A DNA stretch of 40,953 nucleotides from Escherichia phage vB_Ec_Tarrare. Location of the stretch: the sequence record OQ507919.1. The stretch is one strand, 5' to 3'. This document shows positions 1 through 40,953 of this stretch, one piece after another (the stretch's first letter is position 1; each line of letters opens with the position of its first letter). The position numbers and the translations under genes are program-made. Below the pieces are notes generated by a model. It had not been told where the DNA came from, made no database searches, and saw only the letters and a list, made by a program, of their open reading frames with translations.

Positions 1-102
1 ACCATTGACTTGCACGATAAGGCTGAGGAACTGGTCAACGACTACGTAGAAACGCTTGAGCAAGAAGGTCTGCTGGATAACGACGAAGAAGACGAGGAGT
101 GA
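1..102 (+). CDS. 0.3: gene 0.3-like anti-restriction protein (Ocr-type DNA mimic), 3' fragment; 5' part lies beyond the window edge
   Basis: Frame 1 is open from the window edge to TGA at 100-102. The translation TIDLHDKAEELVNDYVETLEQEGLLDNDEEDEE is a highly acidic tail resembling the C-terminus of T7 Ocr as I recall it, and sits directly upstream of the 0.7 kinase. Confidence 0.6.
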   Translation, partial: TIDLHDKAEELVNDYVETLEQEGLLDNDEEDEE

Positions 103-105
103 TAG

Positions 106-141
106 CCTCAAGGTCATCCTGATGGGTGGCCTTTATGATTA
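106..141 (+). promoter_or_regulatory. RNase III-type processing hairpin (R0.5-like)
   Basis: cctcaaggtcatcctgatgggtggcctttatgatta; the imperfect stem aaggtcatcc / ggtggcctt and the flanking ctcaagg ... cctttatgatta recur at seven other intergenic positions in the window. Confidence 0.5.
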
Positions 142-175
142 TCACTTAATACACTTTCTCAAAGGAATCATAAAG

Positions 176-1294
176 ATGAACCCAATGACCATCTCTGCTC
201 GTGTAGCCACCATCCAGAATCTGCCTATCTGTGAACTTGATAAGCGTCAAGGTCTTCTGGTAGCACTGGCGGCTGACATCGTGAACCACGAGACTGAGAA
301 CGGGAAACTAACGCAAGCCGAAGGTAACAACGCTCTCGAATCCATGCCATACTGGACAACTCTCAACGAGTACATGCGAGGCGCTGGATTCATTAAGCTG
401 GGTAACGGTCACTTCTCTGCTGCGTATCGTCACCACTTGTTGCCTCAGAAGGTCATCAAGGTTGGCTTTAAGAAAGAGGATTCAGGTGCAGCTTATGCGG
501 CCTTCTGCCGTATGCACCAAGGCAAGCAAGGCATCCCTACCATCCATGACATTCAACGTCACGCTGGCTGCTACACAGTGGTTCTTGATGAACTCGAAGC
601 ACTACCTCAGGACTATTGGGGTGATGTGGACGACAACCATGAAGTGTACGAACAGTTCGACATGGTGCGTGATGTAATCAACTACGAAGAATCACGAGAA
701 TGCTTTGGTAGTGAACTGATGGAAGACCTATACACTACCGCTAAGTCAATCCGCAAGTTCTTTGAGGGAATCGCTCGTTTCGATATGCACTCAGGTAACG
801 CGATGATGGATAAACACGGTAACTTGGTCATTACAGACCCTGTGTCTTTCAGCGCTGACGACGCACTACCTCAGGAAGACTTCATGGTAGACCCTGATGA
901 ACTCCTAAAGGAAATCGAACTGATCGCTGAGCGCCGCATGATTGAGCGCTGCAAGGCTCGCAAAGCTAAGCGTGACCCTAACGGTGAGTTCCGTAGAGGT
1001 CTGAAAGTACGCGCTAAGCGTAAGAAAGCGGCTGATAAGTGGGTTAAACATCTTGAGAATGAAATGCGTAAACGCCGCTTGGACGATAAGGCAGAACGTA
1101 GAGTCGAGAAGCGCGCTCGTCAGTGGTTCGGTACTTCAATTTGGCAAGCTCAGTGGCTGAATAACTTGGTAGGTGACTTCAAGGTTATCGAAGAACGCGC
1201 TGCGGCTGCGATGATGGTTCACGATGCGGTAGCTATCCAAGCTGGTCAAGCGCTGCATGTAGACAAAATTCTTGACGATATGTTCCAAGGCTGA
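176..1294 (+). CDS. 0.7: gene 0.7 protein kinase / host transcription shut-off protein
   Basis: 373 aa from the ATG at 176 (SD agga upstream; the ORF-track start at 56 is a TTG inside the upstream hairpin). MNPMTISARVATIQNLPICELDKRQG ... GFKKEDSGAAYAAFCRMHQG matches the T7 gp0.7 N-terminal kinase domain as recalled. Confidence 0.9.
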   Translation: MNPMTISARVATIQNLPICELDKRQGLLVALAADIVNHETENGKLTQAEGNNALESMPYWTTLNEYMRGAGFIKLGNGHFSAAYRHHLLPQKVIKVGFKKEDSGAAYAAFCRMHQGKQGIPTIHDIQRHAGCYTVVLDELEALPQDYWGDVDDNHEVYEQFDMVRDVINYEESRECFGSELMEDLYTTAKSIRKFFEGIARFDMHSGNAMMDKHGNLVITDPVSFSADDALPQEDFMVDPDELLKEIELIAERRMIERCKARKAKRDPNGEFRRGLKVRAKRKKAADKWVKHLENEMRKRRLDDKAERRVEKRARQWFGTSIWQAQWLNNLVGDFKVIEERAAAAMMVHDAVAIQAGQALHVDKILDDMFQG

Positions 1295-1303
1295 TAGTCT
1301 TAT

Positions 1304-1337
1304 CTTACAGGTCGCTCCTAATGAGTGGCCTGAATAG
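1304..1337 (+). promoter_or_regulatory. RNase III-type hairpin upstream of gene 1 (R1-like)
   Basis: cttacaggtcgctcctaatgagtggcctgaatag; stem aggtcgctc / gagtggcct, same architecture as the other processing sites. Confidence 0.4.
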
Positions 1338-1368
1338 ATACGATTCACTAACCCAAACGAGGCACTAA

Positions 1369-4023
1369 ATGAACGCAGTAATCAACGTACAAAAGAACGA
1401 CTTTTCTGACATTGAACTGGCTGTAATCCCTTTCAACACACTGGCAGATCACTATGGTGAGAAGCTGGCTCGTGAACAGTTAGCACTTGAGCATGAGAGC
1501 TATGAGTTAGGCGAAAAGCGTTTCCTGAAAATGTTGGAGCGTCAAGTTCAGAACGGTGAACTGGCTGACAACGCTGCGGCTAAACCTCTGGTCGCTACTC
1601 TGCTGCCTAAGATGACCGCTCGTGTTAACGAATGGTTCGAAGAAGTTAAGGCTAAGCGTGGCAAGCGTCCTGTGGCCTTTCAGTTCCTGCAAACTGTGAA
1701 GCCTGAGGCTATCGCGTACATCTCTATCAAGTGCGCACTGTCTTCCCTGACTACCTCTGACAACGTGGCTGTACAAGGTGTGGCTGCTGTGATTGGCAAG
1801 GCTATCGAAGACGAAGCACGTTTCGGTCGTATCCGTGACCTAGAAGCGAAGCACTTCAAGAAGAACGTAGAGGAACAACTGAACAAGCGTGTAGGCCAAG
1901 TGTACAAGAAAGCATTCATGCAGGTTGTGGAAGCTGACATGCTCTCTAAGGGTCTGCTGGGTGGCGAAGCGTGGTCTTCATGGCACAAAGAAGACACTAT
2001 GCACGTAGGTATTCGTTGCATTGAGATGCTGATCGAGTCTACTGGTCTGGTTGTTGTTGAACGTCAAAACGCTGGCAACGCTGCGGCTGACTCTGAGGTA
2101 GTCTCTCTGGCTGATGAATACGCTGACATTATCAGCAAGCGCGCTGGTGCTCTGGCTGGTATCGCTCCAATGTTCCAACCTTGTGTAGTCCCTCCTAAGC
2201 CTTGGACGGGTATCACTGGTGGCGGCTATTGGGCTAACGGTCGTCGTCCTCTGGCTCTGGTGCGTACTCACAGCAAGAAAGCTCTGATGCGCTACGAAGA
2301 TGTTTACATGCCAGAAGTTTACAAGGCGATCAACCTTGCGCAGAATACCGCTTGGAAAATCAACAAGAAGGTACTGGCGGTAGCCAACGAGGTCACTAAG
2401 TGGGCTAACTGTCCGGTAGAGGATGTTCCGGCTATCGAACGTGAAGAGATGCCAATCAAGCCAGAAGACATTGACACTAACCCTGATGCACTGAAAGCGT
2501 GGAAGAAAGCGGCCTCCGCAATCTACCGTAAGGACAAGGCTCGCAAGTCTCGTCGCATTAGCTTAGAGTTCATGCTGGCTCAGGCCAACAAGTTCGCAAA
2601 CCACAAGGCGATCTGGTTCCCTTACAACATGGACTGGCGCGGACGTGTTTATGCGGTCTCTATGTTTAACCCGCAAGGTAACGACATGACCAAAGGTCTG
2701 TTAACGCTGGCTAAAGGCAAGCCAATCGGTAAGGAAGGTTTCTACTGGCTGAAAATCCACGGTGCTAACTGCGCTGGTGTTGACAAGGTTCCATTCCCTG
2801 AGCGTATCGCGTTCATTGAGAACAACCACGAGAACATTATGGCAAGCGCTAAAGACCCATTGAACAACACTTGGTGGGCTGAGCAGGATAGTCCTTTCTG
2901 CTTCCTAGCGTTCTGCTTTGAGTATGCAGGTGTGCAACATCACGGCCTGTCTTACAACTGCTCGTTACCTCTGGCTTTCGACGGGTCTTGCTCTGGTATT
3001 CAGCACTTCTCCGCTATGCTCCGTGACGAAATCGGTGGTCGTGCGGTTAACCTGCTGCCAAGCGAAACCGTTCAGGACATCTACGGTATCGTCGCTAAGA
3101 AAGTAAACGAAATCTTACAGCGTGACGTTATCAACGGTACAGAGAACGAACTGGTAACGACTGTAGACAAAGTGACAGGAGAAATCACAGAGAAAACTAA
3201 ACTAGGCACTAAGGAACTGGCGGGTCAGTGGCTGGCTTACGGTGTGAACCGTGGGGTAACTAAGCGCTCCGTTATGACTCTGGCTTATGGCTCCAAGGAG
3301 TTCGGTTTCCGTCAACAAGTGCTCGAAGACACCATTCAGCCAGCTATCGACTCCGGCAAGGGCTTGATGTTCACACAGCCTAACCAAGCTGCTGGGTACA
3401 TGGCGAAGCTGATTTGGGACTCTGTAAGCGTGACCGTGGTTGCTGCTGTAGAGGCTATGAAGTGGCTGCAAAGCGCTGCTAAGCTATTGGCTGCTGAGGT
3501 TAAAGACAAGAAGACTGGCGAAATCCTACGTAACCGTTGCGCGGTACATTGGGTAACTCCTGATGGCTTCCCTGTGTGGCAGGAGTACCGTAAGCCTGTA
3601 CAGACTCGCTTGAACTTGATGTTCCTTGGTCAGTTCCGTCTACAGCCAACTATCAACACAAACAAAGATAGCGGCATTGATGCACACAAACAGGAATCTG
3701 GTATCGCTCCTAACTTCGTTCACTCACAGGACGGTAGCCACCTGCGCAAAACTGTAGTGTGGGCTAACGAGAAGTACGGTATCGAGTCTTTCGCACTGAT
3801 TCATGACTCCTTCGGTACTATCCCTGCTGACGCTGGGAACCTGTTCAAAGCTGTACGTGAGACAATGGTAGATACCTACGAGTCTAACGATGTTCTGGCA
3901 GACTTCTATGACCAGTTTGCTGACCAGTTGCACGAGTCACAGTTGGATTCTATGCCTGTTCTGCCTTCTAAGGGCAACCTGAACCTACAGGACATCCTTA
4001 AGTCTGACTTCGCTTTTGCTTGA
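1369..4023 (+). CDS. 1: single-subunit DNA-directed RNA polymerase (T7 RNAP family)
   Basis: 884 aa; collinear with T7 RNAP, including the MNAVINVQKNDFSDIELAVIPFNTLADHYGE N-terminus and the C-terminal ...HESQLDSMPVLPSKGNLNLQDILKSDFAFA. Confidence 0.98.
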   Translation: MNAVINVQKNDFSDIELAVIPFNTLADHYGEKLAREQLALEHESYELGEKRFLKMLERQVQNGELADNAAAKPLVATLLPKMTARVNEWFEEVKAKRGKRPVAFQFLQTVKPEAIAYISIKCALSSLTTSDNVAVQGVAAVIGKAIEDEARFGRIRDLEAKHFKKNVEEQLNKRVGQVYKKAFMQVVEADMLSKGLLGGEAWSSWHKEDTMHVGIRCIEMLIESTGLVVVERQNAGNAAADSEVVSLADEYADIISKRAGALAGIAPMFQPCVVPPKPWTGITGGGYWANGRRPLALVRTHSKKALMRYEDVYMPEVYKAINLAQNTAWKINKKVLAVANEVTKWANCPVEDVPAIEREEMPIKPEDIDTNPDALKAWKKAASAIYRKDKARKSRRISLEFMLAQANKFANHKAIWFPYNMDWRGRVYAVSMFNPQGNDMTKGLLTLAKGKPIGKEGFYWLKIHGANCAGVDKVPFPERIAFIENNHENIMASAKDPLNNTWWAEQDSPFCFLAFCFEYAGVQHHGLSYNCSLPLAFDGSCSGIQHFSAMLRDEIGGRAVNLLPSETVQDIYGIVAKKVNEILQRDVINGTENELVTTVDKVTGEITEKTKLGTKELAGQWLAYGVNRGVTKRSVMTLAYGSKEFGFRQQVLEDTIQPAIDSGKGLMFTQPNQAAGYMAKLIWDSVSVTVVAAVEAMKWLQSAAKLLAAEVKDKKTGEILRNRCAVHWVTPDGFPVWQEYRKPVQTRLNLMFLGQFRLQPTINTNKDSGIDAHKQESGIAPNFVHSQDGSHLRKTVVWANEKYGIESFALIHDSFGTIPADAGNLFKAVRETMVDTYESNDVLADFYDQFADQLHESQLDSMPVLPSKGNLNLQDILKSDFAFA

Positions 4024-4028
4024 TGAAT

Positions 4029-4051
4029 TAATACGACTCACTATTGAGGAG
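4029..4051 (+). promoter_or_regulatory. phage RNAP promoter (phi1.1A-like)
   Basis: taatacgactcactattgaggag; T7 -17 to -1 consensus except T at -1. Confidence 0.8.
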
Positions 4052-4055
4052 TGAT

Positions 4056-4078
4056 TAATACGACTCACTAATGGGAAA
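4056..4078 (+). promoter_or_regulatory. phage RNAP promoter (phi1.1B-like)
   Basis: taatacgactcactaatgggaaa, in tandem 27 bp downstream of the first promoter. Confidence 0.8.
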
Positions 4079-4176
4079 CCTTAAGGGTCTTAGAGATTTA
4101 ACTTTAAGACCTTTAAGTTCTAATTTAAGATTTAATTTAAGATTACTAAGAGATTAACTTTAAGGAGACTTTAAGT
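4079..4176 (+). other. AT-rich region downstream of tandem promoters; candidate primary replication origin and leader of gene 1.1
   Basis: About 100 bp of low-GC sequence with reiterated tttaag / aatttaag / aactttaag units immediately after phi1.1A/B. In T7 the primary origin occupies this position. Confidence 0.4.
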
Positions 4177-4314
4177 ATGCGTAATTTTGAGAAAACTACT
4201 CGTAGCAAAGCACGTAACTGGACTTACGAAGAAGTCTACGGTAACAAAGAAGGTCGCAAGTTTAACAAGACTAAGCGTGACCGTTCTCATAAACGCAATT
4301 GGGAGGCTCAATAA
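4177..4314 (+). CDS. 1.1: gene 1.1 small basic protein
   Basis: 45 aa, MRNFEKTTRSKARNWTYEEVYGNKEGRKFNKTKRDRSHKRNWEAQ; close match to T7 gp1.1 as recalled; SD aaggag upstream. Too short for the ORF track. Confidence 0.8.
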   Translation: MRNFEKTTRSKARNWTYEEVYGNKEGRKFNKTKRDRSHKRNWEAQ

Positions 4315-4571
4315 TGGGACGTCTATACAGTGGAAACCTAAACGCATTCAAAGGTGCTTGCAATCGTCTCTATCAGATGGACTTTGCGGTAATCGTCAAT
4401 GAGTTCCACGATGCAATGTACCGTCAAGAATGCATGAAGGTACGCATAGAAGACCGAGCAGGGAACATAATCATACAGGACACCTTCTGTCACTATGACG
4501 TAGACGTCTTGTACAACACAGCCACCGCTTGGTTGAACGGTATGGCTGACCAGTTACAACACTGGAAGTAA
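4314..4571 (+). CDS. 1.2: gene 1.2 protein (inhibitor of host dGTP triphosphohydrolase)
   Basis: 85 aa from the ATG at 4314, overlapping the 1.1 stop (taATGg). MGRLYSGNL...QLQHWK matches T7 gp1.2 in length and sequence. Confidence 0.85.
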   Translation: MGRLYSGNLNAFKGACNRLYQMDFAVIVNEFHDAMYRQECMKVRIEDRAGNIIIQDTFCHYDVDVLYNTATAWLNGMADQLQHWK

Positions 4572-4591
4572 TTGAACTCACTATCGGGAGA
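4569..4591 (+). promoter_or_regulatory. phage RNAP promoter, divergent (phi1.3-like)
   Basis: taattgaactcactatcgggaga; the only candidate with C rather than T at -1 and with a weak -12 to -10 region. Confidence 0.55.
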
Positions 4592-4594
4592 ATG

Positions 4595-4622
4595 CTTAAG
4601 GTCGCTCACTGAGTGGCCTTAG
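4595..4622 (+). promoter_or_regulatory. RNase III-type hairpin (R1.3-like)
   Basis: cttaaggtcgctcactgagtggccttag; stem aaggtcgctcac / gagtggcctt. Confidence 0.5.
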
Positions 4623-4651
4623 TCGTTTAACCCTAACAGGAGACAATCATT

Positions 4652-5671
4652 ATGACTATCAAGACTAACCCATTCAAAGCTGTGTCTTTCGTAGAATCTG
4701 CCGTTAAGAAGGCTCTGGACAACGCTGGGTATCTTATCGCTGACGTTAAGTATGATGGTGTACGCGGTAACATTCTGGTCGATAACGTTTCAAATGCGCG
4801 CTGGCTCTCTCGTGTTTCTAAACCGATTCCGGCACTATCGCACTTGGACGGGTTCGACTCCCGCTGGCAGCGCCTACTGCGTGATGACCGATGCTTCTAC
4901 CCCGATGGCTTTATGCTCGATGGCGAGCTAATGGTCAAGGGCGTGGACTTCAACACTGGCTCCGGCCTACTTCGCACGAAGAACGTTAAGAAGAAGAACG
5001 AGCTACACGCTATCTATCACGATGGCGAAATGACAGACAAACTGTTCCGTCTGAACTCTAAGTTCCTTAGTGTTCGACTCTACGCAATCCTACCGATTCA
5101 CATTGTGGAATCAGGTGAGGACTTCGACGTTATGACATGCCTCATGCAAGAACACGTTAAGTATATGCTGCCTCTGCTGCGGGAATACTTTCCTGAAATC
5201 GAATGGCAAGCGGCTGAGTCTTACGAAGTGTATGACATGGTAGAACTCACTAAGCTGTACGAGAAGAAACGCGAAGAAGGTCATGAAGGTCTTATCGTTA
5301 AAGACCCATTAGGTCACTACCGTCGAGGCAAGAAGTCCGGCTGGTGGAAAATGAAGCCTGAGAACGAGGCAGACGGTATCATTCAAGGTGTTGTGTGGGG
5401 TACTGAGGGTTTAGCTAATGAAGGCAAAGTGATTGGATTTGAAGTGCTTCTAGAGAGTGGTCGCGTAGTTAACGCTTGCAACATCTCACGCGCTTTAATG
5501 GACGAGTTCACTAGCACGGTTAATACCGCTGCGGCTAAACACGAGGATGCTCCTTACATTGGGTGGGCTTGTCAGATTAGCTACATGGAAGAGACACCTG
5601 ATGGCTCTCTGCGTCACCCTTCCTTCGTTATGTTCCGTGGAACCGAAGATAACCCTACCGAAAAGATGTAA
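4652..5671 (+). CDS. 1.3: ATP-dependent DNA ligase
   Basis: 339 aa; carries the adenylation motif ADVKYDGVRG (KxDG) and is collinear with T7 ligase. Confidence 0.95.
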   Translation: MTIKTNPFKAVSFVESAVKKALDNAGYLIADVKYDGVRGNILVDNVSNARWLSRVSKPIPALSHLDGFDSRWQRLLRDDRCFYPDGFMLDGELMVKGVDFNTGSGLLRTKNVKKKNELHAIYHDGEMTDKLFRLNSKFLSVRLYAILPIHIVESGEDFDVMTCLMQEHVKYMLPLLREYFPEIEWQAAESYEVYDMVELTKLYEKKREEGHEGLIVKDPLGHYRRGKKSGWWKMKPENEADGIIQGVVWGTEGLANEGKVIGFEVLLESGRVVNACNISRALMDEFTSTVNTAAAKHEDAPYIGWACQISYMEETPDGSLRHPSFVMFRGTEDNPTEKM

Positions 5672-5678
5672 TACCCAA

Positions 5679-5708
5679 TGGCTCACCGAAAGGTGGGCCT
5701 TTTGCGTT
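5679..5708 (+). terminator. early (host RNAP) terminator TE-like hairpin plus U-tract
   Basis: ggctcaccgaaaggtgggcc followed by ttttgcgttt, immediately after the ligase stop, which is the position of TE in T7. Confidence 0.6.
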
Positions 5709-5709
5709 T

Positions 5710-5732
5710 CAATTCAACTCACTAATGGAGGA
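5710..5732 (+). promoter_or_regulatory. class II-type phage RNAP promoter
   Basis: caattcaactcactaatggagga; shares the recurring core aactcactaatggagga, whose +1 to +6 ggagga also serves as SD for the ATG 4 nt downstream. Confidence 0.5.
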
Positions 5733-5736
5733 CATT

Positions 5737-5940
5737 ATGGACTTACTGAATCCAGCTAACCCGCTCAATATGGTAAACCCTGCGTCACCTTGGTATCACG
5801 TATGGAACTCTGTACCTGAGGAATCACACACAGTGGTTACTGAACTTACCGCTGGAGAATCTTTCATTATCTACGGTATCGTAGGAGTGTTCTGCCTGAT
5901 GATCGCAGGTCTACTCTGGCTGATGCTAAGCGATATTTAA
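5737..5940 (+). CDS. small hypothetical membrane protein (gene 1.4/1.5-region ORF)
   Basis: 67 aa from the ATG at 5737 (the ORF-track start at 5725 lies inside the promoter). The C-terminal stretch FIIYGIVGVFCLMIAGLLWLML is a predicted transmembrane helix. Confidence 0.6.
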   Translation: MDLLNPANPLNMVNPASPWYHVWNSVPEESHTVVTELTAGESFIIYGIVGVFCLMIAGLLWLMLSDI

Positions 5941-5960
5941 TTAAACTCACTAATGGAGGA
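5938..5960 (+). promoter_or_regulatory. class II-type phage RNAP promoter
   Basis: taattaaactcactaatggagga. Confidence 0.6.
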
Positions 5961-5964
5961 CACA

Positions 5965-6048
5965 ATGACTTTCCTGATTATCATCATCACGATCGCTACG
6001 ATCTTTGTGTGCCTTAGCGACGACAATCATCCCGATGGTCATGCTTAA
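5965..6048 (+). CDS. 1.5: gene 1.5-like micro-protein
   Basis: 27 aa, MTFLIIIITIATIFVCLSDDNHPDGHA; hydrophobic N-terminus and a ...SDD..PDGHA tail as in T7 gp1.5 as recalled. Not in the ORF track because under 60 aa. Confidence 0.6.
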   Translation: MTFLIIIITIATIFVCLSDDNHPDGHA

Positions 6049-6068
6049 TAGAACTCACTAATGGAGGA
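6046..6068 (+). promoter_or_regulatory. class II-type phage RNAP promoter
   Basis: taatagaactcactaatggagga. Confidence 0.6.
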
Positions 6069-6072
6069 CAAT

Positions 6073-6333
6073 ATGTTTCGCTTACATTTCAACAAAAGCA
6101 TTAAGATGTTCACAGTTCGCCGCCAAGACCGCTCAATTGTATGCGCGAGCGAACGTCGAGCTAAACTTCCTATTCTTGGTAGTACAATACCTTTGGCACC
6201 TAGCGTCCACATCATCATCACTCGTGGTGACTTTCAGAAAGCAATAGACAAACAACGTCCGGTTCTTAGTGTGGCAGTGACCCGCTTCCCGTTCGTCCGT
6301 CTGTTAATCGAAAGAATCAAGGAGGTGTTCTGA
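6073..6333 (+). CDS. 1.6: gene 1.6-like protein
   Basis: 86 aa from the ATG at 6073; the conserved block [41 protein letters not shown] matches T7 gp1.6 as recalled. Confidence 0.7.
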
Positions 6334-6740
6334 TGGGACTGTTAGATGGTGCAGCGTGGGAAAAAGAAAACCCACCACTAAAAGGAGGCCATACATTGGC
6401 TTGCGATATTAACCGCTTTAATGACGATAGATACCCTTGTACCTGTAACGCTAATTCTTTCAAGGTTAGTGGTAAGAAAGCTACTGTAATCGCTACCGAC
6501 GAAATCGAAGGTGTACAGAAGCCGAGTCACTACTCGTTCTTTGATGGTATCGAAGCTATCGAGATCATTGCGCGGTCTATGACTCGCGAACAGTTTAAAG
6601 GGTACGTATTTGGGAATATTTTGAAGTACCGCTTACGTGCTGGTAAGAAATCCGAATTGGCATACGCTGAGAAAGACTTAGCGAAAGCCAACTTCTACAG
6701 TGAACTCTTTGAGAAACACAAGGATAAATGTTATGCATAA
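6333..6740 (+). CDS. 1.7: gene 1.7 nucleotide kinase homologue (short form)
   Basis: 135 aa. The N-terminus [15 protein letters not shown] and the C-terminal half [71 protein letters not shown] match T7 gp1.7, but a central segment of about 60 residues present in T7 is absent. Confidence 0.8.
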
Positions 6741-6879
6741 CTTCAAGTCTACCCCACCTTCTGACCATCTATCTGATAACTTCACAACGTGCTCAGAGTG
6801 GTGCCGTAAGATGTGGGAAGAAACGTTTGACGATGCGTACATCAAGTTGTATGAACTTTGGAAATCAAGAGGGCAATAA
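6733..6879 (+). CDS. 1.8: gene 1.8 protein
   Basis: 48 aa, [48 protein letters not shown]; near-identical to T7 gp1.8 as recalled; overlaps the 1.7 stop. Confidence 0.8.
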
Positions 6880-6880
6880 T

Positions 6881-7072
6881 ATGTCACATTTAGATACAGG
6901 TTCGCTTCGAGTGGACAACAAGAAGTTTTGGGCTACGGTAGAGACCGCTGCTCAATCGTTTGAGGTTCCTATCTACGCTACTGACTTAGACGATGCGTTA
7001 GAGCTAGCGGAGTGGCAGTATGTACCTGCTGGCTTCGAGGTCACTCGTATTCGTCCAGACGTTCGCGGTTAA
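6881..7072 (+). CDS. 2: gene 2 protein, inhibitor of host RNA polymerase
   Basis: 63 aa from the ATG at 6881, [63 protein letters not shown]; matches T7 gp2. The ORF-track start at 6728 is in frame but upstream of the real start. Confidence 0.85.
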
Positions 7073-7092
7073 TAGGACTCACTAATGGGGAC
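7070..7092 (+). promoter_or_regulatory. class II phage RNAP promoter (phi2.5-like)
   Basis: taataggactcactaatggggac, overlapping the gene 2 stop; the transcript would begin with the hairpin ggggacactcccc. Confidence 0.6.
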
Positions 7093-7133
7093 ACTCCCCG
7101 AATCACTCAATCATTACTTTAAGGAGACTCATT

Positions 7134-7829
7134 ATGGCTAAGAAGATTTTCACCTCTGCGCTGGGTACTGCTGAACCTTACGCTTACATTGCTAAACCTG
7201 ACTACGGCAACGAAGAGCGTGGCTTTGGGAACCCTCGTGGTGTGTACAAAGTTGACCTGACTATTCCCAACAAAGACCCGCGCTGCCAGCGTATGGTCGA
7301 TGAAATCGTGAAGTGTCACGAAGAGGCTTATGCTGCTGCCGTTGAGGAATACGAAGCTAATCCACCTCAGGTAGCTCGTGGTAAGAAGCCACTGCGCCCA
7401 TACGAAGGTGACATGCCGTTCTTCGATAACGGTGACGGTACGACTACCTTTAAGTTTAAGTGCTACGCTTCCTTCCAAGACAAGAAGACCAAAGAGACCA
7501 AACACATTAATCTGGTCGTTGTGGACTCTAAAGGTAAGAAGATGGAAGAAGTGCCTGTTATCGGTGGTGGCTCAAAACTGAAAGTTAAATACTCTCTGGT
7601 TCCTTACAAGTGGAACACTGCTGTAGGTGCAAGCGTTAAGCTGCAATTAGAATCCGTTATGCTGGTCGAATTGGCTACCTTTGGTGGCGGTGAAGACGAT
7701 TGGGCTGATGAAGTCGAAGAGAACGGCTATGTTGCCTCTGGTTCTGCCAAAGCGAGCAAACCACGCGATGAAGAAAGCTGGGAAGAAGACGACTCAGAAG
7801 AACAAGTAGACGAAGACGGAGACTTCTAA
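7134..7829 (+). CDS. 2.5: single-stranded DNA-binding protein
   Basis: 231 aa, MAKKIFTSALGTAEPYAYIAKPDYG..., with the acidic C-terminal tail ...EEDDSEEQVDEDGDF characteristic of T7 gp2.5. Confidence 0.95.
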   Translation: MAKKIFTSALGTAEPYAYIAKPDYGNEERGFGNPRGVYKVDLTIPNKDPRCQRMVDEIVKCHEEAYAAAVEEYEANPPQVARGKKPLRPYEGDMPFFDNGDGTTTFKFKCYASFQDKKTKETKHINLVVVDSKGKKMEEVPVIGGGSKLKVKYSLVPYKWNTAVGASVKLQLESVMLVELATFGGGEDDWADEVEENGYVASGSAKASKPRDEESWEEDDSEEQVDEDGDF

Positions 7830-8284
7830 TGGCTGGCGCATACGCTGCGCGTGGTATCCGAAAGGTCGGGGCATTCCGCTCCGGCCTAGAAGATAAGGTC
7901 TCTAAGCAGCTAGAGGGTAAGGGAGTTAAGTTCGATTATGAACTGTGGAAAATCCCTTATGTAGTCCCTGCAAGTAACCACTTGTACACTCCTGACTTCT
8001 TGTTACCTAACGGCATCTTCATTGAGACCAAGGGTCTATGGGAGAGTGAAGACCGTAAGAAACACCTATTGATTCGCGAACAGTTTCCAGAACTGGACAT
8101 TCGTCTTGTGTTCTCAAGTTCGCGCACTAAGTTATACAAAGGGTCTCCTACAAGTTATGCCGAATGGTGCGAAAAGCATGGCATCTTGTTTGCAGACAAA
8201 TTAATTCCTGTAGCATGGCTGAAAGAACCAAAGAAGGAGGTTCCGTTTGACAAGCTAAAACAATCTAAGGGAGGAAACAAATAA
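7829..8284 (+). CDS. 3: endonuclease I (Holliday junction resolvase)
   Basis: 151 aa; position and length match T7 gp3. Confidence 0.9.
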   Translation: MAGAYAARGIRKVGAFRSGLEDKVSKQLEGKGVKFDYELWKIPYVVPASNHLYTPDFLLPNGIFIETKGLWESEDRKKHLLIREQFPELDIRLVFSSSRTKLYKGSPTSYAEWCEKHGILFADKLIPVAWLKEPKKEVPFDKLKQSKGGNK

Positions 8285-8739
8285 TGGCTCGCGTACAGTT
8301 TAAACCTCGTGCTTCAACCGAAGCTATCTTTGTTCACTGTTCGGCTACAAAGCCAAGTCAGAACGTTGGCGTCCGTGAAATCCGTCAGTGGCATAAAGAG
8401 AAGGGATGGCTGGACATTGGCTACCACTTCGTCATTAAACGTGATGGTACTGTGGAAGCTGGTCGCGATGAGTTGGCTGTAGGTTCCCACGCTAAGGACT
8501 ACAACCACAACTCAATCGGTGTATGCTTGGTTGGCGGTATCGACGATAAAGGTAAGTTCGACGCTAACTTTACACCTGCTCAGATGAATGCACTGCGTAG
8601 CCTACTGACCGAACTGCTGGTTAAGTATGAAGGCTCAGTGCTCCGCGCTCACCACGATGTTGCTCCGAAGGCTTGCCCTTCGTTCGACTTAAAGCGCTGG
8701 TGGGAGAAGAACGAATTGGTCACTTCTGACAGAGGTTAA
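8284..8739 (+). CDS. 3.5: N-acetylmuramoyl-L-alanine amidase (T7 lysozyme, RNAP inhibitor)
   Basis: 151 aa, MARVQFKPRASTEAIFVHCSATKPSQNVGVREIRQWHKEKGWLDIGYHF...; near-identical to T7 lysozyme. Confidence 0.97.
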   Translation: MARVQFKPRASTEAIFVHCSATKPSQNVGVREIRQWHKEKGWLDIGYHFVIKRDGTVEAGRDELAVGSHAKDYNHNSIGVCLVGGIDDKGKFDANFTPAQMNALRSLLTELLVKYEGSVLRAHHDVAPKACPSFDLKRWWEKNELVTSDRG

Positions 8740-8821
8740 TTTGGACATCAATACTCTTATCTATAAGCTGGCTCTGCTGGCATTCGCTGCTTATTGTTTC
8801 CACCTTTGGAGCAAAGCAGAT

Positions 8822-8844
8822 TAATAGAACTCACTAATGGGGAT
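8822..8844 (+). promoter_or_regulatory. class II phage RNAP promoter (phi3.8-like)
   Basis: taatagaactcactaatggggat; the transcript start is followed by the hairpin ggggataccgaaaggcgtcccc. Confidence 0.6.
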
Positions 8845-8884
8845 ACCGAAAGGCGTCCCCTTTGTTCGCGTTGGAGGTTAAATT

Positions 8885-10931
<2,047 letters not shown>

Positions 10932-10934
<3 letters not shown>

Positions 10935-10954
10935 TACAACTCACTAATGGAGGA
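10932..10954 (+). promoter_or_regulatory. class II phage RNAP promoter (phi4.3-like)
   Basis: taatacaactcactaatggagga, overlapping the gene 4 stop. Confidence 0.65.
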
Positions 10955-10961
10955 AACAATA

Positions 10962-11174
10962 ATGTTCAAATTGATTAAGCGTTTAGGTAAGCTGGTAGTT
11001 CGTTTATATAACCGAGAAGCTACGCGACTGAATACTCAGGCTCGTGCAGAGTCCGTTATGTCTCGCTCACTGGCTGAGAAGTCCCGCGCTCTGGCTGAGA
11101 GTGCAGACAATAAGATTCGCGAAGCTGCTCACGTAGCTAACCAAGCACAACAACTGTCCAAGTTCTTTGAATAA
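10962..11174 (+). CDS. 4.3: gene 4.3 protein
   Basis: 70 aa from the ATG at 10962, MFKLIKRLGKLVVRLYN...AQQLSKFFE; matches T7 gp4.3. Confidence 0.8.
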   Translation: MFKLIKRLGKLVVRLYNREATRLNTQARAESVMSRSLAEKSRALAESADNKIREAAHVANQAQQLSKFFE

Positions 11175-11192
11175 TCTATAGGAGATTACATT

Positions 11193-11477
11193 ATGATGAC
11201 TCAAGGTAAAGTATCTACAACCATCCGTCTGTCTGATACTGCTGACCAGTGGAACCGCCGAGTTCACGTCAACGTTCGCAACTCAAAGGCAACTATGGTT
11301 TACCGTTGGAAATCTCCATGCAGTAAGAAAGACCATACTCAGCGCATGACTCTTACAGAAGTACAAGCTGCCCGTTTAGTGGCTGCATTGACGAAAGCTG
11401 TAGGCAAAGCTACAGAAGGCGACGTTGAACGCCGTAATGAGTACATGGCTGAGTTCTTTACAGCTATCAGTGAGTGA
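11193..11477 (+). CDS. 4.5: gene 4.5 protein
   Basis: 94 aa; SD aggag upstream; position matches T7 gene 4.5. Confidence 0.7.
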   Translation: MMTQGKVSTTIRLSDTADQWNRRVHVNVRNSKATMVYRWKSPCSKKDHTQRMTLTEVQAARLVAALTKAVGKATEGDVERRNEYMAEFFTAISE

Positions 11478-11480
11478 TAA

Positions 11481-11514
11481 ACTCAAGGTCGCCTACGGGT
11501 GGCCTTTATGATTA
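11481..11514 (+). promoter_or_regulatory. RNase III-type hairpin (R4.7-like)
   Basis: actcaaggtcgcctacgggtggcctttatgatta. Confidence 0.5.
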
Positions 11515-11537
11515 TTATTCATTATAGGAGAATAACT

Positions 11538-11957
11538 ATGCGTGACATTAAAGTAATTGAAGCTGAAATCTCTAAGTTACAAGCTGAACTGGCAGACGCC
11601 AAGGCAGAACAGAGTATGCGTATATCCGCTGTGTACATCTTGAAGAACTTAGGGTGGACTTTCGATTATAAGAATGGCGGCTGGCACAAACCTCTGCCTT
11701 CTCCAGTGAAGCCTACAATCTTTGATCGAGACACCATGACCCACATTAAGGCTGGCGACTGGATTAAGTATGATACTGGTCTTACTGGTGGTTACGGCTA
11801 TGTTCGTAGCGTTCACGGCAAGTACGCTAAGTTCTCAACGGTAACTGGCGCAACTCCGCGCGGAGCAATCGTGTCAGACCGTACAGATACCATACATGTA
11901 AACTTTATGAAGGTTGTGTCCCACGCTGAAATCCTGAAAGCTAAGACATTCAAGTAA
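11538..11957 (+). CDS. 4.7: gene 4.7 protein
   Basis: 139 aa from the ATG at 11538 (SD aggag); MRDIKVIEAEISKLQAELADAKAEQ. Confidence 0.7.
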   Translation: MRDIKVIEAEISKLQAELADAKAEQSMRISAVYILKNLGWTFDYKNGGWHKPLPSPVKPTIFDRDTMTHIKAGDWIKYDTGLTGGYGYVRSVHGKYAKFSTVTGATPRGAIVSDRTDTIHVNFMKVVSHAEILKAKTFK

Positions 11958-11975
11958 TCAATAGGAGAATACAAT

Positions 11976-14090
11976 ATGCTCGTTTCTGATATTGAAGCTA
12001 ACGGCCTCTTAGAGACCGTCACTAAGTTCCACTGCGGGGTAATCTATGACTACCAAACTGGTGAGTACATTAGCTATCGCCCTAGTGACTTCGGTGCGTA
12101 TCTGGATGCGCTTGAAGCCGAGGTAGCTAGAGGTGGGCTTATTGTGTTCCACAACGGGCACAAGTATGACGTCCCTGCGTTAACCAAACTGGCTAAGCTA
12201 CAGTTGAACCGTGAGTTCCATCTCCCTCGTGAGAACTGTGTGGACACCTTGGTGTTGTCTCGTTTGATTCATGCAAACTTGAAAGACACTGATATGGGTC
12301 TGTTACGTGCAGGTAAAATCCCTGGGAAAAGGTTCGGTTCCCATGCGTTGGAAGCTTGGGGCTACCGTCTAGGCGAGATGAAGGGTGAATACAAGGATGA
12401 CTTCAAGCGTATGCTGGAAGAGCAAGGCGAAGAGTATGTGGACGGCATGGAGTGGCTTGCGTTCAACGAAGAGATGATGGCTTATAACGTTCAAGACGTT
12501 GTGGTCACTAAGGCTCTCCTTGAGAAGCTACTGGCTGACAAACACTACTTCAAACCTGAGATTGACTTCACAGACGTCCATCATTCTACCTTCTGGATGG
12601 AAGCTATCGAGTCTATCGACGTTGAACATCGTGCTGCTTGGTTGCTGGCTAAGCAGGAGCGTAACGGTTTCCCATTCAACGCTAAGGCTATCGAAGACCT
12701 GTACGTAGAGTTGGCTACTCGTCGCTCTGAGTTGCTCATGAAGTTAACCGATACGTTCGGCTCTTGGTATCAACCTAAAGGTGGTACAGAGATGTTCTGT
12801 CACCCTAGGACTGGTAAGCCTCTGCCGAAGTATCCACGCATTAAGACCCCAAAGGTCGGTGGTATCTTCAAGAAGCCTAAGAACAAAGCTCAGCGTGAAG
12901 GTCGTGAACCTTGTGAGTTAGACACTCGTGAGTACGTGGCTGGTGCTCCGTACACTCCTGTAGAGCACGTTGTGTTTAACCCTTCAAGTCGTGACCACAT
13001 CCAGAAGAAACTTCAAGAAGCTGGATGGGTGCCAACTAAGTTCACCGATAAGGGTGCCCCTGTGGTGGACGATGAGGTGCTAGAAGGTGTTACTGTAGAT
13101 GACCCTGTGAAGCAATCCGCTATTGACCTGATTAAAGAGTACCTGATGATTCAGAAGCGAATCGGACAGGCTGCCGAGGGTGACAAAGCGTGGCTTCGCT
13201 ACGTACAAGAGGATGGAAAGATTCATGGTTCTGTTAACCCTAATGGGGCTGTTACCGGACGTGCTACACATGCGTTCCCAAACCTCGCACAGATTCCTTC
13301 CGTTCGTGCTGCTTATGGAGAGCAGTGCCGTAGCGCTTTTGGTGCTGAACATCATCTGGATGGTCTAACTGGTAAGCCTTGGGTTCAGGCTGGCATCGAC
13401 GCCTCAGGTCTGGAGTTGCGCTGCTTGGCTCACTTCATGGCTCGCTTCGATAACGGTGAGTACGCTGATGAAATCCTCAACGGTGATATTCACACTAAGA
13501 ACCAGATGGCTGCTGAGTTACCTACTCGTGATAACGCTAAGACCTTCATCTACGGTTTCCTTTATGGTGCTGGCGATGAGAAGATTGGTCAAATCGTTGG
13601 TGCTGGTAAGGAACGTGGTAAGGAACTCAAGAAGAAATTCTTAGAGAACACTCCGGCTATCGCTGCTCTCCGTGAGTCAATCCAACAGACGCTTGTTGAG
13701 TCCTCTCAATGGGTAGCTGGTGAACAGCAAGTCAAGTGGAAACGCCGTTGGATTAAAGGTCTGGATGGTCGTAAGGTTCACGTTCGTAGTCCTCATGCTG
13801 CCTTGAATACTCTGCTGCAATCTGCTGGTGCTCTTATCTGCAAACTGTGGATTATCAAGACCGAAGAGATGCTCGTAGAGAAAGGCTTGAAGCATGGCTG
13901 GGATGGTGACTTTGCGTACATGGCATGGGTACACGATGAAATTCAGGTAGCTGCCCGTACCGAAGAGATCGCTAAGGTGGTCGTAGAGACTGCTCAGGAA
14001 GCTATGCGCTGGGTAGGAGACCACTGGAACTTCCGTTGTCAATTGGACACCGAAGGTAAGATTGGCCCGAACTGGGCTGTATGTCATTAA
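11976..14090 (+). CDS. 5: DNA polymerase (family A, 3'-5' exonuclease plus polymerase, thioredoxin-binding type)
   Basis: 704 aa, same length as T7 gp5; MLVSDIEANGLLETVTKFHCGVIYDY (exo I motif DIEANG) and C-terminal ...IGPNWAVCH. Confidence 0.98.
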   Translation: MLVSDIEANGLLETVTKFHCGVIYDYQTGEYISYRPSDFGAYLDALEAEVARGGLIVFHNGHKYDVPALTKLAKLQLNREFHLPRENCVDTLVLSRLIHANLKDTDMGLLRAGKIPGKRFGSHALEAWGYRLGEMKGEYKDDFKRMLEEQGEEYVDGMEWLAFNEEMMAYNVQDVVVTKALLEKLLADKHYFKPEIDFTDVHHSTFWMEAIESIDVEHRAAWLLAKQERNGFPFNAKAIEDLYVELATRRSELLMKLTDTFGSWYQPKGGTEMFCHPRTGKPLPKYPRIKTPKVGGIFKKPKNKAQREGREPCELDTREYVAGAPYTPVEHVVFNPSSRDHIQKKLQEAGWVPTKFTDKGAPVVDDEVLEGVTVDDPVKQSAIDLIKEYLMIQKRIGQAAEGDKAWLRYVQEDGKIHGSVNPNGAVTGRATHAFPNLAQIPSVRAAYGEQCRSAFGAEHHLDGLTGKPWVQAGIDASGLELRCLAHFMARFDNGEYADEILNGDIHTKNQMAAELPTRDNAKTFIYGFLYGAGDEKIGQIVGAGKERGKELKKKFLENTPAIAALRESIQQTLVESSQWVAGEQQVKWKRRWIKGLDGRKVHVRSPHAALNTLLQSAGALICKLWIIKTEEMLVEKGLKHGWDGDFAYMAWVHDEIQVAARTEEIAKVVVETAQEAMRWVGDHWNFRCQLDTEGKIGPNWAVCH

Positions 14091-14109
14091 TATTAAAGGA
14101 GAAATTATC

Positions 14110-14409
14110 ATGGCTATCACTAAGCGTTTCAATGTATCTTTCGATGTAACCGCTGTACTGCATACAGAAGACCAGAACGAGATGGAGCGAGACCTTATCG
14201 CTTTGTGTAAGGCTGTAGGCAGTGGTAAGATTGAGCCAACACCTGTTCAGAAAGAAGTTATCGTACAGTTACTGACACATGGTATGGAAGGCGCTATGAG
14301 CTTTGTGGTTCGCGAGGCTCTACGTAAGACGGTCAAAGAAGCTTGCCTGAACGAGTTCGATGAGGAAGACTTCAAGTTCTCTCCTGCAACCGTAACGGAG
14401 GTGCGCTAA
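14110..14409 (+). CDS. 5.5: gene 5.5 protein (H-NS-binding protein family)
   Basis: 99 aa from the ATG at 14110 (SD aaggag); MAITKRFNVSFDVTA...EEDFKFSPATVTEVR matches T7 gp5.5. Confidence 0.8.
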   Translation: MAITKRFNVSFDVTAVLHTEDQNEMERDLIALCKAVGSGKIEPTPVQKEVIVQLLTHGMEGAMSFVVREALRKTVKEACLNEFDEEDFKFSPATVTEVR

Positions 14410-14618
14410 TGAGTGAGTACCTGAAAGTCCTTGCGGCACTGAAAGCTTGCCCTAAGACATTCCAAAGCAACTATGTTCGCAACTACGCTGGCCTTGTAGC
14501 AGAGGCCGCTTCTCGTGGTCATATCTCTTGCTTGGGAACTGATGGTCGTAACAGTGGTGCTTGGGAGATTACAGCCGCTGGTACTCGTTTCCTGAAACGT
14601 ATGGGAGGTTGTGTCTGA
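14409..14618 (+). CDS. 5.7: gene 5.7 protein
   Basis: 69 aa, overlapping the 5.5 stop; same length as T7 gp5.7. Confidence 0.75.
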   Translation: MSEYLKVLAALKACPKTFQSNYVRNYAGLVAEAASRGHISCLGTDGRNSGAWEITAAGTRFLKRMGGCV

Positions 14619-14782
14619 TGATGAAGCAAAGTGACACTGTAACGGTTACTCGTGATGCTTGGAATGACCTGATGAAGTACATCAAGGGTCTTGAAGACCA
14701 GATAGCGTCCTGTGAGGCTCAACTTGAGGATGCATCCGAATACATTTTGGAACTAGAGGAGAAACTGAATGGCTCTGCTTAA
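14618..14782 (+). CDS. 5.9: gene 5.9 protein (RecBCD inhibitor family)
   Basis: About 54 aa from the ATG at 14618; ...WNDLMKYIKGLEDQIASCEAQLEDASEYILELEEKLNGSA matches T7 gp5.9. Confidence 0.7.
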   Translation: MMKQSDTVTVTRDAWNDLMKYIKGLEDQIASCEAQLEDASEYILELEEKLNGSA

Positions 14783-15671
14783 TCTGAAACAATTCAAAGA
14801 GTTACGTAAAGATTGTGACGATAAGGGAATCCTTGTGATGGATGGTGACTGGCTGGTGTTCCAAGCGATGAGTGCTGCTGAGTTCGACGCCTCTTGGGAG
14901 GAAGAGATCTGGCATCGTTGCTGTGACCACGCTAAGGCTCGTCAGATTCTTGAGGATTCCATTAAGTCCTATGAGACTCGTAAGAAAGCATGGGTAGGTG
15001 CTCCTATCCTTCTGGCGTTTACTGACTCAGTGAACTGGCGTAAGGAACTGGTAGACCCTACCTACAAGGAGAACCGTAAGGCCACTAAGAAACCTGTGGG
15101 TTACTTTGAGTTCCTTGAAGCTCTCTTCCAGCGCGAAGAGTTCTATTGTGTCAAGGAGCCTATGCTTGAAGGCGATGACGTTATGGGTATCGTAGCGTCA
15201 AACTCTAAAGCATTTGGTGCTCGTAAGGCTGTCATTGTGTCTTGCGATAAGGACTTTAAGACTATCCCTGACTGTGACTTCCTATGGTGTACCACTGGTA
15301 ACATCCTTACTCAGACTCTTGAGACTGCCGATTGGTGGCATCTCTTCCAGACTATCAAGGGTGACATTACCGATGGTTACAGTGGGATTGCTGGCTGGGG
15401 AGATACTGCCGAAGGTTTCCTTAATGACCCGTTCATTACGGAGCCTGTAACGTCCATAGTGAAGTCCGGTAAGAATAAAGGCCAAGAGGTAACTAAATGG
15501 GTGAAACGTGCTCCTGAGCCTACAGAGACGCTGTGGGACTGCATTAAGTCCATTGGTGCCAAAGCTGGTATGACAGAAGAGGACATCATTAAGCAAGGAC
15601 AGATGGCTCGTATACTACGATTCGATGAGTACAATATTGACAAACAGGAGATTACTTTATGGAGACCGTAA
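14769..15671 (+). CDS. 6: 5'-3' exonuclease
   Basis: 300 aa, same length and position as T7 gp6. Confidence 0.95.
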   Translation: MALLNLKQFKELRKDCDDKGILVMDGDWLVFQAMSAAEFDASWEEEIWHRCCDHAKARQILEDSIKSYETRKKAWVGAPILLAFTDSVNWRKELVDPTYKENRKATKKPVGYFEFLEALFQREEFYCVKEPMLEGDDVMGIVASNSKAFGARKAVIVSCDKDFKTIPDCDFLWCTTGNILTQTLETADWWHLFQTIKGDITDGYSGIAGWGDTAEGFLNDPFITEPVTSIVKSGKNKGQEVTKWVKRAPEPTETLWDCIKSIGAKAGMTEEDIIKQGQMARILRFDEYNIDKQEITLWRP

Positions 15672-15781
15672 TTGCAGTTCTTGGTGTTGGCTTGTGCGCT
15701 ATTGCTGTAGGCATGTTGGCGTATGGTCTGTGGGACTTAGCTCAAATCCTGCGAACACTGCACAAATACAACATTAAGTAA
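15659..15781 (+). CDS. 6.3: gene 6.3-like small membrane protein
   Basis: 40 aa, METVIAVLGVGLCAIAVGMLAYGLWDLAQILRTLHKYNIK; one transmembrane helix; overlaps the end of gene 6. Confidence 0.5.
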   Translation: METVIAVLGVGLCAIAVGMLAYGLWDLAQILRTLHKYNIK

Positions 15782-15785
15782 TAAA

Positions 15786-15840
15786 CTCAAGGCCCTTATT
15801 TAATACGACTCACTATTGGGAGATAGGGGCCTTTATGATT
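15786..15840 (+). promoter_or_regulatory. RNase III-type hairpin (R6.5-like) with promoter in its loop
   Basis: ctcaaggccc ... ggggcctttatgatt; the stem arms aaggccc / ggggcctt flank the phi6.5 promoter. Confidence 0.5.
15801..15823 (+). promoter_or_regulatory. phage RNAP promoter (phi6.5)
   Basis: taatacgactcactattgggaga. Confidence 0.9.
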
Positions 15841-15874
15841 ATTACTTTAAGATTTAACCTTAAGGGAGGCGATT

Positions 15875-16126
15875 ATGCTTTTACCTATTTCACACTTAGT
15901 AGAGAACCCTAATGATATTCCTGATGTTCCTAGAGCAGTCGTAGAGTATCTACAGGTTCGTTTCAACTTTTCATATCTGGAAGCAACTGGTCATATAGCA
16001 CATATGCGTACTTGTGGTTGTAGTGAAGCTCACATCTTGGGATTCATTCAGGGACTACAGTATGCCTCTAACGTGATTGACGAGATTCAGGTACGCAAAG
16101 ATTTACTTAACGAGGAGGATAATTAA
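15875..16126 (+). CDS. 6.5: gene 6.5 protein
   Basis: 83 aa; SD aagggagg upstream. Confidence 0.8.
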
Positions 16127-16128
16127 TC

Positions 16129-16371
16129 ATGTGTTTCTCACCTAAGATTAAGACTCCAAAGATGGACACAAATCAGATTCGTGCTGTGGAACCTGCTCCA
16201 CTGACCCAAGAGGTAACAGGAGTCGAGTTCGGAGGGTCTGACGACGATAACACCGAAGACACCGAAATGTCTGGACGTAAATCGTTGAAGGTCGAGAAGG
16301 ATGACTCTGTGGCTAAATCAAAGTCCAAGTCGTCTATCCGCAAGTCCGTATTCGGAGGTAAGAAGAAATGA
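16129..16371 (+). CDS. 6.7: gene 6.7 protein (small virion protein)
   Basis: 80 aa, MCFSPKIKTPKMDTNQIRAVEPAP...; matches T7 gp6.7. Confidence 0.85.
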   Translation: MCFSPKIKTPKMDTNQIRAVEPAPLTQEVTGVEFGGSDDDNTEDTEMSGRKSLKVEKDDSVAKSKSKSSIRKSVFGGKKK

Positions 16372-16766
16372 GTTATTCCTGCATAGAAGCTGAAAGCCGT
16401 TATCTCGCTACAATGTGGACGGTTGCCCGATTGGGTCTACCGGAAGGATTCGCTGGGCCTGTAACTTACAGTCTCTATGTTGACGAGATTATGGACTCCG
16501 CTGAGTACGAAGAGATATTCGTATTGGACTCAGAGGGACGTAAGGTGGCATACTTCTCGTGGTGTGTCAGTAACGATATTCACCACAAGGGAGACATATT
16601 GGATGTAACCAACGTTGTGATTAATCCTGATGAGGACTCACTGGCTCTGCGTAAGTTCCTAGCGAAACGCTTTAAGACTCTGGCAGAACTGAATGACTGT
16701 ACATGGGTGTCCCGTTGTGTCCATGAGGACGATGGGTCAATTCGTAATATTTTCAAGAGGGTTTAA
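16368..16766 (+). CDS. 7: gene 7 protein (host-range / virion protein)
   Basis: 132 aa; position and length match T7 gp7. Confidence 0.8.
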   Translation: MSYSCIEAESRYLATMWTVARLGLPEGFAGPVTYSLYVDEIMDSAEYEEIFVLDSEGRKVAYFSWCVSNDIHHKGDILDVTNVVINPDEDSLALRKFLAKRFKTLAELNDCTWVSRCVHEDDGSIRNIFKRV

Positions 16767-16769
16767 ACT

Positions 16770-17081
16770 ATGGGTAAGAAAATCAAAAAGGCCGTTAAGC
16801 GTGTAACCAAGTCTGTTAAGAAGGCAGTAAAACAGGTAGGTCGTCCACTGGAGAAAGTCGGTAAAGCCGCTATCGGTGGTCTGGCTGGTGGTGCGGGTGG
16901 CGCTGTAGAGGTTGTACAGCCTGAGCCTGCCGCTCCTGCTGCTGCTCTGGTTGACGTTCCTGATAAGCAGGTTGAGACCGATGATGCTGCTGAGACTGAA
17001 AGCGGTCGCCGTAAGGCTCGTGCAGGTGGTAAGAAGTCTCTGAGTGTTGCTCGTAGCTCAGGTGGAGGTATAAACATATGA
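16770..17081 (+). CDS. 7.3: gene 7.3 protein (tail/adsorption-associated)
   Basis: 103 aa, MGKKIKKAVKRVTKSVKK ... RKARAGGKKSLSVARSSGGGINI; matches T7 gp7.3. Confidence 0.85.
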   Translation: MGKKIKKAVKRVTKSVKKAVKQVGRPLEKVGKAAIGGLAGGAGGAVEVVQPEPAAPAAALVDVPDKQVETDDAAETESGRRKARAGGKKSLSVARSSGGGINI

Positions 17082-17479
17082 CAGATTGCATCCTTCACAC
17101 TGGTTGTACAACAAAAGGCGGTTATGGACTGACACACCTCAATGGTAAGACTATGTTAGCCCATAGGGTTGCTTACATCAAGGCGAAGGGTGCGGTACCA
17201 GATGGCATGGTCATCATGCACACATGCGATACTCCGTTATGCGTGAATCCTGAGCATTTGAAAGCTGGAACCCAAAGGGAGAACAGGATTGATTGTGTTA
17301 CCAAGGGTAGAGCCAATCCCGCCAAAGGAGAGAAGCACTACGGAGCAAGACTTACAGAGGACATAGTTCGAGAGATTCGAACATCCTCCCTAACTAACAC
17401 GGAGCTAGCTAAGGTCTATGGAATACCTAGACGAACTATCAGCGATGCTCGCCGTGGTAAGACATGGAGGCATATCTAA
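17078..17479 (+). CDS. 7.7: HNH endonuclease-like protein (gene 7.7)
   Basis: 133 aa; HTCDTPLCVNPEHL is an HNH core, followed by a C-terminal helix-turn-helix-like segment; matches T7 gp7.7 (…GKTWRHI). Confidence 0.85.
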   Translation: MTDCILHTGCTTKGGYGLTHLNGKTMLAHRVAYIKAKGAVPDGMVIMHTCDTPLCVNPEHLKAGTQRENRIDCVTKGRANPAKGEKHYGARLTEDIVREIRTSSLTNTELAKVYGIPRRTISDARRGKTWRHI

Positions 17480-19095
17480 TGGCTAGTACCAATAAACGTG
17501 AAGGTCTCGCTGAGGAAGGCGCAAAGGCTGTGTATGAACGCCTAAAGAACGATCGCGCACCTTATGAGACTCGCGCTCAGAACTGCGCTCAGTACACCAT
17601 TCCGTCCCTCTTCCCTAAGGATTCCGATAACGCGTCTACAGACTATACCACACCGTGGCAAGCCGTGGGCGCTCGTGGTCTTAACAACTTGGCCTCTAAG
17701 CTCATGCTTGCGTTGTTCCCTATGCAGACATGGATGCGACTGACTATCTCAGAATTTGAGGCCAAACAGTTACTCAATGACCCCGAAGGACTCGCTAAGG
17801 TCGATGAGGGACTCTCTATGGTAGAGCGTATCATCATGAACTACATTGAATCCAACAGCTACCGAGTGACTCTCTTTGAGGCTCTCAAGCAGTTGGTCGT
17901 TGCGGGTAACGTCTTACTGTACTTACCTGAACCGGAAGGTGCGACTTACAATCCTATGAAACTGTACCGATTGTCTTCTTATGTAGTCCAACGAGATGCA
18001 TACGGCAACGTGTTACAGATTGTCACTAGAGACCAGATAGCTTTCGGAGCACTCCCTGAGGATGTAAGAAAGTCTGTAGAGTCTTCTGGTGGCGAGAAGA
18101 AACCGGATGAGACCATCGACGTATACACTCATGTATATCTGGACGAGGAGTCTGGAGAGTACCTCCGCTACGAAGAAGTAGAAGGTGAGGAAATCCAAGG
18201 GTCTGATGGTTCATATCCTAAGGAAGCATGTCCGTACATTCCGATTCGAATGGTTCGCCTAGATGGTGAATCCTATGGTCGTTCGTACATTGAGGAATAC
18301 CTAGGAGACCTTCGCTCCTTGGAGAACCTGCAAGAAGCTATCGTTAAGATGTCTATGATTAGCTCTAAGGTTATCGGCTTGGTTAACCCTGCTGGTATCA
18401 CACAGCCACGTCGATTGACCAAGGCTCAGACTGGTGACTTCGTTACTGGTCGCGCTGAGGACATCTCCTTCCTGCAACTGGAGAAACAGGCAGACTTCAC
18501 TGTAGCTAAGTCCGTAAGTGACGCTATCGAGGCTCGCTTATCGTTTGCATTCATGTTGAACTCTGCGGTTCAGCGTACAGGCGAACGAGTTACCGCCGAA
18601 GAGATTCGGTATGTGGCTTCTGAACTTGAAGATACTTTGGGTGGTGTATACTCTATACTTTCTCAGGAACTACAATTGCCTCTGGTGCGAGTGCTCTTAA
18701 AGCAACTTCAAGCCACGCAACAGATTCCTGAACTACCTAAAGAGGCCGTGGAGCCTACTATCAGTACAGGTTTGGAAGCTATCGGTAGAGGTCAAGACCT
18801 TGATAAGCTTGAGCGTTGTATCACTGCATGGTCTGCTCTGGCACCTATGCGTGATGACCCTGATATTGACCTTGCAGTCATTAAGTTGCGTATTGCCAAC
18901 GCCATAGGTATCGATACTTCTGGTATCCTACTGACTGACGAACAGAAGCAACAGAAGATGGCGATGCAAGCTGCTCAAACTGGTATGGACAACGCTGCTG
19001 GGGCATTGGGCCAAGGTATGGCTGCACAGGCTACTGCAAGTCCTGAGGCTATGGCTGCTGCTGCGGATTCAGTAGGTATGCAGGTAGGCATGTAA
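17479..19095 (+). CDS. 8: head-to-tail connector (portal) protein
   Basis: 538 aa from the ATG at 17479 (MASTNKREGLAEEGAKAVYERLKNDRAPYETRAQNCAQYTIPSLFPKDSDNASTDY); near-identical to T7 gp8. Confidence 0.97.
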   Translation: MASTNKREGLAEEGAKAVYERLKNDRAPYETRAQNCAQYTIPSLFPKDSDNASTDYTTPWQAVGARGLNNLASKLMLALFPMQTWMRLTISEFEAKQLLNDPEGLAKVDEGLSMVERIIMNYIESNSYRVTLFEALKQLVVAGNVLLYLPEPEGATYNPMKLYRLSSYVVQRDAYGNVLQIVTRDQIAFGALPEDVRKSVESSGGEKKPDETIDVYTHVYLDEESGEYLRYEEVEGEEIQGSDGSYPKEACPYIPIRMVRLDGESYGRSYIEEYLGDLRSLENLQEAIVKMSMISSKVIGLVNPAGITQPRRLTKAQTGDFVTGRAEDISFLQLEKQADFTVAKSVSDAIEARLSFAFMLNSAVQRTGERVTAEEIRYVASELEDTLGGVYSILSQELQLPLVRVLLKQLQATQQIPELPKEAVEPTISTGLEAIGRGQDLDKLERCITAWSALAPMRDDPDIDLAVIKLRIANAIGIDTSGILLTDEQKQQKMAMQAAQTGMDNAAGALGQGMAAQATASPEAMAAAADSVGMQVGM

Positions 19096-19115
19096 TACGA
19101 CTCACTATTGGGAGA
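19093..19115 (+). promoter_or_regulatory. phage RNAP promoter (phi9)
   Basis: taatacgactcactattgggaga, overlapping the portal stop codon. Confidence 0.9.
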
Positions 19116-19194
19116 CCACGGCTTTGAAATGAGCGCCGTCTTGAGGTTGGAGTCCTCAGTCTCCCTTTAGTCCACTTTATGAAGGAGATTAATA

Positions 19195-20124
19195 ATGTCT
19201 GGTGAATCTAACGCAGATGTATATGCATCATTTGGCGTGAACTCCGCTGTGATGACTGGAAGTTCCGTAAGCGAACATGAACAAAACATGCTGGCTCTTG
19301 ATGTTGCTGCCCGTGATGGCGATGATGCAATCAACCTAGCAGAAGAAGAGGAAGTAACCGAGCGTGATATTTATGACACCTCAGACCCATTTGGTCAAGA
19401 GGATGACGAAGGTCGCGTTCAGGTACGCATTGGGGAAGAACCTGCGGAAGAAGACTTTGACGATGCCTCTGAGGAACACGTAGACGTGGACTCAAGCGAC
19501 GAAGAGTTTACTCCTTTAGGTGATACTCCAGAAGACCTACTGAGCGCCTCTGAGCAACTTGGGGAGCACGAAGAGGGCTTCCAAGAGATGATCAACATTG
19601 CTGCTGAGCGTGGCCTGAGCGCTGATACCATCGAGCGTATCCAACAGGAATACGAAACGGAAGACGGTATCTCCGCTAAGTCTTACGCTGAGTTGGCTGA
19701 GATCGGCTACACTAAAGCCTTTGTGGACTCTTACATTCGTGGTCAAGAAGCTCTCGTAGAGCAGTACGTTGCGAGTGTTATGGAGTACGCTGGTGGTCGC
19801 GATAAGTTTGAAGCATTATATACCCACTTAGAAACACACAATGCAGAAGCCGCTCAGACCCTTGAGACTGCCTTGGAGAATCGGGACTTAGCTACCGTGA
19901 AGGCAATCATCAATCTGGCTGGAGAGTCTCGTGCAAAAGCATTCGGTCGAAAACCTGCACGTAGTGTGGCAAGTAAGGCCGTACCGTCTAAACCTCAAGC
20001 TCCTAAGCGTGAAGGCTTTGCGTCTCGTGGTGAGATGATTAAAGCAATGAGTGACCCACGTTACCGCACCGACTCTGCATATCGACGCAGTGTTGAGCAA
20101 AAGGTAATCGACTCTAACTTCTAA
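19195..20124 (+). CDS. 9: capsid assembly (scaffolding) protein
   Basis: 309 aa, strongly acidic, between the portal and capsid genes as in T7. Confidence 0.9.
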   Translation: MSGESNADVYASFGVNSAVMTGSSVSEHEQNMLALDVAARDGDDAINLAEEEEVTERDIYDTSDPFGQEDDEGRVQVRIGEEPAEEDFDDASEEHVDVDSSDEEFTPLGDTPEDLLSASEQLGEHEEGFQEMINIAAERGLSADTIERIQQEYETEDGISAKSYAELAEIGYTKAFVDSYIRGQEALVEQYVASVMEYAGGRDKFEALYTHLETHNAEAAQTLETALENRDLATVKAIINLAGESRAKAFGRKPARSVASKAVPSKPQAPKREGFASRGEMIKAMSDPRYRTDSAYRRSVEQKVIDSNF

Positions 20125-20136
20125 TGAGGTATAAAT

Positions 20137-20159
20137 TAATACGACTCACTATTGGGAGA
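20137..20159 (+). promoter_or_regulatory. phage RNAP promoter (phi10)
   Basis: taatacgactcactattgggaga. Confidence 0.9.
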
Positions 20160-20254
20160 AGGAAACGACTCCCATGAGTCACACATTGAGAACCAACTCG
20201 ATTCAAGTAGTGACTTAACTTTAATTGTGCAATTAACATAAGGAGATATAGATT

Positions 20255-21292
20255 ATGGCAACTATGACTGGTGGACAGAAGCTGGGTACTAACCAAGGTA
20301 AAGGCGCTACAGGTACTGACGCATTGGCGTTGTTCTTGAAGGTGTTTGGTGGTGAGGTACTGACTGCATTCGCTCGTACTTCCGTGACTACCTCTCGTCA
20401 CATGGTTCGCTCCATCTCTAGCGGTAAATCCGCTCAGTTCCCTGTGATTGGGCGCACTCAGGCTGCATACCTGAAACCTGGTGAGAACTTGGACGATATT
20501 CGTAAAGACATCAAGCACACTGAGAAGACCATCAACATTGACGGTTTGCTGACTGCTGACGTTCTGATTTACGATATTGAAGACGCAATGAACCACTATG
20601 ACGTTCGCTCTGAGTACACCTCTCAGCTTGGTGAGTCTCTGGCTATGGCCGCTGATGGTGCTGTTCTGGCTGAGATTGCCGCTCTGTGTAATCTGGCGTC
20701 TGGCTCCAACGAGAACATCGCAGGTCTTGGCTCCGCGAGTGTAATCGAGTTCGCAGAGAAGAAAACTGAGATTACCGATCAGGTTGAGTTAGGTAAGAAG
20801 ATCATTGCTGGTCTGACCAAGGCTCGTGCTGCTCTTACCAAGAACTATGTCCCTGCCTCAGACCGAGTGTTCTTCTGTGACCCTGATAGCTACAGCGCGA
20901 TTCTGGCTGCTCTGATGCCTAACGCTGCAAACTACGCTGCATTGATTGACCCTGAGCGTGGCTCTATCCGCAACGTTATGGGCTTCGAGGTTGTAGAGGT
21001 TCCTCACTTAACCGCTGGTGGTGCTGGTACTAAGCGTGAAGGCACCGATGGTCAACTGCATGGCTTCCCTGCAACTGCTACAGACACCGCTAAGGTAGCT
21101 GTGGACACTGTGGTTGGTGTATTCATGCACCGTTCTGCTGTAGGTACTGTTAAGCTGCGTGACTTGGCTCTGGAACGTGCTCGTCGAGCTAACTACCAAG
21201 CTGACCAGATCATCGCTAAGTACGCTATGGGTCACGGTGGTCTGCGTCCAGAAGCTGCTGGTGCTATCGTTTTCAAAAGCCGTAATTCATGA
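20255..21292 (+). CDS. 10: major capsid protein 10A
   Basis: 345 aa; strong SD (aaggag); collinear with T7 10A. Confidence 0.97.
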   Translation: MATMTGGQKLGTNQGKGATGTDALALFLKVFGGEVLTAFARTSVTTSRHMVRSISSGKSAQFPVIGRTQAAYLKPGENLDDIRKDIKHTEKTINIDGLLTADVLIYDIEDAMNHYDVRSEYTSQLGESLAMAADGAVLAEIAALCNLASGSNENIAGLGSASVIEFAEKKTEITDQVELGKKIIAGLTKARAALTKNYVPASDRVFFCDPDSYSAILAALMPNAANYAALIDPERGSIRNVMGFEVVEVPHLTAGGAGTKREGTDGQLHGFPATATDTAKVAVDTVVGVFMHRSAVGTVKLRDLALERARRANYQADQIIAKYAMGHGGLRPEAAGAIVFKSRNS

Positions 21293-21392
21293 GGGAGCCT
21301 CTCTGGTGACTGCTAGTGCTGGGGAGGCCGAATCTACGGCACCTGTACGAAAACCGAGAGCGCCTCGACGTAAGAAGTCAGAGGACTCATGA
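21267..21392 (+). other. 10: C-terminal extension frame for minor capsid protein 10B (recoding)
   Basis: An ORF in the +1 frame relative to 10A overlaps its last codons and stays open for 33 codons past the 10A stop (SFSKAVIHEGASLVTASAGEAESTAPVRKPRAPRRKKSEDS), ending just before Tphi. The frame is read directly from the sequence; the recoding event is inferred. Confidence 0.45.
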
Positions 21393-21403
21393 TAAAACGT
21401 AAC

Positions 21404-21447
21404 TAGCGTAACCCCTTGGGGCCTTAACGGGTCTTGAGGGGTTTTTC
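21404..21447 (+). terminator. Tphi-like phage RNAP terminator
   Basis: ctagcgtaaccccttggggccttaacgggtcttgaggggtttttcg; G/C-rich hairpin plus T-run, near-identical to T7 Tphi. Confidence 0.9.
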
Positions 21448-21467
21448 GCTTTAATGGGGAGAACTTT

Positions 21468-22058
21468 ATGCGCTCATTTGATATGAACGTTGAGACAGGC
21501 GCTGAGCTAGCTGCTGTTAACGATATTCTGGCTTCTATCGGTGAACCTCCGGTTTCAACCTTAGAGGGAGACTCTAACGCAGACGTAGCGAACGCACGAA
21601 GGATTCTCAACAAGATTAACAGACAGATTCAGTCACGAGGATGGACATTCAACATTGAGGAAGGCGTGGAGTTACTTCCCGACTCCTTCTCCAACTTGAT
21701 TACTTTCAGTGACGACTACCTGTCCGTAATGGCTACATCCGGTCAGACAGTTTACGTCAACCGTGGTGGTTACTTATTTGACCGTACTGCTCGTACAGAC
21801 CGATTCGAATCTCCTGTATCTGTCAACTTGATTCGTCTTCGCGATTACGATGAGATGCCTGAGTGCTTCCGCTACTGGATTGTCACCAAGGCTTCCCGTC
21901 AGTTCAACAACCGATTCTTTGGGGCACCTGAGGTTGAAGGTGTTCTCCAAGAGGAAGAAGATGAAGCACGTAGAATGTGTATGGAGTACGAGATGGATTA
22001 CGGTGGTTACAACATGCTAGACGGTGACGCGTTCACTTCTGGTCTACTAAGCCGCTAA
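21468..22058 (+). CDS. 11: tail tubular protein A
   Basis: 196 aa; same length and position as T7 gp11. Confidence 0.95.
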
Positions 22059-22075
22059 TAGCTAAAGGAGGTCTC

Positions 22076-24460
22076 ATGGCTCTAATAAGTCAATCCATTA
22101 AGAACTTGAAGGGTGGTATCAGTCAACAGCCTGACATCCTTCGTTATCCAGACCAAGGTGCGATACAGGTAAACGGATGGTCTTCTGAGTCTGAGGGCCT
22201 CCAAAAGCGTCCACCTATGGTGTTCCTAAAGACCCTTGGTGCTGCAAACCTATTAGGGAGCACTCCGTATGTCCACCTGATAAACCGTGATGAGTTCGAA
22301 CAGTATTACGCAGTGTTCACAGGAACAGGTGTACGTGTGTTCGACTTGAAGGGAAACGAGAAGACTGTACGCTATCCCAACGGTCAAAGTTACGTAACAA
22401 CTGGTAATCCACGTAATGACCTCCGAATGGTCACTGTGGCAGACTATACGTTCGTAGTGAACCGTAATGTTGTCGTTAAGAAGAATCCCAATTCGGTTAA
22501 CCTTAAAGGTTTCCGTGACAACGGTGATGCTCTCGTTAACGTCCGTGGTGGTCAATACGGTCGAACCTTGAAGATCAAAATCAACGGTGCTGAGAAGGCG
22601 AAGTACGAGATTCCTCAAGGAGACAAACCAGAACACGTTAAGAATACCGACGCTCAGTTCTTGGTCACGGAGTTGACAAACCAGTTAAAGAAGAACTTGG
22701 CTGGATGGACTATAAATGCTGGTGAGGGATTCATTCACATTGTGGCTCCAGCTAACGCTACCATTGATACTATAGCCACTGAGGATGGTTACGCAGACCA
22801 ACTTATTAACCCTGTCACCCACTACGCTCAGTCCTTCGCAAAGCTTCCACCTAATGCTCCTAACGGGTACATGGTGAAGATCGTTGGCGATGTGTCTAAG
22901 TCTGCCGATCAGTATTACGTTCGGTATGACGCTAAGAAGAAAGTGTGGGCTGAGGACTTAGGGTGGAACGTTGAGAACGCCTTATCGTGGGACACAATGC
23001 CACATGCTCTGGTTCGTGCCGCGGATGGTAACTTTGACTTCAAGCGATTGGATTGGGCACATAAGAAGGTTGGTGACGTTGACACTAACCCTTGGCCTTC
23101 ATTCGTGGACTCTAAGATTAACGATGTGTTCTTCTTCCGTAACCGTTTAGGCTTCCTTAGCGGTGAGAACATTATTCTGAGTCGTACAGCGAAATACTTC
23201 AACTTCTTCCCTGCGTCAGTGGCTAACCTAAGCGATGATGACCCTATTGACGTGGCGGTAAGTGTTAACCGTATTTCAATCTTGAAGTACGCAGTACCGT
23301 TCGCTGAGGAACTCCTGCTGTGGTCTGATGAAGCTCAGTTTGTGTTGACGTCTGCTGGTATCCTATCGGCTCGCTCAGTAGAACTCAACCTAACCACACA
23401 GTTCGACGTTCAGGATAAAGCTAGACCTTTCGGTATCGGGCGTAATATCTACTTCGCGTCACCTCGTGCAAGCTTTACGTCCATCAACCGTTACTATGCG
23501 GTTCAGGATGTATCTGCCGTTAAGAACGCTTCTGATATTACAGCACATGTTCCTAACTATATTCCTAATGGAGTGTTTAGTATCTCAGGTTCCGGTGCTG
23601 AGAACTTCTGTTCGGTACTTACTTCTGGAGACCCTAACAAGATCTTCATTTATAAGTTCCTATACCTAGATGAAGAGTTAAGACAGCAATCTTGGTCACA
23701 TTGGGACTTTGGCCCTAACGTCAACATCCTTGCGTGTCACTCAATAGGTTCCGAAATGTATGTACTAATGAACAATAAGTACAACACTTTCCTGTCCAAA
23801 ATCTCGTTCACTAAGAATGCTATAGACTTAAACTCTGAGCCTTACAGGGCGTTCTTGGACTTCAAGGTTCCTTACATCATCCCTGCTGGAACGTACAATG
23901 ACGATACGTACACTACGACTATCAGTCTGCGAACAATCTATGGGGCTAACTTTGATGTAGGCAAAGTGACGGTCTTGGAGAAGGACGGTAAGATAACAGA
24001 GTTCGAACCTCCTAAGGGTGGTTGGAATGCAGACCCTAACTTGCGACTAGTAGGGAACCTACAAGGTGCGCTAGTGTTCGTAGGGTTTAACATTCAGTTC
24101 ATCTATGAGTTCTCTAAGTTCCTCATTAAACAGACTGCTGACGATGGGTCAACCTCTACGGAAGACATTGGTCGCCTACAGTTACGAAGAGCGTGGGTGA
24201 ACTATGAGGAATCAGGTACGTTCGACATTTACGTGACAAACCAGTCTTCATCTTGGAAATACACAATGGCTGGCTCACGTCTAGGCTCTAGCACTCTGAG
24301 AACTGGACGACTGAACCTAGGTACTGGTCAATATCGATTCCCTGTGGTCGGTAACGCCAAGTACAACACTGTGTATATATCTTCCGATGAGACTACCCCT
24401 TTGAACATCATTGGGTGTGGATGGGAAGGTAATTACCTGCGGAGAAGTTCTGGTATTTAA
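22076..24460 (+). CDS. 12: tail tubular protein B
   Basis: 794 aa; same length and position as T7 gp12. Confidence 0.95.
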   Translation: MALISQSIKNLKGGISQQPDILRYPDQGAIQVNGWSSESEGLQKRPPMVFLKTLGAANLLGSTPYVHLINRDEFEQYYAVFTGTGVRVFDLKGNEKTVRYPNGQSYVTTGNPRNDLRMVTVADYTFVVNRNVVVKKNPNSVNLKGFRDNGDALVNVRGGQYGRTLKIKINGAEKAKYEIPQGDKPEHVKNTDAQFLVTELTNQLKKNLAGWTINAGEGFIHIVAPANATIDTIATEDGYADQLINPVTHYAQSFAKLPPNAPNGYMVKIVGDVSKSADQYYVRYDAKKKVWAEDLGWNVENALSWDTMPHALVRAADGNFDFKRLDWAHKKVGDVDTNPWPSFVDSKINDVFFFRNRLGFLSGENIILSRTAKYFNFFPASVANLSDDDPIDVAVSVNRISILKYAVPFAEELLLWSDEAQFVLTSAGILSARSVELNLTTQFDVQDKARPFGIGRNIYFASPRASFTSINRYYAVQDVSAVKNASDITAHVPNYIPNGVFSISGSGAENFCSVLTSGDPNKIFIYKFLYLDEELRQQSWSHWDFGPNVNILACHSIGSEMYVLMNNKYNTFLSKISFTKNAIDLNSEPYRAFLDFKVPYIIPAGTYNDDTYTTTISLRTIYGANFDVGKVTVLEKDGKITEFEPPKGGWNADPNLRLVGNLQGALVFVGFNIQFIYEFSKFLIKQTADDGSTSTEDIGRLQLRRAWVNYEESGTFDIYVTNQSSSWKYTMAGSRLGSSTLRTGRLNLGTGQYRFPVVGNAKYNTVYISSDETTPLNIIGCGWEGNYLRRSSGI

Positions 24461-24492
24461 CTAATAGTTCTCCTGATAGTTGAGGGTATAAT

Positions 24493-24515
24493 TAATACGA
24501 CTCACTATTGGGAGA
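24493..24515 (+). promoter_or_regulatory. phage RNAP promoter (phi13)
   Basis: taatacgactcactattgggaga. Confidence 0.9.
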
Positions 24516-24542
24516 ACAATACGACTACGGGAGGGTTTCATT

Positions 24543-24962
24543 ATGATGTACATTAGGCCAACTACAGAAGGTGACATTAAGATTTTCAAACCATCACGAG
24601 AGGATAGACTTGAGGCTTTTGCTGCTGGGCATGACGCTACGTTTCCAGATGCCTCAGAGTGTGTTACTCTTTGGGGTAACGGAATGCCATTAGCTATAGG
24701 AGGTAACTGTGAGAATCAAGTTTGGTTCGTAACTAGTTATCATGTTGCACATTTGACACCTAGAGAAAAGATGGAGTTCCGAAAGGTAATCATTGAGTAT
24801 CGAGACAAGATGTTGGAACAGTACGAGACTCTTTGGAATTACGTTTGGGTAGGCAATAAGTCCCACATAAGGTTCCTCAAGACTATCGGTGCAGAGTTCC
24901 ATGAGGTCTACGGTAATGATGGTCAATTCCAGTTATTCACAATAAAGAAGGAGGCAACATGA
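24543..24962 (+). CDS. 13: gene 13 protein (internal virion / assembly protein)
   Basis: 139 aa; conserved blocks FPDASECVTL..PLAIGGNC, WFVTS, YRDKMLEQYETLWNYVWVGNKSHIRFLKTIGA as in T7 gp13 as recalled. Confidence 0.8.
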   Translation: MMYIRPTTEGDIKIFKPSREDRLEAFAAGHDATFPDASECVTLWGNGMPLAIGGNCENQVWFVTSYHVAHLTPREKMEFRKVIIEYRDKMLEQYETLWNYVWVGNKSHIRFLKTIGAEFHEVYGNDGQFQLFTIKKEAT

Positions 24963-25354
24963 AGCTCTGCAAGAAGTGTAACACAGTGAAGCCTATGGAC
25001 GAGTTTCACAATAAGAAAGGTAGGAAGGATGGTAAGGCGTCTACTTGTAAAGCCTGTGTCAACAATAGAGTGAGACCTTACGATTCCGAGAAGAACAAGA
25101 ACATGCACTTGAAGAAACTGTATGGTATAACCCTTGATGAATACAACGCTATGTTGGAAGCTCAAGGTCACTGCTGTGCAATCTGCAAAGGAACCGAAGG
25201 GATGAAGCTCGGTAGGAACATGGCGGTAGACCACTGCCACACAACGGGTAAAGTCCGAGGGATACTTTGCTCCCACTGTAATCGTGGCTTAGGGTTCTTC
25301 AAGGACAACATTGAGAGCCTCAAAGCTGCCATTAAGTATCTAGGAGGTGAATGA
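24959..25354 (+). CDS. Endonuclease VII-family (T4 gp49-like zinc-binding) nuclease, probable free-standing homing endonuclease
   Basis: 131 aa; CxxC ... HCCAICKG ... DHCHTTGKVRGILCSHCN is the Endo VII His-Cys box; start ATG overlaps the gene 13 stop and the stop overlaps the gene 14 start. T7 has no gene at this position as far as I recall. Confidence 0.8.
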   Translation: MKLCKKCNTVKPMDEFHNKKGRKDGKASTCKACVNNRVRPYDSEKNKNMHLKKLYGITLDEYNAMLEAQGHCCAICKGTEGMKLGRNMAVDHCHTTGKVRGILCSHCNRGLGFFKDNIESLKAAIKYLGGE

Positions 25355-25956
25355 TGTGTTGGTTAGCCGCACTTCCAGTTGCTATGGCTGGTGCTCAAGC
25401 TATTAGTGGTCAAGTGGCTCAAGCCAACATGGTTGCTGCCCAAACAGAAGCTGGTCGCCGTCAAGCTATGGAAATCATGAAACAAACAAACATCCAGAAT
25501 GCAGACCTCTCGTTGCAAGCCAGAAGTCGCCTTGAGGAAGCCTCTAGTGAACTTACAGCACAGAACATGCAGAAGGTTCAAGCTATGGGGTCTATCCGAG
25601 CGGCTATAGGTGAGGGAAACCTAGAAGGTGCCTCTCTGGATAGAATCAAACGTGTCACAGAAGGTCAGTTCATTCGTGAGGCCAACATGGTGACTGAGAA
25701 CTATCGTCGTGACTATCAGGCTATCTTTGCGCAACAGCTTGGTGGTACTCAGAGTGCTGCAAGTCAAATCGGAGAGATTTACAAAGGCGAACAGAAACAG
25801 AAGAGTAAGTTACAGCAAGTACTTGACCCTCTGGCTGCTGTGGGTTCATCCTTTGCGTCTCAATATGCATCCGGTGCGTTTGACTCTAAGTCTCGTACAC
25901 CTGCTAAGATTACCGCTGCGACTCCAACCAAAGTAGTCCGTAAAGGAGGTAAGTAA
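25354..25956 (+). CDS. 14: internal virion protein B (gp14)
   Basis: 200 aa from the ATG at 25354 (MCWLAALPVAMAGAQAISGQVAQANM...); matches T7 gp14. Confidence 0.9.
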   Translation: MCWLAALPVAMAGAQAISGQVAQANMVAAQTEAGRRQAMEIMKQTNIQNADLSLQARSRLEEASSELTAQNMQKVQAMGSIRAAIGEGNLEGASLDRIKRVTEGQFIREANMVTENYRRDYQAIFAQQLGGTQSAASQIGEIYKGEQKQKSKLQQVLDPLAAVGSSFASQYASGAFDSKSRTPAKITAATPTKVVRKGGK

Positions 25957-28232
25957 TGAGTAAATTAGATAATGCTCTACAGGCCGTCCCTAAAGGGATG
26001 TCCCGACTGAGAGCGGGAGGTGGTGGTATGGGATACCGTGCTGCTACTACTCAGGTAGAACAACCTAGGTCTAGCTTATTGGACTCTTTAGGTCGATTCG
26101 CACAGGCTGGTGCTGACATGTTCAAAGCTAAAGAGCAACGCGCTCGTGACTTAGCCGATGAGCGCTCTAACGAGATTATCCGCAAGTTGACCCCTGAGCA
26201 ACGTAGGGCGGCACTTAACAGTGGAACCTTATTGTATCAGGATGACCCTTACGCTATGGAAGCGCTTCGAGTGAAGACTGGACGTAACGCTGCGTACTTA
26301 GTCGATGACGACGTTATGCAGAAAGTTAAAGAAGGTGTCTTCCGTACTCGCGAAGAGATGGAGCAATATCGCCACGCTCGGTTACAGGAAGGAGCTAAAT
26401 CTTACGCTGAGCAATTTGGTATTGACCCTGAGGATGCTGACTATCAGCGTGGATTCAACGGTGACATCACTGAGCGTAACATATCTCTGTATGGTGCCCA
26501 CGATAACTTCTTGAGTGCTCAAGCTCAGAAGGGTGCCATCGTAAACAGCCGTGTAGAACTAAACGGTGTACTCCAAGACCCCTCTATGCTTCGTCGTCCA
26601 GACTCTGCGGAGTTCTTTGAGAAATACATCTCCAATGGTCTAGTCACTGGTGCCATTCCGTCAGATGCTCAAGCTACACAGTTAATTGGTCAAGCTTTCA
26701 GTGACGCTTCAAGTCGTGCTGGTGGTGCTGACTTCTTATTGAGAGTAGCAGACAAGAAGGTAACTCTTAACGGTGTCACTTCGACGTACCGTGAGTTAAT
26801 GGGTGAAGAGCAATGGAACGCACTCATGGTGACAGCTCAACGTTCTCAATTCGATAACGACGCTAAGCTTAACGAAGCGTTCCAACTCAAGGTGAACTCT
26901 GCGCTTAACCAAGATGACCCACGAGTAGCTTGGGAGCAACTTCAAGGTATCAAGGCGGAACTCGACAAGGTTCAGCCAGACGAGCAAATGACCCCTCAAC
27001 GAGAACAACTTATAGCTGCCGAAACGAGACTCCAAGGTGAGATGCAACGGTGGACTCAAGAGCAAGCTAAGGCTCTCGACAAGCAGAAGAAGACTCTCAA
27101 CAAGAACGCTGTGATTGGTCGTCAATTCGATAAGCGACTTGCTGGTGAATACCTATCGACGTCCTATAAGGATATGCCGTCTAACGAGAACACTGGCGAC
27201 TTCGAGTATAGCGATATGGTTAACTTCGCTGACCAGAAGCTCCGTGAGATTGACTCAATGGATATACCAGATGCTCGTAAAGATCGCTTGAAGTTGGACT
27301 ACCTGCGTAGCGACTCAGAGGATGGCCCATTCCGTAACAAGATGAAGGTCTTGGTGTCTGATGCTGCTAACGAGTGGCAAGCGGCTCTACTTCAAGGGAA
27401 GCTGCCGGACAAGACTCCTGCGCTAGACAACCTGCGTAGAATCCGTAACGCAGACCCATATCTATTCGCTTCGTTGTATCCAGACAAAGCTGGACTATTC
27501 CTCAAGATGGACGCAATGGACAGATACGGTCTAGAACCTTCTGTGCTACTGGATGCTGAGCGTCAACGTGCTAACCGTTCTCAAGACCAACGTAAGATAG
27601 ACGATGAGACTTTCAACGCTGCGTTAAACTCTACAGAGTACCCTGAGTTAGCCCGAATGCCAGCAAGCCTTAGAGCGTCTGCTCGTGATGTCTATGATGC
27701 TGGTATCTACCTGAGTGGTAACGAGAGTTTCGCTAAGGAACAGATGCAGCGCTTCATGCATGAGATGACAACGCCTATTGAGCGTAGTGACGTTGCTGAT
27801 AAATCCGTAGGTGTTCTCCCTAGGAACATGCTACAGGTATCGGATGACCCTAGCTCATGGGAACAAGGTAAAGACCTCATGATGGAAATCTACGATGGAA
27901 TCTTGCAGACTAACCCTTGGCTGGATGGTAATCAGCTATCCGTGTATGCAGACAAAGACATTATCCGCTTCGTTGACACCACAGGTAACATCAACAGAAG
28001 TATCGATAGAGACTTACTGCGCCGAATGTATGCCGATAAGATTCAGCGTCTACAGGCTAAAGCCACCGAGGAAGCATATGAGGCCATGAACAAACGTGCG
28101 CCTATAGCGAAGGTTAACAAGGCTCGCAAGGATACATCCGAAGGTAAGACAAAAGGTGTGAAAGGTTTCGGCCTAGAAGGACTCCGCAGGAAGTCTGAAA
28201 GAGTCAAAGCTGAACGCGCTAAGAAACAATAA
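25956..28232 (+). CDS. 15: internal virion protein C (gp15)
   Basis: 758 aa; position and size match T7 gp15. Confidence 0.9.
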   Translation: MSKLDNALQAVPKGMSRLRAGGGGMGYRAATTQVEQPRSSLLDSLGRFAQAGADMFKAKEQRARDLADERSNEIIRKLTPEQRRAALNSGTLLYQDDPYAMEALRVKTGRNAAYLVDDDVMQKVKEGVFRTREEMEQYRHARLQEGAKSYAEQFGIDPEDADYQRGFNGDITERNISLYGAHDNFLSAQAQKGAIVNSRVELNGVLQDPSMLRRPDSAEFFEKYISNGLVTGAIPSDAQATQLIGQAFSDASSRAGGADFLLRVADKKVTLNGVTSTYRELMGEEQWNALMVTAQRSQFDNDAKLNEAFQLKVNSALNQDDPRVAWEQLQGIKAELDKVQPDEQMTPQREQLIAAETRLQGEMQRWTQEQAKALDKQKKTLNKNAVIGRQFDKRLAGEYLSTSYKDMPSNENTGDFEYSDMVNFADQKLREIDSMDIPDARKDRLKLDYLRSDSEDGPFRNKMKVLVSDAANEWQAALLQGKLPDKTPALDNLRRIRNADPYLFASLYPDKAGLFLKMDAMDRYGLEPSVLLDAERQRANRSQDQRKIDDETFNAALNSTEYPELARMPASLRASARDVYDAGIYLSGNESFAKEQMQRFMHEMTTPIERSDVADKSVGVLPRNMLQVSDDPSSWEQGKDLMMEIYDGILQTNPWLDGNQLSVYADKDIIRFVDTTGNINRSIDRDLLRRMYADKIQRLQAKATEEAYEAMNKRAPIAKVNKARKDTSEGKTKGVKGFGLEGLRRKSERVKAERAKKQ

Positions 28233-28254
28233 GTAAATTCATAGGAGGCCCATA

Positions 28255-31200
28255 GTGGACAAGTACGATAAGAATGTACCAAATGAGTATGATGGTTTAT
28301 TCCAGAAAGCGGCTGACGCTAACGGGGTCTCTTATGACCTACTCAGAAAAGTTGGCTGGACTGAATCTCGATTTAAACCAGACGCTAAATCTAAGACAGG
28401 CCCATTAGGGATGATGCAGTTCACTAAAGCCACTGCTAAAGCAATGGGTCTTAAAGTGACTGGTGGTGCTGACGATGAGCGGCTCAATCCTGAGTTGGCT
28501 ATCAACGCTGCCGCTAAGCACTTGGGACAACTGGTTCAGAAGTTTGATGGTGATGAACTCAAAGCTGCCCTAGCGTATAACCAAGGTGAGGGACGCTTAG
28601 GTATCCCGCAGTTGGAAGCATACGCTCGTGGAGACTTTGCTAAAATCTCCGCTGAGGGACGTAACTATATTCGCAACCTAGCGGATGTAGCTCGCTCGCC
28701 AATGTCTGCTAAACTTGAGGAGTTCGGAGGTATCACTCCTAAAGCTAAAGGTATTCCTGCTGATGTAGCGTTCAAGGGTATCGATAAGAAAGGTTCTGTA
28801 GGTGACACACTTCCAGAATCCACTGGTATGAACTTAGTAGGTAAAGAACAGGAGGCCAAGGCGAAACCATTCGCCAAGGACTTTTGGGAGAAACGAGGAG
28901 AAACAATTAGTGAGTACGAAGACCGTGGAATCTGGAGTGGCTTTGGAGAATCAGTCAAATCAGAAGTACACAACTCAGTCCTTGGAATGGCTGTGCGTAC
29001 TGCTGCTAGTGGTGGTGGTATGGACGTGTTTATGGACTCCATTACACCGACTCGTTGGAACTCTCACGTCTTCTCTGAGGAAGAACTCACTAAGATTCGT
29101 AAGGAAGTTAAGAACCCTGCGTACCTAAACGTTGTAACTGGAGGCTCCACTGAGACTATTGACGATCTAATCAAGTTGGCTAACGAGAACTATGAGGCCG
29201 ACATGAAGGCTGCTGGTTCCGGTGTAGCTGCTCAGTTGACTGCTGGTGTACTCGGTGTTGCGATTGACCCTACCTCTTGGATTCCTGTAGCTGGTGCTGC
29301 TGGTAAAGGTTTCAAGCTGGTCAAGAAGGCTCTTGTGGTTGGAGCCGAGAGTGCGGCTATGAGTGCTGTGTCAGAAGGACTGCGTACATCGTACATTGGT
29401 GGTGAAGCTGATTATCAGAACGCCATGCTTGGAGGTTTCGTGTTTGGTTCCGGTATGTCTGCTCTGAGTGACGCTGTAGGTAATGCCCTGCGTAAACGTG
29501 GAGTAACTGACACTGATATTCCACAGAATGAGTTCTTAGGGCCACTAGCTCGTATGGAGGCTCGTGAGACTGCACTCAACGCCAACTCTCTGGACTTGTC
29601 TAGAATGAAGACTGATACCCTTCAATTCCAAGAAGGTGCTCATGGGGTCAAGTTTGCTGACCATCCTGTAGAGGCTGGCGCTGTGATACTTGAAGACGGT
29701 TCTATCATATCTGCTGGAAACCCGTTGAACCCTAAAGCGTTCAAAGAGTATCAACAACTGGAAGCCAAAGTAACTCCTAAAGCTCGCGCTGGTGTTAACC
29801 TTGGAGGCTTCACTGAGATAGGTCAGACAATCCTACGCTCAGACAATGAGTCCATCCGTAAGATAGGCTCTGACTTAGTGCGTTCCCCTCTCGGTCTGGA
29901 GGATATGTCTGGAGGTAAGTTTGGAGCTACCGCTTCGGACATCCACGAGAGAATCCACTACGTAGACCAAAGGACTTATCGTCAACTTGATGGACTCATG
30001 AAGGAAGCTTTGAAAGACCCTGAGTTTTCTGTAGGTATCTTTAAGACGTCTAGGGAAGGTGCTCAACAGGAGATCTTCAAGCGCGTGGCGTTAGCTATCG
30101 AACGTCCTGAACTACAAACCAACCTGACTAAAGGTGAACTAGACATCCTCAAAGTGGTTAAAGAACACTTCGACTCTAAGCGTGAACTCATGGAGAACCC
30201 TGCGATGTTCGGTAATTCGAAAGCAGTAAGTATCTTCCCTGAGAGTCGTCATAAGGGTACGTATGTTCCTAACGTGTACGATACAACCGCTAAGAATCTA
30301 TCCATCCAACGTATGGGTAGCGCGGAGGCTCTACAGAAGGCTATAGCTGACTCTTGGATTGTGAGTTATCATGCACGTCCAGAAGTCAAAGCGCGTGTCG
30401 ATGAGTCACTTAAGGAAGTCCTAGGTGTCGAGGAAGTTACCTTAGACATGGTGAACAAGTACGCTATGGACAAGGCTTACGGTATCTCCCACTCAGACCA
30501 GTTCCAAGTGTCTTCTGTACTTGAGGAGAACTTGGGTATTACGAACGCTGGTCTAGAAGGTATAGAGAATAACTCGTTCTTGGAAGCTCGTAATTTGTTC
30601 GACTCGGACATGCCTATCACTCTACCCGATGGTACAACCTTTGCGGTTAATGACTTGCGTAGCTTTGACATGTTCAAGATTATGCCAGCGTATGACCGTA
30701 GGATTAACGGTGATATTGCCATCATGGGAGGAACAGGTAAGACCACTAAGGAGTTGAAGGACGAGATTAACATGTTACGCCAACAAGCCAAAGGTAACGG
30801 TAAGTTGGAGAAAGAGGCTAACGCCTTAGGTGATGTAGTGAAGATGCTAACTGGTCGAGCACGTAGAGGCGCTGACAATCAGTTAGAGATTATGGCACGT
30901 AGTCTGAGTGACCTATCATTTGCCACGAAGAACGCCTACATGGGCTTAATGAATCTTTCAGAAGTTGCTTCAATGATTGCTAAAGGAAACCTGCGAGGAG
31001 TCATGGCGAACATTCCATATGTACGCGATATGGCTTACCGTAAACACCCTTTGGCTCCTGAGGAACTCCGTGAGATTAGCTCATCATTCTTTGGTGTAGA
31101 GATTGACCAGACTCTTCGTCCTAGCCGTGCTGACATTATTCAGCGCATTAGGGAAACTACTAGTTCTCAAGGGATTACTGCTGACATCTTGGGAACCGTC

Positions 31201-32229
31201 AAGTACGGTACTCAGGAGATAGCTGCTCGTTCCCCGTTCACTAAGTTACTTAACGCTACCTCTAACGTTATCGTCGATACTGCTCGTCAAGGGTTCTTAG
31301 GTAACATCGTTGAGTCTGCCCTTATGGGTAAGAAGTCCAAGTGGGGCGCTGAGCCTTTCCTTAAAGCTGCTTCGGTAACTCCTGAACAGTGGGAAGGTAT
31401 TCAGAGACTCATTCGTGACCACATGGAGTTGGGTACTGACGGGAAGTACCATATGCGAGACCAGAAGGCGTTTGCCTCAGACCCACGCAGTATGGACTTA
31501 TGGCGACTGGCTGACAGAATGGCAGACGAGACAATCCTGCGTCCTCACAAGGTATCCTTACAGGACACTAGTGCGTATGGTGCGTTAGTCAAGCTTGCTG
31601 CGCAGTTCAAAGCGTTCTCCATCAAGTCACTTAACTCTCGTCTGATAAGGGCTTATTACGATGCAACCAAGAATAACCGAGCGATTGATTCGGCTATGGT
31701 ATTGGCTGTAAGTAGTGGTTTGGGTCTAGGGATGACAGTACTGACCTCTCAGTTGAAGGCTTTAGGTCTACCTGAGAATGAGCGTAAGGAGTACTTGGAG
31801 GGTATCATGAACCCTACTATGCTGACATATGCTTCACTGGCTCGTAGCTCTCATACTGGTTCTGCGTTTGCATTGGCTGACATGCTAGGTGCTCCGTTCG
31901 GTTATAGCATGATGAAGGACTTGCGTACATCCATCGTACCACGTCCAGAAGCCGAGAAGGATACCTCAAAGGTTCCTACTCCAAAGTCTATGGCTGATAC
32001 CATCATGGGTAACTTAGGACAACAGATTCCGGCGTTAGGATTCGTTGGTGCTGTAGGTGCTACTGGCGTAGGTATCAACAAGTACCTAACGGCTGACACT
32101 AGCGCTCAACGTCAAGAGTCTCTTACTGGAATGTGGGGTGCTATGAGGAACTTAGTACCTAACGATCCGATCACTCAACAGCTACTTCTGAACATCTACG
32201 AATCTCAAGGGATCGACGTAAGGAAGTAA
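28255..32229 (+). CDS. 16: internal virion protein D with N-terminal lytic transglycosylase domain (gp16)
   Basis: 1324 aa with a GTG start after SD aggagg; MDKYDKNVPNEYDGLFQKAADANGVSYDLLRKVGWTESRF...GPLGMMQFT is the SLT-type motif; collinear with T7 gp16. Confidence 0.95.
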   Translation: MDKYDKNVPNEYDGLFQKAADANGVSYDLLRKVGWTESRFKPDAKSKTGPLGMMQFTKATAKAMGLKVTGGADDERLNPELAINAAAKHLGQLVQKFDGDELKAALAYNQGEGRLGIPQLEAYARGDFAKISAEGRNYIRNLADVARSPMSAKLEEFGGITPKAKGIPADVAFKGIDKKGSVGDTLPESTGMNLVGKEQEAKAKPFAKDFWEKRGETISEYEDRGIWSGFGESVKSEVHNSVLGMAVRTAASGGGMDVFMDSITPTRWNSHVFSEEELTKIRKEVKNPAYLNVVTGGSTETIDDLIKLANENYEADMKAAGSGVAAQLTAGVLGVAIDPTSWIPVAGAAGKGFKLVKKALVVGAESAAMSAVSEGLRTSYIGGEADYQNAMLGGFVFGSGMSALSDAVGNALRKRGVTDTDIPQNEFLGPLARMEARETALNANSLDLSRMKTDTLQFQEGAHGVKFADHPVEAGAVILEDGSIISAGNPLNPKAFKEYQQLEAKVTPKARAGVNLGGFTEIGQTILRSDNESIRKIGSDLVRSPLGLEDMSGGKFGATASDIHERIHYVDQRTYRQLDGLMKEALKDPEFSVGIFKTSREGAQQEIFKRVALAIERPELQTNLTKGELDILKVVKEHFDSKRELMENPAMFGNSKAVSIFPESRHKGTYVPNVYDTTAKNLSIQRMGSAEALQKAIADSWIVSYHARPEVKARVDESLKEVLGVEEVTLDMVNKYAMDKAYGISHSDQFQVSSVLEENLGITNAGLEGIENNSFLEARNLFDSDMPITLPDGTTFAVNDLRSFDMFKIMPAYDRRINGDIAIMGGTGKTTKELKDEINMLRQQAKGNGKLEKEANALGDVVKMLTGRARRGADNQLEIMARSLSDLSFATKNAYMGLMNLSEVASMIAKGNLRGVMANIPYVRDMAYRKHPLAPEELREISSSFFGVEIDQTLRPSRADIIQRIRETTSSQGITADILGTVKYGTQEIAARSPFTKLLNATSNVIVDTARQGFLGNIVESALMGKKSKWGAEPFLKAASVTPEQWEGIQRLIRDHMELGTDGKYHMRDQKAFASDPRSMDLWRLADRMADETILRPHKVSLQDTSAYGALVKLAAQFKAFSIKSLNSRLIRAYYDATKNNRAIDSAMVLAVSSGLGLGMTVLTSQLKALGLPENERKEYLEGIMNPTMLTYASLARSSHTGSAFALADMLGAPFGYSMMKDLRTSIVPRPEAEKDTSKVPTPKSMADTIMGNLGQQIPALGFVGAVGATGVGINKYLTADTSAQRQESLTGMWGAMRNLVPNDPITQQLLLNIYESQGIDVRK

Positions 32230-32249
32230 TACGACTCACTATTGGGAGA
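32227..32249 (+). promoter_or_regulatory. phage RNAP promoter (phi17)
   Basis: taatacgactcactattgggaga, overlapping the gene 16 stop. Confidence 0.9.
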
Positions 32250-32303
32250 GGAGGTCTAACCACTTCCCTCCCGATTCTTTAAGATTAACTTTAAGGAGGT
32301 CAA

Positions 32304-34229
32304 ATGGCTAACGTAATCAAGACCGTTTTGACTTATCAGCTAAATGGTACTACTCGTGATTTTAATATTCCGTTTGAGTATCTGGCTCGTAAGTTTGTTG
32401 TGGTCACACTGTTAGGTAAAGACCGTAAGGTACTTACTCTGAATACTGATTATCGATTTGCAACTCGTACTACCATCTCCACCACTAAGGCTTGGGGACA
32501 GGCAGATGGTTACACTCACATTGAGTTACGCCGAAACACCTCAGCGACTGAACGCTTGGTGGACTTTACTGACGGTTCGATTCTACGCGCGTATGACCTG
32601 AACGTTGCTCAGATTCAGACTATGCATATTGCAGAAGAAGCTCGTGACCTTACTGCTGATACTATCGGTGTCAACAACAATGGGGACTTAGATGCTCGAA
32701 ACCGTAAGATTGTAAACTTGGCAGACGCGGTTAACCCTCGTGATGCTGTCCCTCTAGGTCAGATTCAGGGGATAAACCAGAATGCTTGGCAAGCACGAAA
32801 TGAGGCTCAACAGTTCAGAAACCAAGCTGAGACCTTTAAGAACCAAGCCCAAGGTTTCCGTAACGAAGCAGAAGCGTTCCGAAACACTACTAACCAGAAC
32901 GCACAGACTACTACAGCCGATCGTGCAGCCGCTCTACAGTCAAAGGAAGAAGCTGAGCGCGCTCGTGCTGCTGCCCAACAGTCACAACAACAGGCTGCTG
33001 CATCTCAGACAGCCGCAAGTAACTCAGCCGCTGAGGCTAAGCGTGAAGCAGATCGCTCCAAAACAGAGGCTGATAGGGCTAAAGTAGAGGCCGATAAGTT
33101 AGGAAACTGGAACCAACTTGCAGGTACTGTGGATAACGTGACTGGTACTAGCGTGACCTTTAAGGACAAGGTAGGTGCTCTAGGTGGGTTCGTATCGGCT
33201 ACTCCTGATGGATACCGATTGAAGTACACTAACTTCTCTACGATTCTACGTCAAGACGCTAATGCGTTCTACATACTGACTACCAATAAGGGAGATGTTA
33301 ACGGGCCATTCAACTCGCTACGTCCTATGTACATTGACAACGCATCGGGATGGGTGACGTTTGGTAACGGTGCGGGTGTTAATGGTAGACTCACTACGAC
33401 AGAGGGTGTTGCGGTTCCTAACTCTAAGATGTACTTCAACAAGAGCCTGATTCAGTTGGAGAGCCAGAACTTCACAGACAGGGCGGTGAACATGCGAGTT
33501 TGGGGTAACGCCTCAGGTCGTAATAACGTGTGTGAATGGGGCGATGCTCACGGTTGGCTGATGTATGTACAGCGTAGGGATTGGAATGCTAACGCTGGGT
33601 CAAACATCCAGTTAAGTGTTAACGGACAGGTGGTGGCTAATAACATTATATCCACTGGAGGGGCTTACTTCCAGAATGGACATGCTGTAACGCTGGAATC
33701 TGCGTCCAATATGGCACACTACATCATCTCTAAGGATGGCGGCAGGAACAACTGGTACGTTGGTCGTGGGACTAATGGCAACAATGACGTCGCTCTCCAC
33801 TCTTATGTACACGGAACTACTCTTTCTCTACGCCAGAACTATGCGCAGGTCAACAAGCACTTCTATGTAGGCTCCGCTGTAGTAGCAACTGATGGTAACG
33901 TTCAGGGTACTAAATGGGGCGGTAAGTGGCTTGATGTGTTCCTGAATGATACATACATTAAGAAGACCAAAGCTTGGACTCAGGTATGGTCTGGAAGTGC
34001 TGGTGGTGGTGTCAGTGTGACCGTATCCCAAGACTTGCGATTCCGTAATATCTGGATTAAGTGCGCCAACAACTCTTGGAACCACTTCCGTACAGGCCCT
34101 GATGGTATTTACTTCATTGCGTCTGATGGTGGCTGGTTGCGATTCCAGATTCACTCCAACGGTAGAGGCTTCAAGAACATTGCAGACAGTCGCTCTGTTC
34201 CTCAGGCTATCATGGTGGAGAACGAATAA
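32304..34229 (+). CDS. 17: tail fibre protein
   Basis: 641 aa; N-terminal tail-attachment domain (MANVIKTVLTYQLNGTTRDFNIPFEYLARKFVVVTL) and C-terminal tip (...WIKCANNSWNHFRTGPDGIYFIASDGGWLRFQIHSNGRGFKNIADSRSVPQAIMVENE) match T7 gp17; the central part differs and is longer. Confidence 0.95.
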   Translation: MANVIKTVLTYQLNGTTRDFNIPFEYLARKFVVVTLLGKDRKVLTLNTDYRFATRTTISTTKAWGQADGYTHIELRRNTSATERLVDFTDGSILRAYDLNVAQIQTMHIAEEARDLTADTIGVNNNGDLDARNRKIVNLADAVNPRDAVPLGQIQGINQNAWQARNEAQQFRNQAETFKNQAQGFRNEAEAFRNTTNQNAQTTTADRAAALQSKEEAERARAAAQQSQQQAAASQTAASNSAAEAKREADRSKTEADRAKVEADKLGNWNQLAGTVDNVTGTSVTFKDKVGALGGFVSATPDGYRLKYTNFSTILRQDANAFYILTTNKGDVNGPFNSLRPMYIDNASGWVTFGNGAGVNGRLTTTEGVAVPNSKMYFNKSLIQLESQNFTDRAVNMRVWGNASGRNNVCEWGDAHGWLMYVQRRDWNANAGSNIQLSVNGQVVANNIISTGGAYFQNGHAVTLESASNMAHYIISKDGGRNNWYVGRGTNGNNDVALHSYVHGTTLSLRQNYAQVNKHFYVGSAVVATDGNVQGTKWGGKWLDVFLNDTYIKKTKAWTQVWSGSAGGGVSVTVSQDLRFRNIWIKCANNSWNHFRTGPDGIYFIASDGGWLRFQIHSNGRGFKNIADSRSVPQAIMVENE

Positions 34230-34286
34230 TAACTTAACACTCAAGGAAAGACGTGTAGTCCACGGATGGACTCTCAAGGAGGTATC

Positions 34287-34499
34287 ATGCTATCTTTAGA
34301 CTTCAACAACGAACTCGTCAAGGCCGCTCCTATTGTGGGGACTGGTGTTGCCGATGTGACAACCAGATTGTTCTTTGGGCTGTCACTTAATGAGTGGTTC
34401 TACGTAGCCGCTATCGCCTACACAGTGGTTCAAATTGGTGCCAAGGTAGTCGATAAGATTATTGATTGGAAGAAGGCAACGAAGGAGATTGGAGAATGA
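34287..34499 (+). CDS. 17.5: holin (class II, gene 17.5)
   Basis: 70 aa from the ATG at 34287 (SD aaggagg); MLSLDFNNELVKAAPIVGTGVADVTTRLFFGLSLNEWFYVAAIAYTVVQIGAKVV matches T7 gp17.5. Confidence 0.9.
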   Translation: MLSLDFNNELVKAAPIVGTGVADVTTRLFFGLSLNEWFYVAAIAYTVVQIGAKVVDKIIDWKKATKEIGE

Positions 34500-34762
34500 G
34501 TGACAAGTCTTTAATCAAATTCCTAGAAATGTTGGATACAGAGATGGCTCAGCGAATGCTCATGGATTTACAGAATGACGAGCGCCGGACACCTCAACTG
34601 TACAACGCTATAGGTAAACTACTGGAACGCCATAAGTTCCAAATAGGTAAACTGACTCCTGATGAGAACATCTTGGGCGGTCTTGCTGCTGGTCTTGAAG
34701 ACTACAATAAGACGGTCGGAAAGGATGGCCTGATGGATGACGATATTTACACATTGCAGTGA
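34496..34762 (+). CDS. 18: terminase small subunit (DNA maturase A)
   Basis: 88 aa from the ATG at 34496, MSDKSLIKFLEMLDTEMAQRM...DDDIYTLQ; matches T7 gp18. Confidence 0.9.
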   Translation: MSDKSLIKFLEMLDTEMAQRMLMDLQNDERRTPQLYNAIGKLLERHKFQIGKLTPDENILGGLAAGLEDYNKTVGKDGLMDDDIYTLQ

Positions 34763-34764
34763 TA

Positions 34765-34799
34765 TACTCAAGGCCACTACAGCCAGTGGTCTTTATGGA
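34765..34799 (+). promoter_or_regulatory. RNase III-type hairpin (R18.5-like)
   Basis: tactcaaggccactacagccagtggtctttatgga. Confidence 0.5.
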
Positions 34800-34857
34800 T
34801 GTCATTGTCTACGCGATGGTGCATCTACGCGAAATCTGAGAAATGATGGGAGGATTT

Positions 34858-35298
34858 ATGTTACGGTTTTTACGTAGGCTCATCCCTTGGGTTGTCGCTG
34901 GGGCGCTATTCGGGTATGGATGGCACCTTGGGGCTGACTCTATGGATGCCAAATGGAAACAGGAGGTATACAATGAATACGTTAAGAAAACGGAAGCTAG
35001 AGCAACTACTCAGAAAGAGGTCGATGCGATTAGCAAGCGCTACCAAGAGGAGATTGCCTCTCTGGAGGGCAGCACTGATAGGATGCTTGATGACTTGCGT
35101 AACGATAATAAGCGGTTGCGCGTCAGAGTCAAGAATCTTAGTGCCACCTCAGGAGGTCTCTGTGGACGCGAGTCTGATGGTAGAGCCGAACTTGACGAGC
35201 GAGATGCTAAGCGTATTCTCGCAGTGACCCAAAAGGGAGACGCTTGGATTAAAGCTCTCCAAGACACCATACGTAAATTACAACAGAAGGAGAATTAA
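34858..35298 (+). CDS. 18.5: Rz-like i-spanin (inner-membrane spanin component)
   Basis: 146 aa from the ATG at 34858 (SD gggagg); N-terminal transmembrane helix LIPWVVAGALFGYGW and periplasmic coiled coil; matches T7 gp18.5. Confidence 0.9.
   Translation: MLRFLRRLIPWVVAGALFGYGWHLGADSMDAKWKQEVYNEYVKKTEARATTQKEVDAISKRYQEEIASLEGSTDRMLDDLRNDNKRLRVRVKNLSATSGGLCGRESDGRAELDERDAKRILAVTQKGDAWIKALQDTIRKLQQKEN
34973..35227 (+). CDS. 18.7: Rz1-like o-spanin lipoprotein, embedded in the +1 frame of 18.5
   Basis: 84 aa from the ATG at 34973 (SD aggagg); lipobox TIISGC and Pro-rich mature part; matches T7 gp18.7. Confidence 0.8.
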   Translation: MNTLRKRKLEQLLRKRSMRLASATKRRLPLWRAALIGCLMTCVTIISGCASESRILVPPQEVSVDASLMVEPNLTSEMLSVFSQ

Positions 35299-35299
35299 T

Positions 35300-36139
35300 A
35301 TGGCCCTACACGAAGTCAACCTGTGGAATTTCAATTCCCGCACACATTCGTCTCTCGACGTTGGAGCGCCTTACGGTGGCCTCTACTCTGGACGCATAGA
35401 CTTACCTGAAAGTTACCGAAAGTCTAAGATGTTCAAGGTTAGAGTTTCTGGAACACACGCTCTAGAGACCTACGCTAGCTATTCTGCTATGCTTACAGGA
35501 ATCGGAGGAACGTCGGTGTCAAACCTAAATGGTAGAGAAGCGATCATTGAGTTTAACACATCGTCCTCAACAAACGGGTTGCGAGGCATCTACTCCGTAG
35601 AGGGCGTGTTTGTTAGGGATTGGCATCCAGACGAAGCGTTGACAAAAGGTGCCGCCGAGATGTTCATAAAGCCGCATGGTGTAGACGAGTACGTTTGGAC
35701 TGGTTCTCAGTCTGTAGGTAACGGCTCAGAGTTAAACCTATTGTCCCTAAACGGGTTCTCTACCGATGTTGCCACTGGAGCCACTACCATTAACGCTGCG
35801 TCTCTTGTGGTGCTTCCTGCGGAGGTGAAGAGTAGAGGGCTGATCATTTCTGTAATCCTAGATGGCACTTATGACCAACAAGGGCCACATGAGATGAAGG
35901 TTCAGATACGAAGCGCTGATGGTAAGACGTTGCAACAATCTAGCCCATTGTATGTTCTGGACAAGAACGTCAAGAAGCTTACCGCAACATTTGCAGACTA
36001 CACCCTTGGTGTGTATGACGAAAGTAGTACCACTGGATTTAAGCTTGTATTTATCAATGATAGTACATCCAATATGTCACTGACTGGTGTACGAATCGTT
36101 GTTCAAAATATCTCTAATCCAGACTTCACACGTTCTTAA
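35300..36139 (+). CDS. hypothetical protein, no T7 counterpart (first gene of a two-gene late-region insertion)
   Basis: 279 aa ORF; SD aaggag 7 nt upstream of the ATG, which sits 1 nt after the Rz stop. Rich in S/T/G/N/V and apparently beta-rich; no signal peptide, transmembrane helix or catalytic motif recognised by eye. Confidence 0.8.
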   Translation: MALHEVNLWNFNSRTHSSLDVGAPYGGLYSGRIDLPESYRKSKMFKVRVSGTHALETYASYSAMLTGIGGTSVSNLNGREAIIEFNTSSSTNGLRGIYSVEGVFVRDWHPDEALTKGAAEMFIKPHGVDEYVWTGSQSVGNGSELNLLSLNGFSTDVATGATTINAASLVVLPAEVKSRGLIISVILDGTYDQQGPHEMKVQIRSADGKTLQQSSPLYVLDKNVKKLTATFADYTLGVYDESSTTGFKLVFINDSTSNMSLTGVRIVVQNISNPDFTRS

Positions 36140-36154
36140 AGAAGGAGAGTTAAA

Positions 36155-37267
36155 ATGTTAGTTACTCGAACGGCAACTTACACCGATTGGATATTCATGG
36201 CTGCTCACGCAAACGAGAGGGTCGATGACATTGGTCAAGGTCTCTTAGAGGGTCATATTTATTTCCGTTATGCCTATGACATGCTGAACGATGGTGACGA
36301 GGTAGTACGAGAGGTATCACATGTACATCTTAGCGATGGGTCAACATACCCTCTAGGAGAAGGAGTGTCCTCCGAAAAGATAGACATCACGTACCACGGT
36401 CTCACTAGTGATGGTAGCGTATACCTTGAGGTTAATGGACATAAGGGAATTGGTGTTAGTAGCATTACTCGTACCCTGACCATTCAATATGACGATGGGA
36501 AGGTTCCTGTTCTGGACACTGACCAACTCAAAGGGATTCTTTCAGAACTTCATGACAGCCTTGAGGCTAGTATGATTAATACCGCAAACGCTGTCAAAGA
36601 GGAACTGCGAGACGAGTTGGAAACCAAGGTGCTGGACGCCAAGGAGTCCTGCAACGAGGCTACCGAGGCTGTTAACACCGAGTTGACCGCCAAGATCGCA
36701 AATGAGAGTGGTCGCATTGATAGCCTAACGAGTACCCTTGTGACTGTTCAGGGTAACTTGGATACTACCATGAAGCGCGTTGGTAAAATCTCTCCCAATA
36801 TGGGTAAGTGGTCTTTCGGTCGATACACCATCAACTCGAAGCAGACCAACAACTTACTGGCTGCTGCGCCTACAGCGTTGGCGCCGGAAGGGTCTATCTT
36901 CACATATGATGATACCAACAAGGTCTTTAAGATGTCTGGAGGTGCTGCCCCAACAGACAGGATTCTGCGGGTTACGTTCACTACAGGGATTGACACGTTG
37001 AGTGCTGACTACCGAGGATACTTATCGTTCATGCTGCGAAACTCCAGTGGTGGAGTCTTGGCTAGCGACATGAGGTTCCTAAACATGGATGCTGGTCTTA
37101 CCCAACAACTGAGCGCCATACAGTTCAGCCTTGAGCTATACTTAGAGGCGTCTAAAGGTCATCCAGTATACAACTCAGGTATCCAGTTAGCTTTCCACAA
37201 CAGTGCTAACACGGCTCTTGCCATACTGTCCGGTGGTGTTGCAAGCTTCACCTTACTGACAGCTTAA
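36155..37267 (+). CDS. hypothetical protein with central coiled-coil segment, no T7 counterpart (second gene of the insertion)
   Basis: 370 aa ORF; SD aaggag 8 nt upstream. Residues ~121-210 (DTDQLKGILSELHDSLEASMINTANAVKEELRDELETKVLDAKESCNEATEAVNTELTAKIANESGRIDSLTSTL) look alpha-helical with a heptad-like pattern, flanked by beta-rich N- and C-terminal regions. Confidence 0.8.
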   Translation: MLVTRTATYTDWIFMAAHANERVDDIGQGLLEGHIYFRYAYDMLNDGDEVVREVSHVHLSDGSTYPLGEGVSSEKIDITYHGLTSDGSVYLEVNGHKGIGVSSITRTLTIQYDDGKVPVLDTDQLKGILSELHDSLEASMINTANAVKEELRDELETKVLDAKESCNEATEAVNTELTAKIANESGRIDSLTSTLVTVQGNLDTTMKRVGKISPNMGKWSFGRYTINSKQTNNLLAAAPTALAPEGSIFTYDDTNKVFKMSGGAAPTDRILRVTFTTGIDTLSADYRGYLSFMLRNSSGGVLASDMRFLNMDAGLTQQLSAIQFSLELYLEASKGHPVYNSGIQLAFHNSANTALAILSGGVASFTLLTA

Positions 37268-37288
37268 TTTAAATAAAGGAGGGACGCT

Positions 37289-39052
37289 ATGTCTTATACC
37301 CAAAGTAACCGCAATGCTCTCATTGTGGCTCAACTAAAGGGTGACTTCGTAGCGTTCCTATTCGTCTTATGGAAGGCGTTAAACCTTCCGGTTCCTACCC
37401 GTTGTCAGATTGACATGGCTAAGGTATTGGCGAATGGGGACAACAAGAAGTTTATCCTACAGGCTTTCCGTGGTATCGGTAAGTCATTCATCACTTGTGC
37501 GTTCGTTGTGTGGACGTTATGGCGTGATCCTCAGATGAAGATACTCATTGTGTCTGCCTCTAAGGAACGTGCTGACGCTAACTCCATCTTCATCAAGAAC
37601 ATCATTGATTTGCTGCCTTTCCTTGCTGAGTTGAAACCTCGCGCTGGTCAACGTGACTCTGTGATTAGTTTTGACGTAGGCCCTGCTAAGCCTGACCATT
37701 CTCCTAGTGTGAAGTCCGTAGGTATCACTGGTCAGTTGACTGGTAGCCGTGCTGACATCATCATTGCGGATGACGTTGAGATTCCGTCTAACAGTTCCAC
37801 TATGGGCGCTCGTGAGAAGCTCTGGACTCTCGTTCAGGAATTTGCTGCATTGTTGAAACCTCTGGAGACCTCTCGTGTTATCTACCTTGGTACGCCTCAG
37901 ACAGAGATGACTCTCTATAAGGAACTTGAGGACAACCGTGGTTACACTACGATTATCTGGCCCGCTCTTTATCCACGCTCTAAGGAGGAAGACTTGTACT
38001 ACAGCAACCGTCTGGCTCCTATGCTCCGTGAAGAGTACAATGAGAATCCAGAAGGTCTTGCAGGTACTCCTACTGACCCTGTACGATTCGATACTGACGA
38101 TCTTCGTGAGCGTGAGTTGGAATACGGTAAGGCTGGCTTCACTTTGCAGTTCATGCTTAACCCTAACCTTAGTGATGCCGAGAAGTACCCTCTGAGGCTC
38201 CGTGACGCGATCGTAGCGGCTCTGGACTTAGAGAAGGCCCCAATGCATTACCAATGGCTCCCGAACCGTCAGAACATTATTGAGGACTTACCTAACGTTG
38301 GTCTTAAGGGTGATGATCTACATACGTATCATGAGTGCTCCAGTAACTCTGGTCAGTACCAACAGAAGATACTTGTGGTTGACCCTAGTGGTCGCGGTAA
38401 GGACGAAACAGGTTACGCCGTGTTGTACACTCTGAACGGCTACATCTACCTAATGGAAGCTGGTGGTTTCCGTGAAGGTTACTCCGATAAGACCCTTGAG
38501 GCTCTCGCTAGGAAAGCCAAACAGTGGAAGGTTCAAACGGTTGTCTACGAGAGTAACTTCGGTGACGGTATGTTTGGTAAGGTGTTTAGTCCTATCCTTC
38601 TTAAACATCATAATTGCATCATGGAAGAGATTCGTGCTCGTGGTATGAAGGAAGTACGTATTTGTGATACCTTAGAGCCTGTCATGCAGACTCACCGCTT
38701 GGTTATCCGAGATGAGGTCATTAGGGCAGACTATCAGACTGCTCGTGATGCTGACGGTAAACATGATGTCAAATACTCGCTGTTCTACCAGATGACTCGC
38801 ATCACTCGTGAGAAAGGTGCTCTTGCTCATGATGACCGATTGGATGCCTTAGCGTTAGGCGTAGAGTTCCTACGTGAGTCCATGCAACTGGATAGCGTCA
38901 AGGTTGAAGGTGAGGTGCTTGCAGACTTCCTTGAAGATCACATGAGTCGTCCAACTATTGGCGCTCAGAGTATCATTGAGATGTCTTTAGGTGGTATCGA
39001 CTTGTACGCAGAGGATGAAGGCTGGGGTAACTCTCAGTTCATCGAATGGTGA
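37289..39052 (+). CDS. 19: terminase large subunit (DNA maturase B)
   Basis: 587 aa; ATPase and nuclease regions; collinear with T7 gp19. Confidence 0.97.
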
Positions 39053-39075
39053 CTTATGCATAGATAGTGCATAAG
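39053..39075 (+). repeat. perfect inverted repeat immediately after the terminase stop
   Basis: cttatgca-tagatag-tgcataag; 8-bp arms, 7-nt loop. Confidence 0.7.
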
Positions 39076-39133
39076 GATTCACTTTAGGCCACGGAAGGCC
39101 AATACCCTAAGTTGTTGAATAGACACGATAAAT

Positions 39134-39156
39134 TAATACGACTCACTATTGGGAGA
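39134..39156 (+). promoter_or_regulatory. phage RNAP promoter (phiOR-like)
   Basis: taatacgactcactattgggaga, between genes 19 and 19.5. Confidence 0.9.
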
Positions 39157-39298
39157 GGAGGGACTAAAGGTTACATATAGTGTACTGAATGCATAAACAT
39201 AAAGTGCATAAAGTATGCATACCTAATACCCTTAGAGGATGGTTGTTATATTGATATTAATACAACCTTAACTTAAGGAACAACATAAGGAGGCCATA

Positions 39299-39448
39299 AT
39301 GTTCCGCACAGTGTTGAACCTATTGCGGCATAGAGTGACCTACCGCTTTCTTCTGGTACTTGTTGCTGCCCTTGGGTTCTCATCTCTTACTACAGACCTC
39401 AGTACACTGGAGTCTACCGTTTGTTCTGTATTCACTTGTGTCGATTAA
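39299..39448 (+). CDS. 19.5: gene 19.5 protein
   Basis: 49 aa, MFRTVLNLLRHRVTYRFLLVLVAALGFSSLTTDLSTLESTVCSVFTCVD; near-identical to T7 gp19.5 as recalled; SD aaggagg. Too short for the ORF track. Confidence 0.8.
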   Translation: MFRTVLNLLRHRVTYRFLLVLVAALGFSSLTTDLSTLESTVCSVFTCVD

Positions 39449-39519
39449 GATAATGATCGAACGCTAAGCTCACCGAGGGATTCGAAGGTATGATTACATC
39501 ACACCATCTCATCCCTATA

Positions 39520-40010
39520 GAGTCAAGTCCTAAGGTTATACCTATAGGCCCTCTAATGGTCTATCCTAAGGTCTATACCTAAGGGTAGGCCATACCTATT
39601 GGCTACCTAGAGATAAGCCTAAGGAGGCTCCTAGAGAGGCCCTAAGGAGTCCTTTAAAATATACCATAAAAATCTGAGTGACTATCTCATAGTTTAAACA
39701 TTTGGATTTACCCCCATAGGGTCACTTCAAGTCCCATAAAGACATCCCCATCCTAAGGTTTCTACTCAAAGAGAGACCATAGGAGACCTTGAGAGACCAT
39801 AAAGAGGTGGGTAGTGTGGTACTTTGAGTTATCTATAAGTGTGTCTCTATGTGTTCCTATCTGTTATCACTCCTAAGGTATCCTCTTAAGGTCATATCCT
39901 AAGGTCATCTCTTAAGGTATCAACATAAGGAGGAGGAGACTACACTTAAAGTATATACATAAAGACCACATAAAGACCATACATAAAGTGTATACATAAA
40001 GATGCCTTGT
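39520..40010 (+). repeat. genome-end non-coding region with arrays of short direct repeats (cctaaggt / ccataaag / cataaagac units)
   Basis: No ORF of 60 aa or more; reiterated heptamer-like units such as tcctaaggt (at least 6 copies) and cataaaga (4 copies at 39950-40000), corresponding to the CCTAAAG / CATAAAGAC arrays inside and next to the T7 terminal repeat. Confidence 0.6.
39685..39877 (+). repeat. approximate single-copy terminal repeat / concatemer junction (physical genome ends)
   Basis: tctcatagt ... acccccataggg ... gtgtctctatgtgttcctatctgttatcactcctaagg parallels the T7 terminal repeat (TCTCACAGTGT...CCCCCATAGGGGG...GTCTCTCTGTGTCCCTATCTGTTACAGTCTCCTAAAG) as recalled. Boundaries are inferred. 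Confidence 0.3.
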
Positions 40011-40048
40011 AGTTAGCTATAGAGAGTTATCTCTAATCATGGTCTTAT

Positions 40049-40071
40049 TAATACAACTCACTATTGGGAGA
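40049..40071 (+). promoter_or_regulatory. phage RNAP promoter (phiOL-like)
   Basis: taatacaactcactattgggaga (A for G at -11), in the same relative place as T7 phiOL. Confidence 0.75.
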
Positions 40072-40104
40072 TACTCTATAGACTACTTAAAGAGGAGGGT
40101 TATC

Positions 40105-40548
40105 ATGTATCAAGGATTAACTATATCAAATGGTGTCTTAATAAGGGAGTCAACAGGTAAACCTTGTAAGACATTCTCTAACGGTAAATACCTAAGGATA
40201 AACCATAAAGGCCGGATGTATTACCTACACCGTGTCTTGTGGGAACTTACACACGGCTCAATACCTAAGGGTTACACTATAGACCATATAGACGGTAATC
40301 CTACAAATAACAATATTGACAACCTAAGGTTAGCCTCTTATAGTGAGAACAACATGAATCGGGTATCTACGGTAGACAATGGCCTACCTCAAGGTATCTA
40401 CTGGTGTAACTCTAAGAGTCGCTATGTGGCTCAGGTGGTAGCTCAAGGCGTTAAGAGAACAAAGACCTCAAAGAGCCTTGATGTAGTCACTGAGTGGGTT
40501 AAAGAGACACGAAAAGAGATTCATAAAGAATTTGCCATTAAGTGTTGA
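40105..40548 (+). CDS. HNH-AP2 homing endonuclease-like protein in the left-end leader
   Basis: 147 aa from the ATG at 40105 (SD aggagg); YTIDHIDGNPTNNNIDNLRLASYSENNMN is the HNH motif, with an AP2-like C-terminal half; paralogous in type to gene 3.8. T7 has no gene between phiOL and the A promoters as far as I recall. Confidence 0.8.
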   Translation: MYQGLTISNGVLIRESTGKPCKTFSNGKYLRINHKGRMYYLHRVLWELTHGSIPKGYTIDHIDGNPTNNNIDNLRLASYSENNMNRVSTVDNGLPQGIYWCNSKSRYVAQVVAQGVKRTKTSKSLDVVTEWVKETRKEIHKEFAIKC

Positions 40549-40573
40549 CAAGACGATTAAGTTAATACATAAT
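40545..40573 (+). promoter_or_regulatory. candidate host sigma70 early promoter
   Basis: TTGACA (40545-40550), 17 nt spacer, CATAAT (40568-40573). Confidence 0.4.
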
Positions 40574-40686
40574 GACAACCGTCAACGAGACGAGAGGTCT
40601 CCGAGAGTGACAAGACTACGAGTTATCACTTCGCCCTCATAAAGTCTCCAAGTAGCCACCTAGAAGGCATACGAAAATAACTAGGG

Positions 40687-40716
40687 TTGACAAGGTAACA
40701 CGAAGTAAGATAGAAT
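40687..40716 (+). promoter_or_regulatory. candidate host sigma70 early promoter (A-type)
   Basis: TTGACA (40687-40692), 18 nt spacer, TAGAAT (40711-40716); resembles the T7 A2/A3 promoters (TTGACA...GTAAGATA). Confidence 0.5.
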
Positions 40717-40837
40717 ACACCACAACAGCGAACGGGACGCTATACTCTCGGGTTCAGGACGGAGAGCCTTGTGTGGCTTGATGAAGTGGACATAGCGAAG
40801 GCACTAAACACCCAACGCTAAACACTTTGAATGATAA

Positions 40838-40873
40838 ACTCAAGGTCATCCTGATGGGTGGCCTTTATGATTA
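40838..40873 (+). promoter_or_regulatory. RNase III-type hairpin upstream of gene 0.3 (R0.3-like)
   Basis: actcaaggtcatcctgatgggtggcctttatgatta; 35 nt identical to the site at 107-141. Confidence 0.5.
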
Positions 40874-40902
40874 CCACTCATTAACTGATGAGGATATACA
40901 CT

Positions 40903-40953
40903 ATGGAACGCAACGCTAACGCTTACTACGAACTTCTGGATTCTGCGGTATAC
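40903..40953 (+). CDS. 0.3: gene 0.3-like protein, 5' fragment (continues beyond the window end)
   Basis: ATG at 40903 with SD gagga 9 nt upstream, open to the window edge (MERNANAYYELLDSAVY); first ORF after the early promoters and R0.3 hairpin, as for T7 0.3. Confidence 0.5.
   Translation, partial: MERNANAYYELLDSAVY

Follow-up and report, generated by a model that had tools for sequence, protein, structure and literature searches.

Does the early region of Escherichia phage vB_Ec_Tarrare, which differs from that of T7 in several small genes, hold a streamlined, lineage-specific set of host-takeover genes, as a sequence-only reading had proposed, or the ordinary gene content of a T7-like phage? 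The genome record of Tarrare (40,953 bp, analysed over its whole length and referred to here as the window) exceeds the T7 genome in length, is already public and has been classified within the genus Rindgevirus of the Studiervirinae. Tarrare is a T7-like coliphage, with a nucleotide identity of ~79–81% to T7 and its relatives. The region is very probably a normal class I/II (early and DNA-metabolism) T7-like cluster, whose differences from T7 are polymorphisms of accessory cassettes, and the variation of its early genes is of a known kind. The proposal is only partly right: the differences from T7 on which it was built are real, but the same layouts are found in published phages, and it is T7 that is the outlier in early-gene content.

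Every T7 core gene was recovered in the Tarrare window when the T7 proteins were used as tblastn queries against its whole length. The two phages share, in the same order, genes 0.3, 0.7, 1, 1.1, 1.2, 1.3, 1.5, 1.6, 1.7, 1.8, 2, 2.5, 3, 3.5, 3.8, 4, 4.3, 4.5, 4.7, 5, 5.5, 5.7, 5.9 and 6, with protein identities from 46% to 96% (Tarrare against T7, NC_001604). The succession of the 0.7 kinase, the single-subunit RNA polymerase, 1.1, 1.2 and ligase is thereby kept, and consensus matches point to sigma-70 promoters of the host type ahead of these genes, a terminator behind the ligase and phage promoters from 1.1 onwards (Table 1); together with RNase III-type hairpins, these elements are common to both phages. 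Phage promoters number 16 in the window, where chance alone would give 0.05. Their consensus differs from that of T7 at one position, the base immediately 5' of the GGGAGA start, which is CACTATTGGGAGA in Tarrare and which we take to be CACTATAGGGAGA in T7. The hairpin at 1297–1344 stands at the position of what is presumably the R1 RNase III site upstream of T7 gene 1. We detected two strong host promoters, compared with three in T7, and Tarrare lacks T7's 0.4, 0.5, 0.6, 1.4 and 5.3, as well as 2.8 between 2.5 and 3. No Rfam matches were obtained in the window.

Table 1. Features of the Tarrare early region and of the gene 5/5.5 junction; promoters and terminator are predicted from consensus matches.
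Feature	Position	Strand	Description
Sigma-70-type early promoter	40545..40573	+	TTGACA, 17 nt, CATAAT; 11/12 consensus positions; T7 A promoter equivalent
Second sigma-70-type early promoter	40687..40716	+	TTGACA, 18 nt, TAGAAT
RNase III-type hairpin, R0.3 position, upstream of 0.3	40830..40872	+	Shares a 35-nt exact repeat with the 100-144 hairpin
Gene 0.3 (Ocr), 5' fragment	40903..40953	+	17 codons (MERNANAYYELLDSAVY), runs off the window end
Gene 0.3 (Ocr), 3' fragment	1..102	+	33 codons and TGA (100-102); acidic T7-type C-terminus
RNase III-type hairpin	~100..144	+	Homologous to T7 1428-1479; sole structured element of spacer 103-175
Gene 0.7, protein kinase, 372 aa, full length	176..1294	+	46% identity to T7 (residues 1-359); phrog_2828, 1-372
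Hairpin upstream of gene 1	1297..1344	+	Fold; T7 R1 position
Gene 1, single-subunit RNA polymerase, 884 aa	1369..4023	+	88% identity to T7
Two phage promoters, T7 phi1.1A and phi1.1B positions	4029..4074	+	
Genes 1.1 and 1.2	4177-4314, 4314-4571	+	
Gene 1.3, DNA ligase, 339 aa	4652..5671	+	
Intrinsic terminator directly 3' of ligase	5680..5709	+	T7 TE position; end of the early region
Phage promoter	5710-5728	+	Precedes the 67-aa ORF
67-aa lineage-specific ORF, T7's 1.4 slot	5737-5940	+	Hydrophobic C-terminus, probably membrane-spanning
Genes 1.5 and 1.6	5953-6048, 6073-6333	+	
Gene 1.7, 135 aa	6333..6740	+	N-terminal ~44 aa and C-terminal DUF3310 core
Genes 1.8 and 2	6733-6879, 6881-7072	+	
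Gene 5, DNA polymerase, 704 aa	11976..14090	+	93% identity to T7
Gene 5.5, 99 aa	14110..14409	+	19 nt after the gene 5 stop

Between 0.3 and 0.7, where T7 was stated to carry genes 0.4–0.6, the sequence-only reading had noted only 73 bp with one hairpin. The TGA at 100–102 and the 0.7 ATG at 176 indeed leave a 73-nt spacer (103–175), and the stated T7 gene content is correct, as the T7 record has 0.4, 0.5 and 0.6A/B between 0.3 and 0.7. Since 0.4–0.6 and 5.3 are present in T7, the organisation of Tarrare is not that of the reference phage. No homologues of gp0.4, gp0.5 or gp0.6 were found in the whole window (tblastn, best E = 0.2). The hairpin that occupies the junction folds into two stems flanking an internal loop (about 100–144, −18.9 kcal/mol) and matches T7 1428–1479, the hairpin between T7 genes 0.4 and 0.5, with 86.5% identity across 52 nt and the same fold. 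We take this T7 hairpin to be the R0.5 RNase III site, a type of feature that is unannotated in the T7 record used here. The conserved CTCAAGG...CCTTTATGATTA and the two-stem fold suggest that the Tarrare hairpin is a T7-type RNase III site of this kind. An ORF at 56–1294, considered as a longer version of 0.7, was rejected, as it is merely the 0.7 frame remaining open through the hairpin. Relatives of the 0.7 kinase in IMG/VR were limited to two loci (46–52% identity).

The same junction is found in other phages. In Stenotrophomonas phage IME15 (NC_019416), the stop codon of an Ocr-like gene lies inside GAGTGATAGCCTCAAGG; the hairpin comes next and then the start of 0.7, and the spacer of 73 nt is one to which that of Tarrare is homologous base for base. 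Aeromonas phages related to IME15 share this junction. Unlike Tarrare, IME15 has two further genes ahead of the Ocr-like one, a 0.6A gene and a gene annotated as 0.3 (SAM-dependent methyltransferase). The best nucleotide match to the 0.3–0.7 region (~74%) is Yersinia phage vB_YenP_Rambo (OK042080), which resembles Tarrare in having a hairpin directly after Ocr and near-identical hairpins on either side of it, and in lacking both 0.4 and 5.3; it differs by a full 119-aa Ocr and by a single 59-aa ORF that separates the hairpin from 0.7. Among 50,697 phage records, only 49 contain the full 0.4–0.6 block at a coverage of at least 80%. The missing 0.4–0.6 and 5.3 and the short 1.7 are real but ordinary, because most T7 relatives also lack the genes or segment in question.

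The region would be truly streamlined if an ancestor with Ocr, 0.4 and a small ORF before 0.7 had undergone recent secondary loss of these genes, by recombination at short repeats such as the near-identical RNase III hairpins; such a history is conceivable, if somewhat doubtful. It concerns how the region arose and not what it is, and is compatible with a normal cluster that varies in its accessory cassettes. Two uncultured Logan relatives are available for comparison, L015 (SRR12179530) and L013 (SRR13494284), with ~89% and ~84% nucleotide identity to Tarrare, respectively. Unlike Tarrare, L013 has a full 115-aa Ocr, a gp0.4 homologue (PF26807) and a small unannotated ORF after the hairpin and before 0.7, so that the lineage of Tarrare may have undergone secondary loss, and the single small ORF of Rambo also speaks for it. 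A further argument is the 35-nt exact direct repeat flanking 0.3, which is the only exact repeat of at least 31 nt in the window. Deletions in the T7 early region were reportedly described between short direct repeats by Studier and colleagues in 1979. However, the 73-nt junction shared with IME15 and the Aeromonas phages indicates that the layout is old and widespread, which speaks against a recent deletion private to Tarrare; no scar of a deletion was seen, and the whole genome is larger than that of T7.

Gene 0.3 itself is cut by the ends of the window (Table 1), a point absent from the sequence-only reading, and the join of the record ends falls inside it (...GCGGTATAC at the end, ACCATTGAC... 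at the start). It is the first gene past the host promoters, and its product has an acidic C-terminus and an Ocr-type N-terminus, of which the first 13 amino acids are identical to an Ocr-like protein from Enterobacter phage vB_VIPECLMC06. A complete Ocr domain of ~100 residues is absent from the record, which possibly reflects a gap in the record and not the phage itself. The 50-aa product of joining the two fragments does not match PF08684 (ocr) at E ≤ 1, where the Ocr of L013 scores 1e-30; a homologue search with it returned no matches, and the exact product is absent from a collection of 15 billion proteins. Exact scans found neither the first 41 nt of 0.3 in IMG/VR nor the 22-mers abutting each record end in IMG/VR and the JGI metagenomes. 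Logan contigs of this phage break off at the 35-nt repeat of the hairpins, before 0.3 is spanned, and therefore speak neither for nor against the join. Two readings are left, a 50-aa in-frame remnant of Ocr or a record that lacks ~200 bp. That the record is a closed circle, and that Tarrare naturally has only the remnant and no 0.4–0.6, we consider unlikely.

Part of the apparent streamlining could also be an artefact of the assembly or the record, in which sequence between the hairpin repeats (such as the middle of 0.3 or small genes) was dropped. The position of the record ends within 0.3, with identical hairpin repeats on both sides, is in line with this, as are the 17 and 33 codons left of a gene that normally has 115–119 and the failure of their joined product to match the Ocr family. 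Nevertheless, an independent Logan contig reproduces window 829–6741 at 100% identity, so that neither 1.7 nor the stretch from ligase to 1.7 is an artefact. The base-for-base homology of the 0.3–0.7 junction with that of IME15, and the agreement of the gene 5/5.5 junction with the layout of Rambo and IME15, argue in the same direction. An artefact is very unlikely as an account of the region, and at most ~200 bp, all within 0.3, are in question.

Gene 1.7 had been described as shortened, with both ends kept and about 60 central residues gone, and the alignment with T7 bears this out. The product has 135 aa compared with 196 in T7; its first ~44 and last ~88 residues align, and T7 residues ~45–108 are absent. 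The corresponding DNA segment measures 301 nt in T7 and 118 nt in Tarrare, and is thus shorter in the latter by 183 nt, equivalent to 61 codons. The protein matches DUF3310 (PF11753) with 77.8 bits (81.5 bits for T7, Pfam gathering cut-off 24) and phrog_2585 'nucleotide kinase' (E = 4e-50), and its gene is located between 1.6 and 1.8. An ORF at 6728–7072, considered as a fusion of 1.8 and 2, was rejected, since 1.8 lies in another frame (6733–6879) and gene 2 starts at 6881. A 1.7 homologue is present in 1268 phage records, with lengths of 102 aa in IME15, 121 in Kvp1, 140 in FE44, 174 in Rambo and 196 in T7; both Logan relatives share the short form with Tarrare (114 aa in L015, 108 aa in L013).

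The most variable part of gp1.7 across phages is its centre. In the Berlinvirus phages Kvp1, FE44 and P694, as in Tarrare, the MGLLDG...DDRYP.TC N-terminus is almost directly joined to the DUF3310 core, with 71–74% identity to Tarrare over the aligned positions. Their N-terminal Cys/His motif is T7-like (CxxC...HxC), whereas that of Tarrare reads H..C...CxC with a 3-aa insertion. The short IME15 protein, unlike that of Tarrare, also lacks the conserved N-terminus, while Rambo retains the central segment that is missing in Tarrare. There is no solved structure of gp1.7. The DUF3310 core holds most of the conservation of the family, and the missing centre is a variable Cys-rich linker, which many natural homologues also lack; we infer from the sequence that the 135-aa protein is probably still a functional dTMP/dGMP kinase. 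T7 gp1.7 has been reported to trigger the filamentation and NADase activity of EfAvs5 (PMC11897194), and the variable centre would suit an adaptive escape variant that has shed the surface seen by a sensor such as Avs5 and kept the kinase core, but this is hardly credible here, as that paper does not map the sensed part of gp1.7 and no feature of the Tarrare window bears on Avs5 sensing.

The gene 5/5.5 junction lies outside the 102–7072 interval to which the sequence-only reading was assigned. There is, as claimed, no room for 5.3, with 19 nt between the end of gene 5 (14090) and the ATG of 5.5 (14110), and a tblastn search found no gp5.3 homologue (PF11645, phrog_5018) in the window (best E = 1.5). 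Rambo and IME15 likewise have no gene at this position (gap of 16–24 nt). Homologues of gp5.3 occur in 100 phage records, 57 of which are at least 95% identical to the T7 protein and represent T7 itself and near-identical phages. The view of 5.3 as a host-takeover gene looks doubtful: T7 gp5.3 matches the nuclease family PDDEXK_5 (PF11645, E = 1e-10), and L013 has an HNH_3 gene between 5 and 5.5, where Tarrare has none. The absence of 5.3 therefore looks like the absence of a selfish endonuclease. The Pfam family match and this one relative make a putative landing site for free-standing endonuclease genes the preferred interpretation of the position after gene 5.

Taken as a whole, Tarrare is not streamlined, being larger than T7 and having orphan genes of its own. 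The term conflicts with a 67-aa membrane orphan, an HNH gene, a 2-kb pair of late orphans and a record of 40,953 bp. The membrane orphan lies inside 102–7072, at T7's 1.4 position and with its own phage promoter; no gp1.4 homologue was found in the window, and the ORF has no homology to gp1.4. L015 and L013 share this orphan, and L015, unlike Tarrare, has an HNH gene in the 1.8 slot. The HNH gene of Tarrare sits behind a phiOL-like promoter. The late orphans encode 279 and 370 aa, and neither has a match among 50,697 phage genomes. A scan of IMG/VR with the family alignment of the 279-aa orphan gave no relative, and its single-sequence AlphaFold model has a pLDDT of 38; PDB matches to the 370-aa orphan were judged spurious. 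PADLOC gave no matches for the Tarrare orphans.

By analogy with T7 biology, the host sigma-70 promoters upstream of 0.3 would drive an early transcript, which RNase III would cut at the hairpins separating 0.3, 0.7 and gene 1. The phage polymerase would then transcribe the later genes from the phage promoters that begin at 1.1. The differences between Tarrare and T7 very probably correspond to the presence or absence of dispensable accessory cassettes, in slots bounded by conserved regulatory sequence (RNase III hairpins, phage promoters and overlapping stop/start codons). In T7 these slots are filled by 0.4–0.6, 1.4, 2.8 and 5.3; in Tarrare and most of the subfamily the same slots are empty or otherwise filled, the 1.4 slot of Tarrare, for example, by the 67-aa membrane orphan. 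After gene 5, T7 has a gene of the PD-(D/E)XK family and the metagenomic relative an HNH gene, while the slot of Tarrare is empty.

For work with this phage, it matters that the deposited record breaks 0.3, as the intactness of Ocr bears on restriction, BREX and other assays of Ocr-sensitive defences with Tarrare. If the record were a closed circle after all, Tarrare would be a wild coliphage whose early set is minimal (0.7, 1, 1.1, 1.2 and 1.3) and which has no DNA-mimic anti-restriction protein, and its anti-host and anti-defence roles would fall to the lineage-specific orphans (the 67-aa membrane protein at the 1.4 position, together with the late genes of 279 and 370 aa). Among T7 relatives, variation in which small dispensable genes are present is to be expected, and it is minor as a discovery. 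A useful point is that free-standing endonuclease genes appear to use the gene 5/5.5 junction as a slot, and, more generally, T7 is a poor default for the normal gene content of its subfamily.

A listing of open reading frames and a megablast comparison, both covering the whole window, show that Escherichia phage vB_Ec_Tarrare (40,953 bp) is a T7-like podophage in which the T7 core genes are all present in T7 order, with approximately 79–81% nucleotide identity to T7 (NC_001604) and other Studiervirinae. Within this subfamily it is classified as Rindgevirus tarrare, the sole species listed for Rindgevirus. The record is circularly permuted, with the terminal-repeat and concatemer-junction region internal (approximately 39.5–40.0 kb) and both ends inside gene 0.3; over 5,913 bp it is matched at 100% identity by independent Logan contigs of this phage. 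Strong phage promoters are found at 15801, 19093, 20137, 24493, 32227 and 39134; their consensus, TAATACGACTCACTATTGGGAGA, differs at one base, immediately before GGGAGA, from the T7 consensus (TAATACGACTCACTATAGGGAGA). In the phage promoters upstream of 11 kb the sequence is CACTAATGG. All BLAST counts refer to a collection of 50,697 phage records in which Tarrare's own record is not included.

Features of the Tarrare genome discussed in the text (window coordinates)
Feature	Position	Details
Gene 0.3, 3' part	1–102	last 33 codons, T7-type acidic tail
Gene 0.3 stop (TGA)	100–102	
RNase III-type hairpin	100–144	lower stem, internal loop, 10-bp upper stem; -18.9 kcal/mol, z=-2.1
0.3–0.7 spacer	103–175	73 nt
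Gene 0.7 start (ATG)	176	
Terminator after ligase gene	5680–5709	
Phage promoter	starts 5710	directly after terminator
67-aa ORF	5737–5940	hydrophobic C-terminus, probably membrane-spanning
Gene 1.7	6333–6740	135 aa (196 aa in T7)
Gene 5 end	14090	
Gene 5.5 start	14110	Pfam Phage_T7_55, E=3e-32
Orphan late gene 1	35300–36139	279 aa; depositor: "putative hydrolase"
Orphan late gene 2	36155–37267	370 aa; central coiled-coil-like stretch
HNH endonuclease gene	40105–40548	147 aa; HNH_3, E=3e-20; 43% identical to T7 gp3.8
Gene 0.3, 5' part	40903–40953	first 17 codons

The sequence-only reading had placed 73 bp and one hairpin between the 0.3 stop and the 0.7 start, where T7 was said to carry genes 0.4–0.6, and it was right on both counts: the T7 reference has 0.4, 0.5 and 0.6A/B between 0.3 and 0.7, and tblastn found no homologue of these anywhere in the window (best E 0.2 or worse). 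Over 52 nt the hairpin shares 86.5% identity with T7 1428–1479, the R0.5 RNase III site between T7 genes 0.4 and 0.5, and the stop codon has the same GAGTGATAG context. The layout is shared with Stenotrophomonas phage IME15 (NC_019416), in which a gene for an Ocr-like protein (the DNA mimic encoded by 0.3) is followed by a homologous hairpin and then 0.7, with a spacer likewise of 73 nt; Aeromonas phages related to IME15 match the same stretch. The best nucleotide match for the region, Yersinia phage vB_YenP_Rambo (OK042080), also has Ocr followed by the hairpin but differs in having one 59-aa ORF between the hairpin and 0.7. A 35-nt exact direct repeat (107–141 and 40839–40873), the genome's only exact repeat of at least 31 nt, corresponds to the RNase III-type hairpins on either side of 0.3, and Rambo has a similar near-identical pair.

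Joined, the two parts of 0.3 stay in frame and encode 50 aa. The ribosome-binding site and first 13 codons are of the K30/IME15 type (88–95% nucleotide identity). The joined product has no Ocr-domain match in Pfam, whereas the 115-aa Ocr of L013, an uncultured Logan relative (SRR13494284, approximately 84% nucleotide identity), scores 1e-30. Either the record is a closed circle with a natural in-frame Ocr deletion of approximately 67 residues, or approximately 200 bp are absent from it, and the two are roughly equally likely. The Logan contigs of the same phage stop at the 35-nt repeat and therefore do not span 0.3, and neither version of the gene, joined or longer, was found in the protein and contig collections searched.

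The description of gene 1.7 as keeping both ends and lacking about 60 central residues also holds. Alignment with T7 covers the N-terminal ~44 residues (...DDRYP.TCN; the opening 84 nt are 90% identical) and the last ~88, which form the DUF3310 core (77.8 bits, compared with 81.5 in T7), while T7 residues ~45–108, including the GCGILCSNVPCHLCP cysteine cluster, are missing (a length difference of 183 nt). The depositor annotated 114 aa only; a predicted length of 135 aa is supported by the Logan gene call and by conservation of the N-terminus. The N-terminal Cys/His motif (6333–6470) reads H20...C24...C36-x-C38, with a 3-residue insertion, unlike the C21-x2-C24...H33-x-C35 of T7. The lengths of gp1.7 form a continuum, from 102 aa in IME15, 108 and 114 in Logan relatives and 121 in Kvp1 to 140 in FE44, 174 in Rambo and 196 in T7, and in the Berlinvirus phages Kvp1, FE44 and P694 the protein is, as in Tarrare, just the conserved N-terminus and core with no centre. 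Since the short gp1.7 retains the whole conserved core, and certain natural homologues are little more than core, it is probably still an active nucleotide kinase. T7 gp1.7 has been reported to activate the Avs5 defence protein (PMC11897194).

As had also been claimed, gene 5.5 follows directly on gene 5, at a junction outside the 102–7072 interval to which that reading referred, leaving no room for 5.3, and nothing in the window matches T7 gp5.3. Genes 5 and 5.5 are spaced 16–24 nt apart in Rambo and IME15, as in the gene-less Tarrare junction. Homologues of gp5.3 were found in 100 records; in 57 of these, from T7 and phages almost identical to it, the protein is at least 95% identical to that of T7. 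Because T7 gp5.3 matches the PD-(D/E)XK nuclease family PDDEXK_5 (E=1e-10) and L013 has an HNH_3 endonuclease gene in the 5.3 slot (L013 15558–15863), we infer that this junction is a slot into which selfish endonuclease genes insert. Given that HNH gene and another in the 1.8 slot of the Logan contig L015 (2662–3045; SRR12179530, approximately 89% identity), these small-gene slots appear to serve repeatedly as sites for free-standing endonuclease genes. T7 2.8 is also an HNH endonuclease, whose nearest Tarrare counterpart (17078–17479; likewise HNH, 39% identical, with a C-terminal helix-turn-helix-like region) lies elsewhere, in the gene 7.7 slot and not in the 2.5–3 interval.

The T7 1.4 slot, within the 102–7072 interval, holds instead the 67-aa ORF, which is unrelated to gp1.4 and for which the phage collection, Pfam and PHROG contain no match; its approximately 12 unnamed homologues occur only in uncultured T7-like Logan contigs (L013, L014, L015), in the same slot. 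The 147-aa HNH gene occupies a place that is empty in T7, after the terminal-repeat region and ahead of the host promoters. It is directly downstream of a phiOL-like phage promoter (block 40049–40548) and contains a sigma-70-like site (40316–40344, 11 of 12 positions). The two orphan late genes are inserted between Rz (18.5) and terminase (19), with no tblastn match in the 50,697 phage genomes and none in Pfam or PADLOC. Both products belong to small unnamed families. That of the 279-aa protein (all-beta in a low-confidence AlphaFold single-sequence model) has approximately 20 homologues, all in Logan assemblies; that of the 370-aa protein has approximately 36 clusters, all in the 50%-identity representative library. 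With these four genes, and at approximately 1.2 kb more than T7 minus one terminal repeat copy, the genome is not streamlined.

It is rather T7 that is a gene-rich outlier and not the standard, since 5.3 occurs in 100 records and the 0.4–0.6 block, at a coverage of at least 80%, in 49, compared with 1268 for a 1.7 homologue, and in view of the IME15 and Rambo junctions and the spread of gp1.7 lengths. gp0.4 is an inhibitor of FtsZ and gp0.6 of MreB. Both feature in the literature on phage inhibitors of these division and cytoskeleton proteins (PMC9372555, PMC5624674). The two genes do fit the host-takeover label proposed for the missing set; the proposal of a streamlined set is partly supported, the differences in gene content being real and the layouts ordinary. 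Features of this kind are already known, and the genome is public and classified.

The layout of promoters, hairpins, terminator and genes is seen directly in the window. By analogy with T7, 0.3 through 1.3 would be transcribed by the host polymerase and the early transcript cut by RNase III at the hairpins, after which the phage polymerase would take over from the phi1.1 promoters. Conserved regulatory sequences common to divergent phages bound the accessory slots and may be the boundaries at which cassettes are exchanged by recombination. T7, Rambo, IME15 and Tarrare share an almost unchanged hairpin sequence while the genes on either side differ, which is the pattern expected of such boundaries. 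Recombination between the two copies of the 35-nt repeat would excise 0.3.

Follow-up and report, generated by a model that had tools for sequence, protein, structure and literature searches.

The genome of the T7-like Escherichia phage vB_Ec_Tarrare, whose complete 40,953-bp record is the window analysed here, carries a 35-nt sequence (CTCAAGGTCATCCTGATGGGTGGCCTTTATGATTA) in exactly two copies (107-141 and 40839-40873), both on the + strand and with 0 mismatches over the whole record. These copies form the cores of two hairpins that correspond to the early RNase III processing sites R0.3 and R0.5 of phage T7. The preliminary description had reported identical 35-bp direct repeats at these positions, and had named non-identity on careful alignment as grounds for abandoning the idea; exact matching confirmed the repeats, and the aligned copies are identical. 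We consider it likely, with a probability of roughly 0.7 for the joint explanation, that the copies are the cores of R0.3 and R0.5 orthologues, that they were made identical by short-tract copying between the two sites, and that the 35-bp pair is a better substrate for deletion of the gene between them, the anti-restriction gene ocr (gene 0.3). The two copies are:

40839-40873, + strand: repeat copy A, the 35-nt core of the R0.3-like site, comprising the upper stem with its UGAU loop and the two sides of the internal loop; exact match.
107-141, + strand: repeat copy B, the same 35 nt, here as the core of the R0.5-like site; exact match.

Allowing up to 3 mismatches reveals no third copy in the record, and the 35-mer had no match in any of 100 dinucleotide-preserving shuffles. 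The pair is the longest exact direct repeat of the record, the runner-up being a 29-nt pair of phage promoters, and an imperfect likeness extends beyond the core to 55 nt at 89% identity. An exact scan of IMG/VR and the JGI metagenomes for the 35-mer returned no match.

The repeats have to be read together with the layout of the record. The deposit is circularly permuted, and its break falls inside ocr, such that the gene is found as two fragments at opposite ends, followed by gene 0.7 and preceded by early promoters:

40903-40953, + strand: 5' part of ocr, codons 1-17, MERNANAYYELLDSAVY, running off the record end.
1-102, + strand: 3' part of ocr, the last 33 codons and stop, TIDLHDKAEEL...DEEDEE*, of the type found in T7 and Yersinia phage Rambo.
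176-1294, + strand: gene 0.7 protein kinase, directly 3' of the R0.5-like site, 100% identical to WEU68247.1 (vB_Ec_Tarrare).
40545-40573 and 40687-40716, + strand: two strong sigma-70-like early promoters, with 11/12 matches each.

Ocr is an acidic DNA-mimic anti-restriction protein of about 116-120 aa. The Tarrare fragments align with residues 1-17 and 91 to the end of full-length Ocr proteins; the first 12 residues equal the N-termini of the Ocr proteins of K30 and vB_VIPECLMC06, and residue 17, at the record end, is Y in Tarrare and E in four homologues. Either about 73 central codons are absent from the record, or the gene has been reduced to an in-frame remnant of 50 codons. The fused 50-aa sequence had neither an exact match in the protein collection nor a significant homologue, and the record has no terminal overlap. 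From the start of one copy to the start of the other there are 221 nt when the record ends are taken as truly adjacent; were some 219 nt missing, the distance would be about 440 nt, and the equivalent spacing in Rambo is 433 nt. Synteny with Rambo and T7 supports the circular reading, in which both fragments would belong to one gene. The repeats were said to lie on either side of the Ocr-like gene, which is true of the circle under this one-gene reading and false of the linear record: because the record is cut inside ocr, the repeats bracket the gene only across its ends. The preliminary description had overlooked that the record contains only part of the gene that the repeats enclose.

Both copies are intergenic, lie on the transcribed strand and occupy the syntenic places of R0.3 and R0.5 in T7 and Rambo. 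The layout is also syntenic with that of Yersinia phage Y, whose RNase III sites were annotated by the depositors. A third sigma-70-like promoter is found at 40316-40344, and the Tarrare early promoters are analogous to A1-A3 of T7 and of phage Y; transcription from those at 40545-40716 would pass through R0.3, ocr and R0.5. The R0.3 and R0.5 sites of T7 were reportedly described by Dunn and Studier in 1983, and T7 early RNase III processing sites are said to go back to work by Robertson, Rosenberg, Kramer and co-workers in the 1970s. As in T7, the first Tarrare site follows the early promoters and precedes gene 0.3, and the second follows the 0.3 block and precedes the next gene. Unlike T7, Tarrare has no 0.4-0.6 genes, and R0.5 therefore directly precedes 0.7. 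Among the relatives available, Yersinia phage vB_YenP_Rambo (OK042080) comes closest in the early region, with the same R0.3-ocr-R0.5 layout and orthologous flanks; it differs in having a full-length 119-aa ocr and an extra 59-aa ORF before 0.7. Closer relatives are known as proteins (kinases of P0002 at 86% and of P0003-P0006 at 69-76% identity), and a kinase-based locus search of IMG/VR returned two distant loci only.

The predicted fold of both copies has two helices and an internal loop, as in T7 R0.3 and R0.5; the structures are as follows:

40827-40883, + strand: full R0.3-like hairpin; covariance model 62.7 bits, E 1.4e-14, and folding.
95-151, + strand: full R0.5-like hairpin; covariance model 65.9 bits, E 1.8e-15; flanks match T7 and Rambo R0.5.
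40877-40892, + strand: weak small hairpin (-5.3 kcal/mol, z -1.5) within the ocr leader left after processing.

The R0.3-like site has a 10-bp upper stem and a lower stem, UGAAUGAUAA/UUACCACUCA, with 2 mismatches. This lower stem is visible only with a short folding context; in an 81-nt context the minimum-energy fold favours the competing small hairpin, whose 3' arm adjoins the GAGGA Shine-Dalgarno sequence. The R0.5-like site folds at -27.6 kcal/mol (z -3.4), and its lower stem, AGUGAUA/UAUCACU, includes the ocr stop codon TGA (100-102), just as the stop codon of the upstream gene lies within the R0.5 lower stem of T7. Both copies contain the conserved ACUCAAGG on the 5' side and CCUUUAU↓GAU on the 3' side (the arrow marking the cut), copy B with CCUCAAGG. 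T7 R0.3 and R0.5 share with them the two-helix hairpin, the asymmetric internal loop and the invariant ACUCAAGG and CCUUUAUGAU.

For the covariance model, 51 sites were taken from other phages, T7 R0.3, R0.5 and R1.1 among them, and none from the window. The model also picks syntenic R4.7/R3.8-like, R6.5-like and R18.5-like sites in Tarrare, and all strong hits are on the + strand. Among 57 distinct family sites, 95% of the cells are paired, compared with 28-51% when partners are slid; 12 of 17 pairs changed on both sides, and the observed values were reached by 0 of 500 shuffles. The covariation set was picked by the conserved motifs TCAAGG...CCTTTATGA, so that 4 upper-stem pairs are invariant by construction. 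The ACUCAAGG and CCUUUAU↓GAU columns are invariant across the 57 members, as are the repeat's outer segments, CTCAAGG and CCTTTATGA, and the 16 nt between these are highly variable with compensatory pair changes. A scan of the whole window at Rfam gathering thresholds gave 0 hits, and thus no curated family was matched. In structure, motifs, covariation and profile, and synteny, both copies match the T7-group RNase III sites of the single-cut internal-loop type. The earlier identification of the copies as R0.3- and R0.5-like RNase III hairpins thus stands, on the T7-like folds, the motif, the covariance model and the synteny.

Homology with T7 predicts how these sites would be used. In the T7 sequence, the cleavage coordinates, which we take to be 890, 1468 and 5887 after Dunn and Studier, all coincide with the U of UUUAU↓GAU. 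The corresponding predictions for Tarrare are:

40868-40869, + strand: CCUUUAU↓GAUUA, predicted to be cut by RNase III, so that the 5' end of the ocr mRNA would lie here; by homology with T7.
136-137, + strand: second predicted RNase III cut, at which the ocr mRNA would end, with the hairpin kept, and the 0.7 mRNA would begin; by homology.

Host RNA polymerase would start at about 40316-40716 and read R0.3, ocr, R0.5, 0.7, R1 and gene 1. In the transcript, each signal would fold into a lower stem, an asymmetric internal loop (5' (A/C)CUC; 3' UAUGAU), a 10-bp upper stem and a UGAU cap, and host RNase III would place a single nick on the 3' side of the internal loop, between CCUUUAU and GAU (40868/40869 and 136/137). 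The released monocistronic ocr mRNA would start with pGAUUACCAC... and end in a protective hairpin, ...GGCCUUUAU-OH. A single cleavage that leaves a 3' hairpin stabilises the mRNA (PMC6993053). Of the 35 nt of the repeat, 5 (GAUUA) would thus start the 5' ends and 30 would form the 3'-terminal hairpin. The proposal that the repeats give identical processed 5' and 3' ends is correct for shared ends as such, but not as something special to the 35-nt identity: common mRNA ends are a general and long-known feature of T7, because all such sites share the cleavage motif.

What requires explanation is the extent of the identity. T7 R0.3 and R0.5 share just 8-nt and 10-nt exact runs and differ in their upper stems, whereas the Tarrare sites share 35 nt. 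In Rambo the two sites are nearly identical, with exact runs of 13 nt and 21 nt separated by a 2-nt loop indel, but their shared top is Rambo's own (GGTCGCTC...GAGTGGCC). Comparison of the two phages separates flanks from tops. The left flanks agree between Tarrare and Rambo at 15/16 (R0.3) and 14/16 (R0.5) positions, and between paralogous sites at 10/16; the hairpin tops agree at 16/16 within Tarrare and 15/17 within Rambo, but at only 11-12/17 between the phages. Flanks thus group by orthology and tops by genome, which points to copying between the sites, most simply by gene conversion. Such short-tract copying (gene conversion or template switching) would take place between sites a few hundred bp apart. 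Such copying is the more likely origin, judged mainly from the Tarrare and Rambo sequences and with partial support from IME15; the R0.3 and R0.5 of T7 differ.

An alternative is that the identity reflects a recent duplication, in which recombination placed an ocr cassette, together with one RNase III site, within a resident site, the repeat being the footprint of the acquisition. RNase III sites do bound variable early cassettes, since IME15, Rambo, T7 and Tarrare differ in the genes between conserved sites, and the 3' half of the Tarrare R0.3, the leader and the ocr N-terminus are 80-84% identical to Klebsiella phages (Przondovirus), with the ocr C-terminus being of T7 type. These mixed Przondovirus/T7 affinities around ocr suggest recombinational import. 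Nevertheless, both flanks of both Tarrare sites are orthologous to those of Rambo R0.3 and R0.5, and the two-site layout therefore predates the split of these phages and a fresh duplication is unneeded. Rambo, moreover, shows the same within-genome likeness with a different top sequence. We therefore regard a recent duplication as unlikely. It is considerably less probable that the identity is kept by selection, with RNase III recognition or mRNA stability needing exactly this sequence. The family-wide invariance of CTCAAGG and CCTTTATGA is what this reading would predict for the ends of the repeat, but not the variable 16-nt middle with its compensatory changes. In addition, the experimentally known T7 R0.3 and R0.5 differ from each other, and other working-type Tarrare sites, such as that at 11470-11524, have different tops. 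Since the hairpin top varies freely with compensatory changes, RNA function has no need for identical cores.

The location of the record break between the copies and inside ocr, with about 219 nt of ocr unaccounted for, raises the question of whether a single physical hairpin has been represented twice by the assembly. Such an artefact is scarcely credible, and we reject it as effectively refuted: the flanks of the copies differ (GAATGATAAA/CCACTCATTA versus GAGTGATAGC/TCACTTAATA), each set goes with its own Rambo orthologue, the record ends do not overlap, and the gene contexts are distinct, with copy A after the promoters and before the ocr start and copy B after the ocr stop and before 0.7. 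Equally implausible is that the hairpins are intrinsic terminators rather than processing sites, which their GC-rich stems followed by UUUAU might suggest and which we reject, as no T-run lies 3' of the stem, where TTTATGATTA follows instead, and a terminator scan of the + strand over 39400-40953, covering copy A, found no terminator-like site. The homologous elements of T7 are read through and cleaved. The same 22-nt top does occur within a terminator-like hairpin of an unrelated soil contig; this, its only match, comes without phage context and was judged to be chance.

At the level of the DNA, a consequence of the repeat is the putative instability of ocr. Spontaneous T7 early-region deletions at short direct repeats were reportedly described by Studier et al. 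in 1979, and T7 deletions at short direct repeats by Pierce, Kong and Masker in 1991. Such deletions form at homologies of only 7-10 bp, mostly within genes (PMC8923235; see also PMC6042481 for short-homology early deletions). The likeness lies in direct repeats that flank non-essential early genes, including 0.3, and are joined at the repeat; the difference is that the Tarrare repeats are 35 bp long and lie in regulatory hairpins, and the predicted event would remove ocr cleanly and restore a processing site. By recombination or slippage from one copy to the other, ocr would be cut out precisely, and a single hybrid hairpin, still functional, would remain, with GAATGATAAACTCAAGG...TTATGATTATCACTTAATAC as the junction. 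The hybrid product folds canonically, at -21.4 kcal/mol. By analogy with T7, repeat-mediated loss of ocr is plausible, and 35 bp would be a far better substrate than homologies of 7-10 bp; we infer from this a raised deletion rate. Scans of IMG/VR and the JGI metagenomes turned up no variant with the gene deleted. A coordinate shift between phage Y and phiA1122, considered as a natural ocr deletion, proved to be a left-end difference only, with a 0.3-0.7 fusion gene in both phages.

A more far-reaching and improbable version holds that recurrent conversion keeps the 35-bp identity and thereby makes ocr a cleanly excisable, high-frequency cassette, that is, a contingency locus. Were this so, lysates would always hold ocr-minus genomes with a working hybrid site and intact 0.7 expression. 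The ocr-minus phages would escape Ocr-sensing abortive infection (PARIS), and the ocr-plus phages would handle type I R-M and BREX hosts. In T7, the mutations of PARIS escapers were point and frameshift changes (PMC9122126). A mixed population at this locus could, on this reading, be why the Tarrare assembly breaks exactly within ocr.

The kind of element described here is long known, both copies being ordinary T7-type processing hairpins, and it is the identity between them that is unusually long for this phage group. Practical consequences are modest, and the current understanding of T7 biology is unchanged. R0.3, R0.5 and five further sites have now been placed in a phage whose record is without them, and the break of the deposited genome inside ocr is now flagged. 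The pair is a small, clean case of RNA-processing hairpins that evolve in concert within the genome of a lytic phage. A 35-bp repeat around an anti-defence gene further predicts instability of ocr in stocks, which would matter for phage therapy and host range because Ocr decides how infections of type I R-M and BREX hosts turn out and is a trigger of PARIS (PMC9122126).

Positions 107-141 and 40839-40873 carry the 35-nt sequence CTCAAGGTCATCCTGATGGGTGGCCTTTATGATTA in identical form, both times on the + strand, so that the perfect direct repeat of the preliminary description is exact. None of 100 dinucleotide-preserving shuffles contained any match to it, and a search of the window with 3 mismatches permitted found no third copy. 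No other exact direct repeat of the record is as long, the runners-up being phage-promoter pairs of at most 29 nt, and with the imperfectly matching surroundings included the similarity spans 55 nt (89% identity, family D5). Phage promoters at 4028, 4055, 15800, 19092, 20136, 24492, 32226, 39133 and 40048 read TAATACGACTCACTATTGGGAGA; immediately ahead of GGGAGA they have T in place of the A of T7, a difference common to the strong class III-like copies.

By fold prediction, each copy forms the middle of a hairpin made up of a lower stem, an asymmetric internal loop and a 10-bp upper stem (AAGGUCAUCC/GGGUGGCCUU in both copies, with UGAU as the closing loop). The lower stem is AGUGAUA/UAUCACU at 107-141 and UGAAUGAUAA/UUACCACUCA, with two mismatches, at 40839-40873, and the same fold is predicted for R0.3 and R0.5 of T7. 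The underlying motif pair, ACTCAAGG...CCTTTATGAT, is common in T7-like viral contigs (at least 120 stretches). Among 57 distinct family members, whose selection fixed four of the upper-stem pairs, helix pairing was 95%, versus 28-51% with slid partners, and both-sided changes occurred in 12 of 17 pairs, values that none of 500 shuffles reached. A covariance model trained exclusively on 51 sites from other phages, T7 R0.3, R0.5 and R1.1 among them, matched the record at seven places.

Covariance model matches in the record
95-151, + strand: R0.5 counterpart, 65.9 bits, E 1.8e-15
40827-40883, + strand: R0.3 counterpart, 62.7 bits, E 1.4e-14
11470-11524, + strand: R4.7/R3.8-like, 65.4 bits
15774-15849, + strand: R6.5-like, 50.5 bits, phage promoter in the apical loop, as in T7
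34755-34811, + strand: R18.5-like, 39.6 bits
4588-4632, + strand: R1.3-like, 18.6 bits, weak
1296-1350 (model match 1309-1331), + strand: R1-like, 17.7 bits, weak

The depositor-annotated RNase III sites of Yersinia phage Y match these seven one-to-one, and the five besides the R0.3 and R0.5 counterparts are equivalents of T7 and phage Y sites. No Rfam family matches the sites, and no terminator-type T-run was found at the 40839-40873 copy. Homology, structure and synteny agree, and the assignment of the repeats as predicted R0.3 and R0.5 RNase III hairpins, as had been proposed, is well supported; they are further members of a long-known class of sites.

vB_Ec_Tarrare is T7-like, with DNA about 80% identical to the T7/phiA1122 group, and its "complete" deposited record is a circular permutation in which the terminal repeat has collapsed and the ends do not overlap. 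The record breaks inside ocr (gene 0.3); the first 17 codons and the final 33, joining in frame, are all that it contains of this gene.

Genes around the repeat copies
40903-40953: N-terminal part of ocr, encoding MERNANAYYELLDSAVY
1-102: C-terminal part of ocr, encoding TIDLHDKAEEL...DEEDEE*, T7/Rambo type
176-1294: 0.7-type kinase, 100% identical to WEU68247.1 of vB_Ec_Tarrare
40105-40548: HNH endonuclease ORF, 147 aa, WEU68294.1, between a phiOL-like phage promoter (40048-40070) and early host-type promoters

Because of this break, the claim that the repeats bracket gene 0.3 holds only across the record ends, where it is supported by the R0.3-ocr-R0.5 order found in both T7 and Yersinia phage vB_YenP_Rambo (OK042080). 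Aligned with full-length Ocr, the two ocr pieces cover residues 1-17 and 91-end; either the assembly lacks about 219 nt, or the record ends adjoin each other and the gene is an in-frame remnant of 50 codons left by an internal deletion. The gene looks chimeric in sequence, since its N-terminus is of Klebsiella-phage (K30) type, the first 12 residues being those of the K30 and vB_VIPECLMC06 Ocr N-termini, and its C-terminus is of T7 type. Where four full-length homologues have E at residue 17, Tarrare has Y. Upstream of the 40839-40873 copy are three strong sigma-70-like promoters, one of which (40316-40344, 11/12 matches) lies inside the HNH ORF, and T7 has no annotated gene in the region corresponding to this ORF.

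The 35-nt identity between the two sites is unusually long. When every pair of neighbouring sites closer together than 2.5 kb was compared in the loci studied, the longest exact shared run was 26 nt in an IMG/VR contig (L009), 21 nt in Rambo, 20 nt in IME15 and one other, and 10 nt in T7 proper and its close kin; at 35 nt, Tarrare is the end of a continuum and not a separate kind. Since family members differ freely in the 16 nt that separate the conserved motifs, the identity of the copies is not dictated by function. Between Tarrare and Rambo, the left flanks follow orthology (R0.3 15/16, R0.5 14/16; paralogous sites 10/16), and the hairpin tops between the motifs follow the genome (16/16 within Tarrare, 15/17 within Rambo, 11-12/17 between the two), an apparent signature of concerted evolution. 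The long identity is best explained by conversion, most simply a short tract passed from one hairpin to the other through gene conversion or template switching. The Tarrare top, GGTCATCC..GG(G)TGGCC, resembles Klebsiella-phage R0.3, as the leader and the ocr N-terminus resemble those of the same phages, weakly hinting at R0.3 as donor and R0.5 as recipient.

The R1.3-like top stem-loop of Tarrare, GGTCGCTCACTGAGTGGCC (4597-4615), is identical to the Rambo R0.5 top (L004, the Rambo locus, 1281-1299), and the R0.3/R0.5 top of Tarrare is similar to the top that T7 and phage Y have at R1; a small stock of tops seems to have been shuffled between sites and genomes. IME15 (L005) has three early RNase III-type sites (801-832, 1334-1365, 2199-2230), which delimit a SAM hydrolase-type 0.3 gene, a block of 0.6A and an ocr-like gene, and 0.7; the stem GGTCGTTC/GAGCGGCC is common to the first and third and the middle one is different, another example of likeness between non-adjacent sites. 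The 22-nt top of the Tarrare repeats, AGGTCATCCTGATGGGTGGCCT, recurs unchanged at 4094-4115 of an unrelated soil metagenome contig (L128), within a terminator-like hairpin after a 795-aa ORF, and was judged a chance match.

The T7 cleavage coordinates are 890 (R0.3), 1468 (R0.5), 3138 (R1) and 5887 (R1.1). In the T7 sequence, three of the four correspond to the U of CCUUUAU|GAU; the exception is 3138, which corresponds to the U of UGAAU|AGG. By homology, RNase III would cut Tarrare transcripts at 40868|40869 and 136|137, giving an ocr mRNA with the 5' end pGAUUACCACUCAUUAAC... and the 3' hairpin ...GGCCUUUAU-OH, and a 0.7 mRNA starting pGAUUAUCACUU.... The repeat contributes only 5 nt to these 5' ends and 30 nt to the 3' hairpins. 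Common ends characterise this class of sites as a whole and were described in the 1970s for T7 early mRNAs; the point that had been made about identical processed ends holds but is generic, and such ends are not caused by this 35-nt identity. Where one cut leaves a 3' hairpin behind, the effect is considered stabilising (PMC6993053). The processed ocr leader has a small predicted hairpin (CUCAUU-AACU-GAUGAG, 40877-40892), whose 3' arm adjoins the Shine-Dalgarno and which forms in competition with the R0.3 lower stem; this weak fold (-5.3 kcal/mol, z -1.5) could link RNase III cleavage to ocr translation.

Pierce, Kong and Masker (1991) reportedly saw T7 deletion frequency rise steeply with repeat length. 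Crossing over inside the 35 bp would excise ocr precisely, with one hybrid hairpin remaining, for which a canonical fold is computed (-21.4 kcal/mol), so that 0.7 processing would survive the deletion. Early genes are readily lost by T7, and the junctions of sequenced deletions lie in homologies of 7-10 bp (PMC8923235, Table 2; PMC6042481). For Tarrare, scans of IMG/VR and of JGI metagenomes for the exact 35-mer gave no match, and no ocr deletion derivative came to light. Repeat-mediated deletion of ocr, as first suggested, is plausible, and loss of ocr can benefit the phage, for example against PARIS, which is triggered by Ocr and in the face of which ocr was inactivated in 15 of 16 T7 escapers in an EcoKI-negative host (PMC9122126).

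Follow-up and report, generated by a model that had tools for sequence, protein, structure and literature searches.

RNA is routinely made with T7 RNA polymerase (RNAP) and its promoter. Work on promoter specificity has mostly dealt with the region recognized as duplex, and the sequence of the melted -4 to -1 segment is far less understood. The 17 promoters annotated in T7 (V01146), which served as the reference here, carry A at -1 in 16 cases, the exception being phi2.5 with T. The -1 position lies outside the duplex read by the specificity and AT-rich loops of the polymerase (PMC5937735). T7 RNAP has been described as indifferent to the bases at -3 to -1, or as slightly favoring T-A at -1 (PMC7948468). 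In published mutagenesis on this enzyme a -1T template differed from wild type by about two-fold at most (PMC5937735): it gave 73, the wild-type mean being 169 (supplementary file S2). Within the T7 group -1 is a recurrent 'dialect' position: T7, K11 and KP32-like phages use A, T3-like phages use A or C, and Berlin-side phages have T or G.

Escherichia phage vB_Ec_Tarrare (OQ507919.1) belongs to the genus Rindgevirus (NCBI taxonomy). The window analyzed is the whole stretch of 40,953 nucleotides; the genome is ~80% identical to T7 at the nucleotide level and completely syntenic with it in gene order. The phage-encoded single-subunit polymerase that goes with T7-group (Studiervirinae) promoters is the product of gene 1:

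1369..4023, + strand: gene 1, T7-type single-subunit RNA polymerase, 884 aa, identical to WEU68248.1

Over its full length this protein shares 88% identity with T7 RNAP, 107 positions differing. It matches 1CEZ, 1QLN and 2PI4 best in the PDB and contains the Pfam domains PF14700 and PF00940.

A weight matrix derived from the 16 Tarrare sites themselves and run over both strands scored these sites at 30.5-39.4 bits, all on the + strand, and no further position of the window on either strand reached 8 bits. The 23-mer pattern had 0 matches in 100 shuffles of the sequence. The scan confirmed the 16 sites of the original prediction, with T at -1 in 15 and C at 4569 alone. The first coordinate of each site below is position -17.

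4029..4051, + strand: promoter at the T7 phi1.1A position, TAATACGACTCACTATT GAGGAG (...TATT GAGGAG)
4056..4078, + strand: T7 phi1.1B orthologue, TAATACGACTCACTAAT GGGAAA (...TAAT GGGAAA); the 3' flank, ccttaagg...tttaactttaag, is common to T7 phi1.1B
4569..4591, + strand: T7 phi1.3 orthologue, the sole -1C site, TAATTGAACTCACTATC GGGAGA; flanks nearly identical to T7 phi1.3, and the promoter TAA is the gene 1.2 stop codon
5710..5732, + strand: promoter without T7 counterpart, CAATTCAACTCACTAAT GGAGGA; an ATG 4 nt past GGAGGA opens a small ORF ending at 5940
5938..5960, + strand: promoter at the T7 phi1.5 position, TAATTAAACTCACTAAT GGAGGA; ATG 4 nt later
6046..6068, + strand: T7 phi1.6 orthologue, TAATAGAACTCACTAAT GGAGGA; gene 1.6 ATG at 6073
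7070..7092, + strand: T7 phi2.5 orthologue, TAATAGGACTCACTAAT GGGGAC; T7 phi2.5 likewise has -1T
8822..8844, + strand: T7 phi3.8 orthologue, TAATAGAACTCACTAAT GGGGAT; the downstream flank cccctttgttcgcgttggagg is common to T7
10932..10954, + strand: T7 phi4.3 orthologue, TAATACAACTCACTAAT GGAGGA; gene 4.3 ATG at 10962, and the promoter TAA is the gene 4 stop codon
15801..15823, + strand: class III, T7 phi6.5 orthologue; only -1 differs from T7
19093..19115, + strand: class III, T7 phi9 orthologue; only -1 differs, and TAA is the gene 8 stop codon
20137..20159, + strand: class III, T7 phi10 orthologue; only -1 differs from T7
24493..24515, + strand: class III, T7 phi13 orthologue; only -1 differs, and the 20 nt downstream equal T7
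32227..32249, + strand: class III, T7 phi17 orthologue; only -1 differs, and TAA is the gene 16 stop codon
39134..39156, + strand: T7 phiOR orthologue; only -1 differs, and the flanks are T7-type, not Berlinvirus-type
40049..40071, + strand: T7 phiOL orthologue, TAATACAACTCACTATT GGGAGA; A at -11, as in T7 phiOL

A gene lies directly downstream of every one of the 16 promoters; after the 40049 promoter this is an HNH endonuclease ORF. Position +1 is G at all sites and 15 start with GG. Alignment with mapped T7 promoters suggests that Tarrare transcripts start at this G.

The set has the architecture of the T7 group: an element of ~23 bp (-17 to +6) with a CTCACTA core, in ~10-20 copies per genome and in one direction. 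The T7 specificity class is indicated by CGACT or a near variant at -12 to -8 together with R746, N748, R756 and Q758 in the polymerase. As in T7, the promoter TAA can at the same time terminate the preceding gene, and in class II promoters the GGAG at +1 can act as the Shine-Dalgarno for a gene that starts a few nucleotides further on. The nine strong sites had been thought to share one sequence; exact TAATACGACTCACTATTGGGAGA was found at six (15801, 19093, 20137, 24493, 32227 and 39134), whereas 40049 (with its A at -11), 4029 and 4056 deviate. A core with a ...tgggga variant had been proposed for six class II sites, with the initially transcribed sequence acting as the Shine-Dalgarno. Four of the six read ...CTAAT GGAGGA (5710, 5938, 6046 and 10932), and the other two, 7070 and 8822, read ...CTAAT GGGGAC and ...CTAAT GGGGAT, the former with GACTCAC instead of AACTCAC. 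The Shine-Dalgarno role holds for the four GGAGGA sites (gaps to the ATG of 4, 4, 4 and 7 nt). It does not hold for 7070 and 8822, where ~46-47 nt separate the promoter from the next gene, which is preceded by a Shine-Dalgarno of its own. Nor is the core distinct: it is the class II core of T7 (ACTCACTAAAGGAG.) with the same -1 change, and the Shine-Dalgarno layout is already present at T7 phi1.5, 1.6, 4.3 and 4.7.

Fifteen of the 16 Tarrare sites occupy T7 promoter positions (phiOL, 1.1A, 1.1B, 1.3, 1.5, 1.6, 2.5, 3.8, 4.3, 6.5, 9, 10, 13, 17 and phiOR), ahead of middle and late genes, and have homologous flanks. The -17 to -5 consensus is that of T7. T7 phi4c and phi4.7 lack a Tarrare counterpart, degenerate versions of the two being looked for in Tarrare and not found, while 5710 is an extra Tarrare site. 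The base at -1 differs in 14 of the 15 orthologous pairs, and in the six class III pairs it is the sole difference. No differences at all were found at -16 to -14, -10 to -6, -4, -3 and +2. Beside the -1 change, individual promoters keep their own differences at -13 to -11 and +3 to +6. This pattern is not random, and -1T is not the standard state of classical T7, which was one of the conditions under which the original prediction was to be given up.

Such uniformity could be explained if -1 were effectively neutral and T had spread by short-tract gene conversion between promoters, or by drift. The little or no preference of T7 RNAP at -3 to -1 (PMC7948468) would fit, and so would the mixing of A and T within one genome in phages IME15 and Ebrios. 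However, with the remaining core positions invariant, drift cannot account for 14 parallel changes at a single one, and gene conversion would need tracts of just a few bases, since the promoters keep their own bases at -13 to -11 and +3 to +6 and their T7-type flanks. In addition, phi1.3 keeps C across lineages (in relatives of Tarrare as well as in IME15 and Ebrios), and T is kept in relatives with polymerases down to 94% identical while -2 varies. We regard neutrality as unlikely.

The relatives in question are five contigs of uncultured phages from other samples. Their polymerases fall in the 90%-identity cluster of Tarrare, the representative of which is 94% identical. All five carry -1T at every promoter but phi1.3, which has C. 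The T at -1 is common to the uncultured relatives of the Tarrare lineage and thus appears as a selected, lineage-wide state; together, the data point to selection at -1 that is specific to the lineage and real, if weak.

As a signature unique to this lineage, the way in which it had been presented, -1T did not survive comparison: it also occurs in Kvp1, Berlin, fPS-59, Ninurta, IME15 and Ebrios and at T7 phi2.5. The 23-mer TAATACGACTCACTATTGGGAGA is found unchanged in the Berlinviruses Kluyvera phage Kvp1 (annotated, GenBank FJ194439; phi1.05 and phi10A), whose promoter logos have been published (PMC2579914), and Yersinia phage Berlin (5139 and 20099). A ...CTAAT GGGAGA variant is present there as well, and the Berlinvirus-type consensus TAATACGACTCACTA[T/A]T GGGAGA also describes the Tarrare sites. 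T occupies -1 in 10 of the 14 annotated Kvp1 promoters and in 11 of 13 Berlin sites, and A never does in the annotated set. Several Berlinvirus promoters use -1G, which Tarrare never does. Most sites found in Helsettvirus fPS-59 (a Yersinia phage) and Ningirsuvirus Ninurta (a Dickeya phage) read TATT G at -4 to +1, but their polymerases are 72-73% identical to that of Tarrare, and Ninurta has a different upstream recognition sequence, CCATGCGACTCAC. In the Teseptimaviruses IME15 and Ebrios five class II promoters have -1T; these are a minority (5 of 18-19 sites), and class III is all -1A. The phi2.5 orthologue is -1T in both, as in T7, where T likewise stands beside a polymerase of T7 specificity, although T7 phi2.5 has A at +1. 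A literature search with the -1T 16-mer returned no match.

The 23-mer shared by Kvp1 and Berlin raises the question of whether the Tarrare promoters came from a Berlinvirus-like phage through recombination. The promoter flanks in Tarrare are unrelated to those of Kvp1 and Berlin and match T7, at phi13 with identity over the 20 nt downstream, and the genome has the T7 identity given above. Import was rejected because the flanks are T7-type, and we consider it scarcely conceivable; the same flanks indicate that the -1 changes happened in place. Descent from Berlinvirus is contradicted by the Rindgevirus taxonomy, by the flanks and by the position of the polymerase on the T7 side, Berlinvirus polymerases being 75-76% identical to that of Tarrare (Berlin 75.5%) and on the opposite side of the tree.

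The lineages nearest to Tarrare are mostly -1A: T7, IME15/Ebrios and the uncultured P0005, P0006, P0010 and P0011 (84-86% polymerase identity). Neighbour-joining placed the Tarrare RNAP inside the T7/IME15/Ebrios/P0005-P0011 group in 100% of 200 bootstrap replicates, and the T7-side, T3-like and K11-like lineages together excluded the Berlin-side lineages, again in 100%. Since the polymerase tree puts Tarrare among -1A lineages, its shift to -1T looks independent of that in the Berlin-side lineages; the polarity is that of a distance tree of one protein in a phage group known to be mosaic. The flip from A to T appears to have occurred at least twice in the subfamily.

The original prediction saw in -1T a hint of either co-variation with the specificity region of the polymerase or altered initiation kinetics. 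Co-variation with the specificity loop or the AT-rich recognition loop would mean an altered, partly orthogonal specificity. The 107 differences from T7 RNAP do include K740R, I743V, E768G and T101V. Comparison with T7 RNAP nevertheless showed R746, N748, R756, Q758 and W422 to be unchanged, and T101V, the sole difference in the AT-rich loop, also occurs in T3-like -1A/C phages. K740R, I743V/L and E768G are likewise found in IME15 and T3-like polymerases with -1A or -1C promoters. The specificity loop of Tarrare equals that of T7 at the contact residues, whereas the T3-like and K11-like loops depart from it. The -17 to -5 segment keeps the T7 consensus, and -1 is beyond the duplex that these loops read (PMC5937735). 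Loop co-variation is thereby largely refuted, and we hold it to be very improbable. Conservation of the -17 to -5 consensus and of the contact residues makes this a promoter set of T7 specificity.

Elements elsewhere in the polymerase were considered and dropped. The tip of the intercalating hairpin was attractive, 16 of the 31 residues at 226-256 differing from T7 (V236N, V237A, G238A and Q239A among them). It was ruled out as the co-varying element on three observations: the Tarrare tip AGNAAAD is found unchanged in a 64%-identity group with -1A promoters reading ...ATCACTATA GG, T3-like phages (-1A/C) carry NAGNAGSD, and within the Tarrare lineage the tip is NAAAD or HVASD while -1T is constant. 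A search across the subfamily gave 15, then six, columns disjoint between -1T and -1A lineages and was abandoned; the initial candidates, including K49, the sole single shared residue, dropped out of the lineage-fixed differences once four more -1A lineages were included. No residue of the polymerase co-varies with -1T across all -1T lineages compared, a result to be read against about two independent origins of -1T, which leave co-variation tests almost powerless.

The Tarrare set is one of ordinary promoters; -1T is a habit of the lineage and does not make them a new kind, because other T7-like genera already have -1T and T7 RNAP accepts it. The 16 sites are best read as the promoters of the phage's own gene 1 polymerase, whose specificity and AT-rich loops would read the retained -17 to -5 duplex through retained contact residues. 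The -1 pair belongs to the TATA segment, which melts in the open complex; this pair is untranscribed and outside the reading of the specificity loop. In the Rindgevirus lineage T would have replaced A in place, one promoter at a time, and then been held by selection; -1T would have had a separate origin in the Berlinvirus, Helsettvirus and Ningirsuvirus lineages. The likeliest reason may be a modest quantitative optimum of the lineage's polymerase for template-strand A at -1, acting via the stability of the open complex, the positioning of the +1 template base or the way the initiating GTP stacks, and the choice of promoters recognized would be unaffected. We favor this account as a whole by a little over even. 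Counting against it, a single polymerase serves both -1A and -1T promoters in IME15 and in Ebrios. Given this mix, the tolerance of T7 RNAP and the lack of a co-varying residue, uniform T might need no change in the polymerase.

Selection could also have acted on the quality of initiation instead of promoter strength, giving cleaner 5' ends from GGG starts. With template A at -1 the nascent pppGG could not slip back onto a G-T wobble, and a purine-initiated start at -1 would be impossible, UTP being required; alternatively, the -1 base might tune the sensitivity of initiation to phage lysozyme (gp3.5). Since -1 is untranscribed, it could have an effect only through the DNA-polymerase complex, and in the homologous human mitochondrial RNAP the -1 bases control start-site choice and slippage (PMC11642874). 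The G and GG starts noted above would also fit. The proposal is speculative for T7-type enzymes, however, and Berlinvirus tolerates -1G at several promoters, where the longer G run should worsen slippage. We find it doubtful.

Whatever maintains the T, -1 can switch from A to T in all promoters of a phage closely related to T7, with all else fixed. This is not a new regulatory principle, and the practical gain is modest: promoters of Rindgevirus and related phages can be annotated better, a T7-consensus search requiring TATAG being one that would miss all those of Tarrare. A bolder reading is that the Rindgevirus polymerase has evolved, independently of the Berlin side, a real kinetic preference for template A at -1, set by one or a few of just 13 lineage-fixed substitutions; we put this forward tentatively, as a possibility well short of even. 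If it is true, nature would have provided in Tarrare and T7 a near-isogenic pair with which to map what sets the preference of T7-type polymerases in the initiation region, and in-vitro transcription might profit. The short list of candidate residues that remains is E108T, T121C, T122A, T132V, S139A, L229V, G238A, I244V, P248D, A382S, D591E, N601V and S628G, all absent from every nearby -1A lineage. Residues 229, 238 and 244 are in the intercalating hairpin, and S628G adjoins the arginines that hold the initiating GTP.

The 40,953 bp window is a complete T7-like genome, in which the polymerase sequence at 1369-4020 is exactly that of WEU68248.1 from Escherichia phage vB_Ec_Tarrare (NCBI taxonomy: species Rindgevirus tarrare, genus Rindgevirus, subfamily Studiervirinae). 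Synteny with T7 is gene-for-gene, and nucleotide identity is approximately 80% over most of the genome. The record is a circular permutation relative to T7, with phiOR at 39134, phiOL at 40049 and a small ORF spanning the window ends. The polymerase shares 88% identity with T7 RNAP, and the phage collection searched contained no isolate with a closer one; at 90% identity it falls in a cluster of 15 members. Roughly 2,700 GenBank records encode a polymerase of the T7 type. One GenBank phage record matches part of the window between 1 and 25000 at 95-99%, presumably over a short shared segment.

All 16 phage promoters of the original prediction were recovered by pattern searches and direct listing. 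A weight matrix built from these sites scored them at 30.5-39.4 bits, and no other position on either strand of the whole window reached 8 bits; the promoter set is therefore complete and sharply bounded. The -1 base is T at 15 sites and C at one (4569), as had been proposed. The class III context is written as follows:

TAATACGACTCACTATN then GGGAGA

The statement that all nine strong promoters read taatacgactcactatTgggaga was exact for six of them; 40049 departs from it by an A at -11, and 4029 and 4056 by changes at -2 or in the first transcribed bases. Similarly, four of the six sites assigned to class II begin with GGAGGA and are followed by ATG 4-7 nt later, whereas 7070 and 8822 begin with GGGGA and are located about 46-47 nt from the next gene. 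The promoter-initial TAA doubles as the stop codon of the upstream gene at 4569 (gene 1.2), 5938 (ORF 5725-5940), 10932 (gene 4), 19093 (gene 8) and 32227 (gene 16); the overlap at 19093 is also found at the gene 8/phi9 junction of T7.

Sites were paired with T7 promoters, as annotated in V01146, by position and flanking sequence. T7 partners were found for 15 of the 16 (OL, 1.1A, 1.1B, 1.3, 1.5, 1.6, 2.5, 3.8, 4.3, 6.5, 9, 10, 13, 17 and OR); 5710 is an extra site, and Tarrare has no counterparts of T7 phi4c and phi4.7. The pattern of differences is selective for -1. This base differs in 14 of the 15 pairs, the exception being phi2.5 with T in both phages, while positions -16 to -14, -10 to -6, -4, -3 and +2 are invariant and -1 is the sole difference in the six class III pairs. 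Promoter flanks have diverged as expected for genomes about 20% apart, yet they are recognisably of the T7 type; downstream of phi13 the 20 nt are identical in both phages. Import of the promoters by recombination was considered, but 14 pairs differing at -1, with other core positions unchanged and T7-type flanks, indicate that the changes are in-place point substitutions, promoter by promoter. Neutrality with conversion was also weighed; judged from these alignments, drift cannot yield parallel -1 changes across orthologous promoters.

In T7 the class II sequence is ...ACTCACTAAA GGAG(A/G), and at phi1.5, 1.6, 4.3 and 4.7 the start codon comes a few bases past GGAG. The "distinct class II core" ascribed to Tarrare was not borne out: its sites are T7 class II elements with A to T at -1, plus variation at -13 to -11 that T7 class II promoters also have. 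On this comparison the core is ordinary, and the layout with a Shine-Dalgarno sequence in the leader is inherited.

Five contigs from other sequencing runs encode polymerases belonging to Tarrare's 90% cluster, the representative of which is 94% identical to that of the window. They have T at -1 in every promoter except phi1.3 (C, as in the window), with -2 varying between A, T and C. A scan of IMG/VR for ACTCACTATTGGGAGA matched 32 stretches, mostly in contigs of about 38-41 kb and apparently isolate genomes. Among the 14 GenBank-annotated promoters of Kluyvera phage Kvp1, -1 is T in ten, G in four and A in none, and two are the exact Tarrare 23-mer. Yersinia phage Berlin has T at 11 and G at two of 13 sites, all eight sites found in Yersinia phage fPS-59 (Helsettvirus) have T, and most sites of Dickeya phage Ninurta (Ningirsuvirus) read CCATGCGACTCACTATT GGGAGA. 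The supposedly lineage-specific signature is thus constant within the Rindgevirus lineage but common to genera already described (Kvp1, Berlin, fPS-59, Ninurta). Promoter logos for Kvp1 and Berlin have been published (PMC2579914), and Rindgevirus joins phages with an already known promoter variant. Inside Teseptimavirus, -1T occurs at phi2.5 of T7; in IME15 and Ebrios it is found at five class II promoters, with C at phi1.3 and A throughout class III. The base is either A or C in T3-like loci, and A in K11-like and KP32-like loci and in a group with 64% identity. Across the sequences compared, the base at -1 is a matter of lineage habit in the T7 group.

Whatever base the rest of the genome uses at -1, phi1.3 retains C there in Tarrare and its relatives, in IME15 and Ebrios, and in two uncultured -1A lineages. 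The sites in the window and in the comparison loci L116-L118, L123 and L124 are:

4569-4591, plus strand, window, phi1.3 with -1C
6638, L116, phi1.3 with -1C
6630, L117, phi1.3 with -1C
13072, L118, phi1.3 with -1C
11821, L123, phi1.3 with -1C
6513, L124, phi1.3 with -1C

In several of these genomes phi1.3 reads TATC AGGAGA, with A as the next base, which suggests an A start. The -1C looks like a promoter-specific constraint that is accounted for by no explanation offered for -1T.

A neighbour-joining tree of polymerases (200 bootstraps) placed Tarrare and its relatives in a single clade with 100% support. This clade is nested with T7, IME15, polymerase lineage P0004 and the uncultured lineages P0005, P0006, P0010 and P0011 in 100% of bootstraps. 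Polymerases of these four uncultured lineages are 84-86% identical to that of the window, and their DNA has A at most -1 positions, although the phi2.5 site has T and phi1.3 has C; phiOR of one of them, sister contig L123, reads ...TATA GGGAGA. The T7/Tarrare group was joined with T3-like enzymes at 99%, and at 100% when K11-like and KP32-like enzymes were added. Berlin, Kvp1, fPS-59 and Ninurta lie outside this whole grouping, and the Rindgevirus change looks independent of them. The simplest reading would be a derived A-to-T sweep in the Rindgevirus stem, separate from the Berlin-side lineages; its basis is a single-protein distance tree, and these phages are known to be mosaic. It hints at convergence at -1.

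Altered specificity had been put forward as an explanation, in the form of co-variation of -1T with the specificity and AT-rich loops of the polymerase. The Tarrare and T7 enzymes differ at 107 positions, but N748, R756 and Q758, reported as promoter-base contacts (PMC5937735, discussion), are unchanged, as is R746. The loop changes K740R, I743V and E768G recur in IME15 or T3-like enzymes; T101V, the only difference in the AT-rich loop, is also found in T3-like enzymes, and W422 and its neighbours are unchanged. The proposed co-variation is not supported by these data. Differences are most concentrated in the intercalating hairpin, at 16 of the 31 residues in 226-256; its tip sequence was tried as a correlate of -1T and rejected, since the identical tip (AGNAAAD) is found in the 64%-identity group with -1A promoters and the tip varies among Tarrare's relatives although their -1T does not. 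Once enough lineages were included, no subfamily-wide column had one residue in all -1T and another in all -1A lineages. Thirteen substitutions are fixed in Tarrare and its lineage and occur in none of the 23 nearby -1A polymerases; they are regarded as candidates only:

E108T, T121C, T122A, T132V, S139A, L229V, G238A
I244V, P248D, A382S, D591E, N601V, S628G

S628G is four residues from R632, for which contacts with both the template strand and the initiating GTP have been described (PMC13148922).

Published mutagenesis also bears on specificity. In a barcoded library assayed with T7 RNAP, the single -1 A-to-T mutant, represented by one barcode, scored 73.3, compared with 169 ± 19 for the wild-type mean, or about 43% (PMC5937735, supplementary file S2). 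In a saturation scan with a fluorescent reporter, base-pair preference was absent at -3 to -1, and -1 "preferred a T-A base pair (over A-T)" (PMC7948468). Taken together, both datasets put the use of -1T by T7 RNAP within about a factor of two of wild type, higher or lower. The -1T is not a specificity switch, and the Tarrare and T7 polymerases are likely to cross-recognise each other's promoters.

It is established that the bubble starts at -4, the hairpin being wedged in at -5/-4, and that -1 sits in the melted, untranscribed segment. On the most likely reading, the polymerase of the lineage would have a slightly different optimum at -1, and selection would have tuned every promoter to match. 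In T7 initiation-complex structures the template -1 base stacks near W422, beneath the +1 template base; a purine at template -1 could therefore stabilise the initiating complex. A rival reading concerns initiation quality. For the homologous polymerase of human mitochondria, start-site choice and slippage are affected by the -1 bases (PMC11642874), and by this analogy an initiation-quality role of -1 in T7-type enzymes is conceivable.

Other features of the genome (window coordinates) are:

40039-40548, HNH endonuclease ORF, probable start ATG near 40105 (Pfam HNH_3, E = 3e-20)
40888-40953 joined to 1-102, 55-aa ORF, weak likeness to the N-terminus of relatives' ocr (gene 0.3), 37% over 46 aa
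35300-36139 and 36155-37267, two ORFs of 279 and 370 aa between genes 18.5 and 19
24959-25354, endonuclease VII ORF (Pfam Endonuclease_7, E = 3e-26) inserted between genes 13 and 14
32304-34229, tail-fibre gene 17, 641 aa versus 553 in T7

The HNH ORF immediately follows the phiOL-like promoter at 40049. Between gene 19 and ocr, no gene annotated as HNH appears in the gene lists of the relatives L118, L119 and L122, so this ORF may be a mobile homing-endonuclease insertion driven by phiOL. Since the 55-aa ORF spans the window ends, the permutation cuts the early region; full-length ocr, found in relatives, seems to be truncated or absent in the Tarrare record. T7 has no gene between 18.5 and 19; the two Tarrare ORFs there gave no Pfam match, and only one of them matched a PHROG, weakly and of unknown function. 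Both recur in the lineage contigs and in L123, the sister contig with -1A. T7 also lacks a gene at the position of the endonuclease VII ORF, and Berlin has a similar ORF within its DNA polymerase gene. The gene 17 product begins with the T7 N-terminal domain and continues with trimerisation and C-terminal domains like those of T4 gp34 and gp37, and its alignment to T7 gp17 covers the C-terminal part only, at 74%.

What the first reader, a model, noticed from the sequence alone, without database searches (positions are those of the whole stretch)
4079..4176. Candidate primary replication origin: AT-rich reiterated tttaag block behind tandem promoters
About 100 bp of low-GC sequence with repeated ttaag-type units lies immediately downstream of two tandem phage promoters and upstream of gene 1.1, the arrangement of the T7 primary origin.
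Basis: partly seen in the sequence, partly recalled or inferred. Interest (0 to 1): 0.3.

Follow-up and report, generated by a model that had tools for sequence, protein, structure and literature searches.

The report
T7-type replication origin homologue, compact variant
This AT-rich repeat block behind two phage promoters is the counterpart, in a new T7-like phage, of the well-studied primary replication origin of phage T7; it also serves as the leader of the gene 1.1 mRNA, so the finding is real but largely ordinary.

Summary
Positions 4079-4176 hold the most AT-rich and least stable DNA of the whole 40,953-base window. They carry 7 TTAAG units, against about 1 expected from composition. They start right after two tandem T7-type promoters (+1 at 4046 and 4073) and end one base before the ATG of gene 1.1. 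Upstream is the RNA polymerase gene; the phage also encodes T7-type SSB, primase-helicase and DNA polymerase. The region aligns with the T7 primary origin far better than chance.

It differs from T7 in four ways:
- The promoters are 27 bp apart instead of 75, because the R1.1 RNase III hairpin is missing.
- The block is 20 bp longer, through two insertions of about one repeat unit each.
- The repeats form a 20-bp hairpin at the 5' end of the transcript.
- The only canonical primase site (GGGTC) lies on the opposite strand.

Related phages across the subfamily show the same layout of promoter, 5' hairpin, ACTT(T/A)AAG units about 11-12 nt apart, and Shine-Dalgarno sequence, whatever gene follows. 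The block is therefore two things at once: a probable transcription-primed origin and an mRNA leader. Origin activity is inferred by homology and was not tested. It is a new member of a known kind, of low interest.

The parts
1369..4023 (+). Gene 1, T7-type single-subunit RNA polymerase (884 aa). Its specificity-loop sequence is almost identical to that of T7.
   Evidence: ORF. Pfam PF00940 and PF14700. Sequence read.
4029..4051 (+). phi1.1A-like phage promoter, TAATACGACTCACTATT|GAGGAG, +1 = 4046. Positions -17 to -1 are identical to the phage's strong-promoter consensus. The initial transcribed sequence GAGG matches T7 phi1.1A.
4056..4078 (+). phi1.1B-like phage promoter, TAATACGACTCACTAAT|GGGAAA, +1 = 4073. 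It lies 27 bp downstream of the first start site.
4079..4176 (+). AT-rich reiterated block: 6 TTTAAG and 1 CTTAAG, with units 9-14 nt apart (one 23-nt gap). It has the lowest GC, the weakest DNA duplex and the weakest RNA:DNA hybrid of the window. It is homologous to the AT-rich region of the T7 primary origin.
4074..4121 (+). Hairpin of 16 + 4 bp formed by the repeat units (inverted repeat 4080-4095 / 4102-4117, 6-nt loop). It sits at the 5' end of the phi1.1B transcript. RNA folding energy -22.5 kcal/mol, z = -5.4.
   Evidence: Flagged as terminator-like.
4085..4089 (+). GGGTC, the only canonical T7-type primase recognition sequence, (G/T)(G/T)GTC, between 4046 and 4176. It lies on the non-template (displaced) strand. 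In T7 the single site in the AT-rich region is on the other strand.
   Evidence: T7 sequence. Literature: PMC2910064, PMC12839067.
4112..4144 (+). Tandem repeat, period 12 (TTTAAGATTTAA), 2.8 copies.
4154..4167 (+). [quoted passage not shown]
   Evidence: Literature: PMC8748333.
4177..4314 (+). Gene 1.1 (45 aa).
   Evidence: Pfam PF08200.
4314..4571 (+). Gene 1.2 (85 aa, dGTPase-inhibitor family). Its start overlaps the gene 1.1 stop (TAATG).
   Evidence: Pfam PF10922. Sequence.

Best explanation
The segment 4029-4176 is the counterpart of the bacteriophage T7 primary origin of replication in a new T7-like phage.

Proposed mechanism, by analogy with T7 (inferred, not tested here):
1. The phage RNA polymerase starts at either of the two tandem promoters (+1 at 4046 and 4073) and transcribes rightward into the AT-rich block.
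2. There the DNA duplex and the nascent RNA:DNA hybrid are the weakest of the genome. The phage DNA polymerase, helped by the primase-helicase, takes over the 3' end of a short transcript as primer for rightward synthesis.
3. The helicase-primase loads on the displaced strand and primes leftward synthesis, making replication bidirectional.

The same bases also form the 5' leader of the gene 1.1-1.2 mRNA: a 5' hairpin (4074-4121), an AU-rich stretch, an enhancer-like TTAACTTTA and a Shine-Dalgarno sequence. The TTTAAG units are therefore a reiteration of the phage's usual leader and ribosome-binding-site motif, and that reiteration is what produces the long AT-rich tract.

Shown here: anatomy, homology, composition and stability extremes, and the encoded enzymes. 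Inferred: that replication starts here.
For: Homology.
- The region aligns with T7 5790-6030, which carries the annotated promoters phi1.1A and phi1.1B and gene 1.1.
- The leader alignment scores 89, against a null of 18.7 +/- 8.2 with a maximum of 44.
- The gene order is the same: RNAP, promoters, gene 1.1, gene 1.2, ligase.

Literature on T7.
- Replication starts from the origins phi1.1A and phi1.1B and requires a T7 RNAP promoter (PMC8373140).
- The origin holds an A/T-rich cluster with a single primase site (PMC2910064, PMC12839067).
- The helicase helps the DNA polymerase acquire the RNA primer from the RNAP (PMC5997990).

Physical extremes.
- The block has the lowest GC of the window.
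- It has the weakest DNA duplex, z = 4.8.
- It has the weakest RNA:DNA hybrid, z = 5.3-5.5.
- It is the only place in the window where two full promoters lie 27 bp apart.

Machinery. T7-type RNAP, SSB, primase-helicase with zinc ribbon, and family A DNA polymerase are all encoded.

Position. It lies about 13% of the genome from the predicted left end at 39685, against about 15% in T7 (inference).

Conservation. A block of a promoter plus ACTT(T/A)AAG repeats follows the RNAP gene in most of the ~77 distinct related loci, with TT(T/A)AAG and TTAAG units enriched roughly 20-60 fold over the flanking sequence. Between window and T7 the block differs mainly by insertions or deletions of about one unit (10 and 11 nt). 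Third-codon positions of the adjacent gene are only 59% identical.
Against: - No experiment or marker-frequency data were available. GC skew rises monotonically and shows no origin signal.
- In T7 the primary origin is dispensable and secondary origins exist (PMC8373140). Other combinations of a promoter with an AT-rich tract in this window could therefore also fire: after the promoters at 39131, 40046 and 15798.
- The TTTAAG unit is not specific to origins. Elsewhere in the window it sits next to Shine-Dalgarno sequences in ordinary leaders, at 7118, 15846 and 32278/32290. The AT-rich tract after the phiOR-like promoter lacks it.
- The RNA:DNA hybrid here is unusually weak relative to the DNA duplex. 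A persistent R-loop is therefore not thermodynamically favoured. The parameters for that calculation were recalled from memory.
- The high identity of aligned columns (92%) is inflated by low complexity; the null gives 80%.
Confidence: 0.7

Rival explanations
1. The block is essentially an RNA element. It would be the 5' untranslated leader of the gene 1.1-1.2 mRNA: a protective 5' hairpin followed by AU-rich, enhancer-like and SD-like units that recruit ribosomes (through S1 or as standby sites). Replication would start elsewhere, or would not depend on these units.
For: - The last unit is always fused to the Shine-Dalgarno sequence, in the window and in all relatives.
[quoted passage not shown] It occurs four times in the window, always on the + strand, twice in this block and once each in the leaders after the promoters at 20134 and 32224.
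- TTTAAG elsewhere sits in leaders next to SD sequences.
- Of 40 distinct 50-nt leader starts tested, 26 fold at z < -2, and most of those show a hairpin starting at +1/+2 built from different sequences.
- All 6 TTTAAG are on the transcribed-sense strand.
Against: - It does not exclude origin function; in T7 the same bases serve both roles.
- Gene 1.1 is a 45-aa protein, and nothing suggests it needs the longest and most AT-rich leader in the genome.
- The block is kept when the downstream gene is a different one.
- Two tandem promoters are not explained by translation.
Confidence: 0.2
2. The 20-bp hairpin 4074-4121 replaces the missing R1.1 site as an RNase III processing signal. It would separate gene 1 mRNA from gene 1.1 mRNA in early host-polymerase transcripts.
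For: - The T7-type hairpin between the two promoters is absent here. The AAGGTC...GGCCTT hairpin type occurs four times in the window but not at this locus.
- The window instead has a hairpin of 16 + 4 bp, z = -5.4. That is close to the ~20-22 bp helix of RNase III substrates (PMC3867540).
Against: - Many relatives have neither R1.1 nor a long hairpin here, only 7-10 bp 5' hairpins. An RNase III site at this position is therefore not required.
- The hairpin lacks the internal loop typical of T7 sites.
- Proximal-box and distal-box rules could not be evaluated.
Confidence: 0.12
3. The hairpin plus the T-rich tail (4080-4117, then TTCTAATTTA) acts as a weak terminator or attenuator. It would release short transcripts of about 50 and 77 nt from the two promoters, either as replication primers or to limit read-through into genes 1.1-1.3.
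For: - The consensus scan flags it as terminator-like, with 16 pairs.
- The downstream hybrid is the weakest in the genome.
- In T7, short transcripts are reported to serve as primers (recalled from Fuller & Richardson 1985; not read here).
Against: - Only 5 of 16 pairs are G-C, and the T run is interrupted.
- Genes 1.1-1.3 must be transcribed through it.
- Relatives, including T7, lack a comparable stem followed by a T run.
Confidence: 0.08
4. The reiterated units are iteron-like binding sites for a sequence-specific protein, phage or host, that opens the origin.
For: - Units recur at 9-14 nt, mostly 11-13, about one helical turn, across clades. Autocorrelation in the window peaks at lag 23, z = 3.5.
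- The unit differs in concert between clades: ACTTTAAG versus ACTTAAAG.
Against: - No origin-binding initiator is known or evident in T7-like phages. T7 initiation has been reconstituted with RNAP, DNA polymerase and gene 4 protein only (titles and statements cited in PMC8373140 and PMC5997990).
- Concerted change is also what repeat slippage and unequal exchange would produce.
- The units are short (6-8 nt).
Confidence: 0.05

Closest known systems
Bacteriophage T7 primary origin of replication (promoters phi1.1A and phi1.1B plus the AT-rich region, T7 positions ~5830-6006)
   Same: - Same position: between gene 1 and gene 1.1.
- Two tandem rightward phage promoters, with homologous initial transcribed sequences.
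- A homologous AT-rich block with the conserved cores CCTTAAGG, TTTAACTTTAAGACC, ATTACTAAGAGA and GACTTTAAGTATG.
- A single canonical primase site.
- The same replication enzymes encoded.
   Different: - Promoter start sites are 27 bp apart instead of 75, because the ~48-bp segment holding the R1.1 RNase III hairpin is absent.
- The block is 98 nt instead of 78, through insertions of 10 and 11 nt.
- The extra 10 nt create a 16-bp inverted repeat.
- GGGTC is on the + strand here and on the - strand in T7.
- Position -1 of the promoters is T rather than A.
The same locus in Stenotrophomonas phage IME15 (L002), Escherichia phage Ebrios (L084) and Yersinia phage vB_YenP_Rambo (L083)
   Same: - Tandem promoters without the R1.1 hairpin (IME15 and Ebrios, 40 bp apart).
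- A TTTAAG-rich block before gene 1.1.
- Rambo shares the 3' half of the block, including the extra ATTAAC(C)TTTAAG unit, at 84.6% identity.
   Different: - Promoter spacing is 40 bp (IME15, Ebrios) or 124 bp with a small ORF in between (Rambo).
- None of them has the long 16-bp inverted repeat.
- None of these records annotates an origin.
[quoted passage not shown]
   Same: The 3' end of the block, TTAACTTTAAGGAG followed by 9 nt and then ATG, has the same enhancer 9-mer and layout (PMC8748333).
   Different: - Here the motif is reiterated (a second full copy at 4098 and four more TTTAAG) over about 100 nt.
- It lies behind two promoters.
- It precedes a 45-aa gene rather than the major capsid gene.
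Transcription-primed origins in general (ColE1 RNA II, mitochondrial LSP/CSB, E. coli oriK/cSDR)
   Same: A promoter-driven transcript is proposed to supply the leading-strand primer (PMC8373140 discusses the parallel).
   Different: Those systems rely on a stable, G-rich RNA:DNA hybrid processed by RNase H. Here the hybrid is the weakest of the genome, which points to direct hand-over rather than a persistent R-loop.

Membership tests
T7-type primary origin (phi1.1A/phi1.1B + AT-rich region) | Located directly downstream of the phage RNA polymerase gene and upstream of gene 1.1 | tested here: met
   Gene 1 at 1369-4023 and gene 1.1 at 4177-4314.
T7-type primary origin (phi1.1A/phi1.1B + AT-rich region) | Two tandem, rightward promoters for the phage RNA polymerase | tested here: met
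   4029-4051 and 4056-4078 match the phage's own consensus, with 0 matches expected by chance.
T7-type primary origin (phi1.1A/phi1.1B + AT-rich region) | AT-rich tract immediately downstream of the promoters | tested here: met
   25.5% GC. This is the minimum of the whole window for GC and for duplex stability.
T7-type primary origin (phi1.1A/phi1.1B + AT-rich region) | Sequence homology to the T7 origin | tested here: met
   Alignment. Score 89 against a null of 18.7 +/- 8.2.
T7-type primary origin (phi1.1A/phi1.1B + AT-rich region) | Single primase recognition sequence within the origin (PMC2910064) | tested here: inconclusive
   Exactly one (G/T)(G/T)GTC lies in 4046-4176 (GGGTC at 4085-4089), but on the opposite strand from T7. 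One site in ~130 nt is not unlikely by chance, at 3.8-4.7 sites per kb per strand. The T7 site is reported as not used for priming (PMC12839067).
T7-type primary origin (phi1.1A/phi1.1B + AT-rich region) | Cognate enzymes encoded: RNAP, DNA polymerase, primase-helicase, SSB | tested here: met
   Pfam hits for all four.
T7-type primary origin (phi1.1A/phi1.1B + AT-rich region) | First replication bubbles or RNA-to-DNA transitions map here | not testable with these tools
   This needs marker-frequency sequencing, electron microscopy or in vitro initiation. GC skew is uninformative.
T7 RNase III site R1.1 | Hairpin of the AAGGTC...GGCCTT type with an internal loop, between the two promoters | tested here: not met
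   The ~48-bp T7 segment is absent. The motif is found at 110, 4598, 11485 and 40842 but not here. The alternative 20-bp hairpin 4074-4121 was not tested as a substrate.
g10RBS-type translational leader | A/U-rich 9-nt enhancer UUAACUUUA upstream of an SD at working distance from the ATG | tested here: met
   TTAACTTTA at 4154-4162, AAGGAG at 4162-4167, ATG at 4177. Enhancer activity itself was not tested.
Intrinsic terminator | G+C-rich stem followed by an uninterrupted U run | tested here: inconclusive
   Flagged by the scan, but only 5 of 16 pairs are G-C and the tail TTCTAATTTA is interrupted.
Iteron-type origin | Repeats of ~17-22 bp bound by a dedicated initiator protein encoded by the replicon | tested here: not met
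   The unit cores are 6-8 nt. The genes checked around the locus (1.1, 1.2, ligase) and the replication genes gave no initiator-type family, only RNAP, SSB, primase-helicase and DNA polymerase domains. Protein binding itself is not testable here.

The most novel reading that the evidence does not exclude
The ACTT(T/A)AAG array would be a sequence-read element rather than mere AT-rich filler. It has a period of about 11-12 nt, is conserved behind the first phage promoter after the RNA polymerase gene across the Studiervirinae, and changes in concert between clades. It might mark defined RNA-to-DNA switch points or act as a loading array for the primase-helicase. In this phage the unit-built hairpin, with GGGTC exposed on the displaced strand, would add built-in priming of the leftward fork inside the origin, which T7 lacks.
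Probability: 0.1. Interest if true: 0.55.

Novelty: new member of a known kind. Interest (0 to 1): 0.2.

Why it matters
The result adds a compact natural variant to the classic T7 origin. The two promoters are 27 bp apart, there is no RNase III site, there is one extra repeat unit, and the primase site is inverted. Comparison across relatives shows which parts of the locus vary freely (promoter number and spacing, R1.1, unit number) and which are kept (a promoter, a 5' hairpin, ACTT(T/A)AAG units, fusion to the SD). That helps in designing minimal T7-type origins for cell-free replication systems and in annotating origins in T7-like genomes, where no record inspected here annotates one. It does not change what is understood about T7 replication.

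Tried and rejected
- Rfam scan of 3000-6000 at a permissive threshold gave only chance-level snoRNA and miRNA hits with E > 1. No known RNA family is present.
- GC skew and cumulative skew rise monotonically, as expected for a one-direction transcribed T7-like genome, with no origin signal.
- The sigma-70 promoter scan found nothing inside the block.
- A chance or low-complexity artefact is rejected by shuffles of the block and of the alignment partner.
- I first took 92% identity of aligned columns as evidence of strong constraint. The shuffle control gives 80% on average, so only the alignment score and the unit-sized indels are used as evidence.
- Primary papers could not be read because they are not held: Saito 1980, Romano 1981, and Lee & Richardson 2011. 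Statements about transcript lengths used as primers and about R1.1 at T7 position 5887 rest on my recollection of Fuller & Richardson 1985 and Dunn & Studier 1983.
- A full-text search for the motif returned only pET-vector primer sequences.
- BLAST of the T7 left end against the window returned nothing. The predicted left end at 39685 rests on reading the sequence and on recalled similarity to the T7 terminus.
- No close relative (>90% identity) exists in the phage collection, so within-species conservation could not be assessed.

Full report
**What the window is**

The window is the genome of a T7-like phage (Studiervirinae, close to Teseptimavirus). Its best matches in the phage collection are T7 and its relatives. 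They reach only about 78% identity over about 75% of a 24-kb query, and 78-81% around the locus, so the phage is not a known species. Gene 1, the single-subunit RNA polymerase, lies at 1369-4023. Gene 1.1 is at 4177-4314, gene 1.2 at 4314-4571 and the ligase at 4652-5671. The SSB is at 7134-7829, the primase-helicase at 9225-10934 and the DNA polymerase at 11976-14090. All have clear Pfam matches.

The phage's own promoter consensus is TAATACGACTCACTATTGGGAGA. It is found at seven further sites, with none expected by chance. A second class of promoters ends in ...ACTCACTAATGG.

**Check of the observation**

- **Composition.** Positions 4079-4176 are 25.5% GC, against 47.3% overall. The lowest-GC 98-nt stretch of the whole window, 22.4%, is 4090-4187. 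Nearest-neighbour duplex stability is also lowest here at 40, 60 and 100 bp, with z about 4.5-4.8.
- **Repeat density.** The block has 7 TTAAG, 6 of them TTTAAG, all on the + strand. No other 98-nt stretch has more than 3. Dinucleotide-preserving shuffles of the block give 1.0 on average, and 0 of 2000 reach 7. The reiteration is therefore more than AT-richness.
- **Internal structure.** There is a 12-nt tandem repeat at 4112-4144. A ~30-nt direct repeat pairs 4089-4118 with 4146-4176, with 27 of 32 columns identical. A 16-nt inverted repeat pairs 4080-4095 with 4102-4117.
- **Promoters.** Immediately upstream lie two full promoters, at 4029-4051 (+1 = 4046) and 4056-4078 (+1 = 4073).

**Homology with the T7 primary origin**

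The region aligns with T7 5790-6030, which carries the annotated promoters phi1.1A (5848) and phi1.1B (5923) and gene 1.1 (6007). For the stretch from +7 to the ATG, the alignment score is 89. Alignment with dinucleotide-shuffled T7 sequence gives 18.7 +/- 8.2, with a maximum of 44. Conserved cores are CCTTAAGG, TTTAACTTTAAGACC, ATTACTAAGAGA and GACTTTAAGTATG.

The literature available here says the following about T7:

[quoted passage not shown] - The origin contains an A/T-rich cluster with a single GGGTC primase site, which is reported as not used for priming (PMC2910064, PMC12839067).
- The helicase helps the DNA polymerase acquire the RNA primer from the RNAP (PMC5997990).

**Differences from T7**

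1. The two start sites are 27 bp apart instead of 75. The ~48-bp T7 segment between them is absent. That segment folds into the hairpin GGUCAUUCGCAAGAGUGGCC, which I recall as RNase III site R1.1. Hairpins of that type, AAGGTC...GGCCTT, occur at 110, 4598, 11485 and 40842 in the window but not at this locus.
2. The block is 98 nt instead of 78, because of two insertions of 10 and 11 nt, each about one repeat unit.
3. The 10-nt insertion creates the inverted repeat. The phi1.1B transcript would therefore begin with a hairpin of 16 + 4 bp at 4074-4121, with -22.5 kcal/mol and z = -5.4. The same hairpin forms in the phi1.1A transcript. As single-stranded DNA it is weaker, -8.9 kcal/mol and z = -2.2.
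4. The only canonical primase site in 4046-4176 is GGGTC at 4085-4089 on the + strand. In T7 the site is on the - strand, read as GACCC on the + strand. A + strand site would template a leftward primer on the displaced strand. At 3.8-4.7 sites per kb per strand, however, one site in this interval is not statistically remarkable.

**Comparative picture**

I fetched 80 related loci by the C-terminus of the RNA polymerase, giving about 77 distinct sequences.

- **Common layout.** In most of them the RNAP gene is followed by one or more phage promoters, usually a hairpin starting at +1/+2, and several ACTTTAAG units. The Klebsiella-phage clade has ACTTAAAG instead. The last unit is fused to the Shine-Dalgarno sequence.
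- **Hairpins.** Of 40 distinct 50-nt leader starts tested, 26 fold at z < -2. Most of those show a hairpin built from different sequences.
- **Unit spacing.** Spacing is 9-14 nt, mostly 11-13. In the window, autocorrelation peaks at lag 23, z = 3.5.
- **Downstream gene.** The block is kept whether the next gene is 1.1 or an unrelated ORF of about 186 aa.
- **Exceptions.** A few phages (L058, L062, L072) have a promoter, an R1.1-type hairpin and gene 1.1 with no units.
- **Tandem promoters.** Two promoters occur only in the T7 group and its nearest relatives. Their spacing varies widely: 27 bp in the window; 40 bp in IME15 (L002) and Ebrios (L084); 71-77 bp in the T7 group, with R1.1 in between; 124 bp with a small ORF in Rambo (L083). 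One phage, L017, has three promoters.

The locus therefore varies in promoter number, promoter spacing and unit number, but is constant in its basic plan.

**The block is also an mRNA leader**

Its 3' end reads TTAACTTTAAGGAG, then 9 nt, then ATG. [quoted passage not shown] A second TTAACTTTA lies at 4098. The only two other copies in the window are in the leaders after the promoters at 20134 and 32224. Outside the block, TTTAAG in noncoding sequence sits next to SD sequences after phage promoters, at 7118, 15846 and 32278/32290. The AT-rich tract after the phiOR-like promoter (39131) has no TTTAAG.

I conclude that the units are the phage's ordinary leader and ribosome-binding-site motif. Their reiteration, probably by unit-sized slippage, is what builds the exceptional AT-rich tract. 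Origin function and leader function are not exclusive; in T7 the same bases serve both.

**Most likely mechanism (inferred from T7, not tested here)**

The phage RNAP starts at 4046 or 4073 and enters the block. There both the DNA duplex and the nascent RNA:DNA hybrid (using recalled nearest-neighbour parameters; z = 5.3-5.5) are the weakest of the genome. The elongation complex is then least firmly held. The DNA polymerase, with the helicase, can take the transcript's 3' end as primer for rightward synthesis. The primase-helicase on the displaced strand then primes leftward synthesis.

Because the hybrid is weak relative to the duplex, I favour direct hand-over over a persistent R-loop. The position is about 13% from the predicted left end at 39685, if the window is a circularly permuted whole genome. 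In T7 the origin lies at about 15%.

**Rivals**

- **RNA-only leader role.** This is supported by the features above, but it does not explain the tandem promoters or the retention of the block before different genes.
- **RNase III site.** The hairpin could substitute for R1.1, since a ~20-bp helix approaches the substrate length given in PMC3867540. Many relatives manage without any such site here.
- **Weak terminator.** The hairpin plus T-rich tail is flagged as terminator-like, but it is AU-rich and the T run is interrupted.
- **Iteron-like protein binding.** This is suggested only by the near-helical periodicity and the concerted unit change between clades. No initiator protein is evident.

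**Verdict**

The element is a new member of a known kind, with modest variant features. Interest is low.

Noticed in passing
window 107-141 and 40839-40873: A 35-nt exact repeat containing an RNase III-type hairpin (AAGGTCATCCTGATGGGTGGCCTT) lies near both ends of the window. These are probably two processing sites in the early region rather than a terminal duplication, because the surrounding sequence does not repeat.
   Followed up: partly
window 39685-39740: TCTCATAGTTTAAAC...CCCCCATAGGG resembles the left terminus of T7 DNA as I recall it. It lies between a phiOR-like promoter (+1 = 39151) and a phiOL-like promoter (+1 = 40066). The window therefore looks like a circularly permuted assembly of the whole genome, with the physical end near 39685.
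   Followed up: partly
window 4569-4620: A phi1.3-like promoter (AATTGAACTCACTATC|GGGAGA, +1 = 4586) is followed directly by an R1.3-type hairpin (AAGGTCGCTCACTGAGTGGCCTT) before the ligase gene. The RNase III site type missing at the origin is therefore present about 500 bp downstream.
   Followed up: partly
window 5707-5737, 6043-6073, 10929-10962: Three promoter-like sequences (…ACTCACTAAT|GGAGGA…) place the predicted transcription start only 10-13 nt before an ATG, so the initial transcribed sequence GGAGGA would double as the Shine-Dalgarno sequence.
   Followed up: no
L007 (IMGVR_UViG_3300009034_000458), after the RNAP stop: The T7 RNAP gene ends in a truncated phi1.1A promoter (CAATACGACTCC) joined to GGATCC and unrelated sequence. 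This looks like a cloned T7 gene 1 cassette (laboratory construct or DE3-type insert) filed as a viral contig.
   Followed up: no
L017 (IMGVR_UViG_2974600872_000001) and L083 (Yersinia phage Rambo, 23-146): L017 carries a tandem triplication of the promoter, with the R1.1-type hairpin between successive copies (three promoters 74 bp apart). Rambo has a small ORF of about 30 codons inserted between its two promoters. The inter-promoter space is a hotspot for rearrangement.
   Followed up: partly
H55, OL964748.1 (a T7 record), match 4200-4527: The match to window 3950-4330 is about 75 bp shorter than in other T7 records. This may be a deletion between the two directly repeated promoters.
   Followed up: no
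L058, L062, L072 (Klebsiella-type phages): In these loci the promoter after the RNAP gene is followed by an R1.1-type hairpin and gene 1.1, with no ACTTAAAG units. Their relatives carry the units in front of a ~186-aa membrane-like ORF instead. The units therefore travel with that upstream module.
   Followed up: no

What the first reader, a model, noticed from the sequence alone, without database searches (positions are those of the whole stretch)
7087..8860. Class II transcripts from the phi2.5- and phi3.8-like promoters begin with GGGGA...UCCCC hairpins
Directly at +1 the transcripts read ggggacactcccc (7087-7099) and ggggataccgaaaggcgtcccc (8839-8860). Stable 5'-terminal hairpins can protect mRNA from 5' decay or modulate promoter clearance; the paired arrangement at two promoters suggests selection.
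Basis: seen in the sequence. Interest (0 to 1): 0.2.

Follow-up and report, generated by a model that had tools for sequence, protein, structure and literature searches.

The report
Conserved hairpins starting T7-like phage transcripts
Two small RNA hairpins begin exactly at the first transcribed base of two promoters in a T7 relative. They are real and conserved, but they match elements already known in T7 and T3 (5'-terminal stem-loops and the R3.8 RNase III site), so the finding is ordinary.

Summary
The window is a T7-like phage genome: about 80-83% nucleotide identity to T7, an RNA polymerase 88% identical with an identical specificity loop, and 16 T7-type promoters. They fold as reported (-6.4 and -12.5 kcal/mol).

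On its own the phi2.5 hairpin is only marginally better than chance (p about 0.1). Conservation makes the case. All 74 related loci with a promoter before gene 2.5 keep a hairpin closed by +1, with compensatory changes. All 21 loci with a phi3.8-type promoter do likewise.

The feature is not peculiar to these two promoters or to class II. In both this phage and T7, the first three bases are paired with probability about 1.0 at phi2.5, 3.8, 9, 10 and 17, and are open at phi6.5, 13 and OR.

The T7 phi10 version is a published mRNA stabiliser. The phi3.8 hairpin is annotated in T3 as the RNase III site R3.8, and read-through RNA extends it into an 18-20 bp helix using the promoter itself.

Verdict: observation confirmed, selection supported, 5'-protection plausible for phi2.5, interpretation incomplete for phi3.8. 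This is a new member of a known kind, of low interest.

The parts
7070..7092 (+). phi2.5-like phage RNA polymerase promoter (-17..+6), +1 = 7087
   Evidence: Matches the T7 promoter core. Gene 2.5 (96% identical to T7 gp2.5) starts 47 nt downstream.
7087..7099 (+). 5'-terminal hairpin of the phi2.5 transcript: GGGGA-CAC-UCCCC, 5 bp, closed by +1
   Evidence: -6.4 kcal/mol. Pairing probability of +1..+3 is 1.00. An orthologous hairpin is present in all 74 related loci that have this promoter, with compensatory changes.
7134..7829 (+). gene 2.5 (single-stranded DNA-binding protein), first gene of the phi2.5 transcript
   Evidence: 231 aa, 96% identical to T7 gp2.5.
8822..8844 (+). phi3.8-like phage RNA polymerase promoter (-17..+6), +1 = 8839
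   Evidence: One mismatch from the phi2.5-like promoter. It lies between gene 3.5 and gene 3.8, as in T7.
8839..8860 (+). 5'-terminal hairpin of the phi3.8 transcript: GGGGAU-A-CC-GAAA-GG-C-GUCCCC. Also the upper stem of the R3.8-like RNase III site.
   Evidence: -12.5 kcal/mol; p <= 0.001 against the null. Conserved in 21 related loci. The T3 orthologue is annotated as RNase III site R3.8.
8822..8873 (+). Extended helix that only read-through RNA can form. UAAU (8822-8825) pairs with GUUG (8870-8873), GAAC (8827-8830) with GUUC (8864-8867), AA (8836-8837) with UU (8862-8863), around the hairpin, with a 5-nt internal loop UCACU.
   Evidence: The MFE fold of -20..+40 has the same architecture as the T7 phi3.8/R3.8 region. 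The lower stem is 73% paired across 15 relatives.
8885..9250 (+). gene 3.8 (HNH endonuclease homologue), first gene of the phi3.8 transcript
   Evidence: 121 aa, 82% identical to T7 gp3.8.
19110..19165 (+). phi9 transcript start: long-range stem closed by +1, GGGAGAC (+1..+7) with GUCUCCC (+50..+56), enclosing two hairpins
   Evidence: Leader MFE fold. Pairing probability of +1..+3 is 1.00, as for T7 phi9.
20154..20173 (+). phi10 transcript 5'-terminal hairpin GGGAG...CUCCC
   Evidence: -8.2 kcal/mol, p 0.024. Positional counterpart of the T7 phi10 stem-loop, a known mRNA stabiliser.
32244..32272 (+). phi17 transcript 5'-terminal hairpin GGGAGAGGAGG...CUUCCCUCCC
   Evidence: -15.9 kcal/mol, p <= 0.001. 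T7 phi17 has a different hairpin closed by +1 at the same place.

Best explanation
Both elements are RNA hairpins that include the very first transcribed nucleotide of a phage RNA polymerase promoter. They are the orthologues of the structures at T7 phi2.5 and phi3.8.

Shown here: position, stability, conservation, compensatory change, and strand-specific G-U pairs.

Inferred for phi2.5 (7087-7099): burying the 5'-triphosphate end in a helix denies E. coli RppH and the 5' sensor of RNase E the single-stranded end they need. This would prolong the life of the mRNA that starts with the abundant protein gp2.5, as published for the T7 phi10 stem-loop and the ompA leader.

Inferred for phi3.8 (8839-8860): the hairpin has two identities.
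- On RNA started at phi3.8 it is the same kind of 5' cap-like hairpin.
- On RNA reading through from upstream promoters, the promoter's own -17..-1 sequence pairs with the conserved UUUGUUCGCGUUG downstream. This extends the hairpin to about 18-20 bp with an internal loop, which is the R3.8 RNase III processing site. A cut on its 3' side would leave the upstream 2.5-3.5 mRNA ending in a protective 3' hairpin.
For: Position. The hairpins begin at +1 by alignment to T7's annotated starts, and the polymerase specificity loop is identical.

phi2.5 conservation. All 74 loci with a promoter before gene 2.5 keep a hairpin closed by +1 with no unpaired 5' nucleotide. The stems differ between clades:
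- AGGGA/UCCCU
- GGGGA/UCCCC
- AGGGAG/CUCCCU
- GGGG/CCCC
- GGGACA/UGUCCC, kept even around a 36-38 nt insertion in the loop
- GGGAGAC/GUUUCCC
Pair 1 is A-U, G-C or G-U. Pair 4 is A-U or G-C. Pair 5 is A-U, G-C, C-G or G-U. Energy p-values combined over 8 clades by Fisher's method give 0.0016.

phi3.8 conservation. 21 loci keep the hairpin. The upper helix is 94% paired, with 3 pairs changed on both sides. Pairing in register is 85% against at most 52% when the 3' partners are slid. L011 and L073 lost the lower-stem partner but kept the hairpin.

RNA strand. G-U pairs (window U6-G17, T7 G5-U17, L003 G1-U14) would be mismatches on the opposite strand.

Compensatory change in this phage. Relative to T7, both promoters acquired a GGGGA start and both 3' arms became UCCCC. 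At phi2.5, +1 A to G is matched by U to C. At phi3.8, an added G is matched by an added C.

Same promoters in both phages. phi2.5, 3.8, 9, 10 and 17 have paired 5' ends (probability 1.0 in the window, 0.91-1.00 in T7). phi6.5, 13 and OR have open ones (0.01-0.26). K11 shows the same at phi2.5, the promoter after gene 3.5, phi9, phi10 and phi17.

Precedent. The 21-nt phi10 stem-loop is described as a well-characterised stabilising element. A review explains the stabilising effect of 5' structure through RppH and RNase E.

R3.8. The T3 RefSeq annotates 10616..10642, which is -4..+23 of phi3.8, as 'RNase III recognition site R3.8'. In T7 the phi3.8 start lies just upstream of the R3.8 cut. The extended helix folds in T7 and in the window.
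Against: - No half-life or 5'-end data exist for this phage.
- The phi2.5 hairpin alone is only marginally better than chance by energy (p about 0.1).
- In the T3 group it shrinks to 3 bp (-2.0 kcal/mol), so a strong hairpin is not indispensable there.
- T7 messages are generally stable, and T7 grows without RNase III (statement in PMC6938266), so the fitness effect may be small.
- If RNase III also cuts phi3.8-initiated RNA 3' of the hairpin, the hairpin cannot protect that mRNA.
- The window's extension has a U-U mismatch at -1/+23, and its lower stem is only 4+4 bp.
- The lower stem is absent in the T3 group.
Confidence: 0.6

Rival explanations
1. The phi3.8 hairpin exists only as the RNase III site R3.8. 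It processes polycistronic read-through RNA and leaves a 3' hairpin on the upstream 2.5-3.5 message. Its coincidence with +1 is a by-product of promoter and site overlapping, and it does nothing for the 5' end of phi3.8 transcripts.
For: - T3 annotation of the same element as R3.8.
- The cleavage site lies just downstream of the phi3.8 start in T7.
- The AAA/UUU extension and the UUUGUUCGC tail are conserved.
- The extended helix folds in T7 and in the window.
Against: - The hairpin is kept, still closed by +1, in L011 and L073 where the lower-stem partner was replaced.
- Near-identical hairpins sit at promoters with no RNase III site: T7 phi10, and K11 phi9 and phi17.
- The window's added G at +1 is matched by an added C, which keeps the first nucleotide paired.
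- This does not explain phi2.5, which has no extended helix.
Confidence: 0.25
2. The hairpins act during transcription. Folding of the nascent 5' end as it leaves the polymerase (around +9 to +14) would help strip RNA from the template and drive the switch from abortive initiation to elongation at these weaker class II promoters.
For: - The hairpins begin at +1 and are complete by +13 and +22.
- The two promoters deviate from the class III consensus.
Against: - Nothing tested here bears on it directly.
- The same structures occur on strong class III promoters phi10 and phi17, and at phi9 the partner of +1 is 50 nt away, far too late for promoter escape.
- In L023 and L032 the stem closes around a 36-38 nt insertion.
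Confidence: 0.07
3. There is no function. The G-rich initial transcribed sequence (GGGGA) pairs with a chance pyrimidine run, and the resemblance between the two promoters reflects copying of one promoter cassette.
For: - Stems of >=5 bp closed by +1 arise by chance at about 9% per promoter when G-U is allowed.
- The phi2.5 hairpin has p about 0.1 by energy.
- The two promoters differ at one of 22 positions.
Against: - The feature is conserved at the same orthologous promoters in T7, K11 and more than 70 metagenomic relatives despite different stem sequences and compensatory changes.
- Pairing probabilities are bimodal, about 1.0 or below 0.3 against null means of about 0.5.
Confidence: 0.05
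4. The phi3.8 hairpin followed by UUUGUU is a weak intrinsic terminator or attenuator. It would lower read-through into genes 3.8-6.3, explaining the drop in RNA abundance after R3.8 seen in T7.
For: - A G+C-rich hairpin is followed directly by the conserved UUUGUUCGC.
- RNA-seq coverage in T7 falls for at least 500 bp after this point although no terminator is annotated there.
Against: - The U tract is short and interrupted.
- The pattern scan flagged no terminator here, although the hairpin's mismatch and 10-nt interior lie outside that scan's rules.
- phi2.5 has no U tract.
- The authors explain the drop by degradation.
Confidence: 0.05

Closest known systems
T7 phi10 (gene 10 leader) 5'-terminal stem-loop, GGGAGACCACAACGGUUUCCC
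   Same: A hairpin closed by +1 of a T7-type promoter, upstream of a separate ribosome-binding site. It is described as a stabilising element (Mertens 1996 and Rosenberg 1987, as cited in PMC2254391). The window has its own version at phi10, and T7 phi3.8 differs from it by one base.
   Different: Different sequence and shorter stems: 5 bp at phi2.5, and 6+2 bp with a GAAA tetraloop at phi3.8. No stability data exist for the window's hairpins.
T7 phi2.5 and phi3.8 initial transcribed hairpins (AGGGAAGACUCCCU and GGGAGACCACAGCGGUUUCCC)
   Same: Direct orthologues by synteny, both closed by +1, with similar energies: -5.5 and -12.2 in T7 against -6.4 and -12.5 here.
   Different: The window starts both with GGGGA and ends both with UCCCC. 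phi2.5 starts with G instead of T7's A. The loops differ (CAC against AGAC, GAAA against ACAGC).
RNase III processing site R3.8 of T7 and T3
   Same: Same position between genes 3.5 and 3.8, overlapping the phi3.8 start. The T3 record annotates -4..+23 as the site. The window keeps the hairpin, the AA/UU extension, the UUUGUUCGC tail and a T7-type lower stem.
   Different: There is a U-U mismatch at -1/+23 because -1 is T in this phage. An A/C mismatch lies inside the hairpin. Cleavage has not been tested.
E. coli ompA and papA 5' stem-loops (5'-terminal base pairing that blocks RppH- and RNase E-dependent decay)
   Same: The proposed mechanism is the same: a helix at the extreme 5' end, with essentially no unpaired 5' nucleotides.
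   Different: Those are host transcripts made by the host polymerase. They are not homologous in sequence or origin.

Membership tests
T7-group 5'-terminal stem-loop (phi10 type) | Starts at +1 of a phage RNA polymerase promoter, with no or almost no unpaired 5' nucleotides | tested here: met
   +1 = 7087 and 8839 by alignment to T7's annotated starts. Both stems include nucleotide 1.
T7-group 5'-terminal stem-loop (phi10 type) | Thermodynamically stable hairpin that dominates the ensemble of the leader | tested here: met
   -6.4 and -12.5 kcal/mol. Both are kept in the centroid of 50-nt folds. Pairing probability of +1..+3 is 1.00.
T7-group 5'-terminal stem-loop (phi10 type) | Pairing conserved in relatives through compensatory change | tested here: met
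   phi2.5: 74 loci with at least 8 stem types. phi3.8: upper helix 94% paired, 3 pairs changed on both sides.
T7-group 5'-terminal stem-loop (phi10 type) | Lengthens mRNA half-life | not testable with these tools
   Needs decay measurements. Only the T7 phi10 precedent is available.
RNase III site R3.8 (T7/T3) | Lies between genes 3.5 and 3.8, overlapping the phi3.8 start | tested here: met
   Window genes 3.5 (8284-8739) and 3.8 (8885-9250) flank it. The T3 annotation places R3.8 at -4..+23 of phi3.8. In T7 the cut is just downstream of the start.
RNase III site R3.8 (T7/T3) | About two turns of double-stranded RNA with an internal loop in read-through RNA | tested here: inconclusive
   The window folds to 4+4+2+6+2 bp with a 5-nt internal loop, a U-U mismatch and an A/C mismatch. 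T7 gives 20 bp. The lower stem is 73% paired across relatives and absent in the T3 group.
RNase III site R3.8 (T7/T3) | Cleaved by host RNase III | not testable with these tools
   Needs an in vitro cleavage assay or rnc+/rnc- end mapping.
Intrinsic (hairpin plus U-run) terminator | G+C-rich hairpin followed directly by a run of U | tested here: not met
   phi2.5 is followed by GAAUCA. phi3.8 is followed by UUUGUU only, and the scan did not flag it.
Any curated RNA family (Rfam 15) | Match at the gathering score | tested here: not met
   No match anywhere in the window.

The most novel reading that the evidence does not exclude
The fate of the same downstream genes may depend on which promoter made the RNA. 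Half of the R3.8 RNase III substrate is the phi3.8 promoter sequence itself. Only read-through RNA can form the full helix and be cut, which would leave an exposed monophosphate 5' end. RNA started at phi3.8 lacks that half and keeps a protective 5' hairpin.

More broadly, T7-group transcripts may fall into three mutually exclusive, conserved 5'-end designs that set message lifetimes:
- a hairpin closed by +1 (phi2.5, 3.8, 9, 10, 17);
- an RNase III site just downstream (phi1.1, 1.3, 6.5, 13);
- a Shine-Dalgarno sequence at +1..+5 with the start codon at +11..+14.
Probability: 0.25. Interest if true: 0.4.

Novelty: new member of a known kind. Interest (0 to 1): 0.15.

Why it matters
It matters little beyond this phage. 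The work shows that hairpins closed by +1 are a conserved, selected part of a defined subset of promoter cassettes in T7-like phages, extending to about +20. Those cassettes are phi2.5, 3.8, 9, 10 and 17.

There are three practical uses:
- annotating T7-like genomes;
- choosing leaders for T7-based expression;
- modelling phage mRNA lifetimes.

The overlap of a promoter with an RNase III site at phi3.8 is a neat, testable case in which the promoter of origin could decide RNA fate. The components are textbook T7 biology.

Tried and rejected
- MAFFT alignment of the phi2.5 region (A2) put the 3' arms out of register because loop lengths differ. I did not use it for pair counts. Instead I anchored the arms on +1 and its partner in a script. 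That anchoring favours pair 1.
- A simple count of contiguous stems closed by +1, allowing G-U, was uninformative: about 9% chance per promoter, 4 observed against 1.4 expected, P = 0.05.
- Rfam gave no match. The terminator scan found nothing at either site.
- No T7 record in the collection annotates RNase III sites. Only the T3 RefSeq does. The T7 R3.8 coordinate I recall (about 11203) could not be verified.
- Literature searches for an explicit description of the phi2.5 or phi3.8 5' hairpins found none in the held library. Look-ups of the phiYeO3-12 genome paper and, under a PMC id recalled from memory, the T7 refactoring paper failed. Dunn and Studier 1983 is not held.
- Considered and dropped by inspection only, with no statistical test:
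  - T7 primase recognition sites inside the stems: GACAC is present at phi2.5, but no such site is conserved at phi3.8.
  - The class II pause/termination motif ATCTGTT: CTTTGTT differs at two positions.
  - A DNA-level cruciform or protein-binding site: the G-U pairs make the structure strand-specific.
Full report
**What the window is.** Megablast places it among T7-like phages (Studiervirinae), with T7 itself the best hit at about 83% identity over 6000-10000 and about 80% over the first 25 kb. No closer relative is in the phage collection.

- The RNA polymerase is 88% identical to T7 RNAP, and the core of its specificity loop is unchanged.
- A scan with the T7 promoter core finds 16 promoters, all on the + strand, at the positions expected from T7 gene order.
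- Proteins around the finding are 82-96% identical to T7 gp2.5, gp3, gp3.5, gp3.8 and gp4.

**The observation.** GGGGACACTCCCC is at 7087-7099 and GGGGATACCGAAAGGCGTCCCC at 8839-8860. Each follows a 17-nt promoter core directly. Alignment with T7's annotated starts (9107 and 11180) makes the first G of each +1.

- The first folds as 5 bp with a 3-nt loop (-6.4 kcal/mol).
- The second folds as 6 bp, an A/C mismatch, and 2 bp closing a GAAA tetraloop (-12.5 kcal/mol).
- Both survive in the centroid of 50-nt folds.
- Both lie in intergenic leaders of 47 and 46 nt, well upstream of the ribosome-binding sites. They do not mask translation signals.

**Is it more than chance?** Within this one sequence the answer is mixed.

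- I kept +1..+6 (fixed by the promoter) and drew the rest from the genome. An equally stable hairpin closed by +1 then appears with p <= 0.001 for phi3.8 but p about 0.10 for phi2.5.
- Counting stems of at least 5 bp closed by +1, with G-U allowed, is useless. A GGG start pairs with any pyrimidine run, giving about 9% per promoter.
- The pairing probability of +1..+3 in the first 60 nt is sharper. It is 1.00 for both, reached by none of 300 genomic nulls and about 1% of shuffles.

**Comparative evidence settles it.** I fetched 80 loci encoding gp2.5 relatives.

For phi2.5:
- 74 loci have a recognisable promoter in front of the gene, and every one starts its transcript with a hairpin closed by +1.
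- Stems differ by clade: AGGGA/UCCCU (T7), GGGGA/UCCCU, AGGGAG/CUCCCU, GGGAG/CUCCC, GGGG/CCCC, GGG/CCC (T3 group, weak), GGGACA/UGUCCC (K11 group) and GGGAGAC/GUUUCCC.
- The K11-group stem is retained even around a 36-38 nt insertion in the loop.
- Loops vary freely, while pairs 1, 4, 5 and 6 change on both sides.

For phi3.8:
- 21 loci from the T7 and T3 groups keep a hairpin closed by +1.
- On the alignment, the upper helix is 94% paired with three pairs changed on both sides. The named structure pairs 85% of cells against at most 52% when the partners are slid.

Two further points:
- G-U pairs (U6-G17 here, G5-U17 in T7) make the structure specific to the transcribed strand.
- In this phage both promoters acquired a GGGGA start, and both 3' arms changed to UCCCC. 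This is the compensatory signature expected if pairing of the first nucleotide matters.

**It is not a two-promoter, class II feature.**

- In the window, hairpins closed by +1 also sit at phi10 (20154-20173, -8.2) and phi17 (32244-32272, -15.9). phi9 closes +1..+7 onto +50..+56.
- T7 shows hairpins at the same orthologous promoters with different sequences.
- Pairing probability of the first three bases is bimodal in both phages. It is about 1.0 at phi2.5, 3.8, 9, 10 and 17, and 0.01-0.26 at phi6.5, 13 and OR.
- K11 has such hairpins at phi2.5, the promoter after gene 3.5, phi9 and phi17, plus a long-range pairing at phi10. T3 has them at phi1.05, 3.8 and 9, with a weak one at 2.5.
- The remaining class II promoters in the window (5710, 5938, 6046, 10932) have GGAGG at +1..+5 and a start codon at +11 to +14, which leaves no room for a hairpin.

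**What is known.** The 21-nt phi10 stem-loop is described as a well-characterised stabilising element, citing Mertens et al. 1996 and Rosenberg et al. 1987, and inserting it quadrupled reporter yield (PMC2254391). The mechanism in E. coli is established. RppH and the RNase E 5' sensor need a single-stranded 5' end, which explains the long-known stabilising effect of 5' structure (PMC3997798).

**The phi3.8 hairpin has a second identity.**

- The T3 RefSeq annotates 10616..10642 as 'RNase III recognition site R3.8'. It overlaps promoter phi3.8 (10603..10625, +1 = 10620). The element is UAAA + GGGAGACUUAACGUUUCCC + UUUG, meaning the +1 hairpin extended by -4..-1 pairing with the following U run.
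- For T7, Jack et al. state that the phi3.8 start lies just upstream of the R3.8 cleavage site, and that RNA coverage falls for at least 500 bp beyond it (PMC6938266).
- Folding read-through RNA gives a 20-bp helix in T7. Promoter bases -17..-9 pair with GUUCGCAUUG, a 5-nt internal loop UCACU follows, then AAA/UUU, then the hairpin.
- The window has the same architecture across 8822-8873, weakened by a U-U mismatch at -1/+23.
- The tail UUUGUUCGC is conserved from T7 to T3.
- The lower stem is specific to the T7 lineage (73% paired) and absent in the T3 group. Two loci that replaced it kept the hairpin.
- RNA started at phi3.8 lacks the 5' half of this helix and folds only the hairpin.

**Mechanism, with what is shown and what is inferred.**

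- Shown: two conserved, strand-specific RNA hairpins that include nucleotide +1, and an RNase III-type extended helix at phi3.8 in read-through RNA.
- Inferred: at phi2.5 the hairpin protects the 5' end from RppH- and RNase E-dependent decay.
- Inferred: at phi3.8 the element is the R3.8 processing site for read-through RNA, leaving a 3' hairpin on the upstream message, and a 5' hairpin for RNA started there.
- Unknown: whether RNase III also trims phi3.8-initiated RNA. If it does, 5' protection fails for that transcript.

**Rivals.**

- Promoter clearance is unsupported and fits poorly with phi9, whose partner arm is 50 nt away, and with stems closing around 36-38 nt insertions.
- Chance is excluded by the comparative data.
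- A terminator role is weak: the U tract is short and interrupted, and phi2.5 has none.

**Verdict.** The elements are orthologues of T7 and T3 features known since the 1980s. I score interest at 0.15 and class the finding as a new member of a known kind. The most novel surviving reading is promoter-of-origin-dependent RNA fate at phi3.8/R3.8, together with a three-way partition of 5'-end designs across T7-group promoters.

Noticed in passing
window promoters at 4029, 4056, 5710, 5938, 6046, 7070, 8822, 10932, 15801, 19093, 20137, 24493, 32227, 39134, 40049 (exception: 4569): Position -1 is T in 15 of the 16 promoters (CACTATT|G or CACTAAT|G). The phi1.3-like promoter at 4569 has C. T7 has A at -1 in every promoter except phi2.5. 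Several metagenomic relatives (L005, L013, L030) share CACTATT|GGG, so this lineage has a slightly shifted promoter consensus.
   Followed up: partly
window 8741-8824: An 82-nt spacer separates the gene 3.5 stop from the phi3.8 promoter, against about 2 nt in T7. It holds a possible 27-codon TTG-start ORF (LDINTLIYKLALLAFAAYCFHLWSKAD) with GAGG 5 nt upstream and a stop inside the promoter's TAATAG. The peptide is hydrophobic and unrelated to T3 gp3.7, which occupies the same slot. The spacer also folds to -18.7 kcal/mol.
   Followed up: partly
window 4029-4077: The phi1.1A- and phi1.1B-like promoters are only 27 nt apart, against 75 nt in T7. The phi1.1A transcript therefore begins by copying the phi1.1B promoter. 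An R1.1-like long hairpin follows at about 4079-4117.
   Followed up: no
window 5710, 5938, 6046, 10932: Four class II promoters have GGAGG at +1..+5 and a start codon at +11 to +14. The transcript therefore starts with its own Shine-Dalgarno sequence. The window has three such promoters in the 1.4-1.7 region where T7 has two (phi1.5 and phi1.6).
   Followed up: partly
window 7829: Gene 3 follows gene 2.5 directly. T7 gene 2.8 (a homing-type endonuclease) is absent from this phage.
   Followed up: no
L085 (T7) 11180 and 22904; L087 (K11) phi9 at 20241 and phi17 at 33175: Promoter-plus-hairpin cassettes recur within a genome. T7 phi3.8 and phi10 hairpins differ by one base. K11 phi9 and phi17 carry the identical 20-nt hairpin GGGAGACCGAUUGGUUUCCC. 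The window's phi2.5 and phi3.8 share GGGGA/UCCCC. This suggests copying or gene conversion of units reaching to about +20.
   Followed up: partly
window 20154-20255: The gene 10 leader is 101 nt, against 63 nt in T7. After the hairpin closed by +1 it contains a second strong hairpin at about +22..+64.
   Followed up: no
L086 (T3) about 25474-25510: The T3 phi13 transcript starts GGGAGACACTAATAGATACGAA and then has a run of about 15 G. This is an unusual homopolymer inside the annotated R13/phi13 region.
   Followed up: no

What the first reader, a model, noticed from the sequence alone, without database searches (positions are those of the whole stretch)
21267..21392. Capsid 10B extension frame is +1 relative to 10A; the -1 frame closes after four codons
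The ORF overlapping the end of gene 10 (track ORF 21159-21392) is offset by +1 nt from the 10A frame and stays open for 33 codons past the 10A stop, ending just before Tphi as 10B does in T7. The -1 frame from the gttttcaaaag region hits TAA at 21283-21285. T7 10B is, as I recall, made by a -1 shift, so here either the recoding mechanism differs (+1 or -2) or the minor capsid form is not made.
Basis: partly seen in the sequence, partly recalled or inferred. Interest (0 to 1): 0.4.

Follow-up and report, generated by a model that had tools for sequence, protein, structure and literature searches.

The report
One-base deletion misframes T7-like 10B
In this T7-like coliphage, one missing base just after the capsid gene's ribosome slip site puts the usual tail-end extension of the minor capsid protein out of reach of the normal one-base backward slip, so the protein is probably lost or needs an unusual two-base slip.

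Summary
The window is Escherichia phage vB_Ec_Tarrare. Gene 10A (20255-21292) ends at TGA. The -1 frame closes at TAA 21283-85. The +1 (= -2) frame stays open to 21392, just before Tphi, and encodes a homologue of the T7-type 10B extension.

The cause is one missing base. In every T7-clade relative examined, GTTTTC and the GTAA that holds the 10A stop are 8 nt apart; here they are 7 nt apart. The ancestral 10A stop has therefore moved into the -1 frame, and the 10B frame has moved to +1. All 80 viral-contig relatives and 35 metagenome relatives keep the -1 layout; three more metagenome contigs end too early to show the full extension.

The deletion is probably real. An independent read assembly is identical across the site, and no T7 homologue elsewhere in the genome is frame-broken.

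Most likely the canonical -1 slip now yields only a 343-aa 10A-like protein, and 10B is lost or made in traces. A -2 slip on the U-run, helped by a retained downstream hairpin, is not excluded. Only mass spectrometry can decide between these. This is a modest, testable curiosity seen in a single genome.

The parts
20137..20159 (+). phi10-like T7-type late promoter (TAATACGACTCACTATTGGGAGA) driving gene 10
   Evidence: Read directly. It is one of 8 TAATACGACTCACTA copies in the window.
20255..21292 (+). Gene 10A, major capsid protein: 345 aa, stop TGA 21290-92
   Evidence: ORF list. Pfam Gp10A-like PF21703, E 2.9e-106. Identical to WEU68278.1 of Escherichia phage vB_Ec_Tarrare. 85% identical to T7 10A in a single frame.
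21268..21274 (+). Slip site C_GUU_UUC, the counterpart of T7 G_GUU_UUC. The U-run 21270-21273 lets the A-site tRNA-Phe re-pair on UUU at both -1 and -2.
   Evidence: Aligned with the T7 heptamer. The same C_GUU_UUC variant occurs in Rambo (L001) and L018, which keep the -1 layout.
21275..21281 (+). 7-nt interval AAAAGCC between the slip site and the ancestral stop. Relatives have 8 nt here, so this is where the single base is missing.
   Evidence: Alignments A1 and A2. All 20 unique T7-clade relatives and all 16 true IMG/VR pattern hits have 8 nt.
21283..21285 (+). TAA, the ancestral 10A stop (conserved GTAA in all relatives), now in the -1 frame, where it ends any -1 shift product after F-Q-K-P
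21282..21392 (+). 10B-type extension coding sequence in the +1/-2 frame (VIHEGASLVTASAGEAESTAPVRKPRAPRRKKSEDS, then TGA TAA)
   Evidence: Open frame. Frame-specific homology to the Rambo 10B extension, z 7.6.
21279..21340 (+). Predicted RNA hairpin. The outer stem GCCGUAAUUC / GAAU(C)UACGGC covers the ancestral stop. The inner stem is GCCUCUCUGGU / GCUGGGGAGGC.
   Evidence: MFE -27.5 kcal/mol, z -1.8; pair list. The homologous hairpin in 20 relatives is 97% paired, against 30-55% in slid controls, and 3 pairs covary.
21410..21448 (+). Tphi-like transcription terminator. It contains the CCCC that in T7 belongs to the distant 3' frameshift stimulator.
   Evidence: Terminator scan. Aligned with T7 Tphi. 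The CCCC role is from PMC5009743.

Best explanation
The window is phage vB_Ec_Tarrare, a T7-like phage about 80% identical to T7.

Shown:
- Relative to every relative examined, it lacks one base in the 8-nt stretch between the gene 10 slip site (GUU_UUC) and the 10A stop.
- The ancestral TAA stop has therefore moved into the -1 frame.
- 10A now runs two codons further, to a TGA.
- The sequence homologous to the 10B extension has moved from the -1 to the +1/-2 frame.

Inferred:
- The deletion is genuine rather than a sequencing error.
- The family's normal -1 slip still happens, but it now produces only a 343-aa protein (...AIVFQKP) that is nearly indistinguishable from 10A.
- A T7-type 10B is therefore no longer made at the usual level of about 10%. 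It is either lost or reduced to whatever trace a -2 slip gives.
- The heptamer, hairpin, extension ORF and terminator are intact because the deletion is evolutionarily recent, and/or because residual expression keeps them under selection.
For: - One-base gap. The 8-nt spacing is invariant in 20 unique T7-clade relatives and in 16 IMG/VR pattern hits.
- Family layout: 80 of 80 IMG/VR relatives have the -1 frame open across the slip site and for 16-93 codons past the stop, while +1 closes within 2-17 codons. The same holds for 35 of the 38 metagenome relatives with at least 74% identity; the other three contigs end inside the extension.
- Frame-specific homology of the window's +1 frame to Rambo 10B.
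- Adding back one A gives a canonical 343-aa 10A (...VFKKP*) and a -1 extension starting FQKAVIHEG.
- Evidence that the sequence is real: Logan contig SRR25747514_80 is 100% identical over 20131-22541, and all 40-odd T7 homologues are intact in single frames.
- Natural damage to 10B has a precedent: L069 carries a premature TAG inside its extension. More distant relatives lack an extension altogether.
Against: - The -1 extension is kept in every close relative, which argues that it is selected. A natural isolate without it is therefore unexpected.
- Tarrare sits on a long branch: its capsid is at most 89% identical to anything known. Yet the extension ORF is still open, still resembles a 10B tail (acidic Ser/Thr/Ala-rich, then basic), and still stops just before Tphi.
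- Its hairpin is kept through lineage-specific compensating changes. That fits continued use as well as it fits a recent deletion.
- There is only one genome. No protein data exist, and no paper on this phage was found.
Confidence: 0.5

Rival explanations
1. The deletion is real and the extension is still attached to the capsid protein, by a -2 ribosomal slip at GUU_UUC. The A-site tRNA-Phe moves from UUC 21272-74 to UUU 21270-72. The product is a 379-aa, 39.9-kDa protein reading ...AIVF-SKAVIHEG.... The retained hairpin 4 nt downstream and the Tphi element stimulate the slip. In effect, the -1 cassette has been converted into a -2 cassette, with the -1 outcome ending at once at TAA.
For: - The U4 run gives perfect A-site re-pairing at -2 as well as at -1. 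P-site tRNA-Val re-pairing is equally poor for CGU (-1) and UCG (-2), read directly.
- Heptamer, hairpin, open extension and terminator are all retained on a long branch.
- -2 shifting is documented for phage Mu, for arterivirus nsp2TF and for Trichomonas vaginalis virus 1, whose relatives TVV2-4 use -1 (PMC5009743).
- -2 is favoured when the spacer is 1-2 nt shorter than the -1 optimum (PMC3458567). Measured to the conserved GUAA stem, the spacer here is 1 nt shorter than in all relatives.
Against: - There is no protein evidence.
- Measured to the base of the MFE stem, the spacer is 4 nt here and 4-6 nt in relatives, T7 included, so the 'shorter spacer' argument is weak.
- The hairpin z-score is only -1.8.
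- The spacer-length work was done with eukaryotic ribosomes on U6A.
- No other family member of about 120 uses this layout.
- Retention of all the elements is equally explained by a recent deletion.
Confidence: 0.25
2. The missing base is a sequencing or assembly error, for example A5 read as A4 at 21275-78. The true phage then has the ordinary T7 layout: a 343-aa 10A ending at TAA and a -1 10B.
For: - A single added base restores every family feature at once.
- Rambo and several other relatives have AAAAA at this position.
- The deposited annotation has no 10B, since the accession after 10A is gp11, so the anomaly would not have been noticed.
- The site is one of the few places where an indel breaks no annotated gene.
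Against: - An independent k-mer assembly of SRR25747514 gives the identical sequence.
- No T7 homologue across roughly 33 kb of coding sequence shows a frame break, so the overall indel error rate is very low. The chance that a lone error falls in this 8-nt interval is then of the order of 1e-4.
- A4 is a short homopolymer.
Confidence: 0.18
3. The extension is reached by a true +1 shift: tRNA-Lys slips from AAA 21275-77 to AAA 21276-78, giving a 378-aa protein reading ...AIVFK-AVIHEG.... Alternatively, it is expressed on its own from GTG 21306, which follows the Shine-Dalgarno-like GAGGGAG at 21291-97.
For: - AAA_A allows perfect P-site re-pairing at +1.
- Listeria phage PSA uses +1 where its relatives A118 and A500 use -1 for a coat-protein extension (PMC5009743).
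- GAGGGAG lies 8 nt upstream of an in-frame GTG.
Against: - The next 0-frame codon, AGC, is neither a stop nor a rare codon.
- There is no upstream Shine-Dalgarno stimulator of the prfB kind.
- The hairpin is positioned for a shift at GUU_UUC, not at AAA.
- A free 28-aa peptide would not be tethered to the capsid, and nothing similar is conserved in relatives.
Confidence: 0.05

Closest known systems
Bacteriophage T7 gene 10 10A/10B programmed -1 frameshift (G_GUU_UUC, about 10%; 3' stimulator including CCCC in Tphi)
   Same: Same gene and the same position three codons from the ancestral stop. The GUU_UUC core, a homologous extension, the hairpin region and a Tphi with CCCC are all shared.
   Different: The extension is in the +1/-2 frame and the -1 frame is closed after four codons. 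One base is missing from the 8-nt interval. The heptamer's first base is C rather than G, as also in Rambo and L018.
Yersinia phage vB_YenP_Rambo gene 10 region (OK042080.1), the nearest relative of the extension
   Same: Identical ATCGTTTTC slip site. The extension is 75% identical at the DNA level and homologous at the protein level.
   Different: Rambo has AAAAACCA (8 nt) before GTAA and the canonical -1 layout. Its annotators called the extension a separate 34-aa ORF.
Arterivirus (PRRSV) nsp2TF -2/-1 frameshift site
   Same: The slip site is a GUU_UUY-type U-run. The productive ORF is in the -2 frame. These details are from my own knowledge of G_GUU_UUU and of nsp2N, whose -1 product is ended almost at once by a stop. 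-2 use at 20% efficiency is cited in PMC5009743.
   Different: That system uses eukaryotic ribosomes and a protein trans-activator bound to a C-rich motif, and it is proven experimentally. Here nothing shows that a -2 product exists.
Listeria phage PSA capsid +1 frameshift versus -1 in A118/A500; Trichomonas vaginalis virus 1 (-2) versus TVV2-4 (-1)
   Same: These are precedents for close relatives reaching the same kind of C-terminal extension through different shift directions (PMC5009743).
   Different: Those sites have dedicated shift motifs and are conserved within lineages. Tarrare is a single genome that differs from the family by one base.

Membership tests
T7-type gene 10 -1 programmed frameshift cassette (10A/10B) | Slippery heptamer X_XXY_YYZ (G_GUU_UUC) a few codons before the 10A stop | tested here: met
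   C_GUU_UUC at 21268-74 aligns with the T7 site. The first base is C, as in Rambo and L018, which keep the -1 layout.
T7-type gene 10 -1 programmed frameshift cassette (10A/10B) | Extension ORF in the -1 frame, open across the slip site and well past the 10A stop | tested here: not met
   The -1 frame stops at TAA 21283-85 and TGA 21307-09. 80 of 80 IMG/VR relatives and 35 of 38 metagenome relatives meet this feature; the other three contigs end inside the extension.
T7-type gene 10 -1 programmed frameshift cassette (10A/10B) | Extension homologous to 10B tails, ending just before Tphi | tested here: met
   The +1-frame peptide against Rambo 10B gives z 7.6. The ORF ends at 21392 and Tphi starts at 21410.
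T7-type gene 10 -1 programmed frameshift cassette (10A/10B) | 3' stimulatory sequence (CCCC in the terminator over 200 nt downstream in T7) | tested here: inconclusive
   AACCCCTTGGGG is present in Tphi, but only about 140 nt from the slip site because the extension is shorter. Its function was not tested.
T7-type gene 10 -1 programmed frameshift cassette (10A/10B) | A longer minor capsid protein is actually produced | not testable with these tools
   No proteomic data exist, and no paper on this phage was found.
-2 programmed ribosomal frameshifting (phage Mu, arterivirus nsp2TF, TVV1) | Slip site that allows tRNA re-pairing two bases upstream | tested here: met
   The U-run 21270-73 gives UUU at -2 for the A-site tRNA-Phe. 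P-site re-pairing is poor, but no worse than for -1.
-2 programmed ribosomal frameshifting (phage Mu, arterivirus nsp2TF, TVV1) | Long ORF in the -2/+1 frame overlapping the slip site | tested here: met
   The frame is open from 21144 to 21392.
-2 programmed ribosomal frameshifting (phage Mu, arterivirus nsp2TF, TVV1) | Stimulator at a spacing suited to -2, and conservation of the layout in relatives | tested here: inconclusive
   A hairpin is predicted 4 nt downstream, but T7 shows the same MFE spacing. No relative shares the layout.
+1 programmed frameshifting (prfB, Listeria phage PSA cps type) | Shift-prone P-site codon followed by a stop or slowly decoded A-site codon, often with an upstream SD | tested here: not met
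   AAA_A allows re-pairing, but the next codon is AGC and no Shine-Dalgarno sequence lies 3 nt upstream. The 10A stop context UCA_UGA cannot re-pair at +1.
Gp10A-like major capsid protein (Pfam PF21703) | Match to the family profile above the gathering score | tested here: met
   355.7 bits against a cutoff of 27.

The most novel reading that the evidence does not exclude
A single-base deletion in the spacer has converted a conserved -1 frameshift cassette into a working -2 cassette in a natural E. coli phage. The same U-run, hairpin and terminator element would now deliver the 10B extension by a two-base slip, and the one-base slip would terminate immediately. That would be the first -2 recoding event in a capsid gene of the T7 family. 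It would also be a natural experiment on how spacer length and mRNA tension choose between -1 and -2 on bacterial ribosomes.
Probability: 0.2. Interest if true: 0.75.

Novelty: new variant of a known kind. Interest (0 to 1): 0.35.

Why it matters
The T7 10A/10B frameshift is a textbook recoding site, yet its stimulators are still not fully explained. It also underlies T7 phage display.

If Tarrare still makes 10B, it shows that a bacterial -1 site can be switched to -2 by one base. It would then be a ready-made natural construct for testing the mRNA-tension model in E. coli.

If Tarrare makes no 10B, it is a natural isolate showing that the extension, conserved in every close relative, can be dispensed with in the wild.

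Either way the genome needs a note. Automatic annotation will neither find 10B here nor flag its absence.

Tried and rejected
- **Independent copies of the site.** I searched with exact and gapped DNA patterns in IMG/VR and in metagenomes and found none.
- **Closer relatives, to date the deletion.** The protein-based scans found nothing above 89% capsid identity, and the 90% cluster is a singleton. The age of the deletion therefore cannot be estimated.
- **Loose 14-base pattern for 7-nt-spacer variants.** It returned only chance hits. The stricter pattern gave 16 true T7-clade hits, all with 8 nt, plus one chance hit (L272).
- **L132 and L129.** At first they looked like +1 layouts. On inspection they have no extension at all and the terminator follows directly, so they were rejected as precedents.
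- **Rfam.** There is no family in 21100-21500.
- **Original T7 frameshift papers.** PMC209055, PMC328964 and PMC5952207 are not held, so details of the T7 stimulators rest on the 2016 review.
- **Transcriptional slippage.** I considered it and rejected it from general knowledge: runs of four T or A are too short.
- **The 'shorter spacer favours -2' argument.** I examined it and downgraded it. MFE folds give 4 nt for both the window and T7.

Full report
**Identity of the window.** The 345-aa product of 20255-21292 is exactly WEU68278.1, the major capsid protein of Escherichia phage vB_Ec_Tarrare. That genome is 40,953 bp, the length of the window. The next protein accession is the gene 11 tail tubular protein, so the deposited record annotates no 10B. 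The genome is about 80% identical to T7 over most of its length, and no close record exists in the phage collection. The capsid matches Pfam Gp10A-like.

**Checking the observation.** 10A codons start at positions congruent to 2 mod 3 and end at TGA 21290-92. ORF 21159-21392 starts at positions congruent to 0 mod 3, so it lies in the +1 (equivalently -2) frame. It is open from 146 nt upstream of the 10A stop and for 33 codons past it. From the slip region the -1 frame reads CGU UUU CAA AAG CCG UAA, with TAA at 21283-85 and a second stop at 21307-09. A Tphi-like terminator follows at 21410-21443.

**Cause.** I aligned the window with T7, Rambo, WW2 and a Vi06-like Salmonella phage. The window is one base shorter between GTTTTC and the conserved GTAA that contains the 10A stop.

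- In 20 unique T7-clade sequences this interval is always 8 nt; in the window it is 7 nt.
- A specific pattern scan of IMG/VR found 16 true T7-clade loci, all with 8 nt. The one odd hit was a chance match.
- The deletion moves the ancestral TAA into the -1 frame. 10A reads on for two more codons to a TGA. The 10B coding sequence moves from -1 to +1.
- Adding back one A gives a 343-aa 10A (...VFKKP*) and a -1 extension FQKAVIHEG...EDS*.
- The window's +1 peptide is homologous to the Rambo 10B tail: score 58 against 23.7 +/- 4.5 for shuffles. The other frames are not.

**How unusual it is.** In all 80 best IMG/VR relatives the -1 frame is open through the slip site and for 38-93 codons past the stop. 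One exception, L069, has 16 codons because of a premature TAG. In all 80 the +1 frame closes within 2-17 codons. Of the 38 metagenome relatives with at least 74% capsid identity, 35 show the same layout and the other three contigs end inside the -1 extension. More distant relatives vary:

- some have no extension at all;
- some carry the extension in frame;
- some carry an Ig-like domain in the -1 frame, as reported for T3 (PMC5009743).

Apparent +1 cases such as L132 turned out to be non-coding sequence that runs into a terminator. The window is therefore the only +1 layout seen.

**Real or error?** A Logan assembly of run SRR25747514 contains a 2,411-bp contig that is 100% identical to 20131-22541, including the site. 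tblastn of T7 proteins finds each detected homologue (about 40) in one frame, nearly all at full or near-full length, and none is frame-broken. Indel errors are therefore rare in this assembly, and the chance that a lone error falls in this 8-nt interval is very small. I cannot tell whether that run is the authors' own data, and A4 versus A5 is a classic miscall. I put error at roughly 0.18.

**What the ribosome would do.** T7 shifts -1 on G_GUU_UUC in about 10% of translations. The heptamer alone gives less than 1% (PMC1635266). A CCCC in Tphi is part of a distant stimulator (PMC5009743).

- The window keeps GUU_UUC, with C upstream as in Rambo and L018, and it keeps Tphi.
- A -1 slip here yields ...AIVFQKP*, 343 aa and 36.23 kDa, essentially another 10A.
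- The extension can only be joined by a net +1 change.
- The four U's let the A-site tRNA-Phe re-pair on UUU at -2 as well as at -1, and P-site re-pairing is equally poor for both. A -2 slip would give ...AIVFSKAVIHEG..., 379 aa and 39.94 kDa.
- A +1 slip of tRNA-Lys on AAA_A would give a 378-aa product. It lacks a slow A-site codon and an upstream Shine-Dalgarno sequence, so I rate it lower.

**A conserved hairpin.** RNAalifold on 21 sequences predicts a long hairpin whose outer stem starts at the 10A stop (GUAAUGC pairing with GYRUUAC). Two inner stems follow.

- Pairing is 97%, against 30-55% when partners are slid, and three pairs change on both sides. The structure was derived from the same alignment, which inflates this contrast.
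- In the 20 relatives, third codon positions are invariant at 9 of 10 codons in the hairpin core, against 19 of 52 in the end of 10A (Fisher p = 0.0035). This suggests a constraint at the RNA level.
- Other subclades with unrelated extension sequences also fold into strong hairpins about 5 nt after the heptamer.
- The window keeps the hairpin at 21279-21340 with its own compensating changes. Its MFE is -27.5 kcal/mol with a modest z of -1.8.

**Does the spacer favour -2?** In a eukaryotic system, -2 shifting is optimal at spacers 1-2 nt shorter than those optimal for -1 (PMC3458567). Measured to the conserved GUAA stem, the window's spacer is 1 nt shorter than in relatives. Measured to the base of the MFE stem, it is 4 nt in both the window and T7. 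This argument is suggestive only.

**Verdict.**

| Reading | Probability |
|---|---|
| Real one-base deletion has disabled the family's -1 route to 10B, which is lost or reduced to traces | about 0.5 |
| Working -2 cassette | about 0.25 |
| Sequencing error | about 0.18 |
| True +1 shift or separate initiation | about 0.05 |

Precedents exist for relatives using different shift directions: Mu, arterivirus nsp2TF, TVV1 versus TVV2-4, and Listeria PSA versus A118. The notion of a tolerated indel rescued by low-level frameshifting is also established. Sequence alone cannot decide. Targeted mass spectrometry and a reporter assay would.

Noticed in passing
A2 columns 22-81; T7 locus L016 about 2531-2595; window 21279-21340: A conserved hairpin begins at the 10A stop codon in T7-clade phages. 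It shows some covariation and near-invariant synonymous sites (9/10 against 19/52, p = 0.0035). Unrelated extension sequences in other subclades also fold into strong hairpins about 5 nt after GTTTTC. It may be a proximal stimulator of the gene 10 frameshift, whose known stimulators are described in the 2016 review as unexplained.
   Followed up: partly
L069 (IMGVR_UViG_2700988866_000001), about 60 nt after its 10A stop: The -1 extension is interrupted by a premature TAG after 16 codons, and the rest of the 10B-like sequence continues in frame behind it. This is a second natural example of a damaged or altered 10B.
   Followed up: no
L123, L124, L129, L131, L132, L134; L133, L135; L126, L130: Capsid relatives at 62-72% identity show three other layouts. 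Some have no extension, with the terminator directly after 10A. Some have a longer 10A of 373-376 aa (L133, L135). Some have a long -1 extension that looks like an Ig/Big_2 domain (L126, L130). The extension is therefore an evolutionarily plastic module.
   Followed up: partly
window 35300-36139 and 36155-37267 (+): Two ORFs of 279 and 370 aa sit between gene 18.5 and gene 19, where T7 has only about 20 nt. Neither has a Pfam match or a T7 homologue.
   Followed up: partly
window 24959-25354 (+): A 131-aa ORF inserted between genes 13 and 14 matches Recombination endonuclease VII (PF02945, E 3e-26). It is probably a mobile nuclease gene.
   Followed up: partly
window 40228-40536 (+) and 8885-9247 (+): A second, diverged gene 3.8-like HNH endonuclease homologue (43% identical to T7 gp3.8) lies near the right end of the window, in addition to the syntenic copy.
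   Followed up: no
window 176-1291 and the left end: The gene 0.7 kinase homologue starts at 176, and tblastn finds no gene 0.3 (Ocr) homologue. The deposited sequence seems to start at a different point from T7, or the early region differs.
   Followed up: no
window 32304-34226 (+): The tail fibre gene 17 matches T7 in two pieces with different identity: the N-terminal part at 56% and the C-terminal part at 74%. This suggests a mosaic or an insertion.
   Followed up: no
L085 = Logan SRR25747514_80, ends at window 20131 and 22541: The independent contig breaks at the phi10 promoter repeat on the left, but on the right it breaks at a non-repeated position inside gene 12. The run may therefore be a mixture or have low coverage. 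Its relation to the GenBank record is unknown.
   Followed up: partly
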